Source: Pelomyxa schiedti (lineage: Eukaryota; Protista; Evosea). From it: a stretch of DNA of 53,656 bases. The stretch lies in assembly GCA_020536535.1 (NCBI GenBank), contig JAHLWZ010000900.1, positions 1 through 53,656 on the forward strand. Direction: 5' to 3'. The notes under the pieces were generated by a model, which was given only the letters and a program-made list of their open reading frames with translations, searched no databases and was not told the DNA's origin. Position 1 is the stretch's first letter. The number at the start of each line of letters is the position of its first letter. Shown one piece after another: positions 1 to 53,656 of this stretch. Both the position numbers and the translations under genes were made by a program.

Positions 1-558
1 ATGGTGTGCGTGGACCTTAAGACGTCGTTTGAGTCTCACAACCTGGCTGTGACTCAGGAATTTTTGGGACTCTCCTTCACAGTGGAGGAGGTGTTCCACT
101 CAAAGAAGCACAAGGTCATTGCGGCGACGTGGGGATGCAACACGAGGGGTGACCGTGCGTGGAACCTCAGGTCACTCCAGCAGCAGCCACCTCATCATCC
201 GGTTCTTCTCCACACATCAGAAGACCACCTGCCAGATAATCTGGCCAAGGTGGATAACACTCACTTTGCGTGTTGCAACCGCAGGACCCACACTCTGAGT
301 GTCTTCTCCCTTTTGCTTTGTTTATATTGGTTTTTCCTGGAGCTTCAAATATGGGTTTGTAGTATTCCCGCGCCATCCGAGAGCGCTTGTTTGGTGTGTT
401 GTGTGTATGATTCTCATGATTTCCATGCTAATGTCATTGCAGAGTGCGTGCATGGCTGGCCAGTGCCAGAAATGACCACTTCAGTGCTGGAAATACCCGG
501 TTCTGTCCCAGCTGAGTATGCATGCCATTCCACTCACATCACTGCATGCACTAACTAA
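1..558 (+). CDS. Partial hypothetical protein (window edge, probably intron-containing)
   Basis: Open frame from position 1; no recognisable motif; a T-rich stretch near 300-400 may be intronic. Confidence 0.25.
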   Translation: MVCVDLKTSFESHNLAVTQEFLGLSFTVEEVFHSKKHKVIAATWGCNTRGDRAWNLRSLQQQPPHHPVLLHTSEDHLPDNLAKVDNTHFACCNRRTHTLSVFSLLLCLYWFFLELQIWVCSIPAPSESACLVCCVYDSHDFHANVIAECVHGWPVPEMTTSVLEIPGSVPAEYACHSTHITACTN

Positions 559-874
559 TGTGGACTGCAGTGGTGATTGATCCCAGGCCAGGTGGTCTGG
601 ACTCAGAAGATGAGGCAGAGAGCATGAATGAGTGTTCTTGTTGTTCCCGCAATGCTTGACCTTGGTTGCCCAACTGTTGTTAGTGATGGTGTTTCTTCAC
701 CCTAAAGTCAAAGTGTTCCCACCCTCCAGTAAATGGGTCCACTTTGGGAGAAAAGCCCCACAGTGGTTACGCTTTGAGCAATTTGGAGAGCCACAGATTG
801 GGATCACCCTGTTCCAAATCGGAAGCTCGTCGGGGTGGGTCCATTCTGGAAAGTTTAAGAAGTTATTTTGCACT

Positions 875-963
875 TCCCTTTTCCCCCTTTTCACCTTTTC
901 CCCCTTTTCACCTTTTCTTCCTTTTCACCTTTTCCCCCTTTTCACCTTTTCCCCCTTTTTCCC
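875..963 (+). repeat. Pyrimidine-rich degenerate tandem repeat (ttttcacc/ttttcccc units)
   Basis: Repeated cttttcacc/cttttcccc units read directly. Confidence 0.8.
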
Positions 964-1149
964 GTTAACTACTGAACAGCTTGGTTGAATTGGATCGGCA
1001 GTCCACCAAGCTCCCGGTTAAATCTTGACATCCTTGCACATCAGGGCTACTTTCCTTTTTGGCGGCTCTCCTCTTGGGTGTGCCCTCAACTTACTCCTCT
1101 CTTTCCGACTAACCTGACAAGCCAGTGCGGAACAGCTAAAGGATTCCAG

Positions 1150-1595
1150 TTGCCGATTCTGGTATCCCCTTCTCCCTTTTTTTTTTCCCCAGCTAACCAA
1201 TGCATAGATTTTGTAACAAGCTGCTGTTAAGTTCATGACTTCAGCGAGTTTGCCGGTTTGTCCCATTTATTGGCTTTCTGTTTCTAACATCCACACAGGT
1301 TCACATGACAACAGGCGACCATTATTTGATATATTCGCTTTTGTCCCTTGCAAAGAGCAAGAGAGTCTGCCTGGATCCCGGTTGTCGACTCCGGTATGTC
1401 CTTCTCCCTTTTTTTTCCCCCAGCTAACCAAGGCACAGATTGACAAGCTGCTGTTATGTTCAAGACTTCCGCTAGTTGGCAGCAAACTTGGTTTGTCCTT
1501 TTTATTTGCTTTCTGCTTCTAACATCCACACAGGTTCGCATGACAATTATTTGATGTAAGCACCTTTTCCAAAGAGCAAGAGAGTCTGCCTGCAG
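1150..1595 (+). repeat. Degenerate direct duplication (two units of ~230 bp)
   Basis: Blocks ttctccctttttttttcccc(c)agctaaccaa, ttctaacatccacacaggttc.catgacaa and caaagagcaagagagtctgcctg each occur twice. Confidence 0.75.
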
Positions 1596-1682
1596 GTTTG
1601 TTCTTTGCGCATATCTTATTTTATTTTAATTATTTTGTAGAGTACAACCGTGACAGCCTCTCCGTTACTGGACCACCAGCTA

Positions 1683-1765
1683 GCAACCACGCAACCACGC
1701 AACCACGCAACCACGCAACCACGCAACCACGCAACCACGCAACCACGCAACCACGCAACCACGCA
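1683..1765 (+). repeat. Perfect 8-bp tandem repeat (GCAACCAC) x10
   Basis: Read directly from the sequence. Confidence 0.95.
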
Positions 1766-2103
1766 GGTGTAAGGGGAAAAAAAAAATAAATTATGTCTTC
1801 CAATTTGTAGGCAATCTGGGAAAATCCCCAATTTGTGCCCAATTTGAGAATGCTCAAAGCGGTGCCACTTTGAAATCCCTCCACTTTGTCCAAAGTGTGC
1901 ACTAGTTAAGCAATTTGGAGGCTCACTTTGGTTCGGATTTGACGCACAAATTGGGAAATTTTTGGAGTTAGGGTGATGGAGAGATCCCCACTTTGGGTTT
2001 CAAGTACCAATTTGGGTACAAATTCAGCTCACCAATGTTCATACAAATTGTGTTAAATCTCCCCGATCCCATCCAAATTGGGGAACTTGCACACACTTTG
2101 GAA

Positions 2104-2704
2104 TCAGGGTGTTCTAGAACTACTGTGGGTTTGCAGCCAATTGCCCACTTCCTGTGGTGTGCCGTTGCACACCACACCAGTTTCTAGAGGAGGTTGTGTG
2201 CTGCCAAAAACGTGAATGCAGTCAAGGAAGTGTCGAAGAGCTTTTCGGAAAAGGAGAGAGGTAATTCCAAGTTTGCTCATGTACCCCTCATCAAACAAGT
2301 TGTAAAGGGCCTCTCCATCAATCATGTTCCAACTTGTGATCTTTCTGTGAACTTGATTTCCGAACTTGGTAAGTGATGACTCAGCCTCTGAGTGTCCAGT
2401 CTCGAGTCTTGTGAGTGTGCCTTGCACACAGTTTGCCTGTGTGTTCGCAAAATCACACAAAATGCTGAGTACATTGACGTTGTGAATGAAAGGAAGAAGA
2501 GGAACAGTCCTCCCACAATGTACTGATAACAATTTTTCTAATGGGACCTAGTTGCACTTCACAACTGTCTGGTTGCTGGCTAGTTGTGGGTATGTCAGTG
2601 GACACCTCTTTGGGTGTGGGTGAAAGGGAGATCTTCTCTTTTCTCCTCAAAACTTTCCCATTCTTTGTGAAGTTCCTTGAATGGCACCTTTTGGTGACCT
2701 CCAA
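2104..2704 (-). CDS. Hypothetical protein or fragment with a SAM-like domain
   Basis: ORF 2104..2532 encodes MIDGEALYNLFDEGYMSKLGITSLLFRKALRHFL, resembling the SAM consensus IDGxxLLxLxxxDLxxLGIxxxGxRxKI. Exon structure unresolved. Confidence 0.45.
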
Positions 2705-3127
2705 GGTTAATCATCACAAGAACAATAGAAGACACTACCTTGGGATGGTGCACATAGTGGTCTAAGGTCCATTTCGGGGATGAGGAGAGTGTCAGTCCTC
2801 AGAGAGTATTGTGTGAGGCAACCTGACGAAGTCTCGTAAGGTGAAATGTTGCTGTTTGTAGCTCTTTTTCAAGGGTTTCCCTCTCTTTAAGAATCCACCA
2901 CAATGCACACACTTGTGATTTTGCAGTCTTGCTGAGCAGCTTTTTTTATCGAATCCAAGTTAAGCACTTTCACTTGAATTCTGGCTCTGGTGAGTTGGAT
3001 TGGATCCCTTTCAAAAAGACCCGTCGAACCTCCGGGTGAACCGAACCGGTCCCTCCTGACAACTGAGACCAACAAGAACCATCAATTTCTCCTTACGTTC
3101 CGAATCGTAATTACACCCGCGTGTTCA

Positions 3128-4457
3128 ATGCACCGCATCAGCCCGTCGCAGGCCAAGTTCATCGAGGAGGGTGTGCGGCAGGACCTACGCACGGACGGGC
3201 GAGGTAGGGTGGACTACCGCCCACTTACCATCGAGACGTCGGTGGTGCCTCAGGCCAACGGGTCGGCGAGGGCGCGAGTGGCGGGCACGGACGTGGTTGT
3301 GGGCGTGAAGGTGGAGCTGGGGGAGCCCGACGTAACCACCCCCGACGACGGCAGGGTGCTGTTCTCCGTGGACTGGTCGGTCGCGTTTGCTCTCTCTCTC
3401 TCTCTGTGCTGCTTTTTGTGATTTACTTTTGCTTTTTTTTTTTTTTTGTTTTTGTGGGGTTTTTAACCAAACCTAAACCCCGGCCGTTTGTCGTTTTGTT
3501 TTTTGGAACTTTGGCTGTTTTGTTGGTTATACTATTATGTGTGAAAGAGGCCAAGTGCGTAGTGGCTCGGTTAAGAGTAACCGTGATTTAGTTGCCCTTC
3601 GGCCTCTCCTGAGTTTGACAGCTATAAGACGGATACATTGAACATTGAGCTTGCTCGCGCAATGTCGCGGCTCATTGGGAATGCCGGACTTGACACCAAG
3701 GCTTTGTGCATTTTACCAGGAAAGCAATGTTGGATCGTGTATGTCGATGCCCTGGTTGGTTGTCTGACTTCTTCATACTTGTTGTAACTGCCTCTCGTTT
3801 TGTGAAAAAAGGTGATGGATTCTGATGGAAATTTGTTTGATGCTATTTCCATTGCTACAAGGGCTGCACTGTATTCCACAAAGTTGGATTCCTACTAATA
3901 TTACTATCTAATGCGATTCCAGAATCCCAAAGATTTCTCTTGTTCCTGGAGAACTTCCCGGAGAAACTGATATCGAAATCGCCGACGATATGGAGGACTG
4001 TGATAAAATTGATATAGAAAATGTGCCCATCTGCGTGACCCTGACAAAGGTTATCTCTTTACGCTCCAGCATCTTCAACTTAGTTATAAGATATTAGATT
4101 GGACAGCATTTCGTTGTGGATGCATCTCTTGAAGAGGAACTGTGCATGGGAGCACGTGTCACAGTTGGAATATCACCCAAAGGCACAGTCTGTGGTCTCC
4201 AAAAAGGTGGCAAGGGAGGACTTCCCCCTAAAATGTTAACATCCATGCTCGAGGTAAAAGCGTGACCAATTTTCGCCTCCACCAAAAACTCCTCGCCTAA
4301 CTCATTACTCACTTGAAAACAACACGAAAAATAAAAATCAAAAACTGACTTAAACGACAAACAGACTGCTCAACACGTTGGGATGTCTGTTATTGCCAAG
4401 ATGTCTGTTGCACTCAAGCAAGAAGAAAAAATCCGAGCTGCAGCCATGAGATTCTAA
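3128..4457 (+). CDS. RRP42: Exosome complex component RRP42 (RNase PH-like), ~6 exons
   Basis: MHRISPSQAKFIEEGVRQDLRTDGRGRVDYRP..QANGSARARVAGTDVVVGVKVELG; spliced exons CPSASPEF, LCILPGKQCWIVYVDAL|VMDSDGNLFDAISIATRAAL, VPICVTLTK|IGQHFVVDASLEEE, GLQKGGKG; stop TAA at 4455-4457. Confidence 0.92.
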
Positions 4458-4652
4458 GTTTAACCATTCACAATGACACTTACATCGCGACATTGCCTCT
4501 CTGTTACCACAAAGGCAACACTTTTTCAAGACTTGAAAAAACGTTTTGAAATAAAAGTGTTGCGTTCTCTTAGAGGAAGCAAGAAGCCATAGCTGATAGA
4601 CGGCACTTAAGTTACTTCACTTTCCTGGAACGAAGAAGGAAAAACAAAAATC

Positions 4653-7600
4653 ATGCAAACAGCCAAGGAGGCACTGTCACAGGCGGGGATTGATGTAAAA
4701 CCACTTGATGACTTGGGCTTCAGTTTGGATTTGCCTCTGTCCGACTATTTCATGGTGCAACTCGCTGAAAATCGCGAGGACATGGACCCTTCGTACTACT
4801 ACGCCGCATACGACGTGGTGAAGCGTTGTCTTTTCGAAACACAAACAAGAAACGACGATGATGAGTTGGGTGAGAAGTTGTCAGGTTCCCTTTCACTTGC
4901 CACATAATTTCACAAGCAACATTTAAAAAAACCACACTCCAGGGAAAGGTTTGGAGCAGGTTTGTTTAAAAGAACACAGATATTGGGATGAGTGATGCTT
5001 CAGATTCGCTGTGTGGAGCACTGAAGACTCTGGGAAAACCCTGGACGGTGTCGGCTCTGCGGGAGGTTCTTTCTATGCCTGAAATTCCACCTCCACTTTT
5101 GCGGGTTTTCAATTCCAAAGGGGGGTGGCTCCCAAAGCTTCGGCGGAGATTGGTTCCTATGATTGACCCCGGAGGAACTCCGTCATCCAGAATAGAGTGG
5201 TTTCCTGCGAAGCTGACCGAGGCAGGATTCCAGGACTTGGAAGACCTTGTTGGTTTGGATTCTGGTGACTTTCAAAGACTTGCTGCATCACTGAGAGTTC
5301 CAGGGTGGACTGTGAACAAACTGCTGCAGAAAGCCAAGGACCTCGTTGGAAACGGAAAAAAAGTTCTGCACCACACACTGGAACACGCAACTGGGATCGA
5401 AAGCTTGATCACCACCGTCAAAGAGGCACATCATGGAAATACCGTCAACAAAGTCGTACTCACTTCACAGAAGGTTATGACTATGATCGACCTGATTTGC
5501 AGTGGCAGCTGCTCACCCAGCGGTGACAGCATCGTCTTTGATCAACTTGATCATTTTGCCCTTGTCACCATTGGGCTTTTTGGTGACTTGAAAACGACAA
5601 CCGACTTCCTGGTGCGAACTGGTGCTTTTCCTGAAGGCAAGAAACTCCCTGAGAACAATGGTCAGGCAGAGATACACGCCTTCACGACTCGGTTTGCAGA
5701 AGGTTCTGAAATGAGAGGCAATCCAGTGATGATCCTCGTGTTTGTTCCAGGGAGAACAAGCTTTTCCAACGTTCAGGAGTCTGATCCTGCGTGCCTCTTC
5801 TTGCGGTTTCTTTACAGTCTTTGTGACAGGATTTTCATGTGCTTGTCTGAGTCAATGCTCATTGACCTCCAACAAAGAAGAGGAGAAGAAGATAAAATAC
5901 GGGTTGTTGAAGGTCAAGTCGAGAGTACATCAATAAAAGAAGATTGCGAGTTACGGAAGGGCTTTGCTCAGAACCTCAGCCTCCCATTGGCTGGTTCAAA
6001 CTGGACTATGATCCAAGGTGAAAACAGGGTTGCCTTTGTCTGTTGTGAGGAAATCGATGAGAGCACAGTGAAGCACCCACTCAAAGGCCGGATTCCTGCC
6101 ACTGACTTCGCGTTGATGTTCAAGGTTTTGTTGGATGGGAGGGAGCTGTGCACCGACACCCTCCCTTATCTCGACAAGATGGCACTTCTTCGGTTGCTGA
6201 ATCCCACTGCTGCCCAATCAGTCGAGAACGGAGCAATCAAGAATCTCCAGAGGGTTGCAAAGGAACAAACGAAACTTATTCTCGAGCAACACTTCAAGCA
6301 CGAGTGGGAACTGTTGAATCTTGAAGCACCACGTTCACCGAGCGATTGTGGCGACTTGAACCAAACGAGGCTGAGAGATACTGTTGAGATATACCTTTCA
6401 AAGACAACCTCAGTCGTTCTTCTCTTTGAGGAGTTTTGTCCCAATAAAACCGCAAGTCAACTCCGTGATTTCTTGAGTCTCACAGAACATGAAATGCCGC
6501 AGAGAATCATTCAATTTGCGAGCGATCCACCAAGACCCCACGTTCCACTTTCCACTTTTTCGTCCTTGGTGGTGGAGCAACACTTCATCTCGGAAATCAC
6601 TTCCACTTTGAAAAAGAGATTTAAGAGCCAGTGCAAAGAAATCATCAAAGAAATACAAGCCTCTGTGCGCAGTAACCCTGATGAATTTTGCTGTGGTCCA
6701 CCATTTTCTTCAGTGCTGTGCACTGAAATTCGCAAAGAAACTCCACACACAAAGCCTGGAACAATTATCCTGACAACGCTCCAGCTACCAGGTGGCAAGG
6801 GAGACCCAACTGTCACCCTCACCATGGAGGTGGCTGGAAATCTGCCGCGACACATTAAGTTCACAGTTGTGGAACTAAATTTGGAGATAACCACTGATGG
6901 GCGTTCCAATGTCACTCTCGCACCTCCTTTTTCTTTTGAATCAGGTGTAGACTCCATTGCTGGTTGTTTCCTGTTGCCTGGAAGCAATGTGATGGTTGTT
7001 GGTGCTGAAGCTGCCAACCCTTCAAATCTTCTCATCTGCATACATCGTGAGGGAACCTGCCCTACGATTTCGAAACTGCCAAAGAAATGTCGCGTTTCCC
7101 ATGTCAACTTTTGTGCAACAACGAGAATGCTGGTGATGTGTTACTCTTCACCCGATTCCAGTGTATGTGCTCTGAAGTTCAACGACTCATATTCGAAATT
7201 TGACAGCCTGGGCAGTTTCCCGCTCGATGCCGCTCTTGCGAGTGTGAAGGGAATGTTCCCAGTTCCAGAAGGGCAAAAGGTTGTTGTCACATTCCCAACG
7301 GCAACCAAGCTCTTTGACTTCGAGAACAGAACTATTTCGGATTTGCCGCAATTTGATGGACCTGCATTTTTCCTCGGTCCAGAGTTATTCAAGTGCTTCG
7401 TCACTGTGAAACCGTCACCTCACCTCGTTTCAGGAACACCTGATGAGAAGGGGGAGTGGTGCGTTGTTTCTTTGAGGAGTTGCCTACCACCCTACCAAGT
7501 CCAGCACTGGGAAACAAACCTCCTGAATCCACACCTGTTGCCCTCAACACTTCTGGCAAATTTTCAGGTTGGGAACGGGGCACAAGAATTGCATCTGGTT

Positions 7601-10600
7601 CAATTCAACCCCATTTCTCATCAATTTTCCACAGTGGTCTTGTGTGCTGCCATGAAACAGACAAAGGTCTCACATCATATACCCTCACCAACTTGCCCTT
7701 CATGTTCACTTCTGGATTACCTGTGCCTCATGTTCGACAAGTTTCCAGCAGCAGCCGTTTGTGATTTTGCAATGGAAGAGAAACAACACAAGTTGACAGT
7801 TGTGGTGCCATCAGCAACACCCGAAGCAAAGAGACTGGTCTCCGTGCGTATCGGGGAATATAAAGACAAACTTGTTCTTTTTTGCAAAACACTTGGCACA
7901 GCTCACAAGTTCTTCATGGAACATGTGACTTGCAGCATTGATCAAGGATGGATTGACACCGAACGACTCAAGCCAACTGGATTTGGAACGTGGCTGAAAA
8001 CACTCATTTCACTAGTTCCCGTCCAAATCGCACGTGTTGACAACAACTGTTTGGTGTTGTGCAACAACAAGAGTTCTTCACAGGGAAACGATACGATTCA
8101 ATTCGCACAAACCCAGCACAGTGTTGCAGAGGGAATTTCGTTTGGACTCCTCGACGCGATTTTCTCATCATGCTTCAACAAACCAGTTCTTGTTGTCACA
8201 TCGATGGGAAAACAGAGCACAGGGAAGAGTTACACTCTCAACCACCTCTTGGGTGTTCTCTTTGACATCTCTGGTGGGAGGTGCACTGATGGTTGTTGGA
8301 TGAGCGTTCGTGAGAGGTCTGACTGCCTGATTGTGGCTTTGGATTTTGAAGGACTTTGTTCTCTGGAGCGCTCTGAACAGGAGGACATTCTACTTTCTAT
8401 TTTAAATGCCTCCGTTTCAAATTTAACACTTTTCAAGACTGAATTTACAATTGATAGGGCAACAGAAAAAACTTTCAGGAACTTCCAAGAGGGTGTTGGA
8501 ATGTTGAAAGGGGATGACAAACTCTTCAAGGGTTGTTTCACTCTCATGGTAAAAGATGTTCCTGAAAGGGATGTTGAAAGTTTATTTTCAGAATTCCAGT
8601 CCAAGTTTGATGAAATTGTGGAAACAAACCAGGGACAAAACTTCCTTTCTCAAATGTTTTCAGGGAAGTTCACAATGGTAATGTGTCCCCCACCCGTATC
8701 TCCTGGCTACAACGATAGCTTGAATTGCTGTGCCGAAATACTGCGGAATCAGACACCACAATTCCACAGTGGAGGAGAGTTCTCCTCGATGCTCAAGCTG
8801 ATTCTCGCAAAGCTCCACTTGAAAGACTGGTCTTCTCTCTTGGGACAAGACATGGTGATTATGGTTCGAAATCTTGAAGAGGATCTCCGTTTGGCTGTAT
8901 CTTTTGGGAGCAAGTCAGCAGCCACAGGTCACCAGGGACAACTTGTGAATTTGTCAACTGGTGAAGTTGTTCCCCGCCTCGATTCAATATCAATCTCCGG
9001 CCTCAGTATTCTCATTCCAAACTTCAATTTACAGGCAGATCACGAGGCAGATTTCACCAGGATACGGGAGGAGTTCAAGTCTTATTTTGAGAAGTATGTT
9101 CCAATACCACCAAAGCAGCGCGACTTCAGACTGTGGCACAGCCAATTCAGAGTTTTTGTGCACCAGGCCATTGAGAGCAGGAAGAGGCATGTGAAAGATT
9201 GGGTCTGTTCCAACATGAACAGGTGCCCCAGTTTCCACAATGAACCCAATCCTGCTCCCTTTTGGAACGGATCCCCGGAAGTCAAAGTATTTTTGATGAT
9301 AGTGGAGTCTTTGTTGCGAGGACTGGATGCACTCGAGGTTTGTTCAGACACATGCGCTCGGTGTTGGTTTCCGTGTTTACTTCTGTCTCGGCATTCAGGG
9401 CAACACAACTGCAATGGATCTCACAAGTGTGAAGCTGAGTGCACTTACTGCAAGTCCGCAGGCACGTGCGCCTACCAGGCCGGCCACGACGGCGATCACG
9501 ACTGCACAGGAGGCCACAAATGCAACAAGGAGTGCACTCTCTTGAGCAAAACAGGTTGCAACAGATTCTGCTCTCGTGTTGTCAATCATGAAGGTCCGTG
9601 CATGTGCAATTCGCAGCAACACCTGTGTGGTGAAAAATGCTCTGCTCGAGGGTCACAAGAACAGTGTGACAAGATGTGCACGCTCCCTTGCGATCATCAT
9701 CGAAAACACAACTGTGGAAGGGGGCACTGCCTGTGCAGTTGCAGTTTCCCAAAGTGCACAAATCCATGTGCATCTGCAGACCCTTTTCATGGGAGCGAGG
9801 CTTCAGCTTCAGCCTTCCCGCACTTATGTGGCTTTGAGCACGACTGCCCGTCAGAGTGCGAGGTGCCTGGCTGGTGCAGTGTTGGATACCTTCAGAAGGT
9901 GGAAAAAGTTTCATACAATGGGCACAGGCAAAATTTTGTTTATGAGAGGTCCACTGTTCCAGAACCAAGAAAGCTCCCTTGCTGCAAAAGGGTGCCGCCA
10001 GGGCAGCATACCCATGAGGGCTCTCACGCTTGCACTTATCCGCAATCTGGCCATCGTTGCAAATACTCGTGCCCAACCTGTGGTTATATTTGTGAACTCG
10101 AATTTGCACACCCTGGCAAGCATGCAGCGGCACACGGAAACATGATCAAAACAGGATTTATTTCCAGTGGCAAAGACATTGACCTTGATGGGCGATTGTA
10201 TGAAGCTGGCGAACCAGGTGTGGCCGAGATGTGCAACTTGTTCTGCAACAAACTTGGCAGACACATTCACATCCTCCCGTGCACAGCGGAGGGTAATGAG
10301 CCCTGTCCTCACACTGGAGAAGGAGGCAGAAGGCACGCCACAACAAAGTACCTGCCGGATCCGGATAATCCAAAGGACGAGCTCACACACGAAGGGTACT
10401 GGAATGCAATTGGTTTCTGTGACCCTTGCACACCTGAATACAGGGAGATTTTCAAATTGTGCAACTTTGAGTGTGGGGAAAATCGCCACACCGATCCCCG
10501 GTGCCGGTGCATGCTCCCTCTTTGGCATGCACCAAGCCAACAAACAGCAACAGTTTGCAGATGGAAAAGTTGGATACGCCACATCAGCTGGACACATATT

Positions 10601-11528
10601 CCCCAAGAAGCATGGTCCCCCAGAAAACATGCACATCGCTCTATGCCTCGACGCCTCCACGTTGAGACAAACTAACAGATGGGAAACTCTTGTGACAGGT
10701 GTTGAACAGTTCATTTCAGCCAGAAACAAACCAAAGGATGTTTACAGCATTGTTGAATTCAACGGTCAGGGATTTGTTGCCTGTGACAGGGTGTCACCTG
10801 AGCAAGTCCAGTCCAGACTCACCATGATGCAACCTCAATTTAGGCAAGACACACAGTTTTCAAGCGGTCTGTCAGTTGCGTATCGTCAACTCATGAGGAC
10901 TGACTGGTGAGTCTTTTTTTGCTTTCTTCTCGTTTGTCATTGCCGTGCTAACCGGTTAAATATCTGAGGAAATGACCCGAGGTTTTTTAACCGGTTAACT
11001 AAATTTAGTTTAACCAAGAAGCACTGGTCGTGCGTTGTGTTCACCAAAACAAAAAGGTTGGATTACCGTGCTGCTCTCATATTTATGTCTGATGGAGAGG
11101 ATGAGAACTCAGAATGGGAAAGCAGCATGCTGAACATCAAACGGCTCGCAGAGGAAAGAACGCTTTCCACTTACGTGATTGGAATTGGCGATGGCTTTGG
11201 CTCAAGAAAGCTGCAAAGTGTTGCCACAGTTGGGAACGCACAGTTTCTCACCGTCGACGCTGTGTGTGAAAATCTGACAGTGGTGCTAAAAGGAATAGAC
11301 GCCAAGGCAGAGGAAATGTACCAGAAGCTTGTTGATGCCGGCAATCCCTTGAGCAGGAGCCATCTTTCTGAGAGTTTTAGTCTGAACCAACGAGAACACA
11401 CAGACGAGTTGACGCTCTACAAACAACCCTCTGACCGTGAAGGAACGGCACTCCCCTTTTCTCGTCTGTTTCCACCCCCTTTCAATCCCCGGCCGGAATC
11501 TCCCCGTTGGGTCCCAAATCAATCATAA
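4653..11528 (+). CDS. Giant VLIG/GBP-superfamily GTPase paralog 1 (SAM-like / beta-rich / GTPase / Cys-His-rich / VWA); frameshift near 10530 before the VWA domain
   Basis: Exon 1 4653-4884 splices in frame to 4980. G1 GKQSTGKS (~8207-8230), G2 GGRCTDG, G3 DFEG. Cys/His-rich ~9340-10530. VWA pieces in ORFs 10167..10910 (LCLDAST) and 11037..11528 (LIFMSDG), joined by a gtgagt..aaaaag intron. Confidence 0.85.
10943..11027. mobile_element. ~85 bp palindrome-rich insertion (MITE-like) in the last intron of paralog 1
   Basis: Absent from the equivalent 44-nt intron of paralog 4; ends ccgtgct..agcactgg form an imperfect inverted repeat; internal palindromes taaccggtta (twice) and aactaaatttagtt. 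Confidence 0.5.
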
Positions 11529-11532
11529 TAAT

Positions 11533-11980
11533 AGACTTTACCTAAAACGCAATTTTGGACAGCCATGGCTTGATGGCGGCGATTTCTTGATTTTTTGTGT
11601 CGTGGCTGTTGGTTGTTCCTTTTTTTCCTTCCGTTTACCGCTAACATGTTTACAGCCTCGTTTCCTCGCCTCGTTGCCTCTACTTTTCAGCCGATGTATT
11701 TTACTGTGGTGAAAAAAAAAACGAGTTTTTTGCTATTTTATTGTTGCCTGCCTGATGGCGATGGGTTTTTACTGTTACCAGCGGGGTTTTGATGGAAAGC
11801 GGGTTTCTGTGCGGGACTGATGGTGGCTGCACAGCCACGGCACCATAAAGCAGGGCCACGTGCCAGCGCCGCAGCCGGCAAGATGGCCACATGTTGCTGG
11901 CAGCGCCAGCACATGATCTCCCGGCAAAAAATCAAGAAATCGCCGCCATCAAGTCAAAAATTGCGTTTTAGGTAAAGTCT
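11533..11980. mobile_element. Non-autonomous DNA transposon (MITE) with ~55-65 bp terminal inverted repeats
   Basis: Left agactttacctaaaacgcaatttt..cttgatggcggcgatttcttgatttttt is the reverse complement of right aaaaaatcaagaaatcgccgccatcaag..aaaattgcgttttaggtaaagtct; flanked by aat/aat (or TA/TA if the ends are shifted 1 nt). Confidence 0.85.
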
Positions 11981-12177
11981 AATGGCAGGGACACACCAAC
12001 TCGGTGGTGATTGTAGATATTATGGTGGAAAAAATAGTTGGAGTTTTTTTTTTTTTAATTCTCCCACGGTTTGGACTGTTGTCACCGAGGTAACCACAAG
12101 GTTGTCTCTACTTATTTGATTTAGGTACCGTTCTTGGCAGCTGTGACATACTCCACAGAACATTGAAGAACAGGGAA

Positions 12178-13964
12178 TCAGTAGTTCTCCACCTGGCCTG
12201 TTTGAAGAGAACGCTTGGCTGTATTGGCTAACTTGGCGTCTGTTATCATTTCATCGAGACCGCATGCTAAGGTGTCGGGAGGTTGGGCACTAGATCCCAT
12301 GATGCCTTGTATGTTGTGGATGAAACTCTGCATTTCGGCAATAAAAGCTTCGTGATATCTGCTTCTCTTAGTACGAGTCAAATTCAAGTTCATACCTCTC
12401 AAGGAACCAGAACTGTATGAAGTTTAGTGGAAATGATAATGTGTATTGGGGACAACGTGAATTTTATCTAGTTTTGTGGCCTCTGAAGAGTATAGCCTTA
12501 TACTGGAACGTAAATCATTTTCTCCAATAGCACATCCCTTACTACCGAAGATCTCCACCTGTATTGGGTTACGTGAAGAACAATTTTCTTCTTGGGTGTA
12601 AACCCTTTGGTCATAGCCTACATCACGTTAGAAATGCGTTACTGCACAATGAGAATACCATAAACTGTCTCCCTTGAGTTATCAATAATTGCAGTTGCCC
12701 CAGATTGGTACCTATGTTTCAAAAATCAGGGAGTACTATCTTAAATCACTGGGTACCTTATCATTACTACAGCCTCACTCACGTCACCTGGGTTAAGCTC
12801 ACACATTATAGAGTTGAAAGTAGCAAACCAACTTCTTTGAATAATGGAGATACACTACTCCCACCACATGTGTACACCGAAACAGGGAGGCCAGCTGTTG
12901 ATGAGAGTAGATAATTGCACATGTCGAAGTCATGTATAGTCTAAGAAAGCTTTAATTTACTACCAAGTAACCAACTCAGTAGCAACCATATCTACAAGCA
13001 TTCCTCCTATGTGTAATGAATATTATGTGATATAGAAACTAGTCATTGGATAACCTTCTTTGGCGCTTTCTCGGATGTATGCCTCATTATACGTTGGATC
13101 TCTGCTTGTGATCTTTTGGAATGTAAAACAATCTGTTCAGGAAGACACTATGCAACGTGCCTTAACCTAAGGATACTGAGACTTGAAAGTAGTATTGGAA
13201 GTCACGTACCAGGCTTGGGGCACCAAGATCTCCATTTGTCACTGATTGCTTCAGTGCTTTCCAGTTGTGGTCGAATCTGTGAATTCTAAGAAGATGGAAG
13301 CCTTGAATGAAGTCACCTTCGATTGAATCCGACCTTCAGATCGTAACTTAAATTGGAAGCCACAAGCTCACATAATGAGCAACAAGAAAACTTACTTGGT
13401 AAATGACGTTTGACTTCTGCACAGCAGCCCTTACAGTTTCTATTTCTTCCAGTGAAGAGGACACTGGTTTTTCACAGAATATGTGCTTTTATTTTATGTT
13501 AGAAGTACACCAGTATTTTCAAAGTCACCTTGTGTGCCTCCGCAGCAGCAATACTTGAGGGAAAATGAAAGTTATTTCATTCTCAAGAAAGGACAAGAAA
13601 GAGATTGGAAACCTTATCTCCACATGCGAGTTTGTGCTACCATTACAACACCATTAATGAGGGAATATAGGAAATGAAAGAACCTGGATAGAATGAGTAT
13701 AGCGGAAATTTCCGGATCACAGGTAATCTCGTGATAGTCGGTTGTGAACTTTGTGAAACCCCTACTCACCGCCCATTCCATCATCTCTTTGTCAACAAGT
13801 ATCTTTTTCCACCGTCAACCTTCATATTTGAGGTTTCCGAGCATTACCTTCCAATCACAGACTGTTTTCACCCTCACGCCATGCATCGCCAACAAATTCT
13901 CCAAGTGAACACGGCCAATCCTGCCCACACCAACAACACCCAGTACCACTTCCGTTGTCTGCAT
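12178..13964 (-). CDS. Gfo/Idh/MocA oxidoreductase, myo-inositol 2-dehydrogenase-like, multi-exon
   Basis: N-terminus MQTTEVVLGVVGVGRIGRVHLENL (Rossmann GxGxxG); CEKP motif (~13465-13480); HDFDM; YDQR|VEIFGSKG; C-terminus RYHEAFIAEMQSF..AKRSLQTGQVENY*. Confidence 0.85.
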
Positions 13965-14120
13965 CACGTGCACCCAAGATCTCACTGTTATTTTGCTGTT
14001 TTATGCCCTTGTTTGCTTTTTTCCATGTCGTTCAAAAGAGCAGGGGATTAGTGTCTCGACTGACACAAAAAAAAAAAAACGAGAACGGGAATGTTGATGA
14101 GAACGTGGTTTTTCTTTCTT

Positions 14121-15191
14121 TTAAGTCCCATCATCGGCATTATCACTCGGAATGTTGGGTGTGTCATTGTCCTCATCACCAGATACTGGTTCAAAGTCAT
14201 CCTCAGCACTTATAACTTCAAGATCTTGTTCATTGCTGTTGCTGTTTGTGTGCGGATCTTCCTCGTCGTCTACTTGTGATATCTCTCTGGGAGATGATGG
14301 GTCACCGTCGGGAGGGTCTTCCTGCATCGGGGTCATGTGCTGTCGTGAAGATCTAGGTGTGCCGGTCTGAGATCTCGATCTCGGCGTTGCGTTTTGCGAG
14401 TGCGGAGATCTCGGCGTTGATTGCTGCACTGACAGTTGCACCCTCGGCGTTGTATTATGGGACCGTGGGGTCGCTGTTTTAGAGGAGGCCGCGGCTGCCG
14501 CGGAAGCAATTTGTTGTTCCGCGTGAGTCTGTTGTTGCTTCGGAGATTGTGGGTGGGATCTGCTAGTTGGTAGCGGCGACGTCTGCGTTGAATCTGACAG
14601 GAATGCCCGGCGATTGCACGTGGGCGTGATTGGTGCCTCTTCTGACACGTGAGGATTTGGAGTTTGGGGGAGGCCAGAGGCTGCGGTCTGACTCCGGAAC
14701 CCCTCGTTGTGGAGTGCAGACCGGCTCATCTTGAGCAGCATGAGGCCGTCTGCCAAGGCATCAAGCACAGTGCCGGAATCCGCCGGGAAATTGCAAATTG
14801 TGGGAGGACTCTGGAGAGCGACTGGGCATGAAGGTGAGAGGACCTGGTGCTGGTGCTGATTATGCGTGCCATAACAAGAAGGCGGTGGAGCACAATTGAA
14901 GTGCGGTGAGGTACAGCAATGGTGGTGATTATGGGAGCAGCTGCACGTGTGGGGGTGGCACGTGGTCCGGTGGGTGCAGGAGCAAGTGCTGGTGTAATTA
15001 CAATTTGCACCGCTGCTGCTGTTGGGAGTGTGAGGGCAAGTGTGAGTGTGCGGGTGCACGTGGGGAGTGCTCGAGGGTGAATTATGGGTTGGCGCGCAGA
15101 AGCGATGGCACTGGCATGTTGTGGTGGCAAAATGGAGTGGGTGTGATGACTCTGAATGAATGGACTTCTTGGGTGTTTGATGGGGTTCCAT
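14121..15191 (-). CDS. Low-complexity hypothetical protein (His/Cys/Pro-rich, TPRS repeats, acidic tail)
   Basis: 356-aa ORF with no known domain; could be a frameshifted or repeat-derived remnant. Confidence 0.3.
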   Translation of the reverse strand: MEPHQTPKKSIHSESSHPLHFATTTCQCHRFCAPTHNSPSSTPHVHPHTHTCPHTPNSSSGANCNYTSTCSCTHRTTCHPHTCSCSHNHHHCCTSPHFNCAPPPSCYGTHNQHQHQVLSPSCPVALQSPPTICNFPADSGTVLDALADGLMLLKMSRSALHNEGFRSQTAASGLPQTPNPHVSEEAPITPTCNRRAFLSDSTQTSPLPTSRSHPQSPKQQQTHAEQQIASAAAAASSKTATPRSHNTTPRVQLSVQQSTPRSPHSQNATPRSRSQTGTPRSSRQHMTPMQEDPPDGDPSSPREISQVDDEEDPHTNSNSNEQDLEVISAEDDFEPVSGDEDNDTPNIPSDNADDGT

Positions 15192-16337
15192 TGATGTGGG
15201 TTTGCGAGTGGTTTTGGAGGGTATGTGCTTATCTAGCGCTGATTTCGTGGTGTGCTGCGGGGTTCCTAGGCTGCGCTATTTATCCAGAATTTGGTGAATA
15301 ACGCTCAAAGTTAGCAGACGAAATGGAGAGTTACTCGGGATCGCTTTAATACTTGTCCAGCAAGTATAGACAACTTGAGTGAGAGGTCTATGGCAGCAAC
15401 TTGATTGCCCTCCGAGTCCGTTAAAGGACATTCACCACTCCAACTTGCCTCCCAGTCCTTCTTCATAGGGTTTGGATAAAGCCTAGGGTATGCGTCTATA
15501 CTCATCATCCCAATGATCTAATGAACACAAAGCGGCATAAGTGACGAGTGCCCGGAAGGGGGAAAAGTAATGCACACTGACTGCTTTGTCAGGAACAGAC
15601 TGTGCCCTGGATGCAGTACCACTGGACTGGACCTGAACACTAGCAAGTGATGAATCCACCAATAGAACCATCAATGCAGGCATTTGGTCCACGGCAGTCA
15701 TTTTTTCTTTCAGGGCCGCCGAGCTCAACCTAAACAGGCAAGACTTCCCACAATTGAAGTTGTACACCGCCGTCCCAGTCGCCAAAGTGCCGCCGCCGGT
15801 GCCAGCGGACTCGCAGCCCCGCCGGCGCTGAGCCTCGAAGTCGGGGCACCTCACCGCGACCATGGGGAAGTCCAAGAATCTGAACACGACGCACAGCCCC
15901 GCCGTGGCGGCCGCGGCCGCGGCGGCGGCGGCGGGGCCCGAGCCGGGCGACGTCGCGGGGTGCACGACGGCCGCTCGGCGCACGAACACCTGAAGGCGGG
16001 GGTTTAGGAGGTACCAAGTTGGCGAGGAGAGGCGTCAACTAACTAACCTCCAACGAGTGCAACAGAGGGACCTCGTAGTCACTCATTGGGTTTTTGTTTT
16101 TACTGGCCCCTGATTCGGGGAAAGAGTGAACATCAGAGGACTGGAATCATAAGAGTGGACTCACAAGGGGACTGGGTCGAGGTGCACGTTGTTGAACGGT
16201 TGTATCTCTCTACAAGAAACCAAAGCGGAGGGAGGACTCCATAGGGGTCATTCTCAATCTCGCCATCACAAATTGGAAACACAAAATTTTTCATTTTCAT
16301 TCTATTCGCTTCTCGATTCAAAACACAAGCCTCAGGG

Positions 16338-18849
16338 ATGCCGACGATAGCAGTATTTGTCGACGAGCTCCATCGCCTTTTGGGCAGGACTCTAAGTACG
16401 TGGAATCTTTCTTTACTGTTTTTGTTTTTTTTTTTGTCCCCCGTGTTTAATTGTATTTTATCTCTGTGTTTATTACTGTGCTTGTTGATTCACGTTTTGA
16501 CCGGGAACAAAAAAAGCTATTGCAAAGTTCAAGGACCTATGCTTCGATTTCGGCATTGAATTGGACTCTGTGGTTTGCATTCTTCTTCCTTCGTGAATAT
16601 GTTTACCATTGACACTTAAATGAAACAACTCTCAGGAATTCATCACCTTTCTCACTTTTTTTTTTTTTTGTTGTGAAAAAGACCTCTGAGGCAGAGATGG
16701 CTGGCAAAGGGGAAAAGGCCTCCACTGGCGACACATCTGACGCCCTTATATACAAGATAGAGGTTGCTGCCAACAGATACGACCTTCTATGCACTGAGGG
16801 AATTGCACGTGCTCTACGCATTTTTTTGGGTGACATGGAACCCCCTACTTACGTTACCACACGCCCTGAAATCACCATGCTGGTGGAGGATCAGGTTATC
16901 TTACCTTCTTCTGCCAGTTCACTGAAATCGGAGTTCCTTAGGTATTTGACGTTCGCCCAATCGTTGTGTGCGCGGTATTGAGAAACATGGTCTTCACGGA
17001 GCACTCATATAAAAGCTTCATTGACATGCAAGATAAGCTTCACCAAACACTATGCAGGTGAGGCATTCTGTACACTTGTTTTGCTTTGTTATTTGAGATG
17101 TATCTCTTATACTCCCACAGAGAACGGTCTCTGGCCTCAATAGGGACACACGATCTTGATACTATCAAACCACCATTCCGATATACAGCTCTTCCACCCA
17201 ACGAAATTGTCTTCGTCCCTCTGAAATGCACAACTGCAATGAATGGACATCAACTTATGGAGCACCTTTCTGTAAGTGTCATTTCTCCCAGTTCTGTGGT
17301 ACTGAGGCTCTAAAAAAGAAAGACCTTAAATTGGGAAGATACCTGAATCTGATTCGAGACAAACCAACTTATCCCGTGATTTACGACAGCAACAATGTTG
17401 TTTTGTCACTACCCCCAATAATAAATGGTGAACACAGCAAAATTAGTCTCCATACAAAGAACGTTTTCATTGAGGTAAGCCAGTTCTGCCCTACTTTGAT
17501 AGTCTCTTACCTGCATTCAGGTTACAGCACTTGACCTCACAAAGGCGAAAATGGTACTCGATACTGTCGTGACAATGTTTTCACAGTATTGTACCCCCCA
17601 ATGGAGGTTGGTCTATACCGTTGAAGTGTAAGTTCTCATAAAAGGAAAGTGTGGAACAGGTGAACATTGTTGGACGGAATCCCATGGTTTTACCTGACCT
17701 ATCGCCACGAACGCAATTGGCCTGCGTGTCAAAAATCAACCGTGGACTGGGTCTAAACCTTACAGCAGATGCCATGCTTAAACTTTTGGTGAGGATGGGT
17801 GTACCTGGTGTTGCCACCACCCCAGACACCCTGAGTGTTTCTGTGCCTGCTACGAGAACAGGTGCCTTTTCACCACTCCCTCTGCTCTGCCCTGACCTAT
17901 CTAGATATCCTTCACGAATGCGATATTCTAGAGGATGTGGCAATCTCTTACGGCTTCAATAATCTCGTGCCACAACTCACGCCCACTCCTACTATTGGTT
18001 CACAGCTACCAATGACGAAAATTACCGAATTACTAGCCCAAGAAGTAGCAATGACAGGCTTTTGTGAAGTAATGAACTTCGCACTGGTATCCTCTCTTTG
18101 AAGGAATTTTCCACCGAGTAATATCTTTCCAGTGCTTGTTGTCTGATAACTTTGCTTCCCTGAATAGGCCAAACAATCACAGCGCAATTCAAATCCTCGA
18201 GTCCAGTTCAGTTGAATTTGAGGTACCCTTTTCTTTGTTATTGTAATTTACGTTCAAATGCACTTCAAGTCGGCACGCACGACACTGTTATCCGGTTTGT
18301 TGCACACTGTGTCAAACAACAAGACTGTGCCACTACCAATTAGAGTATTTGAAATTGGTGATGTAATAATTCGTGATGAGACCGTCCCTGTGGGAGCTAA
18401 AAACCAGCTGTATGCCGAATAATACGCATTTATCCGCTAACGTACAACCAGAAATTTTGCAGCATTGTACTGTGGTACAACATCTGGTTTTCAGGTATCC
18501 CTTTTTTTTTGTTCCCTTTCCTGTTTGCTAAACTTTGGTCTCAGTTCATCCACGGGCTTATAGATAGGGTTATGCTTCTCCTTAACATAGCCTCCAAAGA
18601 GGTGGCACCTGAAGCAACCCTATTCTACAACTTGGAACCCTCAGCAGGCAAGTTTCACTCTTCACTTTATGCAATACTTACATCAAAACAGACCCATCAT
18701 TCTTCCCCAAGTGGAGGGCTGACATTAACGTCAACAACAAGAAAATTGGCTCTATGGGAGTTGTGCACCCCAACGTCACCAGAAAGTTCGGAATTGACTT
18801 CCCCTGCTCCGCTGTGGAAATCACCCTGGAAATTCCACACGGCCTGTGA
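16338..18849 (+). CDS. FARSB: Phenylalanyl-tRNA synthetase beta subunit (cytosolic), many short introns
   Basis: MPTIAV..LGRTL|[115 protein letters not shown]; stop TGA at 18847-18849. Confidence 0.95.
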
Positions 18850-19069
18850 GCAAAAATATCTTTTTCCCTTGTGCCATTTAGGTGCTAAAACCCATTTATG
18901 ATGTCTCACCACCATAAAAGAATTTTTTTTGCCGAATAATTACACAGGCTCCTACTCTTTGGTGTGTAGTGTCTGGTTTTTGTGGAATTACTTCGTTTAG
19001 GAAGTAAAACACCCAACAGTAATAACAACAGCAGAGCAGGAGAGGAGGAGAGTGGTTGAGTGTGAGTAT

Positions 19070-20060
19070 TTAGAGTGGCATCCTTCCTTTCAGATAGGCG
19101 CCTTTCTTCGTATTGTAGCTGCGGGCACTGAGGTACGTCTGAAGCATTTGAGGGACTGGAGTTCGGCATCTCGTGATCAGGGTCAAAAATGGGAGTAGCT
19201 GATTCAACTCTGTATCTTCAAGGGAGCCAAGATAGCTACCGATTGCGTAGCCGTTCTGTAACTGAAGCGTGAAGGAGGCTTGTGAATTGTCCACGATAAT
19301 CACATCGTTAAGGTCGCGACCGAGGAGACTCAGATCCTGTTACGGTCAATTAGCGATTGGAGTTGTATAGTATGGAGTGTTACAAACCTTGATGTAGAGA
19401 CCGTCAATGAACGTGCATGAATCCCGATAAAGTCTGGTGGAGATAACTCTGTTGACGTCGACAAAATCGACAACCGGGTCGGCATACTAAAACAGGAATT
19501 AAAACCAACGAGAAGCTTTCTGGGACTAAAAACCTGTGGTTCGCTTGCTGTCCACAAAACGATCTCGAATCCTTTTTCTTTTAGTGCGGCCAAAAACCGT
19601 TCCACCCCAGGTCGTTTCTTCACGTAGGCTCTTTCGTCGTCGACTAGGACCACGAAATCGGGATTTGGAATGGGCTAAGAAAAGTAAGTTAGTATGCGAG
19701 ATATAACTGGAAAGAACTCACTTGATAAGACGTTCTGATTAGTGTCTCGTCCAAATCCAGAACAACCGTTCTCCGGGCTCCAGAAAGAGGACGAAGCAAG
19801 GTTTTAACTGGACTAAAAGCAAAAAGATTAGAAGGTAGTGCCTACGTGAATAAAAGATAGTACCTTGCGGGTTTCGTTGTGCACTCGGAAAAAGGCTTGG
19901 ACAACCAGTTCAGGAACATCCGCAGTGGGGATTCTTCTGTCGGTGTTGGCGACGAAGACGAAGTTGTTGTAGATGTCGTAGTCGTTGTTGACGACGCCGA
20001 CTCGGACGACGAATGAGCCGCCGAAGATGAGTGATACGTAGCGACGCAAATAGCGGCCAT
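19070..20060 (-). CDS. CTD small phosphatase-like protein (FCP/SCP HAD family, NIF domain)
   Basis: [10 protein letters not shown] (DxDxT), [67 protein letters not shown]. Confidence 0.9.
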
Positions 20061-20453
20061 CACGTGACAATAAAAAAAAACGTAGATCTAGGTTCTCTCC
20101 TGCGCTGCACTGTGGGGTGGTTGTTTTATTTAATGGTAGTGACAACTTCACAAGCGCATCACTGTTTTCTCCCTTGGTTGGTTGTTTTATTTTAAAGAAA
20201 AAAAAGAAAGCTCCTTCACCGGTGGAAGCCCTCGACGAGCGGACGAGAAGCAGAAACCCAGAACACAAAAGAAGCACAGAATGGAAGTTTCGACGCTGGA
20301 CTAGAAGAAGAAATGCACCTTTGATTCTTTGATCTTACTCGGAAGACGTTTTTAATCAACGGAAAACGGTTTTCGCAGCGGATTTTATTGGGAATGTGAA
20401 ATCTCTGTGAAGATGCTGAGGTTCCGAAAAAGAAATCCAAAGACAAGTCGGGC

Positions 20454-22738
20454 TCAGCTTTCTCCTCTTGAGTCCTTGCGTCTAAGCGAAGTCATTTTTG
20501 TGGATACGGCGAATGACATTTCTTCAACAGCTATTGGTTGGGGAGAGTTAGAGGAGTGAAATGTGAATAGTATTATGTTCATAAAGGGGAAGTGGTAGTT
20601 ACTTGGTAATGTGAATACACTGTGGGAATGCTTGGGAGGTACTGGGGGCTTGGGTTCATACCCGGCACTTGCTGAGCTTCCGCTGCTGTTGCCAACAAGT
20701 TGTATTCCAGAAGGTACCTCGGGTAGAGAGAATGATGATTCCGGGGAGTGAACTTGAGTGTTGGCACCCACAAGAGGGGGTGGGTGATGTGTTGATGACG
20801 CTGGCTTGGGCGGAATGGGAGGGTTTGTGGTTGGCTGTGGTGGAAGCTGATTGGGAGATGGTAGCTGTATTGGGGTGCTGGAAATTGGTTTAGGAGGTAA
20901 TGGTGGCGCGGTTTTCGGTTGGAGAGGTGCCTTTGGTCCAACAGAAGCGGCACCATGTGGAGAAATGGCTGGCTTCACTTTTGGTGGTCTAGGAACTGGC
21001 CTGATGTGCGGTTAAAAAGATATTGACAACCTGGTAGTAAAACCAATCATCCATATTGGGGAGAACTACTTGCTCGACGAGCTGTGCTCTAATCCTTGCT
21101 CTAAAACGCTGTAAGCTTCACAATACTGCAGCTTACATACATAACAATATTTGCAAGTTTTGGAATTTGATGCATCTCTACTCGGGACATGGCACCGACT
21201 TGTGTGTCGATGGAAAACTCGAAAACTGGCTCAGAATGGAATCCTAGTTCACATAAGCATCTCCCCATAATCGCCATTTGGCATACCAACCCACATTCTT
21301 TGACTTGGAGGCGCCAGACAATGTACACGAACCTTGAAATGTAAGTTTTACGGGATGTAGTACTGCAATACCTTTCCCGCTAGGGCACTCAAAGCAACAG
21401 TAATAACAAGGGGAATATTGACATGGTGCTTTACTACAGGGATAGCTACATCTATCTGCAGTTCGATGCTTATATGGAAACCACCAGCGTACATAAATTC
21501 AGCATCAACCACCTGCAAATGTATTCCAATAAGCCTAGATCATTGACTATTAAGAACATAATTGATCAGGAACCAACGCTATTAAGTACTTTTATCATTA
21601 AGGGCTTAGGGTATATCTGACCAACTCTCCAGCGGGAGATAAGGAAAGTAAATCCACTCCAAAAACAACAGGTAAGTTTGGCCCAAGTACGAGTTGCTTT
21701 ACACGTAGTCTAGTAACAAATGGAGGCTATAGAAAACAAATTAAGATTGCGATTATGAAGAAGTGATTACCAAATGGAGTCGGTTAAATTTTTGGTTTAC
21801 TTTCTTCTCTAGAAATTCCAACATTGTTGGATTGTCGTGCACTCCCCAAAATAGTCTATGGAAGCCAGCATTTATAGGGGCTAATCTGCAAAGTTTTAGG
21901 CATTTTTACTGGCCATCACGTATCAGCTACAATTGCTTCAGGACGTTAGGATCACGAACACTTGCGACTCCAGATGTGCTGGTTGTGGGCGAGCACGCTA
22001 AGTTTCCAATCAGAGTAGAAAAGTGCGAAACAATCTTGGGTGTGTTGAGTGTCATTTGGCCGGTTGCCTTTGCTAGGGCATGGTGCCATTTTTCTAATTC
22101 AATGCCATAGTCACAGGACAACCAACATTCGTTGCTGAAGGGTATTTAACTTTCTAGGAAGGGTTTGAGTTGTTAGATTTCTCACCAGCCAGGAAACAGC
22201 TCACGTGTCTTGTTTTCCAAATGTATTGAGTTTTCTTTGTGATATTTAGAATACTTTGCCCTGAAAAGAGAGACAGAGCACCCCTCAATACTAAAAACGG
22301 ACGTATAATCCCTCGCCTAAACAATTCGAGTTAAAGTCAAGTTGGTTCCATAGCACATGAACTCACCCCCTCATACAGGAAGCAGAAAATGGTTTTATTT
22401 TTCAGTGCAAGCCAGCTAAGGGGTGGTTCAGCTTGCAGTACTGGTTCACGTCTAAGCCTCACACTTCCCTGTAGGTCTGGCCTCTCCTCACACATTGGTT
22501 TTAGCTTTACAAGAGTGAGTTAGATGGGAAACAAACAGTTGCACATTACTATGTGAATTTTTGTCATCGTGGGTTTTTGTTGATGTACCTTAGAGAGTGA
22601 TGTTCCGGCGGTCACATCGATCACGGGCGGATGACAGCACTTGCCTGCCGACGAAAAAATAGCACTGTACGCCACATAGAGGAAGAAACACGATCCTAAT
22701 ACGAAACCCACTACAAACAACGCTATCCCAACAACCAT
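20454..22738 (-). CDS. TEX2/Nvj2-like lipid-transfer protein (N-terminal TM, PH-like, SMP domain, Pro-rich tail)
   Basis: Hydrophobic MVVGIALFVVGFVLGSCFFLYVAY; PH-type terminal helix ELEKWHHALAKA; SMP-like LINAGFHRLFW..EKKVNQKFNRL, LVLGPNLPVV, VHCLAPPSQRMWVGFHSEP, VVLPNMDD; Pro-rich exon 20454..20978. The 3' end is approximate. Confidence 0.75.
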
Positions 22739-22929
22739 CAGTTTTCAACGGAAACCTGCCACGAATGTGGAGAAAAGAGGGTGATGACTGATTGAGACTG
22801 AGGATATCCTCGAACATCGAAACCTAAGCACAGGAGAGCTTTCACACAAAGTGGAAGTGTTCTGACTGAGATGATTGCTGTTCACGAAAAAAGGAAAAAA
22901 AACTGTCTTTTGACTCAAACGAACCGGAG

Positions 22930-25900
22930 ATGACAGGAAATGATACCTTACAGGTCAAGTTGTCAGGTTTTTTTGTTTTACTTGCAGCTACTATGTCAAT
23001 TTCTCCCGCGTGTTTGGCCAGAAAGTCCCACAATTGTACCAGAAATTGGAATGGGTAGCGCCACTGAGACACTGTGTACCGTGTTGAGGACACTGAAGAA
23101 GCCTTGCACGGTGGCTGGCTTGAGGGAACTGCTATCTATGTCCGAAGTTCCGCCCCCAATGCAGCCGATTTTCAAATCCAAGTTGGGATGGATTCTAAAG
23201 CTGAGGCGTAGATTGGTGCCGGCCGTAGATCCGGGCGGAACCCCGTCGTCCAGAATCGATTCTTTCCCAGAGGCTCTGAATGTGGCCGGATTCCAGGATC
23301 TCGAGGATCTCTTCGGCTTCGGCGACCCGGGAAAGCTCCTTTCGAAGTTTGGGATTCCAGGGGACACAGCCGACAAGCTCCTGCAGCAAGTAAAGGGCCT
23401 CCTCTTTAGAGGAGGTTATACATTGGAACCGGCAAGCGAGGCCCACACCTTGGTCACTACAGTCACCGAGACTCAGAACGAAAGCACAGTGAACAGAGTC
23501 ACTCTTGTATCACAGAATGTTGTGAATCTGATCAACTTCATTCACCGTGGTTGCTGTTCACCAAGCGGTGACAGCATCGCCTTTGACAAACTCGATGACG
23601 CTTTTGACCTTGTCACCATCGGGCTTTTTGGTGACCTGAAAACTGCAACGGATTTTCTTGTGCGAACTGGCGCTTTTCCTAAAGGGAATAAACTTCCTGT
23701 TAATGGGCAGGCAGAGATACACGCCTTCACCACCCGATTTGCGGAAGGTTCTGAAATGAGAGGCAAGTCAGTGATGATTCTCGTTTTTGTTCCAGGGAGC
23801 ACAAGCTTTTCCAACGTTCAGGAGTCTGATCCTGCATGCCTCTTCCTGCGGCTTCTTTACACCCTTTGTGACAGGATTTTCATGTGCTTGTCCGAGGCGA
23901 TGCTCGCTGAAGTTTCAGGTTTTGAGCATAATGGAGTTCTTGATTACCTCTATCTTATGTTTGAGAAGTTCCCACTCGCAACCTGCTGTTATAAAGAAGA
24001 AAAACCTCACAGGTTGACAGTGGTGTTGCCAACAGCAGCAACACCAGAGGTAAATAGCTTTCTATCCAAGCACATTGGCCAATACAACCAAAGACTGGTT
24101 TCCAGGTTCAAACCCACAAGCCCCTTTTGTTTGCTCGGCACTGTAGAGGAGCTTCTCTCCAATATATTTTTTTCAACTGCTCATCAAGGTTGGTTTGAGT
24201 CTGAGACGAAACCGCTCCAACCAACAGGGTTTGGAACGTGGCTGAAGATACTCATTTCACTCGTTCCCGTCCAGATTGCTCGCGTCGAAAACAACTGTTT
24301 GGTGCTGTGCAACAATACATCTTCACAGGGAAATGTTTCATTTGGACTTCTTGATGCAATTTTCTCTGCATGTATCGACACACAAGTTCTTGTTGTCACA
24401 TCGATGGGAAAACAGAGCACAGGGAAGAGTTACACTCTCAATCACCTCTTGGGTGTTCTCTTTGACTCTGGAGGTAGGGGCACTGATGGTTGTTGGATGA
24501 GTGTTCGCGAGTTCGCTGATTGCTTGACTGTGGCTTTGGACTTTGAAGGACTTTGCTCTCCGGAGCGTTCTGAACAGGAGGACCTTCTCCTTTCTGTGTT
24601 GAATGCATCCGTTTCAAATTTGACTCTTTTCAAGACTGAAAGTTTGATTGATCGGGAAACAGAAAGAATGTTCAGGAACTTCCAAGAGGGTGTTGGACTA
24701 TTGAAAGGAGATGACAGGCTCTTCAAGTGTTGTTTCACTCTCATGGCAAAAGATGTCCCTGAACGAGACACATCGAGTTTAACCTTGGAATTCCAGACCA
24801 AATTTACGAGCCTTTCCCAAATGTTTTCAGGGAAAATCAAAATGATAATGTGTTCCCCACTTGGTACACGTGGATACAACAACAACCTCAAAGAGTGTGT
24901 CGAAATACTCAAAGAACAGACACCACAATTCCACAGTGGAGGAGAGTTCTCCTCGATGCTCAAGCTGATTCTCGCGAAGTTGCACTTGAAAGATTGGTCT
25001 TCCCTCCAAGGTCAAGACATGGTGGTTGTGGCGCGAATGCTCCAAGAACAGCTCTCTCTGGCAGTCAATTATGGTGGTGAGTCCGCATCCGTTGGCCACC
25101 ATGGACAACTTGTAAACTTGTCAACTGGGGAAATTGTTCCCCATCCCGAATCGGTCACCATCTCCGGCCTCAACCCAGAAATGCCGTCTGATTTAAGGTC
25201 ATGTGCCCGTGCTCGGACTCCCACATGTTTCAAGCAGCCAACCTTTCACATTCAAATGGCCGACGGGGAAAGACTGCTCAATTGGCTACGGCTTCAGCAC
25301 ATTGAATGCGGAACCCATTTCAAGACCTGCCGAGAGAAAGACGCAGTTGACGGGCCAACTGTTCCCCTTCTTGCCACCTTCATCGCTACAGAGATTTTCA
25401 GTGCGTTAGTACAATGTGACAGTATTTTTCGCATTCACCTCACAGTGCAAAGGTGTAAGAACCCTTTCCGCATTAGGGTACCAATGCAGAGCCCTGGTAA
25501 TTGGGAGTAATTATAATAGCCGATACAATGACACAATACTTGTTGCCGATGTTTGTTTGCCTCTGACTAGGCTTTATACGCTCCTTATTCCTCGTTTTTA
25601 CTTATTCACCAACAGTTTCTGAAACACACATGCCACTTCACAGTGATGGAGGAACCCAATCCGGTCACATGGACAGGCACACTGGATCGCTTCCTTCCCA
25701 CTCCGATTGATAACCCAGAGTCTGCAAAAGTGTGTCTCATAAAGCTCTCACACATTACTGTAATTTCTAATTACCCAGGTTGCAAGTATTTTTTACTTCG
25801 CAGGAATCGCAAAGCAGGTTGGATCGCAACAGAACTTGCTGTTGGGTGATGGAAGTACAGTTTCTTCATCATCTACAACAGACCTCATCATGCCATTTAG

Positions 25901-26449
25901 CAGTATTATGTCACGCATCTCTGCTGAATCTAATTTGGTCATTGCGATAATTGACGCATTCCAGTCAGAAACTACCGTTGGAGGGCAGTGGGTGACTAGC
26001 AAAATCATTGACCAGAGCTTCCTCTTACACATTCCAAACCATAGATAAATCATTCTGGTGCATTTACCTATCGCCGAGGAACGGAGCAATTAGCGCGAGA
26101 CCAGCTTCCAACAGGTTATTACTTAGTTTTTTCTGCGAATCCTGGTTTGTTGTTTCTGCCTTGTTAATTCGTCCCAATCTTACAAACCAAAACAGGGGGC
26201 GGGGTGTTCACAAAAAGAATGTTCACAAGATGCTTCCAAGATGGTACTTTCCCAACAACAGACTATGGAGAGCAAACAGCTAACAAATGAACAAACAACA
26301 ACTGCACCACAGAGCTTTCGAGCGCACTTCCAGGGACACCCTTCGATGATATCGTGGATCGCGCAGTGACTCAGGTGCAGATACTCACATCTGGGTCTCA
26401 GTGTCCGTGTGTAACTGACACCGTCGGCAAAAGATTCGCTATTTTCTGA
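22930..26449 (+). CDS. VLIG/GBP-like GTPase paralog 2: compact, internally deleted form ending in a spliced pseudo-caspase domain
   Basis: Short exon 1 (MTGNDTLQVKLS) with the family splice donor; uninterrupted ORF to ~25400 with GKQSTGKS / GGRGTDG / DFEG; then small exons RALVIGSNY..NDTILVAD|FLKHTCHFTV, IFYFAGIAKQ..IAIIDAFQ, PGTPFDDIVDRAVTQVQILTSGSQCP..RFAIF* (stop ends 26449). One small exon near 26140 appears to have lost its AG. Confidence 0.75.
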
Positions 26450-26519
26450 AACAAAAAACCAAGTTGAGCTTCCTGCTACTGTGGCAAAGAAGCACTAGAA
26501 AGCGTAAAAACGAAAAATT

Positions 26520-29500
26520 ATGTCAACAATCCGGGAGGCACTGTCGCGGGCGGGGATCGATGTGAAACCACTTGATGACCTGAACTTCGACTTGGACGTG
26601 CTTCCGTCCGACGACTTCGTCTCGCAAGTTGCTGAAAACCGAGTGTATATGGACGCGAACTACTACAACACCGTATACGCCGTTGCCGTGCGTTGTCTTG
26701 CTGAAGAACGAAACAACTATGAGCGGCTGAGCCGGAAGTTGTCAGGTTCTTTTCTTCCCATTCTTTTTGTAATGAGTTCTTAATTACTGGTGTATAAAAC
26801 AAATTCATCCCACCAAACTCCCTGGTTATTTATAAGTATCATTAAAAAAAAAATGAAAACAGAAATTGGGATGAGTTGTGCCTCAGACTCCTTGTGTGGA
26901 GCATTGAGGACACTGGGAAAACCCTGCACCTTGGAAGCTCTGAGGGAAGTTCTGTCTCTTCCTGAAATTCCCACACATTTGCTCCAGGCTTTCGATTCCA
27001 AAGTAGGGTGGCTCCCAAAGCTTCGGCGGAGATTATTGCCGATAACGGACCCCGGCGGAACCCCGTCATCTAGGATCAAATCGTTCCCAGCAAAGTTGAC
27101 CGCGGCAGGATTCCAGGACTTGGAAGACCTTGCTTATTTGGATTCAAATGATTTTGAGAAACTAGTGGGGTCACTGAAAGTTTCAAAGGGGACCGCCATC
27201 ACCGTATATCAGCAAGCAAAGACCATTGTTGGAGAGAGCAATAAAGTACTTCACTATACACTGGATCATGCCACCGTAATCAAAAGCTTGATCACCACTG
27301 TCGGAAAAGCGGTCACCAATGCCACGCTTGTCTCACAGAATGTTGTGAACCTGATCAACTTCATTCGCCGTGACTGCTGTTCACCCAGTGGTGACAGCAT
27401 TGCATTTGACAAGCTTGATGGAAGTTGTGACTTTATCACCATTGGGCTTTTTGGTGACCTCACACTGATCACCAATTTCCTGGTGCGAATTGGTGCTTTT
27501 CCTGAGCACAATAAACTGCCTGCGAATAATGGGCAGGCAGAGATACACGCCTTCACGACTCGGTTTGCTGAATGCTCAGCAATGAGAGGCAAGTCAGTGA
27601 TGATTCTCGTTTTTGTTCCAGGGAGCACAAGCTTTTCCAACGTTCAGGAGTCTGATCCTGCGTGCCTCTTCCTGCGGTTTCTTTACACCCTTTGTGACAG
27701 GATTTTCATGTGCTTGTCTGAAGTGATGCTCACCGAACTCCAACACGAAATTGGAGAAGCTGAAGCTCGAAGGCTTTTTGAATGTGAAGTAGAGAAGACC
27801 TCAATAAAAGAAGACAGGTGCGAGTTCCGGAAAGGCTTTGCCCAGGACCTCAGCCTCCCACCATCAGATTCACCTTGGACAATGATCCAGGGAGATAACA
27901 GAGTTGGTTTTGTCTGTTGGGAGGAAATCAATGAGAGCACCGTGTATACCCCACTGACTGGCCAGATTCCTATTTCTTACTTTACAGGGCAGTTCAAGGA
28001 TTTGTTGGATGGGAGGGAGCTGTGCACTGACATCCTCCCTTATCTCAACAAGTTGGCACTTCTTCGATTGCTCAATCCCACTGCTGCCCAAGCCCTTGAA
28101 GAAGTAAATAAGAGACGAATTAGGAATCTTCAGAGTGTGGCAAAGGATCAAATTCAACGTATACTCATGAAATACTTTCAGCACGAATGGGAACTACTGC
28201 TTCTTAAAGCACCACGTTCACTGAGCGATTGCTCTGCTGACCAAACGAGCCGGAGAGATGCCGTCGGGATATGCCTTTCCAAGGCCACGTCTGTTGTATT
28301 TCCATCACGTTCTCTGAGCGATTGTTCTGCTGAGTTGGACCAAACTAGGCTGAGAGATTTCGTCGCGACATGCCTTTCGAAGATAACGTCTGTTGTTTTT
28401 CTCTTTGAGGAGTTTTTCCCCGATAAGACCCAACGTCAACTCCGTGATTTCTTGAGTCTCACAGAACATGAAATGAAACAGAGAATCAGTCAATTTGCGA
28501 GCGACCCACCAAGACCCCACGTTCCACTTTCTACTTTTTCGTCCTTGGCGTTCGAGCCGCACTTCGTCTCTGAAATCACTTCCGCGTTGAAAAAGAAATT
28601 TACGTCTCAGTATAAATCGCTCCTCAAAGAAATACAAGATGATGTGTGCAACAACCCCGAAAAATTTTGCCCAACGTTCCTTATCGATCTGGACACAGCA
28701 ATCCGCACAGAAACTGCAAGTTCACAGTTGAGGAAATAAGTTTGGAGAAGGCAACTGATGGGGGTTCCAATGTCACTCTCGCACCTCCTTGTTGTTTTGA
28801 TGTGGGTGTATCCACTGTTCTTGGCTGTTTCCTCTTGCCTGGAGGCAAAATTATGGTTGTTGGTGTTGATGCTGACCCTCCAAATTATCTCATCTGCGTT
28901 CACCAAGAGGGCACAGGCTCCCTCAGTTCGAAACTGCCAAAGAAAGGTTGCATTTCCCAGTCAACTTTTGTGCAGCAACGAGAATGCTGGTGATGTGTTA
29001 CTCCTCACCGGACCTCATTGTCTGTGCTCTGAAATTCAACGAGTCATATTCGAAATATGACAACCTGGGCAGTTTCTCAATTGCTGATGATGCCGATCTT
29101 GCAGGTGTGAATGGAATTTTCCCGGTTCCAGAAGGACAAAAGGTTGTTGTGACATTCCCAACAGTGGCCAAGCTTTTTGACTTTGAGCAAAGAACTATTT
29201 CGGATTTGCCACAACTTGATGGGCCTGCACTTTTCCTCAGTCCAGAATTATTCGTCACTGTGAAACCTTCACTTCCAATCGTTGCAGGAACACCTGATGA
29301 GAGGGGGTCGTGCTTCGTTTCTGTGAGGAGTTGCCTGCAACCATCGATTGTTCAGCACTCGGAAACAAACCTCCTGAACTCACACCTGTTGCCCTCAACG
29401 CTTCTGGTAAACTTTCAATTTTGTAATGGGGAACCAGAATCCCATTTGATTCAATTCGACCCCACTTCTCATCACTTTCCACAGTGATCTTGAGTGCTGT

Positions 29501-32480
29501 GATGAAACAAACAAATTTCTCACTGCAGATGGCCTCACAACCAACTCACCCTTTGTGTTCACCGTTGGATTATCTACGTCTCATGTTTGACAAGTTCCCA
29601 ATCACAGCCGTTTTTGGTAGTCAAACTGAAGAGAAAACACACAAGTTGACTGTGGTGGTGCCATCAGCAACACCCGAAACAAATATGTTGATCTCCAAGC
29701 GGATCATGGGGTATAAAGACAAACTTGTTGATCTTTTCAAAGCACTTGGCACAGCTGACAAGTTCTTCATGGAACATGTGACTTGCAGCATTGATCAAGG
29801 ATGGATTGAGACCGACCCACTCCAACCAACAGGGTTTGGAACGTGGCTGAAAACACTCATTTCACTCGTTCCCGTACAGATCGCCCGTGTCAACAACAAC
29901 TGTTTGGTGCTGCGTGACAGATTTTCACAGGGAAATACTGTTTGTTTTACACAAACCCAGCACAGTGTTGCAGAGGGAATTTCGTTTGGACTCCTCGACG
30001 CGATCTTCTCTGCGTGTTTCAACAAACCAGTTCTTGTTGTCACATCGATGGGAAAACAGAGCACAGGGAAGAGTTACACTCTCAACCACCTCTTGGGTGT
30101 TCTCTTTGACATCTCTGGTGGGAGGTGCACTGATGGTTGTTGGATGAGTGTTCGTGAGAGATCTGATTGCTTGATTGTGGCTTTGGATTTTGAGGGACTT
30201 TGCTCTCCGGAGCGTTCTGAACAGGAGGACGTCCTCCTCTCTGTGTTGAACGCCGCTATTTCCAACATGACACTTTTCAAGACTGAATTTAGAATTGATT
30301 GGGAAACAGAAAGAATGTTCAGGAACTTCCAAGAGGGTGTTGGAATGTTGAAAGGGGATGACAAACTCTTCAAGGGTTGTTTCACTCTCATGGCAAAAGA
30401 TGTTCCTGAACGAGACACCTCGAGTTTAACCTTGGAACTCAATAACAAGTTCAAGAGAATTGTTCATGCGAACCAGGGGCAAAACTCTCTCAAATGTTTC
30501 CAGGAAAGGTCAATATGGTAATGTGCCGTCCACTTGAAACACGTGGTTACAATGACAGCCTCAAAGAGTGTGTCGAAATACTCAAAGAACAGACACCACA
30601 ATTCCACAGTGGAGGAGAGTTCTCCTCGATGCTCAAGCTGATTCTCGCGAAGTTGCACTTGAAAGATTGGTCTTCCCTCCAAGGTCAAGACATGGTGATT
30701 GTGATTCGAATTCTCCAAGAACAGCTCCCTCTGGCAGTCAATTATGGTGGTGAGTCCGCATCCGTTGGCCACCATGGACAACTTGTAAACTTGTTGACTG
30801 GGGAAATTGTTCCCCATCCTGAATCGGTCACCATCTCCGGCCACAATATCCCCATGTCCACCTTCAACCTGCAGGCAGATTGCGAGGCAGACTATACTAG
30901 GATATGGGAGCAGCTCAAGCACTGTTTTGGGCAATGTCTTCCAGTACCCGCAATGCAGTCTGATTTCAGATCATGGCAGTGTAATTTCAGGGAGTTTGTG
31001 CACCAAATCATTGAGACACGGAAGAAGCTTGTGAGGGATTGAGAGCCGTTCAAATATTAAATGTGATTTTTATGCACCCACTGGACCTGAGAACAGGTGT
31101 CCTGAAGTCAAAGATTTTTTGAAGAAAGTGGAGTGTTCCTTTCGCCAACTGAATTCACTTGAAGTTTGCCAAGGGACTTGTGCTGCGTGCAACTTTCCGT
31201 GCTTGCTTCTACACGTGCATTCAGGGCAACACAACTGCCATGGCTCCCACAAGTGTGACGCCGAGTGTACTTATTGCCAGTCCGCAGGCACAACATGTAC
31301 TTACCCGGCTGGCCACGATGGTGACCACGACTGCAAAAGAGGCCACAAATGCAACAAGGACTGCACTCTCTTGTGCAAAACATGTTGCAACAGATTCTGC
31401 TCTCTTTTACCCAGTCACTCCAGTCCGTGCATGTGTGGTGGACAACACCTGTGTGGTGAGAAATGTGCTGCTATAGGCCCAAAAGAATCCTGTAGCCAGC
31501 CGTGCACCCTCCCTTACAACAATCATCAAAAACACAACTGTGGAAGTGGTCACTGCCTGCACAGTTGCAGTTTCCCAAAGTGTACAAAGCCATGTGCTTC
31601 AGAAGATCATTTTCATGGGAATGAACCCTCAGCTTCAGTCTACCAACACTCCTGTGGCAGAGATCACCCCTGCCCATCAGAGTGCGAGGTTCCTGGCTGG
31701 TGCAAGGTTGAGTACATACAGAAAGTGGACGATGTTTCCTATAATGGCTGAAGGAAAACATTTGTTTTTCAGAAATCGACTCTGCCAGTAGCAATAAAGT
31801 GCCGTTGCTGTATAAAGGTTCCGTCAGGGCAACAAGAACACCTCGGTTCTCACGTTTGTGAATACCCAGCTGCCCATCGTTGCAAAGACACCTGCCCAAC
31901 CTGTGGTTATATTTGTGAACACAATTTCGGACACCCTGGTAAGCATGAAACAAAACACGGTAACATGACCAAAACGCAATTTGTTTCCAGTGGCAGAAAC
32001 TGAGGTTTGTATGAAGTTGGTGAAACTGGGGAGGCAGAGATATGCAATTTATTCTGCAACAAACTCGGCAGGCACATCCACATTCTTCCCTGTACGGTGG
32101 AGGGCAATGCCCCCTGCCCTCACACGGGGAAAGGAGGTAGAAGACATTCCACCACGAGATACCTGCCAGACCCAAATACTCCAAAGGATGAACTCACACA
32201 TGATAGCTACTGGAATGCAATTAACTTTGGTGATCCTTGCACAGCGGAACAAAGAGAAATTTTCGGAATGTGCAACTTTGAGTGTGGTGAAACTCACACC
32301 AATGAAGAGTCCAGGTGCCAGTGCATGCTCCCTCTTTGGCACGTAAACAGTTTGTTAGCTGTCAATGTATTTAATGAAAGAAAAAGGTCAGACTACCGTG
32401 CGGCTCTTATCTTTATGTCAGATGGAGACGACGAGAATTCTGAATGGGAAAAGAGCATGAAAAAAATCAAAAAACAGAAT
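26520..32480 (+). pseudogene. VLIG/GBP-like GTPase paralog 3 (VWA type), disrupted
   Basis: Homology continues across ORFs 26520, 26790, 28646, 28948, 29484, 30494, 31119 and 32007, with frameshifts or stops near 28730, 28958, 29478, 30485, 31040, 31749 and 32003; only the IFMSDG part of the VWA domain remains. Confidence 0.85.
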
Positions 32481-34596
32481 ATGGTTGCACCTACACCCCA
32501 CCCAAGCCCACGCCCCCTTCCCTTCCACACCCCACTACACATCCAAAAAATCACAGGAAGAAGGGCACCTCCTGATGAGACCTCTACCACGCCACTCCCC
32601 CGGTTTTTGTTCCTTATTGTTATTCCACAAAACTCAAACGATCGGCTCAGGAACTAAAAATAGTTTTTTTTGAGAGTGACGATATTCCTCTGTTGCAATC
32701 GAGCTTTGTCTTGTCAAGATTCGGTAGTGCAACGGTAAGTCCAACATCTGGAAAGTGAAAGAACCAGGTTCAACTTCAACCTAAATTTTAAGTGTTTTAA
32801 AGGCATATACTGTACCTTAGGACAATATTCATGTCCATACATTGATGGAGTTTTGGATCTGAGTTTCGCATTTGGTTGTTTCACAACAACCTGCTTCATT
32901 GAATGCTGCCATTGGGGTATCTAAGTTTGTGAATAACAAAGAAGGAACATAATAATAAACAACTTTGAATCATTTGGTTGGGTATAATGGGTTCACCCAT
33001 TAATGAAGGTAAGGAGGATGAGAACCTCTTGAAGGGGGATTCTGCAAATGGAGGTGTGGTGACCACCACCAGCTCGTAGAGATAACACTGAGGAAAGGCT
33101 GCCAACCTGGAGCCTCAAATTAGAGTTTCCCAAACCACCATCATAATGGAGTGGGAAAATGATGTAGTAAAGAGAAGCTCACATTACCAAAGTTCAATCC
33201 TGATAAGATGGAGGTGGTGGATTGGTAGAGTTAAACTTGCCATCAAGTTCGAGTTGCATATATTGCAAGCACTATCTGACACTCTGAGAATGTTCAGATG
33301 CAAGTTTAACTCATTCTCAGAGTGTCAGATAGTGCTCACAATATATGCTGCACCAAGGGAGAACAAAGAGGCACAAAGTATAGTATTCTTGGAATGGATA
33401 CATCTGGGTGTAGGTTTTTTGTTTGTCAATTTTGTATAGAAATGAGGTGTCCATGGTGTGTGTTGAGATTCCAAAGTCACAAGTCTTCTCTGAACACAAC
33501 ATACACAGAAGCATACAATGGTGTATAAGCTAGATATGTCAAGGCTTTTTCTGGCTTTGACACAAGTCTTCTCCCAGCAACTACTTGTACTGTCAAACAA
33601 CAGGGTAAAACAGCTGCTGATCTTGTGGAATGCTAAGACTACAAGCTTTAAACCTCAAACAGTTTGCACTACTGTTTCTTCATGAAAACATGGGGGGTAA
33701 GCCATCTGGGCATTTATTAAATTTACTTCTTGGGAACAGAATAAAGGGGGGTTGGGTTTTGAGTGGTGAATGTTATGGGTAGAGTCTGCTGTGATTGGTT
33801 TCTGCTATGATTGGTGGGTGTTGTGCCTGGTACTTTGTCTGGAAATCTCTATTTTGCTGGTTGGGTATACTGGTGTTTATTGTAATCATCTTTAAACCTG
33901 TGTGAAGCCTTTAGGGTGGATTGTATTCAAATCTTGGGTGAACAATGGTGGTTGTTTGGATTTTGGCCTGGGTTGGTAAACCCAATGCCCCACAGACTTC
34001 CACACATGCTAATTCTGGTGGGAGTGTTGAGGTGTGGAAATGAAATAAATAGCCCTATAATGGTTTTGGCTGCAGATTTGGCTGAGTCTGGGGAGTTGGG
34101 AATTATGTTGAGGGTCTTCATTGGGTTCAGTTTCAGTTCTTGCCGGAGTTCCAAATTATGTTGGCACCTGTCTCTGGTGAATCACATCCATGCTGGCAAG
34201 TCAGAGCGACTTTGCATACATGGGCCATGCGATTGTTAAGGGGTTTCATGTTGGTTACAACCAAGAGGGCTTGGTTCCGGATTGAGGGGGGGATGCCTGG
34301 GGTGTTGAGGTTCCTTACTAAGTTTTGCCAATAAGGATGCCAAGGTATTTGTACTTTGTTACTGTCTGTACTGGCCACACAGTTGATGTTCTATCTTTGG
34401 CCTGTGGGGGGTGGGCTGCCAGGACTTCTGTCTTCTTGTAGTTCAGAGCAGCTCCTGTAGCCTGACAGTATAAATTGAAGATTGAAGCTCCTGTGTCCAG
34501 GTCCTCTAGATTCTTCTAAATAGTGCAGATGTCATCTGCATATGCTAATACCTTTGGTTTAACTGGGGAGTCATGGAGTTTCATGAGAAGTGTCTA

Positions 34597-36351
34597 TCAC
34601 AACGTTGAAGAGGAGTGGAGAGAGAGCATACATACCCATGTTTGGGACATTCCTATATGCTCCAAAATGTGAATAATGGTGTGCTTAAGAACATAGTAGG
34701 TATTTGATACTGCCATGATATTATCATCAATGAGTCTTCCTTCAAAGAACCCATTCTGGTTTGGGTGACAGAGTTGTGCTATGAGGGGATTAAGGATATA
34801 GGACATTGCCTTGGTGATGATGCGGTTGTCTGTGTTAGGTAGGGAAATGGGCCGTGACTCATCAATTCTGGTGGTCCTTTCCACTTTGGGAAATGCAAAG
34901 AAAAGGGAATCGTTGAAGTGATCTGGGGCAAGGTGTTCTGATAGCCAATAGAACATGTTGCACAGAATCGATGCTGAGAGTTTGGGGAGTGCTTTCCATG
35001 CTGCAAAGGTCACCCCATCTGGGCCAGGGGCCGATCTTGATTTGCAGGATAGAATAGTTGCTTCAATGTCTGTTTTTGTGAGATGGGGGATTGGGTTGAG
35101 TTTCTTATTGTAATTGCTTAGTAAAGCTTTCCGGGCTTCTTCATTTGAGGATATTGGACCTAGAAGTGGAGCCCAAAAATCTTTTGTGATTTCATCTTTC
35201 CTCTTTGAGTTGCAGGTAAGGTTGTTGGTAATAGGGTCTAGCATTTGAACATATACAGTACTTTTGGTTGGTATCTCCAGGAAAGGGGTATGTCTCTTCT
35301 TGGGGATCTTAATGTTTAGTTGAGTTTTAACCCAGGCTATGGCTTCGTGGATTTGGTTTGGGCTTGGGGGATAATAGTCAAATAAATCTGCCACTTCTTT
35401 GTTGCTTTTGATAATCCTCAGAGCTTCCAGTGCTGAGGCCTTCTGTAGTTTAAAGAGTAGTGAGAGGGTATCCTGTTGTGTGTTGTTTTTGTTGTTCATT
35501 GTTTGCCACGCTGCCTGAATCAGGAGACATTTGTCTGCTTTCCAGCAGGCCACTGGGTGGTCAGGGAGGGCATCTGGGAGTAACTTTGTTAAGTGGAGCT
35601 TGTATGCAGGATTCTCGAAGGTCCATCTTGGGGGTCTATTCCTGTTCCAGACAGTCTTGGGCTTTGGGGATACCATTAGTAGTATTAGGTAGTGGTCCAA
35701 AGCGCTGGATTCCCATGTGGTCAATTGAGAACTAATGTCTTTGAGAGTTGTAACAGCTGCATGGTCGAGTGTATAGCAGGTTCCATTCTGGATGTGTGTT
35801 GGAGATTTCGAGTCAACTGGATGGACTTCCCATTTTTGCATGGCCTGGTGAGCTGTCTGTCTTAAGGTGGATGATCTTTCAAATGATGGGTGTTGGTGTT
35901 TACTGAGTGGGATATTAAAATCCCCAATCAGTATAGTTGCTGAGGCACTAACTCGTGTGTATTTTGTGCAAGCGGTATCCCAGAAATCTACTGCTTCCGG
36001 GTGTCCTGTGTATGGTGTGTATACTCTGAGTATGTCCATGGTGTTGTTTTCCCATGTGAATTGGACTTTGGACATTCGTCCTTCCATAATGATTTGTGGC
36101 TGGGTGGGGTTTAGGGATCTAAGGACCCCTATTGCCACACCATCAGAGTTCTTTCTGCTGTTCATGAACCACCAGTATTTAGGGTTCAGATTACTTGCAT
36201 TGTAATGTGCTTGTTCTGTGGAGTGTGTTTCTGTGATAACAAGGATATGTGCGTTGATTGCTTTGATGGTGTCTTTGAGTTGTTGGAGTTTGAGTGTAGG
36301 TGCTGTTGCTAACCCCCTCACGTTCCATGATAAAACTCGTAAACTACTCAT
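34597..36351 (-). pseudogene. LINE ORF2 (APE endonuclease + truncated reverse transcriptase)
   Basis: LRVLSWNVRGL, ITETH, GVAI, ILIGDFN, LDH; APGPDGV, RPISLPNTDNRIITKA, QNGFFEGRLIDDNI. The DxxKAFD and QGxPLS motifs are missing and stops precede YADD. Confidence 0.88.
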
Positions 36352-36411
36352 GATTGATTAGGTGGTTTTAAGGGGGGCTGTGAGGGGGCTGAGCCCTGAG
36401 TGGGGTTTGGG

Positions 36412-37674
36412 CTATGGGGTGTTGAAGAGCCGGAAATTGGTTGGGATGGAGGGGGGGGGAGGTGGTGTGATAGGTGTTGGTGGTTTGGTGGTTAAGGGTA
36501 CTTGGGTTCGGTGGTCTGACTGTGGGATGGAAGAAGTGTTGGCTATTGGGGATGGTTTGTTTTGGGTGGGGATAGTGGGAGAAGTGTATTGAGGCTGTGT
36601 TACTTGGATTGTGGTTGGCTGGGCAGTGTAATTAGATGGGGCTGGTGGCCCTGTGGTTTTTTGGTAATGGCGGAGGCGATCTTTGCGATCGGCTTCAGAT
36701 TGAAAAGGGCAGCGTTGTTCGTCATGGTTGTTGGCTGAACATCTGGTGCATTTAAGTTTTGGGATGTGCCAGTAGATGGTTTTCCCAGAGAGAAATGTGA
36801 AATCCTTGGCTAGGAGTAGGTACTCTTCTACTGTAAAGAAATTTGCATGCCATTCTCCAGTCCAGGAGACCTTGGTCTTGGGTTTAGTAGTTACTTGAAG
36901 TTGTGCACTTGGCAAAGTAGTTTGGGTGGTGTTAGTTGACTTCTCTGTCTTCCTTGATTTCCGGGTCATAAACTTATCATAGGTACCGAAAAAGTCCGGG
37001 CCCACTTCCTGAAGGAGATTAATATCTCCTTCGTCTGGTGGGTCTACAATGAAGGTGACGGGAATTGGTTCTGGGAGCTTCTCCACAAAGGAGTACCGTC
37101 TACCATCGATGGAAAGTTCGATGAGTTTGTCAAGTTGGGTTCCTGCCAGCTCAAAGGATAGGGTGAAATGGTTCCTTTTTGGCACAAATTGGCATATTTT
37201 AACGCAGATGGGGAGGTTGGCTTCTATGAAATCAATGATCATTTGGGCTGTGTCGATGTTTTGTCTTACATCCTGACCAGGGGGAGGTCGGGAGTAAAGA
37301 AAAACTGTTGGCCAAGTGGGGGTTAGTTGGCAGTGTAGACGCTGAGCTTGTTCGAGGGATCGGCCTGTTCGAGGTTGACAGTCTGCACAAATCTCTCCCC
37401 CCACCAAGTATGTCCTAGCAATGCGGGGCTGTTCTTGTACTGGTGGAGTAGCGATTTCAGTTGGGCTGGGAGTGGTAACAGCCGGTTGCCTTAAAGGTGC
37501 CCCCAACCCCCACAGACCCTCTGGAAAGGGTAACTCTGGGGTTGGAGTGATAGGTTGTGCGTGGTTGGTAATTGGGTCTCCTTGTCTTTGTTGTTGTGGT
37601 TGTTGTTTTCGTGTTATTGTTGAGAGTGTGTGTTGGAGGTCCCGCGAAGCCTGTCTCAGGCTTTTTGAGTTAGG
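36412..37674 (-). CDS. LINE ORF1 (nucleic-acid-binding, zinc knuckle)
   Basis: CTRCSANNHDEQRC (CX2CX4HX4C); frame open from 37674 without an N-terminal ATG; stop lies 60 nt upstream of ORF2. Confidence 0.7.
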   Translation of the reverse strand, partial: PNSKSLRQASRDLQHTLSTITRKQQPQQQRQGDPITNHAQPITPTPELPFPEGLWGLGAPLRQPAVTTPSPTEIATPPVQEQPRIARTYLVGGEICADCQPRTGRSLEQAQRLHCQLTPTWPTVFLYSRPPPGQDVRQNIDTAQMIIDFIEANLPICVKICQFVPKRNHFTLSFELAGTQLDKLIELSIDGRRYSFVEKLPEPIPVTFIVDPPDEGDINLLQEVGPDFFGTYDKFMTRKSRKTEKSTNTTQTTLPSAQLQVTTKPKTKVSWTGEWHANFFTVEEYLLLAKDFTFLSGKTIYWHIPKLKCTRCSANNHDEQRCPFQSEADRKDRLRHYQKTTGPPAPSNYTAQPTTIQVTQPQYTSPTIPTQNKPSPIANTSSIPQSDHRTQVPLTTKPPTPITPPPPPSIPTNFRLFNTP

Positions 37675-38277
37675 TTAAAGTTTACTAGGGGTGTAGGTAG
37701 TGTTTGTTTATTGTTTTCAGTTGTGTGGGCAATTGTTTGTCGTCTTCCGTCGCCACGCTCCGCTAACATGTCGGAAGCTAGTTACCGGAACCGAAATTTG
37801 CAATTGTTTTCAGTGGGTTGCACTTGCTGCACATCTACAATGTTCTGTGTGATTCAGTTCAGATTCACAGCCTGAGGGCTGGTACTCAGGTTGTTCCCCC
37901 ACATAAAAAGACAATCAAGAAAACTCCTGTCTGGTCTTTCAAATCATTTAGAATGTGTCCCCGAATGTTCATGCTTCTGAGATGGCATTTCTCCTCATGA
38001 GCATTGACTCAGATGCAGATCCTGGGCACTGTCACTGTTTTCCACTGACACCACAGCCAAATTTTTGCTCTCTTCTGATTGAAACAACCTTCTCTTGGTT
38101 GGTGCCCCGTAATTTCAAAGCTCACTCGTGGTGGGTGCCTGCCTAACGGGACCCAAATATGCCAGTCCGAATGTTCAAGAACATCCACAAAAGCACAACT
38201 TGTAATAACAACAAAGTTGATGAGACTAAATTTGACACCTAATCCACCAGCGGGAAAGTTAATTCCTGGACGGAATC

Positions 38278-41200
38278 ATGCAAACAGCCAAGGAGGCACT
38301 GTCACAGGCGGGGATCGATGTGAAACCACTTGATGACTTGCACTTCGATTTGGATCTGCCTCTGTCCGACGATTTCATTACGCAACTCGCTGAAAATCGC
38401 CAGTTCATGGACCCTTCGTACTACAACGCCGCATGCGACGTGGTGAAGCGTTGTCTTTCTGAAAAACAAACAGGAAATGACGATGATGAGTTGGGTCGGA
38501 AGTTGTCAGGTTCCCTTTCACTTGCCACATAATTTCCAAGTAACATTAAAAAAACCACACAACGTTTGGAGCGGTTTTGTTTAACGGCTCACAGATATTG
38601 GGATGAGTGATGCCTCAGATTCGCTGTGTGGAGCACTGAAGACTCTGGGAAAACCCTGGACGGTGGCGGCTCTGAGGGAGTTTCTTTCTCTGCCTGAAAT
38701 TCCACCTCCACTTTTGCTGGTTTTCAATTCCAAAAGAGGGTGGGTTCTGAAGCTTCGGCGGAGATTGGTTCCCATGATTGACCCTGGAGGAACTCCTTCA
38801 TCCGAAATGGACTCGTTTCCTATAAAGTTGACCGAGGCAGGATTCCAGGATTTGGAAGACCTCATTGGTTTAGCACCAGAGGACTATGACAGACTAACCT
38901 CTTCAGTGAAAGTTCCAAAGGGTAGCGCCATCAAAGTTTTGGAAAAAGCAAAGACTATCGTTAGATACAGAAATACAGTACAACCTTGCACTCTGGAACA
39001 GGTCACTGAAATCTATGGGTTGATCACCACCGTCAAAGAGGCACACAATGGAAACACCGTCAACAAGGTCACACTTGTATCAGAGAAGGTTGTGACTCTG
39101 ATCAACCTGATTTGCAGTGAGAGCTGTTCACCCAATGGTGACAGCATTGCCTTTGACAAACTGGATCACTTTGGCCTTGTAACCATTGGGCTTTTTGGTG
39201 ACTTGAAAATGGCAACTGACTTCCTGGTGCGAACTGGTGCTTTTCCTCAAGACAAGAAACTCCCTGAGAACAATGGTCGGGCAGAGATACATGCCTTCAC
39301 GACCCAATTTGTGGAAGGTTCTGAAATGAGAGGTAAGACAGTGATGATTCTTGTCTTTGTTCCAGGGAGAACAAGCTTTTCCAACGTTCAGGAGTCTGAT
39401 CCTGCGTGCCTCTTCTTGCGGTTTCTTTACAGTCTTTGTGACAGGATTTTCATGTGTTTGTCTGAGCCAATGCTCATTGAGCTCCAACAACAAAGAGGAG
39501 AAGCCGAAACAACAAGGGTTGTTGAATGTGAAGTTGAGAAGACATCAATCAACGAAGACAGGTGTGAGTTCCAGAAGGGCTTTGCTCAGAGCCTCAGCCT
39601 CCCATCATTGTCAGATTCAACTTGGACAATGATCCAAGGTGAAAACAGGGTTGCCTTTGTCTGTTGTGAGGAAATCGAAGAGAGCACAGTGAAGCACCCA
39701 CTCAAAGGCCGGATTACTCCCAGTGACTTTGCATCGCAGTTCAAGGATTTTGTGGATGGGAGGGAGCTGTGCACTGACACCCTCCCTTATCTTGACAAGT
39801 TGGCACTTCTTCGGTTGCTGAATCCCACTGCTGCCCAATCAGTCGAGAACGGAGCAATCAAGAATCTCCAGAGGGTTGCAAAGGAGCAAATTAAACTGAT
39901 TCTCGGGCAACACTTCAAGCACGAGTGGAAACTGTTGGATCTTGAAGCACCACGTTCACCAAGCGATTGTGGTGGCGACTTGAACCAAACGAGGCTGAGA
40001 AATACTGCTGAGACATACCTTTCAAAGACAACCTCAGTCGTTTTTCTCTTTGAGGAGTTTTGTATAAATAAAACCGAAAGTGAACTCCGTGATTTCTTGA
40101 GTCTCACAGAACATGAAATGAAGCAGAGAATCATTCAATTTGCGAGCGATCCACCAAGACCCCACGTTCCACTTTCCACTTTTTCGTCCTTGGTGGTTGA
40201 GCAACACTTCATCTCGGAAATCAGTTCCACTTTGAAAAAGATATTTCAGAGCCAGTGCAAAGAAATCATCAAAGAAATACAAGCCTCTGTGTGCAGCAAC
40301 CCTGATGAATTTTGCTGTGGGTCATCATTCTCTTCGGTGCTGTGCACTGAAATTCACAAAGAAACTCCACACACAAAGCCTGAAAAATTTATCCTGGCAA
40401 AGCTCCAGCTACCAGGTGGCAAGGGAGACTCAAGTGTCACCGTTACCGTGGATGTGGCTAGAAACCTTCCGCGACACATTAAGTTCACAGTTGTGGAACT
40501 AAATTTGGAGATAACCACTGATGGGCGTTCCAATGTCACTCTCACACCTCCCTTTTGCTTTGACTCAGCTATATGCTCCCTCTCTGGTCGTTTCCTGTTG
40601 CCTGGAAGCAATGTGATGGTTGTTGGTGCTGAAGCTGCCAACCCTTCAAATTATCTCATCTGCATACACGGAGAGGGTACATGCTCTACAAGTTGGAAAC
40701 TGCCACAGAAAGGTAGTGTTTCACAAGTCAACTTTTGTGCAACAACGAGAATGCTGGTGCTGGTGATGAATTACACTTCACCCAATTCCAGTATTCATGC
40801 TCTGAAATTCAACGACTCATACTCAAAATTTTACAACCTGGGCAGTTTTCCGCTTGACAATAATTCCGCTCTTGCGAGTGTGAATGGAATTTTCCCAGTT
40901 CCAGAAGGGCAAAAGGTTGTTGTGACATTCCCAACAGTGGCCAAGCTCTTTGACTTTGAGCACAGAGTTATTTCAGATTTGCCACATTTTGATGGACCTG
41001 CACTTTTCCTCGGTCCAGAGTTCTTCGTCACTGTGAGGCCATCCCGTCCCGCCGTTGCAGGAACACCTGATGAGAGGGAGTTGTGTGTTGTTTCTGTGAG
41101 GAGTTGCCTGCAACCCTCCAAAGACCAGAACTGGGAAACAAACCTCCTGAACTCACACCTGTTGCCATCAACACTTCTGGCAAATTTTCAGTTTGGGGAC

Positions 41201-44200
41201 CAGGCACCAGAATCCCATTTGGTTCAATTCAACCCCACCACTGGTCACGTTTCCTCTGTTGTTTTGTTGGCTGCAATGAAGCAGACAAATTTCTCACTTC
41301 AGATGACCTCACAACCCACTCACTCTTCATGTTCGCCATTGGATTATTTGCGTATCATGTTCGACAAGTTCCCAGCAGCAGCCGTTTGTGATACAGAAAT
41401 GGAGGAGAAAAAAAAAACGCACAAGTTGACGGTTGTGGTGCCATCAGCAACACCCGAAGCAAAGAGACTGATGTCCAAGCGTCTTGAAGAATATAAAGCT
41501 AACCTTGTCGGTGTCTTCAAAATACTTGGCACAGCTGACAAGTTCTTCATGGAACATGTGACTTGCAGCATTGATCAAGGATGGTTTGAGACGGAACCAC
41601 TCCAACCAACAGGGTTTGGAACGTGGCTGAAAACACTCATTTCACTCGTTCCCGTTCAAATTGCACGTGTTGACAACAACTGTTTGGTGTTGTGCAACAA
41701 CAAGAGTTCTTCACAGGGAAATGATACGATTCAATTCGCAAAAACCCAGCACAGTGTTGCAGAAGGAATTTCATTTGGACTCCTCGACGCTATTTTCTCA
41801 TCATGTTTCAACAAACCAGTTCTTGTTGTCACATCGATGGGAAAACAGAGCACAGGGAAGAGTTACACTCTCAACCACCTCTTGGGTGTTCTCTTTGACA
41901 TCTCTGGTGGGAGGTGCACTGATGGTTGTTGGATGAGTATCCGTGAGAAGACTGACTGCCTGATTGTGGCACTGGATTTTGAGGGTCTTTGCTCTCTGGA
42001 GCGTTTTGAGCAAGAGGACGTTCTCCTTTCTGTGCTGAATGCCTCGATTTCCAACATGACACTTTTCAAGATAGGATTTAGCATCGACCGGGAAACGGAA
42101 AAAATGTTCAGGAACTTCCAAGAGGGTGTTGGAATGTTGAAAGGGGATGACAAACTCTTCAAGGGTTGTTTCACTCTCATGGTAAAAGATGTCCCTGTGA
42201 GGGACTTTCAGTCTTTACCTTTGGAACTCAAGACCAAGTTGCATGGAATTGTGGAAACAAATCAGGGAGAAAGCTTTCTTTCTCAAATGTTTATAGGGAA
42301 AATCAAAATGATTTTGTGTCCTCCACTTGGAACTCCTGGCTACAACGACAGCCTGAAGGAGTGCACCAAAATTCTACAGAAACAGATACCACAGTTCCAC
42401 AGGGGAATAGAATTCTCCTCAAAGCTCAAGCTGATTCTCGCAAAGTTGCACTTGAAAGATTGGTCTTCCCTCCAGGGACAAGACATGGTGATTATGATTC
42501 GAATGCTCCAAGAACAACTCCCTTTGGCCGTGAATTATGGTGAGTCACCCATGAGTCACCACAGGGGACTGGTGAATCTGTCAACTGGGGAAGTTGTTCC
42601 CCGCTCGGAATCAGTCACGATCTCCAGCACTAATATTCCCATTCCAAACTTGTCTCTCCTGGCTAATTGCCAGGCAGATGTAACGAGGCTCAGGGACGAG
42701 TTCAAGTCTCGTTTTGAGAAATTCTTCCCATCACCAAAGCAGTCAGAGTTCGTTTCATGGCGTAACCAGTTCAGGGAGTTTGTACACAAAGTAATTGAGA
42801 GCCGGAAGAAGCATGTGAATGATTGGGTCTGTTCAAACATAGAAGCATCATGTAAAACACCCCCTGAACCCTTTTTAAAGATTGTTGAATGTTCATTGCA
42901 AAAACTGGATGGACTTGAAGTTTGTGTAGGCACTTGTGCTGAGTGCAACTTGCGGTGTTTACTTCTACAGGCGCACTCAGGGCAACACAATTGCAACGGA
43001 TCTCACAAGTGTGAAGGTGAGTGCACTTATTGCAGATCCGCAGGCACATGTGCCTATAAGGCTGGCCACAATGGCCCTCATCAATGTGGAAGGGGCCATG
43101 CATGCAACAAGGGCTGCACTCTCTCAGGCAAAACAGGTTGCAACATATTGTGCTCCCTTATTGTCAATCATGACGGTCCATGCATGTGCAATTCACGGCA
43201 CCAGTGCGGTGAGAAATGCAATGCTCGGGCGTCAAAAGAACCCTGTGGTGGGATGTGCACGCTCCCTTGTGACGATCATCAAAAACACAACTGTGGAAGT
43301 GGGCACTGCCTGCACGGTTGCAGTTTCCCAAAGTGCACAACTTCATGTGCATCTACTGACCATTTTCACGGCGACGAAGCACCAGATTCACCTTTCCTGC
43401 ACGACTGTGGCAAAGAGCACGCCTGCCCCTCAGACTGTGAGATGCCCGGCTGGTGCGAGGTTCTGTACTTTGAGAAGGAAAAAGTTTCATTCAAGGGGCG
43501 CAGGCAAACTTTTGATTACGAGAGGAGGACTCTGCCTATACCAAAAAAGCTCCCTTGTTGTCAAACAGTTCCAGCAGGACAACGGGCGCACATAGGTAGT
43601 CACAGTTGCAACAAAAACCCTCATCGTTGCCAACAGTTGTGCCCAACCTGTGGTTATGTTTGTGAACTCGAATTTGGGCACCCTGACGAGCATCATGCAA
43701 AGCATGGAAATATGATCAAAACTCAGTTTGTTTCATGTGGCAAAAATATTGACCTCTCTGGGCGGTTGTATGAAGCTGGTGAACCAGGGCTTGCAGAGTC
43801 CTGCAGTTCATTCTGCAACAAACTCGGCAGGCACATTCACATTCTACCCTGTGAAAGACCAGGCAGTACCACCGGTGCTCACACAGGGGAAAGAGGCAGA
43901 AGGCACGCCACTGCAAAGTACTTGCCAGATCCAGAAACTCCCAGGGATGAGCTCACCCACGAAGGGTATTGGCATGCAATTGGCTTCCGCGATCCTTGCA
44001 TAGCTGACAACCGGGAGATTTTCAAATTGTGTAACTTCGAGTGTGGTGAAAACCACAGGGATGAGGGAAGATGTAAGTGCATGCTTCCTCTGTGGCATGA
44101 AAATTGTGCCTTACAAGTCAATGAGCAAAAAAAATTTGAAAGTGGAAAGCCAGATACCGGATATGCATCATCAGATGGTCACATATTCCCCAAGAAGCAT

Positions 44201-45018
44201 GGACCCCCAGAAAACATTCACATCGTTTTCTGCCTCGACGCCTCCACATCCATGTTGAGACGCAACAGGTGGCAAACTCTTGTGAGAGGTGTTGAACGGT
44301 TCATTTCTTCCAGAAATAGACCAGGGGATCTTTACAGCATTGTCTTGTTCTCTGGTGAGGGAACCGTTCGCTGTGACATGAAGTCGCCTCTCGACGCGAA
44401 AGCTATAATTGCCACGTTGCCCACATTTGGGCGAGACACGAAATTTTCAAGTGGTCTGTCAGTTGCATATCGTCAGCTAATGAAGACGAGATGGTGTGGC
44501 TTGTTCTCTTTTGCCATTGTTCACCAAAAACAAAAAGGGATGAGTACCGTGTTGCTCTCATATTTATGTCGGATGGAGAGGATGAGAACTCAGAATGGGA
44601 AAGCAGCATGCTGAACATCAAGCAGCTTGCAGAGCAAAAACCAAATGCGCTTTTAACTTTCGTGATTGGAATCGGCAATGGCTTCAACACCAAAAAGCTT
44701 CAAAGTGTTGCCACAGTTGGGAACGCACGGTTCCTCGCTGTTGACGCCGTGTGTGAAAATCTGGAAACAGTGTTGCAGAGGGTCGACTCCAACGTCAACC
44801 AACTAGTTGCTTTGATGGAACAGCCAGCACACATGGAGGCCACATCTGCATCTAGATCCACATCCAAATCCACAAGTTCATCCTCATCCGCATCCGCATC
44901 CGCATCCTCCTCTTCCTCGTCCTCATCCTTGTTCTCATCCACATCCACATCCACATCCACATCCACATCCACATCCACATCCACATCCACAGCCACATCT
45001 GATGGTGCTGCCTCATGA
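38278..45018 (+). CDS. Giant VLIG/GBP-superfamily GTPase paralog 4, apparently intact (~2203 aa): SAM-like / beta-rich / GTPase / helical / Cys-His-rich / VWA / Ser-Thr tail
   Basis: Exons 38278-38509, 38595-44493 and 44538-45018 sum to 6612 nt in frame. GKQSTGKS, GGRCTDG, DFEG; VWA with intact MIDAS DASTS, then DTKFSSGL and LIFMSDG. Confidence 0.9.
44941..44988 (+). repeat. (ACATCC) x8 coding microsatellite (Thr-Ser repeat)
   Basis: Read directly; lies in the last exon of paralog 4. Confidence 0.95.
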
Positions 45019-46199
45019 CATGATGTGCTGGTTTTTGTTTTACTTGTGTAGTAAGTGAATAAGAAGCCGAATACAAACACAAGAGTTTATTGGATATTAC
45101 TTGGATAACTACCAATGGTGTTGTCCTTGACTAGAAGAGATAGAGATTCTGTGGATGTCGTTGTTCGGGATTTTTTCCAATAAGCTCGTACGGTTTTGCG
45201 TTTAGCGTTTGGCAAAAGGGGATGGCAGCGGTCCACAAATTAACTTGTGATGTAAGAACTGTGGGGTGAATGGCTAACGAAACCAAACTGCATGATTAGA
45301 AGTTCAGCCCTCAAGTGCTGTTAACAAATGAAGGGTGAAATGGAAAAAAAAGATAATAAGCAGAGCTCTGTGAGATATCATCAGATAGATTGGGGTAAGA
45401 AGTCGACACTTACCTCAAGAATCTTCAATAGGAGGGACAACAACATAACAAATACATGTTCAGAGTGAATCCTGAGGAAGAACACCTGTGGTTCAGGTTA
45501 CTCCGTGTCAGACGATTTCTGGAAGCAGAAAGAAGCCCAAATTGAAGGCTATATCTACCTTGGGGATAAGATACCATCGTCTTGCATAAGACAGTCCTAT
45601 TCAAGTGGATTGAGCTATTGCTGAGATTCGTTACCAATCATGACAAGCGGCATTGACTGAACCACGAGGACAATATGCTGCTGCTGTCGTTTTTCTGCGC
45701 AGTTCCGTGCTTTGGAAAACAGGTGGAATAACTTATGTAAATCGACCCACAAGCATTATAGTCCCAAGCAGTATTCAATGGAAAAGGGTATTGGTTTCAA
45801 TCCTTGATCAGAAGCAGGAAAAGAAATTCAATTATAGAAATAAGAACGTGAAGAATTATGGAGGATGGCCTATCTTTGGCAGAGAATCATCCTGTGATAT
45901 AGCCTACCTCGATAGAAATGAGCAAAGGCATCAGAAGTGACCTGCAATTGCCTGAACACAGGCAAATTTTGGAGAGAGGGAAAAAAAAGCCATTGCACTC
46001 AACAATTCCACAGAGTCATAGGTTAAGCCTTTCGTGGGAATGGCCGCGACTCGACCAACGTCTGACCTTTGAGAGACTAATAATTGTTCAACCGGCAACC
46101 GCGTGATTCGGCCCTCTTGAAAGGTCACAGGTGCGGCATCATAATCCACAACAGCCTCGTTTAATAGAGCATTCCCTGCTCGCATACGGAAGCCGCTGC

Positions 46200-46300
46200 C
46201 GCGATCGAAGAACGATGTCAAACCACTTGAGGAACCGGGACTTCGACTTGGACGTCACCCCCTTCGTCCACGCAGGAAGCGGCAGTAGCCTAAGTTCAGG
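46200..46300 (+). pseudogene. Degenerate relic of family exon 1
   Basis: cgatgtcaaaccacttga..ggacttcgacttggacgt..gcaggaagcggc..tcaggt matches exon 1 of paralogs 3 and 5 in collapsed form. Confidence 0.65.
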
Positions 46301-46453
46301 TAAAAACCCTTGGACATCCGTGAGAGTTCCAGTTCCACAGTGAAGTGCAAAAACACTTGCACAATCAAAGGCAGATGTCTCATGTCTGAGGTATCATTCC
46401 GAGGTATGATAACAAGTGGGGAACAAAAAAACCAGGTCAATAAGGGGAAAAAA

Positions 46454-49400
46454 ATGCAGACGGTTCGGGAGGCACTGTCGCGAGCGAAGATCGATGTGAA
46501 ACCACTTGATGACCTGGACTTCGACTTGGATCTGCCTCTGTCCGACGAACTAATCACGCAACTCGCTGACGCTTGCGAGTATGTGGACGCTTCGTATTAC
46601 GGCACCGTCTACCGCGTGGCGGTGAGCTACCTTGTCGAAACACAAGCAGGAAGCGGCGATGAACAGTTGAGGCAGAAGTTGTCAGGTTCCCTTTCACTTG
46701 CCACTAACTACCCCACAGCATTTAGGGCCTTCTCCAAACCTTTAGAATTGAAATATGAAACAGAAATTGGGATGAGTTGTGCCACAGACTCGTTGTGCCG
46801 AGCATTGAGGACACTGGAAAGGTCCTGCACAGTGGCAGCGCTGAGAGAACTTCTTTCTCTGCCTGAAATTCCACCTCCACTTTCGCAGGTTTTCAATTCC
46901 AAAGTTGGATGGCTTCTGAAGCTTCAGCGGAGATTCCTCCCCAGGGTCGACCCAGGAGGAACTCCTTCATCCAGAATAGATTCATTTCCAGGGAGGCTAA
47001 CCGAGGCAAGATTCCAGGATTTGGAAGACCTCGTTGGTTTGGATTCTGGTGACTTTCAAAGACTCACAGCATCACTGAAAATTCCAAAGGGAAGTGCATA
47101 CAAAGTACTGCAGCAAGCAAAGGCCCTTGTTGGAGAGGGAAAAAAAGTGCTGTACCACACACTGGAAAATGCATCTGGAATCTACAGCTTGATCACCACT
47201 GTCAAAGAGGCACAGAACGGAAACGTGGTGAATAAGGTCGCTCTTATCCCACAGAAGGTTGTTACTCTGATCAACCTGATTCGCCGTGGCAGCTGTTCAC
47301 CCAGTGGTGACAGTATTGCTTATCCTCGTGTTTGTTCCAGGGAGCACAAGCTTTTCCAACGTTCAGGAGTCTGATCCTGCGTGCCTCTTCTTGCGGTTTC
47401 TTTACAGTCTCTGTGACAGGATTTTCATGTGCTTGTCTGAGCCAATGCTCGCTGAACTCCAAAACGAAACAGGAGAAGCTGAAACAACAAGGGTTGTTGA
47501 ATGTGAAGTCGAGACGCCATCAATACAAGATAGGTGTGAGTTCGAGAAAGGGTTCGCTCAGAACCTCAGCCTCCCACCGTCAGATTCGCCTTGGAAAATG
47601 ATCCAATGTGATAACAGTGTTGGTTTTGTCTGTTGTGAGGAAATCAATGAGAGCACGCTTGTTTCCCCTATTAGAGGCCAGATCCCTGCCTATTACTTCG
47701 CGCCCTATTTCAAGGATTTGTTGCACGGTAAGGAGCTGTGCACTGACACCCTCCGTTATCATGACAAGTTGGCACTCCTTCGATTGCTGAATCCCACTGC
47801 TGCTCAATCAGTTGAAGATGGGAACAAGGGTTCAATCGAAACTCTTCAGAGGGTTGCAAAGGAACGAATTAAACTGATGCTTTCACAACACTTCAGGCAT
47901 GAGTGGGACCTATTGCAACTTGAAGCACCCCGTTCACCAAGTGATTGTTGTGCCGACCTGGATCAATCCAGGCTCACAAATATTGCAGAGACCTGCCTTT
48001 CCAAGACGACGTCTGTTATTTTTCTCTTTGAGGAGTTTTGCCCGCAAAAAACGCCAAGTGAACTCCGCGATTTCTTGAATCTCACAGAACAGGAAATGAA
48101 GCAAAGAATCATTCAATTTGGGAGTGATCCACCAAGACACCACGTGACACTTTCCACTCTTTCGTCATTGGGGTTCGAGCCACACTTCGCCTCGGAAATC
48201 ACTTTCACTTTGAAAGGGAGATTTAAGAGTCAGTGTAAATCACTTGCCACGGAAATACAAGCTGCTGCGTGCAGCAATCCCGATGAAATCTGCTGTGGGG
48301 CATCATTTTCTTTGGAGCTGGACACTGCGATTCGCAAAGAAACTCCACACACAGAGCCGGGAAAGGTGATCCTTACAATGTTCCAGCAGTCAACTGACAA
48401 GGCCAACCCACTTGTTAGTTTTCAGTGTAAGATGGCTAGAAAAGTTCCACGACACTTGAAGTTCACAGTTGTGAAACTAAATTTGGAGAAGATAACTGAT
48501 GGGCGTTCTTATGTCACTCTGGCGCCTCCTTTTTGTTTTGATTTGGAAGTGGCCACTGTTCTTGGTTGTTTCCTCTTGTCTGAAGGCAAGGTGATGGTTT
48601 TTGGTGCTGATACTGCAGACCCTCCTTCAAATTACCTCATCTCTGTTCACCGAGAGGACACATGCTCCCTCAGTTGGAAACTGCCAAAGAAAGGTTGCAT
48701 TTCCCATGTAAACTTTTGTGGAGCCACGAGAATGCTGGTGATGTGATACTCTTCACCTGTTTCCAGTGTCTGTGCTCTGAAATTCAACGACTCATACTCC
48801 AAATATGACAACCTGGGCAGTTTCTCACTTGCTGACGATGGCGATCTTGCGAGTGTGAAGGGAATTTTCCCAGTTCCAAAAGGGCAAAAGGTTGTTGTTA
48901 CATTCCCAAAAGTGGCCAAGCTCTTTGACTTTGAGACCAGAATTATATCAGAGTTGCCACAATTTGATGGTCCTGCACTTTTCCTCGGTCCGGAGTTCTT
49001 TGTCACCCTGAAGCCATCACTCCCTGTTATTTCCGGAACACCTGTTAAGTCATGCGTTGTCTCTGTGAGGAGTTGCCTGCAACCCTCTAAAGTTCAGCAC
49101 TGGGAAACAAATCTTCTGAACTCACACCTGCTGCCATCAACACTTCTGGCAAACTTTCCTGCTGGAGTTACATTTGGCACAATATCACCCAACTACTGGT
49201 CACTTTTCCACAGTGGTTTTGTGTGATGAGATGAAACAGACAAAGTTCTCACTTCAGATGGCCTCGCCACCAACTCGCCCTTTGTGCTCGCCATTGCATT
49301 ACCTGCATCTTATGTTTGACAAGTTCCCATGGGAGGACTTTTGTGGTGTGGAAGTGGAGGAGAAAACACACAAGTTGACTGTTGTGGTGCCATCAGCAAC

Positions 49401-52192
49401 ATCCGAAACAAAGAGACTGATCTCCCAGCGTCTCGGGGAATATAAAGCAAAACTTGTTGGTCTTTTCAAAGCACTTGGCGCAGCTGACAAGTTCTTCATG
49501 GAACATGTGACTTGCAGCATTGATCAAGGATGGATTGATACCAAACCACTCCAACCAACAGGGTTTGGAACGTGGCTGAAAACACTCATTTCACTCGTTC
49601 CCGTTCAAATCGCTCGTGTTGACAACAACTGTTTGGTGTTGTGCAACAACAATTTATCTTCACAGGGAAATGATCCGATTCAATTCGCACAAACCCAACA
49701 CAGTGTTGCAGAGGGAATTTCGTTTGGACTCCTCGACGCTATTTTCTCATCATGTTTGAGCAAACCAGTTCTTGTTGTCACATCGATGGGAAAACAGAGC
49801 ACAGGGAAGAGTTACACTCTCAACCACCTCTTGGGTGTTCTCTTTGACATCTCTGGTGGGAGGTGCACTGATGGTTGTTGGATGAGCGTTCGTGAGAGGT
49901 CTGACTGCCTGATTGTGGCTTTGGATTTTGAAGGACTTTGTTCTCTGGAGCGCTCTGAACAGGAGGACATTCTACTTTCTATTTTAAATGCCTCCGTTTC
50001 AAATTTAACACTTTTCAAGACTGAATTTACAATTGCTCAGGCAACAGAAAAAACGTTCAGGAACTTCCAAGAGGGTGTTGGAATGTTGAAAGGGGATGAC
50101 AAACTCTTCAAGGGTTGTTTCACTCTCATGGTGAAAGATGTTCCTGAAAGGATGTTGAAAGTTTATGTTCGGAATTCCAGAAACGGTTTAACAGAATTGT
50201 GGAAACAGACCAGGGAGAAGACTTCCTTTCTCAAATGTTTCCAGGAATGTTCACGATGATTATGTGTTCCCCACTTGGAACTCCTGGCTACAATGATAGC
50301 TTGAAGAGCTGTGCCGAAATACTGCAACAGCAGACACCACAGTTCCATAGTGGAGGAGAGTTCTCCTTGATGCTCAAGCTGATTCTCGCGAAGTTGCACT
50401 TGAAGGATTGGTCTTCCCTCCAGGGACAATATATGGTGATTGTTATTCGAAAGCTCCAGGAACAGCTCCCTCTGGCCGTAAATTATGGTGCTAAGTCCAC
50501 AGTTGAAGTACACCATGACCAAATTGAAACTTGGTCAACTGGGGAAGTTTTTCCACATACCGAATCAGTCACAGTCTCTGGCCTCAACATTCCCATTTCG
50601 AAGTTCAATCTGCAGGCAGATTGTGAGTCAGAACACATCAGGGTACGAGACGAGTTAAAGTCTTGTTTTGAGAAATACCTTCCAATGCCTCAGTCCAATT
50701 TTGGTTCATGGCACAGTCAATTCCGGGAATTTGTCACCCTAGTCATTGAGAGCCGGAAGAGGCATGTGATGGCTTGGGTCAGTTCAAACATGAAACCTGA
50801 ATGGAACCAATTCCCTGAAGCGCAAAACCTCCTTACGCAAGCGAATACTGCAATTCAACAGCTGGAAACACTCAAACTTTGCACAGACACTTGCACTGAG
50901 TGCCCCTTGTCGTGCTCACTTTTGCGTATACATTCAGGAAAACACTGCTGCTGGGGCTGCAGTATTCGGACTCTCACAGGTTTCAGACAGCCAACCTTTC
51001 ACATTCAAGTGGCTGAGGTGGAAAGACTGCTCGATTGGGTAAGGCTTCAGCACGTGGAATACGGCACCCACTTTACAATCAGCCGAGAGAAAGACACAGT
51101 TGAGGGGCCAGCTGATCCCCCTCTTGCAAGATTCATTGCGACAGAGATTTTCAGTGCGTTATTGAACAACGTGGCATTTTTTTACGTTCACCTCACAGTG
51201 AAAAGGTGTAAGAACCCTCCCTGCCCTAGGGTACCAATGCAGAGCCCTGGTAATCGGGAGTAATCTACAAAACAGCAGACACAGTGACCCGGCAGTCATT
51301 GCCGATGTTTGTATACTCCTTCTTCCTGGTTTTTTACTTATTGACAACAGTTTCTGCAAAACACTTGCCACATCACAGTGATGGAGGCACAAAAGTCGGC
51401 CATATGGAAAGGTACCCTGGAGCGATTCCTTGCCCCAATTGGTAATCCGGACTCTTCAAAGGTGTGAAAAATAACGCTCATCACCGAAACAACGCACTTG
51501 TGTTTGACGCGTTGGTTCCAGGTTGCAAGTATATTTTACTTTGCAGGAACCGCAAAGCAAGTTGGCTCACGCCAGCACCTGCTATTGGCTGATGGAAGTG
51601 CCAGTGTTTCATCATCCACAACGGACCTCATAATGCCACTCAACGACATCGTGTTCTGCATTGCCGCACAATCTCATTTGGTCATTGCGATAATTGACAC
51701 ATTCCAACCAGAAAATACCGTTGGAGGGCAGTTGGTGACTACCAATATATATATAATATCTACATAGCTTCAACTTACACCTTCAAATCATAGATAACGC
51801 ATTCTGGAGCATTTAGTTACCGCCCAGGCACCGAACAACTGGCACAAGACCGGCTCCCAACAGGCTGTTACTTGGTTTTGTCTGTGAATCCAGGTTTGTT
51901 GTTTCTCCCTTACTCGTCCCGATCTTACAAATGATTTAGGATGTGAAGCGTCCACGAAACGAATTTTCACAAGCAGTTTCCGAGAAGGTACTTTTCTTCA
52001 CTCAAAAACCAACAAAAAACAAATAGAAGAAACAAAACAACTCCACACTATATAGTGCTTTTGGGTGCGGCGCCAGGGACACCTTTTGACAACATTGTGG
52101 AATGTGCAGTGACTCAAGTGCAGATCCTCACGTGTGGGCACCAGTGTCCGTTTATCACTGACACCATCAGTCAAAGATTTGCTCTTTTCTGA
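46454..52192 (+). pseudogene. VLIG/GBP-like GTPase paralog 5 (pseudo-caspase type), disrupted
   Basis: Exon 1 MQTVREALSRAKIDVKPLDDL; deletion/frameshift ~47320, TGA at 48744-48746, frameshifts ~49160 and ~50150. GTPase motifs intact; only the first Cys cluster is kept; spliced caspase-fold exons end QRFALF* at 52192. Confidence 0.82.
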
Positions 52193-53656
52193 TTGAAACA
52201 ACCTTCCCTTGGTTTGGTGCACCGTCATTTCAAAGCTCAAGGCGTGAGTACTTCACGTGACCCCAAATATTCCAGTGCGTTCAAGAACATGAGACATAAC
52301 TCAATTCGGCTCGATTCCTGACATTTTTTCCTTTTTAAGCGATTTTGCAGTACAATTATTTTTTCTCCCGATATTGGGCCTTAATAGCGCTGAAAGGAAG
52401 CTTCTCCCTCAGGAGGAAATCCTGGGGAGCATGCCACACATAGCAGACAATCGAACCCGAAAGAGAAGTTCGTCTGTGTTCGGGAAAGGGTTCCCCAGAG
52501 AAAAAAGATCACATTCCAGGAACCAGATTGTGAAGTATTCGTTGTTTTTTGAACGGACTTCCAAAAGTTTTTTCTCCCCAACAGAACCGATCCCTGTCTC
52601 TGCAGTAAAAAAACTAAAAGAGCTACCGCTGAACCACAAATTCCTTCACGATTTATCGCGGGAATCTGTCAAGGTAACCAGACACCTGCAAACGGAAAGA
52701 ATCACCCTAACACCCACAGCAAAAATAAATTCGGTTGGTAAGAAATCGAACCTCGATTGTTTGGGTGGGAGAAAAAATAATTACCGCTTCCCCACTGAAT
52801 TTTGCTTTTACAAGTCCCCCACCGTACAACAGTATCAATCCCCAATCGGGGAAATGTAGGCATGTGGCTTACGGGTTTCACAGGGGAGTGTGTGCTGGGC
52901 AAGATGCACTGTCGATTTTTGTTGGCACACTCCTAAAACCGACGGTATAAAGGGTCCAATCTCCCCAATTCGAAGAGGGAAAAAATTCTTGGAATGTTTC
53001 TAATTTTAGTTTTTGTCAAACGCGAGTAACCGAATTGAGTTTTGTCTCATGACTCAATAATTTGATTTTGTGGAAAAAAGAGGAAGGGCTCAGACATACG
53101 CCAATTTGGCGCAAATCTGATAAAACAATTTTTTCCCCCGAAACTTGTGTGAAAAACGGTAGAGCTGGGAAGCCTCTGTTTGGACCAAAAGCATGCCCAA
53201 CGTGTTGTCGAAGGACAGTACTATCGGTTGTACTGTCTGAATCCAGTCTCTTCTTCCATCCGGCTGAACGAAAAAAAAATCGGTTGTGCTGGTTCCGAAC
53301 CCAGGTCTTTTCAGTCTAAAAAACGAATTTAAAGCACCTGGGCAGGTGGTATGTTGGAGGTGCCGTTGGCTGTGTGCGGCGAGTCGGTGCAACAACAACA
53401 AATGGGATATATGAAGAGAAAGGTTAAAGTCTTTAAACAGTTTTTAATATTGATGCTATGAAGACAATAAATACATTTTAGACCCTGAGCTTATTGATGA
53501 CCCTTCAGCTAATGCAATTACTATTAACAATTGTTGAAGCCAATGACGCTACTGCAGGTAACTTTTAACATATTTTATGTCCGGCCCCCCCCCCCCCCAT
53601 ATATACCCACCCCAGGACTCAGCCCCGGGTCCCCTGCTTGTCCCCTCACCCTCCCA

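What the first reader, a model, noticed from the sequence alone, without database searches (positions are those of the whole stretch)
4653..52192. Candidate protist immune/conflict locus: array of giant VLIG/GBP-like GTPases with swappable C-terminal modules (VWA versus pseudo-caspase)
Seen: five co-oriented paralogs share exon 1, a SAM-like segment and a nearly invariant P-loop core (GKQSTGKS, GGRCTDG, DFEG). They diverge abruptly after the helical region/first Cys cluster: copies 1, 3 and 4 continue into a long Cys/His region plus VWA, while copies 2 and 5 switch to an unrelated caspase-fold module. Established: GxQSxGKS/GRCT/DxEG is the signature of the VLIG(GVIN1/URGCP)-GBP-RHD3 group. Animal GBPs are cell-autonomous immunity GTPases that recruit caspase-4, and bacterial vWA-MoxR/GTPase-centred conflict systems combine NTPases, vWA domains and caspase-like effectors. 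Inference: a constant GTPase scaffold with exchanged outputs, evolving by birth-and-death, is a plausible uncharacterised defence or self/non-self system. From memory, VLIG-type+VWA proteins occur uncharacterised in fungi and oomycetes; I do not know of the caspase-fold fusion or the module swap being described.
Basis: partly seen in the sequence, partly recalled or inferred. Interest (0 to 1): 0.92.

Follow-up and report, generated by a model that had tools for sequence, protein, structure and literature searches.

The report
Amoeba giant GTPases with dead-caspase tail
In the anaerobic amoeba Pelomyxa schiedti, a tandem array of unstudied giant GBP-like GTPases includes one intact gene (and one broken one) whose usual vWA tail is replaced by a catalytically dead but conserved caspase domain that the amoeba has also attached to two other kinds of NTPase, a layout that recalls decoy or regulator modules of immune systems but whose function is untested.

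Summary
The window is a Pelomyxa schiedti scaffold. Five co-oriented paralogs are real. They belong to a widespread, uncharacterised eukaryotic family (beta-propeller, GB1/RHD3-fold GTPase, Cys/His repeats, vWA). It is neither Sey1 nor true GVIN/URGCP; the genome has those elsewhere.

Copies 2 and 5 end in a caspase-fold domain (closest fold MALT1) lacking both catalytic residues. It is in frame with the GTPase part, spliced in RNA and under purifying selection (dN/dS 0.24-0.32). It derives from Pelomyxa's own expanded, mostly active paracaspase-like family. Its dead subclade is also fused to a small GTPase and two MoxR ATPases.

Corrections: only copy 4 (vWA) and copy 2 (shortened, dead caspase) are intact. 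Copies 3 and 5 are broken, copy 1's vWA is out of frame, and copy 2 lacks most of exon 1. One capture plus gene conversion explains the tails better than repeated swapping; a third tail remnant lies before copy 4. No RNA contig bridges the junction, and no positive selection was seen.

A defence role (dead caspase as regulator or decoy) is plausible but untested. The scan noted a similar GTPase array with dead tails on another scaffold (s1-607371).

The parts
4653..11528 (+). Copy 1: exon 1, then a long exon (small helical domain, alpha/beta domain, beta-propeller, GB1/RHD3 G domain, helical region, Cys/His repeats). An 11-nt deletion at 10532 puts the vWA out of frame; the ORF stops at 10675.
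   Evidence: deletion not checked against reads
22930..26449 (+). Copy 2 (NCBI KAH3744801.1, 1034 aa, 8 exons): intact short GTPase-pseudocaspase fusion. It lacks about 620 aa including the propeller; about 8 deletions, all in frame; G2 reads RGT instead of RCT.
   Evidence: RNA contigs over the pre-G region and spliced caspase exons
25211..26449 (+). Dead caspase module of copy 2: eroded SAM remnant, then caspase fold (His to Ile at 25806, Cys to Phe); six introns (25401-25452, 25551-25615, 25730-25778, 25992-26044, 26145-26195, 26244-26312)
26520..32657 (+). Copy 3: pseudogene with many frameshifts, a 93-nt tandem duplication and most of the vWA deleted
34600..37674 (-). Non-LTR retrotransposon (LINE) between copies 3 and 4: ORF1-like frame plus endonuclease/RT ORF2 that is cut short
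   Evidence: PF03372, PF00078
37997..38184 (+). Remnant of a third caspase-tail copy: part of the last exon plus 3' flank, 75% identical to 52102-52290, directly upstream of copy 4
   Evidence: (E=1e-30)
38278..45018 (+). Copy 4: the only intact full-length GTPase-Cys/His-vWA gene in the window; vWA MIDAS motif (DxSxS, T, D) intact; Ser/Thr-rich tail
46454..52192 (+). Copy 5: GTPase part broken at 47319, 48744, 49164 and 50149. Downstream, one open frame (50148-51153) runs from the helical region into the dead caspase module (NCBI KAH3744808.1, 542 aa, no G motifs).
50964..52192 (+). Dead caspase module of copy 5 (His to Thr, Cys to Phe). Five introns are seen spliced in RNA; the RNA uses the last acceptor at 52026, which gives a stop at 52053 and drops the last 43 residues.

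Best explanation
A birth-and-death tandem array of a widespread family of giant GB1/RHD3-fold GTPases (propeller-GTPase-Cys/His-vWA). One member captured, by DNA-level rearrangement, a dead copy of the amoeba's own SAM-paracaspase-like genes. SHOWN: architecture, capture with six introns kept, loss of both catalytic residues, purifying selection on the dead domain and on copy 2's GTPase, transcription and splicing of the module, mosaic GTPase parts, and fusion of the same dead subclade to two other NTPase classes. INFERRED: like GBPs and atlastins the GTPase oligomerises on GTP binding. Full-length copies sense or coat a target through propeller and vWA. Copy 2, having lost both, presents a non-catalytic caspase domain that pairs with the 20 or more active paralogs (cFLIP-like threshold regulator) or soaks up invader inhibitors aimed at them (decoy). 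This would be an NTP-gated regulator in a cell-autonomous defence or symbiont-control pathway of an amoeba that hosts prokaryotic symbionts.
For: Fold: G domain Z=20.5 to GBP1, 20.0 Sey1, 19.2 atlastin; propeller Z 12-13; caspase fold closest to MALT1. The dead clade is separated from the active clade with 94% support; 5 of its 6 members sit behind an NTPase: this GTPase twice, a small P-loop GTPase once, bpMoxR twice. Module dN/dS 0.24-0.32, upper bounds at most 0.44. Copy 2's G domain dN/dS 0.24, like intact paralogs (0.23), with about 8 frame-preserving deletions. Spliced RNA for both modules. The family is patchy with lineage-specific expansions (AM fungi, agarics, conifers, oomycetes, acoel) and picks up RING, B-box, SAM and AAA domains. 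Kaur et al. [quoted passage not shown] GVIN1 coats bacteria (10.1101/2025.03.24.645074) and fish GBPs carry CARDs (PMC6400534).
Against: No functional or induction data. No RNA contig spans the junction. No positive selection: highest window 0.77. Copy 5 is a pseudogene with relaxed constraint on its branch (about 0.5 by three-way subtraction) and a truncating splice form. Copy 2 has lost the family-invariant G2 cysteine and a 10-residue stretch with nearly invariant NF, so it may not hydrolyse GTP. Active caspases of Pelomyxa also carry Ras and dynamin-like domains, so the NTPase bias of the dead clade rests on only three independent fusions.
Confidence: 0.45

Rival explanations
1. Passive fusion: a dead-caspase gene landed in a decaying tandem array. 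The module is kept for its own sake (transcribed from an internal start), while the GTPase halves of copies 2 and 5 are remnants held open by gene conversion.
For: RNA contigs with joints lie only on caspase exons. Copy 5's GTPase is broken, yet its module is spliced. Copy 2 lost 620 aa, exon 1 and invariant residues. One member of the dead clade (P0182) is modelled without a recognisable N-terminal domain. Conversion homogenises the G1 region (dS 0.12).
Against: Copy 2 is one open frame from the second exon into the first module exon, with about 8 deletions all in frame. Its unconverted N-terminal part (72-75% DNA identity to all others) still shows dN/dS 0.26. The C807 relative also runs in one 761-codon frame from P-loop to module. 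3' bias of single-cell libraries explains RNA lying only at the tail.
Confidence: 0.25
2. Non-immune role: the family is a membrane- or cytoskeleton-remodelling GTPase (atlastin/RNF112/SMG9-like), and the dead caspase is just a dimerisation or peptide-binding adaptor without any conflict function.
For: The fold is equally close to Sey1, atlastin, RNF112 and SMG9. Purifying selection throughout. Pelomyxa shows many unrelated domain fusions (earlier scan notes).
Against: No transmembrane segment or CaaX end. True Sey1 genes exist elsewhere. Patchy distribution, tandem expansion and fast pseudogenisation are unusual for housekeeping genes.
Confidence: 0.2
3. Actively swappable cassette system: recombination repeatedly exchanges vWA and caspase tails between GTPase scaffolds to diversify outputs.
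For: Copies 2 and 5 are rejected as sisters in three of four GTPase segments (AU p 0.0005-0.01). Their junctions differ. A third tail remnant exists.
Against: The module starts at the same point in both copies. Gene conversion of the upstream part explains the trees (copy 2 is 94-100% like copy 3 at 24900-25100; copy 5 is 96-100% like copy 1 at 49700-50100). All six full-length paralogs on other contigs carry vWA, and no caspase tail was found near them. Only two tail types are seen.
Confidence: 0.1

Closest known systems
GVIN1/VLIG-1 and URGCP (very large inducible GTPases; Pfam PF25683)
   Same: Giant proteins with a GxQSxGKS / GRCT / DxEG G domain of the GB1/RHD3 group; best Pfam hit; UniRef labels oomycete homologues 'VLIG-type G domain'.
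   Different: Scores about 40 bits, under the 55 cut-off, and only over the G1-G3 stretch, while real URGCP-type genes of this genome score 96-176. Adds a propeller, Cys/His repeats and vWA; no caspase fusion is described for GVIN1 in the paper read.
Guanylate-binding proteins (GBP1-7; zebrafish GBP-CARD fusions)
   Same: Same G-domain fold followed by helices (Z=20.5); domain accretion linking a GBP to caspase pathways (PMC6400534).
   Different: Here the fused part is a dead caspase catalytic domain, not a CARD; no CaaX; about three times larger; no interferon context.
Prokaryotic MoxR-vWA(-beta-propeller) ternary and GTPase-centred conflict systems (Kaur et al. 2020, PMC7159879)
   Same: [quoted passage not shown]
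   Different: Eukaryotic, single polypeptide, GB1/RHD3 GTPase instead of MoxR, no EADs, no operon or DGR; the dead caspase replaces vWA instead of following it. The paper does not mention GB1/RHD3 proteins.
cFLIP and MALT1-type paracaspases (from my own knowledge of their mechanism; MALT1 fold)
   Same: Paracaspase-like fold; a catalytically dead homologue beside active ones, as with cFLIP and caspase-8.
   Different: No death-fold or Ig domains; tethered to a GTPase; closest non-Pelomyxa relatives are environmental, bacterial-type caspase proteins.
Sey1/RHD3/atlastin ER fusogens
   Same: G-domain fold (Z 19-20).
   Different: PF05879 23-28 bits vs cut-off 42.4; true orthologs on C573 and C79; no membrane anchor.

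Membership tests
GB1/RHD3 (GBP/atlastin/Sey1) superfamily | GBP-like large G-domain fold followed by a helical region | tested here: met
   AlphaFold model of paralog P0004 (pLDDT 84): Z=20.5 to GBP1, rmsd 3.3 over 247 residues
GB1/RHD3 superfamily | Intact G1, G2 Thr, G3 DxEG, G4 | tested here: met
   Copies 1 and 4 intact; copy 2 keeps G1, Thr, G3 and KD but lost the invariant Cys and one residue
GB1/RHD3 superfamily | GTP hydrolysis and nucleotide-dependent oligomerisation | not testable with these tools
   Needs biochemistry
GVIN/VLIG/URGCP family proper | PF25683 above its 55-bit cut-off over the domain | tested here: not met
   28-42 bits over 60-75 positions; genuine members in the same genome score 96-176 bits
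Sey1/RHD3 orthologs | PF05879 above cut-off and C-terminal transmembrane hairpin | tested here: not met
   23-28 bits vs 42.4; maximum 19-residue hydropathy 1.7-1.9, none near the C-terminus
Caspase clan C14 | Caspase-haemoglobinase fold | tested here: met
   PF00656 full length, 20.6 bits (cut-off 21.4); Foldseek MALT1/caspases prob 1.00; 25-33% identity to active Pelomyxa paralogs
Caspase clan C14 (active enzyme) | His-Gly and Asp-x-Cys catalytic dyad | tested here: not met
   YFAGIA/IDAF in copy 2, YFAGTA/IDTF in copy 5, vs YFAGHG/LDACR in paralogs
vWA (MIDAS type) | DxSxS...T...D motif in frame with the GTPase | tested here: met
   Met for copy 4 only (PF13519 E=6e-9); out of frame in copy 1, mostly deleted in copy 3
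SAM domain (N-terminal segment) | Profile match to SAM | tested here: inconclusive
   Weak RadA-HhH and SHIP2/EphA2 SAM hits, E 0.4-0.5; no Pfam SAM; homologues P0007 and P0084 have Pfam SAM at the N-terminus
NTP-dependent conflict systems (Kaur 2020 type) | Variable effector slot filled with inactive copies of cellular enzymes | tested here: inconclusive
   One inactive caspase type, three independent NTPase fusions; vWA in all other family members of the genome
NTP-dependent conflict systems (Kaur 2020 type) | Hypervariable or positively selected sensor region | tested here: not met
   All windows dN/dS below 1; highest 0.5-0.8 just before and in the propeller; pairwise counting among converting paralogs has low power
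Immune/defence genes | Induction by or action against invaders | not testable with these tools
   Only unchallenged single-cell RNA contigs

The most novel reading that the evidence does not exclude
Pelomyxa has built a eukaryotic counterpart of bacterial NTP-thresholded conflict systems. A dead paracaspase module, recruited three times onto unrelated NTPases (GB1/RHD3 giant GTPase, small GTPase, bpMoxR), acts as a nucleotide-gated decoy or regulator for about 20 sensor-bearing active paracaspases (LRR, Sel1, MORN, ankyrin). The pan-eukaryotic propeller-GTPase-vWA family is then an unrecognised class of cell-autonomous immunity proteins.
Probability: 0.25. Interest if true: 0.85.

Novelty: new variant of a known kind. 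Interest (0 to 1): 0.62.

Why it matters
If right, it ties a GBP-fold GTPase physically to a caspase-clan domain in a unicellular eukaryote far from animals, showing that the GTPase-caspase coupling of animal immunity and the 'inactive enzyme as effector' logic of bacterial conflict systems arose again in an amoeba that must manage prokaryotic symbionts. Independently of the fusion, the propeller-GTPase-Cys/His-vWA family is present and often expanded in AM fungi, mushrooms, conifers, ferns, oomycetes and some animals. I found no paper describing it, and it can be tested in tractable hosts.

Tried and rejected
Alternative genetic code (table 6): not needed; the standard code gives 1900-2000 aa frames. 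Tiny introns as an explanation of the frameshifts in copies 1, 3 and 5: rejected; they are deletions without GT-AG ends. Assembly error in copy 5: DNA contigs of two runs match without gaps; the one G-insertion contig has the copy 1 sequence. The runs are from the source study, so this is not independent. Sey1/atlastin orthology: rejected. True GVIN/URGCP membership: not met. A degenerate second GTPase in the N-terminal alpha/beta domain: suggested by Atlas scores of about 0.8, not supported by hhalign (probability 0.1); left open. Caspase tails near the paralogs on C505, C974, C22 and C402: none. Positive selection: none. Sequence search of the module against PDB: no hit. The look-up of encoding contigs gave nothing for own-genome proteins. 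Ten paper searches found no description of the family or the fusion, but the library lacks most subscription journals.
Full report
SOURCE. The genome has 52,367,397 bases in 5337 contigs, matching the Pelomyxa schiedti assembly (52.4 Mb, 5337 scaffolds; PMC8887013). NCBI proteins from a 53,656-base contig are named Pelomyxa schiedti. The code is standard; introns here are mostly 40-76 nt.

THE ARRAY. Five + strand paralogs carry the G1 motif and align over kilobases at 74-82% DNA identity. At least eight more copies lie on four other contigs, four of them in tandem on C505. Copy 4 is the only complete gene in the window (2003-codon frame, then a short intron inside the vWA). Copy 1 is intact up to an 11-nt deletion at 10532 that throws the vWA out of frame. 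Copy 3 has many frameshifts and has lost most of its vWA. Copy 5 has three frameshifting deletions and a stop in its GTPase half. Copy 2 is a shortened but open gene: about 620 residues including the propeller are gone, about eight deletions are all in frame, and most of exon 1 is missing. A LINE sits between copies 3 and 4.

WHAT THE GTPASE IS. An AlphaFold model of paralog P0004 residues 670-1500, built on 109 homologues (pLDDT 84), shows a beta-propeller (Z 12-13 to Kelch, NHL and WD40 propellers) and a G domain closest to GBP1 (Z=20.5), Sey1 (20.0), atlastin (19.2) and SMG9 (19.1). The full layout is: small helical domain (SAM/HhH-like, unproven), alpha/beta domain, helical region, propeller, G domain, helices, Cys/His repeats, vWA with intact MIDAS. 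It is not Sey1: orthologs score 92-122 bits elsewhere in the genome, against 23-28 here. It is not a true GVIN/URGCP either: those score 96-176 bits, against about 40 here. Homologues with the same G-plus-vWA layout occur in oomycetes, conifers, ferns, liverwort, Galdieria, Mesostigma, dinoflagellates, an acoel, a sponge, AM fungi and agarics, often as many paralogs per genome. Some add RING, B-box, C2, SAM or AAA domains. All are named hypothetical or automatically; the 'TRIP12' names are annotation transfer. None of about 300 listed homologues has PF00656.

THE CASPASE MODULE. In copies 2 and 5 the reading frame runs without a break from the GTPase helical region into the first module exon, and NCBI models both as fusions. 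The copy 2 module matches PF00656 end to end and folds like MALT1 and caspases. The catalytic His is Ile or Thr and the Cys is Phe. Pelomyxa has 20 or more paralogs, most with an intact YFAGHG/LDACR dyad, a SAM domain just upstream, and LRR, Sel1, MORN, ankyrin-PARP_reg, Ras or dynamin-kinase N-termini. A search of 1.84 billion representatives finds the two window proteins first, then, as far as they were looked up, Pelomyxa proteins, then environmental bacterial-type caspases. Six members lacking the catalytic Cys (five of them also the His) are split from the active ones with 94% support. Five sit behind an NTPase: the two here, a small P-loop GTPase on C807 (99% clade with ours; one 761-codon frame) and two bpMoxR AAA+ ATPases. 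All six introns are shared between copies 2, 5 and the C807 gene, so the module moved as DNA. Pairwise dN/dS is 0.32, 0.24 and 0.31, with upper bounds at most 0.44. Split by branch (my arithmetic) this is about 0.20 for copy 2, 0.26 for C807 and 0.53 for copy 5: the dead domain is maintained, less so in copy 5.

TRANSCRIPTION. A single-cell RNA run of the source study has error-free contigs over five spliced introns of copy 5's module and one spliced contig from copy 2's module. A second run has short unspliced contigs on the GTPase halves, which could be DNA. No contig bridges the junction, so the fused transcript is not shown. The last intron of copy 5 is spliced at 52026, not 52055 as in the NCBI model, which gives a stop at 52053. 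DNA contigs span copy 5's junction without differences, so it is not a scaffolding artefact.

SWAP OR CAPTURE. The module begins at the same point in both copies, but copy 2 joins it at 25174 and copy 5 about 120 codons later. The GTPase halves are mosaics: copy 2 is 94-100% like copy 3 just before the junction, and copy 5 is 96-100% like copy 1 across G1-G3. A clade of copies 2+5 is rejected in three of four segments, and the G1 region has dS of only 0.12, so the 'invariant core' is partly gene conversion. A remnant of a third tail lies at 37997-38184, just before copy 4; the order 'caspase tail, then vWA-type copy' therefore occurs twice. The simplest history is one capture, tandem duplication, continued conversion of the GTPase part and decay of most copies. 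Repeated exchange is not excluded but is not needed. No window shows dN/dS above 1. Copy 2's own GTPase part is as constrained as its intact relatives (0.23-0.35), although it lost the invariant G2 Cys and ten residues after G4.

MECHANISM. From established knowledge, GBPs and atlastins dimerise on GTP, paracaspases are activated by dimerisation, and dead homologues such as cFLIP tune active ones. In bacterial MoxR-vWA systems about 70% of effector caspases are inactive and are read as dominant-negatives, binders or decoys (PMC7159879). I infer that copy 2 is an NTP-gated, non-catalytic partner or decoy for the amoeba's active paracaspases within a defence or symbiont-control pathway (0.45). 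Rivals: passive fusion with a separately transcribed module (0.25), a non-immune adaptor role (0.2), an active swap system (0.1).

VERDICT. The family is deposited but undescribed in the papers searched. The fusion and the repeated recruitment of a dead caspase onto NTPases appear new. Limits: the RNA and DNA runs come from the assembly's own study; joined spliced models of my own were not searched, exons being searched by reference and NCBI's deposited proteins used for folds and trees. New variant of a known kind; interest 0.62.

Noticed in passing
window 34600-37674 (-): LINE-type retrotransposon with an ORF1-like frame and an endonuclease/RT ORF2 cut short; it lies just upstream of the caspase-tail remnant.
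   Followed up: partly
window 46184-46255 (+): Short frameshifted duplicate of the start of exon 1, about 270 nt upstream of copy 5.
   Followed up: no
P0004 residues about 200-450 (copy 1 about 5500-6000): The N-terminal alpha/beta domain draws GBP/RHD3/G-domain clusters in the Atlas at about 0.8 and has a G1-like strand-loop, so it may be a degenerate second GTPase; hhalign did not confirm this.
   Followed up: partly
G000:C795 and C601 (P0185, P0194; L056, L057): Two eukaryotic genes with a bacterial conflict-type bpMoxR AAA+ domain fused to the same dead caspase module; two further MoxR genes lie on C119 and C120.
   Followed up: partly
L033 (G000:C807:9165-12365; P0180): The closest relative of the module ends a small P-loop GTPase gene and is followed at once by another GTPase gene of the same type, a second tandem GTPase array.
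   Followed up: partly
L036-L053: At least 18 intact SAM-paracaspase-like genes with varied LRR, Sel1, MORN, ankyrin, Ras or dynamin-kinase N-termini: an undescribed caspase expansion in an archamoeba, nearest to bacterial-type caspases.
   Followed up: partly
P0001 (G000:C505 about 184000-193000): NCBI models a 3'-5' exonuclease (PF01612) after the vWA of one paralog; it may be a real third tail or a merge with the next gene.
   Followed up: no
G000:C802, C769, C454, C1219: True URGCP/GVIN-type GTPase genes also exist in Pelomyxa (44-176 bits).
   Followed up: no
window 2978-3418 (+) and 15486-16034 (-): Flanking ordinary genes: an RNase PH domain exon and a MAP10_N-like exon; multi-exon minus-strand genes fill the gap between copies 1 and 2.
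   Followed up: no

What the first reader, a model, noticed from the sequence alone, without database searches (positions are those of the whole stretch)
25453..26449. Hidden multi-exon caspase-fold domain with a substituted catalytic dyad, fused to GTPase paralog 2
Splicing the short introns yields the peptidase C14 elements in correct order: RALVIGSNY..NDTILVADFLKHTCHFTV..TLDRFL (cf. ALVIGNxxY..NDAxxxxxxLxxxGFxV), SIFYFAGIAKQVGSQQNLL (cf. FYYAGHGxQxxGxNYL), LVIAIIDAFQ (cf. IVILDACR), then VFTKRMFT and PGTPFDDIVDRAVTQVQILTSGSQCP..RFAIF (cf. PGxxxxxxFxxVxxxVxxxTxGxQxP..FxF). The His position is Ile (25806-25808) and the Cys position is Phe (25959-25961). The pattern looks closer to bacterial caspase-like/paracaspase than to type I metacaspase (inference). 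It may act as a scaffold, decoy or allosteric regulator, by analogy to cFLIP.
Basis: partly seen in the sequence, partly recalled or inferred. Interest (0 to 1): 0.86.

Follow-up and report, generated by a model that had tools for sequence, protein, structure and literature searches.

The report
Amoeba GTPase with dead caspase tail
An anaerobic amoeba (Pelomyxa schiedti) has a real, spliced gene that joins an immunity-type GTPase to a caspase-shaped domain lacking both cutting residues; the domain is still under selection, so it probably works as a docking or pairing module, not as a protease.

Summary
Confirmed. In Pelomyxa schiedti, six short exons (25453-26449) continue a GB1/RHD3-class (VLIG/GBP-like) GTPase frame. 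Single-cell RNA contigs show five of six introns spliced, including the one that skips the 25510 stop. Intron 2 was seen only unspliced, but its position is shared by all 13 paralogues mapped. NCBI already models the fusion (KAH3744801.1, auto-named 'TRIP12') without recognising the domain. The domain reaches the Pfam C14 cut-off, folds as a caspase (MALT1 best, Z 17.6), and has His-to-Ile879 and Cys-to-Phe930. It belongs to a Cys-less subclade (six genes) of an amoeba-specific SAM-paracaspase expansion; five of the six are fused to P-loop NTPases of three classes. dN/dS among dead copies is 0.24-0.29. The SAM is cut to a remnant, substrate loops are eroded, and the alpha5-beta6 (dimer-face) exon is the best kept. 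Best reading: a non-catalytic dimerisation module on an oligomerising GTPase, probably partnering active paralogues (cFLIP-like); this is inferred, not shown. Copy B (50966-52192) follows a frameshifted GTPase. The scan already noted this family, and dead copies on MoxR, small-GTPase and ankyrin genes, on other DNA.

The parts
22930..22965 (+). First exon of the NCBI model KAH3744801.1 (residues 1-12); alternative start is the Met at 23051
   Evidence: protein-to-window mapping; no RNA contig covers it
23042..23914 (+). N-terminal region shared with the four other GTPase paralogues; fold unknown
   Evidence: 65% identity to paralogue 4 residues 1-294; dN/dS 0.23; AF2 model unusable, pLDDT 38
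23914..23939 (+). In-frame junction where about 620 residues of the full-length paralogues (295-912 of paralogue 4) are missing
   Evidence: tblastn; a DNA contig 23863-24239 spans it
24380..24900 (+). GB1/RHD3-class (VLIG/URGCP/GBP-like) GTPase domain: G1 24407-24430, G2 Thr 24482, G3 DFEG 24539-24550, G4 KD about 24749-24754
   Evidence: Pfam URGCP_GTPase E 1e-6, RHD3 and GBP weak, all below cut-off; motifs aligned with oomycete, liverwort and MMETSP protist homologues; RNA contig 24385-25117
25211..25400 (+). Start of the imported module: truncated SAM remnant (first helix recognisable), in the same exon and frame as the GTPase
   Evidence: A/B similarity starts at 25213/50966; SAM profile of active paralogues matches positions 2-20 only, 0 of 500 shuffles as high; RNA contigs 24934-25298 and 25176-25326 cross the junction
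25401..25452 (+). Intron 1 (52 nt, phase 1); its removal fuses the GTPase frame to the caspase exons
   Evidence: spliced in RNA run X2, 74 nt on the short side
25453..25550 (+). Caspase exon 1: strand 1, loop with Asp825 (MALT1 Asp365 equivalent), helix 1
25551..25615 (+). Intron 2 (65 nt, phase 0); not seen spliced; holds a 21-nt insertion relative to copy B
   Evidence: retained in X1 record 5; position shared by 13 paralogues; alignment
25616..25729 (+). Caspase exon 2: strand 2, helix 2
25730..25778 (+). Intron 3 (49 nt, phase 0)
   Evidence: spliced in X1 and X2
25779..25991 (+). Caspase exon 3: strand 3 with His-to-Ile879 (25806-25808), strand 4 with Asp928 and Cys-to-Phe930 (25959-25961)
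25992..26044 (+). Intron 4 (53 nt, phase 0)
   Evidence: spliced in X2 and X3
26045..26144 (+). Caspase exon 4: interdomain linker and strand 5
26145..26195 (+). Intron 5 (51 nt, phase 1)
   Evidence: spliced in X1 and X3
26196..26243 (+). Caspase exon 5: shortened loop (the acidic residue matching MALT1 Glu500 is deleted) and helix 4
26244..26312 (+). Intron 6 (69 nt, phase 1)
   Evidence: spliced in X1 and X3
26313..26449 (+). Caspase exon 6: helix 5, strand 6 (dimer face in caspases and MALT1), stop TGA 26447-26449; the exon best kept relative to active paralogues
50966..52192 (+). Copy B of the SAM-remnant plus pseudo-paracaspase module (His-to-Thr, Cys-to-Phe), same six introns, behind GTPase paralogue 5, which carries frameshifts
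   Evidence: 75% DNA identity; NCBI model Pelo_13813; one RNA contig with B letters spliced at intron 4 (X2 record 12); frameshifts near 47320, 49162, 50147

Best explanation
KAH3744801.1 is a shortened VLIG/GBP-class GTPase whose usual C-terminal Cys-rich and VWA end was replaced, by shuffling within the genome, with a catalytically dead copy of the amoeba's own SAM-paracaspase module. SHOWN: splicing (5 of 6 introns), reading frame, caspase fold, loss of His and Cys, origin from the SAM-paracaspase family, purifying selection after dyad loss, intact G1-G4 motifs. INFERRED: the domain cannot cut and probably binds substrates poorly (loop 1 shortened, Glu500-equivalent loop deleted) but keeps the helix-5/strand-6 face through which caspases and MALT1 dimerise. 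GTP-driven self-assembly of the GTPase would cluster these tails, which then pair with the caspase domain of the roughly 17 or more intact paralogues and tune their activation up or down, as cFLIP-L does with caspase-8. The GTPase would replace the lost SAM as the clustering device.
For: RNA joints and junction-spanning contigs. Fold. Cys-less clade UFBoot 81, sister to an intact clade UFBoot 98, rooted on two caspase-family sequences of bacterial type; shared intron positions; shared SAM truncation. dN/dS 0.29 (95% 0.19-0.42) A vs B, 0.24 A vs C807 copy, 0.29 B vs C807; second-position changes 34/232 against third-position 78/232, p 2e-6. All listed indels between A and paralogue 4 inside aligned blocks keep or restore the frame, and the ORF stays open across the 620-codon deletion. 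The last exon keeps 40% identity to active paralogues (0.73 of the active-active level) against 24-33% (0.39-0.56) elsewhere. Five of six dead copies sit on P-loop NTPases: two VLIG-like, one AIG1/MMR_HSR1-like, two MoxR AAA+. cFLIP-L precedent: PMC11121540.
Against: No binding or activity data. Strand 6 and helix 5 are also needed for folding, so their conservation does not prove a partner. Intron 2 was seen only retained (one low-depth contig). No single RNA record spans GTPase motifs to caspase exons, and none bridges 25325/25326 by 31 nt each side. No RNA contig lies on 22300-23940. Copy B's GTPase is frameshifted. A has lost most of the helical and Cys-rich region after the G domain, so GBP-like assembly may be impaired. 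The AF2 model used an alignment containing active homologues.
Confidence: 0.42

Rival explanations
1. The dead domain is a general self-association or scaffold module: it homodimerises or binds an unrelated partner, helps the NTPase assemble, stands in for the VWA domain, and has no link to the active paracaspases.
For: The same conserved helix-5/strand-6 face serves homodimers; the module sits where VWA sits in sister paralogues; it recurs on three NTPase classes that generally oligomerise; loss of the SAM removes the obvious route to SAM-bearing active paralogues.
Against: The last exon stays closer to the active paralogues than any other part, more than a homodimer free to co-drift would need; weak evidence.
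Confidence: 0.25
2. Integrated decoy: the dead domain is bait for inhibitors or effectors that symbionts, viruses or prey bacteria aim at the active paracaspases, and binding switches on the GTPase.
For: Swappable tails in a tandem birth-and-death array with frameshifted copies; the host carries many prokaryotic endosymbionts (PMC8887013); GBP-class GTPases are defence proteins and occur in amoebae (PMC6400534).
Against: A decoy should keep the active-site surface, yet the catalytic exon and substrate loops are the most eroded parts; no excess of amino-acid change was seen.
Confidence: 0.13
3. By-product of gene shuffling that is now decaying: the constraint is historical and the present gene makes a truncated or useless product.
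For: Intron 2 retained in the only contig that covers it, with a 21-nt insertion; large deletions in A; paralogues 3 and 5 already frameshifted; low RNA depth.
Against: On the branch to A alone dN/dS is about 0.21 (my arithmetic on the three pairwise values); no stop or frameshift in 1034 codons despite many indels; five introns spliced; partly processed molecules are common in single-cell libraries (general knowledge).
Confidence: 0.13
4. The caspase part is expressed on its own from an internal start (in-frame ATG at 25256) and the fusion is only apparent.
For: In-frame ATG in A; RNA tiles do not bridge 25325/25326 in one record.
Against: Copy B has GTG there; RNA contigs cross the GTPase/module junction; the frame is open without an intron from the G domain on; related dead copies are all C-terminal fusions.
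Confidence: 0.07

Closest known systems
MALT1 paracaspase domain (human) and bacterial caspase-like C14 proteins
   Same: Best sequence-profile (E 3e-14) and Foldseek match; six-strand core; acidic residues matching Asp365 and Asp462 kept
   Different: His and Cys replaced; Glu500-equivalent loop deleted; no death domain or Ig domains; fused to a GTPase
cFLIP-L (pseudocaspase partner of caspase-8)
   Same: Dead caspase fold (VIA Z 17.1, tied with MALT1) derived from an active paralogue family in the same genome
   Different: No DEDs; arose separately from a paracaspase-like family; heterodimerisation untested; cFLIP is not NTPase-fused
Bacterial pseudo-orthocaspases (His-Cys to Tyr-Ser; PMC6426788)
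   Same: Conserved caspase-like domain without the dyad
   Different: Other substitutions (Ile/Phe, Thr/Phe, Thr/Val, Asn/Tyr, His/Phe), eukaryotic intron-rich genes, different partners
VLIG/URGCP/GBP (GB1/RHD3-class) GTPases, in particular the GTPase + Cys-rich + VWA proteins of oomycetes, Riccia and Taxus
   Same: G1-G4 motifs, 29-54% identity in the G region; tandem expansion
   Different: None of the 65 homologues from other organisms lists PF00656; this copy is half the size of its sister paralogues and lacks the Cys-rich and VWA parts
Animal GBP - caspase-4/11 axis
   Same: A GBP-class GTPase linked to a caspase fold (PMC6400534 for the animal link)
   Different: In animals these are separate proteins and the caspase is active; here one chain with a dead, paracaspase-type domain. 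Analogy only.
Pelomyxa SAM-paracaspase family (KAH3759317, KAH3762571, KAH3758966 and others; no paper found)
   Same: Direct parent: 27-35% identity, same intron positions, same C-terminal end
   Different: They keep His/Cys and a full SAM, and carry LRR, MORN, Sel1, ankyrin or Ras N-termini

Membership tests
Caspase-hemoglobinase fold / Peptidase C14 | Alpha/beta/alpha sandwich with the C14 strand order | tested here: met
   Pfam 21.4 bits at cut-off over 3-232; AF2 pLDDT 77, VIA Z 17.6, rmsd 4.1, 203 aligned
Caspase-hemoglobinase fold / Peptidase C14 | Catalytic His-Cys dyad | tested here: not met
   Ile879 and Phe930: a non-peptidase homologue, not an active member
Caspase-hemoglobinase fold / Peptidase C14 | Proteolytic activity | not testable with these tools
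   needs an assay
Paracaspase (MALT1-like) | Caspase-like domain closer to MALT1 than to caspases or metacaspases | tested here: met
   family profile E 3e-14 vs 7e-7; Foldseek ranks 1-29 all MALT1; VIA ties MALT1 with caspase-9, Dronc and cFLIP within 1 Z
Paracaspase (MALT1-like) | Acidic S1 pocket (Asp365, Asp462, Glu500 in MALT1; numbering from my own knowledge) | tested here: not met
   Asp825 and Asp928 kept, third acidic residue deleted with its loop; intact paralogues keep all three
Paracaspase (MALT1-like) | Type 1 architecture: death domain plus Ig domains | tested here: not met
   no such Pfam hit
Type I metacaspase | Pro/Gln-rich prodomain and two extra sheet strands | tested here: not met
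   six core strands in the model, chain ends after strand 6; metacaspases Z 11.4-15.1
cFLIP | Tandem death-effector domains | tested here: not met
   no DED hit
cFLIP | Heterodimer with an active paralogue that changes its activity | not testable with these tools
   only indirect: last exon best conserved
GB1/RHD3-class (VLIG/URGCP/GBP) GTPase | G1, G2 Thr, G3 DxEG and G4 motifs | tested here: met
   all present and aligned with homologues
GB1/RHD3-class (VLIG/URGCP/GBP) GTPase | Curated Pfam cut-off for URGCP_GTPase, RHD3 or GBP | tested here: not met
   27.7/55, 20.2/42.4, 14.8/21.1 bits: class clear, subfamily not assigned
GB1/RHD3-class (VLIG/URGCP/GBP) GTPase | VLIG size of about 200-285 kDa (PMC6400534) | tested here: not met
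   1034 aa; sister paralogues are about 1900-2000 aa
GB1/RHD3-class (VLIG/URGCP/GBP) GTPase | GTP hydrolysis and nucleotide-driven assembly | not testable with these tools
   needs an assay
SAM domain | Five-helix bundle of about 65 residues | tested here: not met
   only profile positions 2-20 match; middle deleted; one helix in the model
TRIP12 / HECT E3 ligase (NCBI's automatic name) | HECT and WWE domains | tested here: not met
   no such Pfam hit at E up to 10

The most novel reading that the evidence does not exclude
A single-celled amoeba independently built a GTP-gated caspase-control platform: a GBP/VLIG-class GTPase (and, in parallel, AIG1-like and MoxR NTPases) carries a dead paracaspase that, once clustered on a symbiont, virus or phagosome surface, switches the amoeba's SAM-paracaspases on or off. 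This would combine the logic of animal GBP-caspase-4 and cFLIP-caspase-8 in one chain, without death-fold domains.
Probability: 0.13. Interest if true: 0.85.

Novelty: new variant of a known kind. Interest (0 to 1): 0.56.

Why it matters
Pseudocaspases are known from vertebrates (cFLIP, caspase-12) and bacteria, and paracaspases were reported mainly from animals and dictyostelids among eukaryotes (PMC3417536). Here an archamoeba has its own paracaspase expansion plus a conserved dead subclade joined to three NTPase classes. I found no paper on this and no GB1/RHD3-GTPase homologue from another organism with a C14 domain. If the dead domain regulates the active ones, pseudo-protease control and GTPase-to-caspase coupling evolved again in a unicellular eukaryote, which bears on how animal inflammasome-like wiring arose. 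Limits: seen in one species, function inferred, and the scan had already met the family and other dead copies elsewhere in this genome.

Tried and rejected
Pfam exon by exon: no C14 hit. phmmer of the domain alone against PDB: nothing; a family profile was needed. Word-based homolog search of the domain alone: none; with full-length candidates only Pelo_10993. Idea that the GTPase N-terminus holds a SAM that recruits SAM-caspases: not supported (93/500 and 253/500 shuffles scored as high), and the AF2 model of that region was unusable (pLDDT 38), so no fold search was run on it. Atlas feature searches gave only a lead (0.80, GTPase-like) or nothing. Assembly chimera rejected: a DNA contig 25092-26578 has no difference and RNA contigs cross the junction, though that DNA run may be the assembly's source. 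Direct bacterial origin or contamination rejected: six spliceosomal introns shared with paralogues. Paper searches for Pelomyxa + caspase and related terms found nothing relevant.
Full report
Verdict. The region encodes a caspase-fold domain without its catalytic His and Cys, spliced in frame onto a GTPase. What it does is inferred.

Source. The genome has 52.4 Mb in 5337 contigs, the figures published for Pelomyxa schiedti (PMC8887013). The homolog search returned the organism's own model of this gene, KAH3744801.1, 1034 aa, automatically named 'E3 ubiquitin-protein ligase TRIP12'. It has no HECT or WWE domain. Method note: spliced exons were searched one by one by reference. All whole-domain work used the database's own records (P0001 and P0002), whose exons I mapped back to the window.

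Gene structure. The ORF 22940-25510 holds the GTPase. Single-cell RNA contigs from three runs of one sample show five GT..AG joints: 25401-25452, 25730-25778, 25992-26044, 26145-26195, 26244-26312. Intron 2 (25551-25615) was not seen spliced; one contig of depth 3.3 retains it, which would stop translation at 25620-25622. Against a true loss: donor and acceptor are conserved in copy B, the same donor hexamer works at intron 5, an intron sits at this codon boundary in all 13 other paralogues mapped, and the exons behind it are under purifying selection. RNA contigs cross the GTPase/module junction near 25211 (24934-25298; 25176-25326), but no one record runs from the G motifs to the caspase exons, and none lies on 22300-23940. 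A DNA contig spans 25092-26578 without a difference. These RNA data come from the study that built the gene model, so they are not independent of it.

Fold. Residues 785-1034 score 21.4 bits on Pfam Peptidase_C14 (cut-off 21.4) over positions 3-232. hhalign to an intact paralogue gives probability 99.7. AlphaFold2 on a 25-row alignment gave pLDDT 77, pTM 0.73 and a six-strand core. Foldseek's first 29 hits are MALT1 (best E 3e-8). VIA gives MALT1 Z 17.6, tied with caspase-9, Dronc and cFLIP, with metacaspases at 15.1 or lower. The family profile hits MALT1 at E 3e-14 and caspase-1 at 7e-7. The nearest Atlas models are bacterial C14 proteins. The model leaned on active homologues in the alignment, so it shows compatibility with the fold, not independent folding. 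Ile879 and Phe930 replace His and Cys. Asp825 and Asp928, matching two S1 acids of MALT1, are kept. The loop carrying the third is deleted, and loop 1 is shortened.

Family. The catalytic exon finds 23 loci in this genome. Seventeen keep the His, and the Cys wherever I could read it; five lack the Cys; one lacks only the His. Of 21 relatives among 1.84 billion representatives, 19 are Pelomyxa sequences and two look bacterial. Intact members end in SAM plus C14 and carry LRR, MORN, Sel1, ankyrin/PARP-regulatory or Ras N-termini. Six Cys-less genes form a clade (UFBoot 81; the intact clade 98) and share a truncated SAM joined directly to the first caspase exon. Long branches could inflate that support, but the shared deletions agree with it. 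Their partners are two VLIG-like GTPases (this window), an AIG1/MMR_HSR1-like GTPase (Pelo_10993), two MoxR AAA+ ATPases and one ankyrin-like protein. One MoxR fusion still has the His, which suggests the Cys went first (inference). In this gene the 63 codons before intron 1 are the SAM remnant: only the first helix matches, above all 500 shuffles.

Selection. Exon-wise dN/dS is 0.29 (0.19-0.42) between copies A and B, and 0.24 and 0.29 against the Pelo_10993 copy. All three lack the dyad, so the constraint postdates its loss. Splitting the three distances gives about 0.21 on the branch to A and 0.38 to B (my arithmetic). Second codon positions differ at 34 of 232 sites, third at 78, fourfold sites at 31%. 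Aligned intron interiors differ at 24%, so the size of the effect depends on the neutral yardstick, but not its direction. The last exon (helix 5, strand 6) keeps 40% identity to active paralogues, 0.73 of their mutual level; the catalytic exon keeps 0.45 of it.

The GTPase half. It is one of five tandem paralogues here and about a dozen in the genome. Full-length ones are about 2000 aa and end in a Cys-rich region and VWA, like homologues in oomycetes, Riccia and Taxus. Copy A lost about 620 residues before the G domain and everything after about residue 1350 of paralogue 4, yet stays in frame. G1-G4 are intact, dN/dS about 0.24. Paralogue 3 and paralogue 5 (copy B's host) carry frameshifts, so A is the only intact VLIG-pseudocaspase fusion. 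B joins the module about 80 residues further downstream than A; one fusion followed by a deletion in A is simplest (inference).

Mechanism. Best reading (0.42): a dead dimerisation module. Caspases and MALT1 dimerise through helix 5 and strand 6 (established knowledge), GBP-class GTPases self-assemble on GTP (PMC6400534), and cFLIP-L regulates caspase-8 as a heterodimer (PMC11121540). The GTPase would replace the lost SAM as the clustering device and the tail would pair with intact paralogues. Rivals: plain scaffold or homodimer (0.25), integrated decoy (0.13), decaying relic (0.13), separate expression from the ATG at 25256 (0.07). That the domain is a real, constrained, non-catalytic C14 homologue fused to the GTPase I put at about 0.85.

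Novelty. Pseudocaspases and GBP-class GTPases are known kinds. The architecture is new as far as I could find: no homologue from another organism among 65 lists a C14 domain (length-limited search), and paper searches found nothing. The scan had already noted the SAM-caspase family and dead copies on MoxR, small-GTPase and ankyrin genes elsewhere in this genome; my own searches reached those same genes. Score: new variant of a known kind, interest 0.56.

Noticed in passing
window 26790-32657 and 46310-50232: GTPase paralogues 3 and 5 carry several frameshifts (near 28736, 28960, 29476, 30484, 31042; 47320, 49162, 50147), while paralogues 1 and 4 have long open frames: a birth-and-death array.
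   Followed up: partly
window 24901-25173 vs 30574-30846: 273 bases are 96% identical between copy A and paralogue 3, far above the 75-83% elsewhere: probable recent gene conversion.
   Followed up: no
window 34597-37506, minus strand: Two ORFs between paralogues 3 and 4 look like a non-LTR retrotransposon (zinc-knuckle ORF1; endonuclease plus truncated reverse transcriptase). Recognised by eye, not tested.
   Followed up: no
window 4640-4888, 26506-26749, 38274-38513, 46184-46255, 46466-46689: A conserved short upstream exon precedes paralogues 1, 3, 4 and 5 but is absent in front of copy A.
   Followed up: no
window 23042-23914: The N-terminal region of the GTPases gave a weak GTPase-like feature score (0.80, lead only): possibly a second, degenerate P-loop domain.
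   Followed up: partly
L031:2138-3199: Directly behind Pelo_10993 lies another copy of the same AIG1/MMR_HSR1-like GTPase: a second tandem array with a pseudo-caspase tail.
   Followed up: partly
L048:1438-1782: A SAM-paracaspase paralogue with His replaced by Ser but Cys kept and a full SAM: apparently a separate loss of the dyad.
   Followed up: no
L003-L009 (contigs C511, C165, C406, C694): Stronger Peptidase_C14 matches with long uninterrupted frames (best E 9e-32) that the exon query did not pick up: probably other caspase-like families in this genome.
   Followed up: no
window 24385-25117: An RNA contig continues upstream with letters of paralogue 5; most likely a graph chimera between paralogues.
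   Followed up: no
window 2990-3421, 16673-18901 and 19330-19653: Housekeeping-looking genes flank the array (exosome RNase PH-like subunit, Phe-tRNA ligase beta-like, CTD phosphatase-like). By eye only.
   Followed up: no
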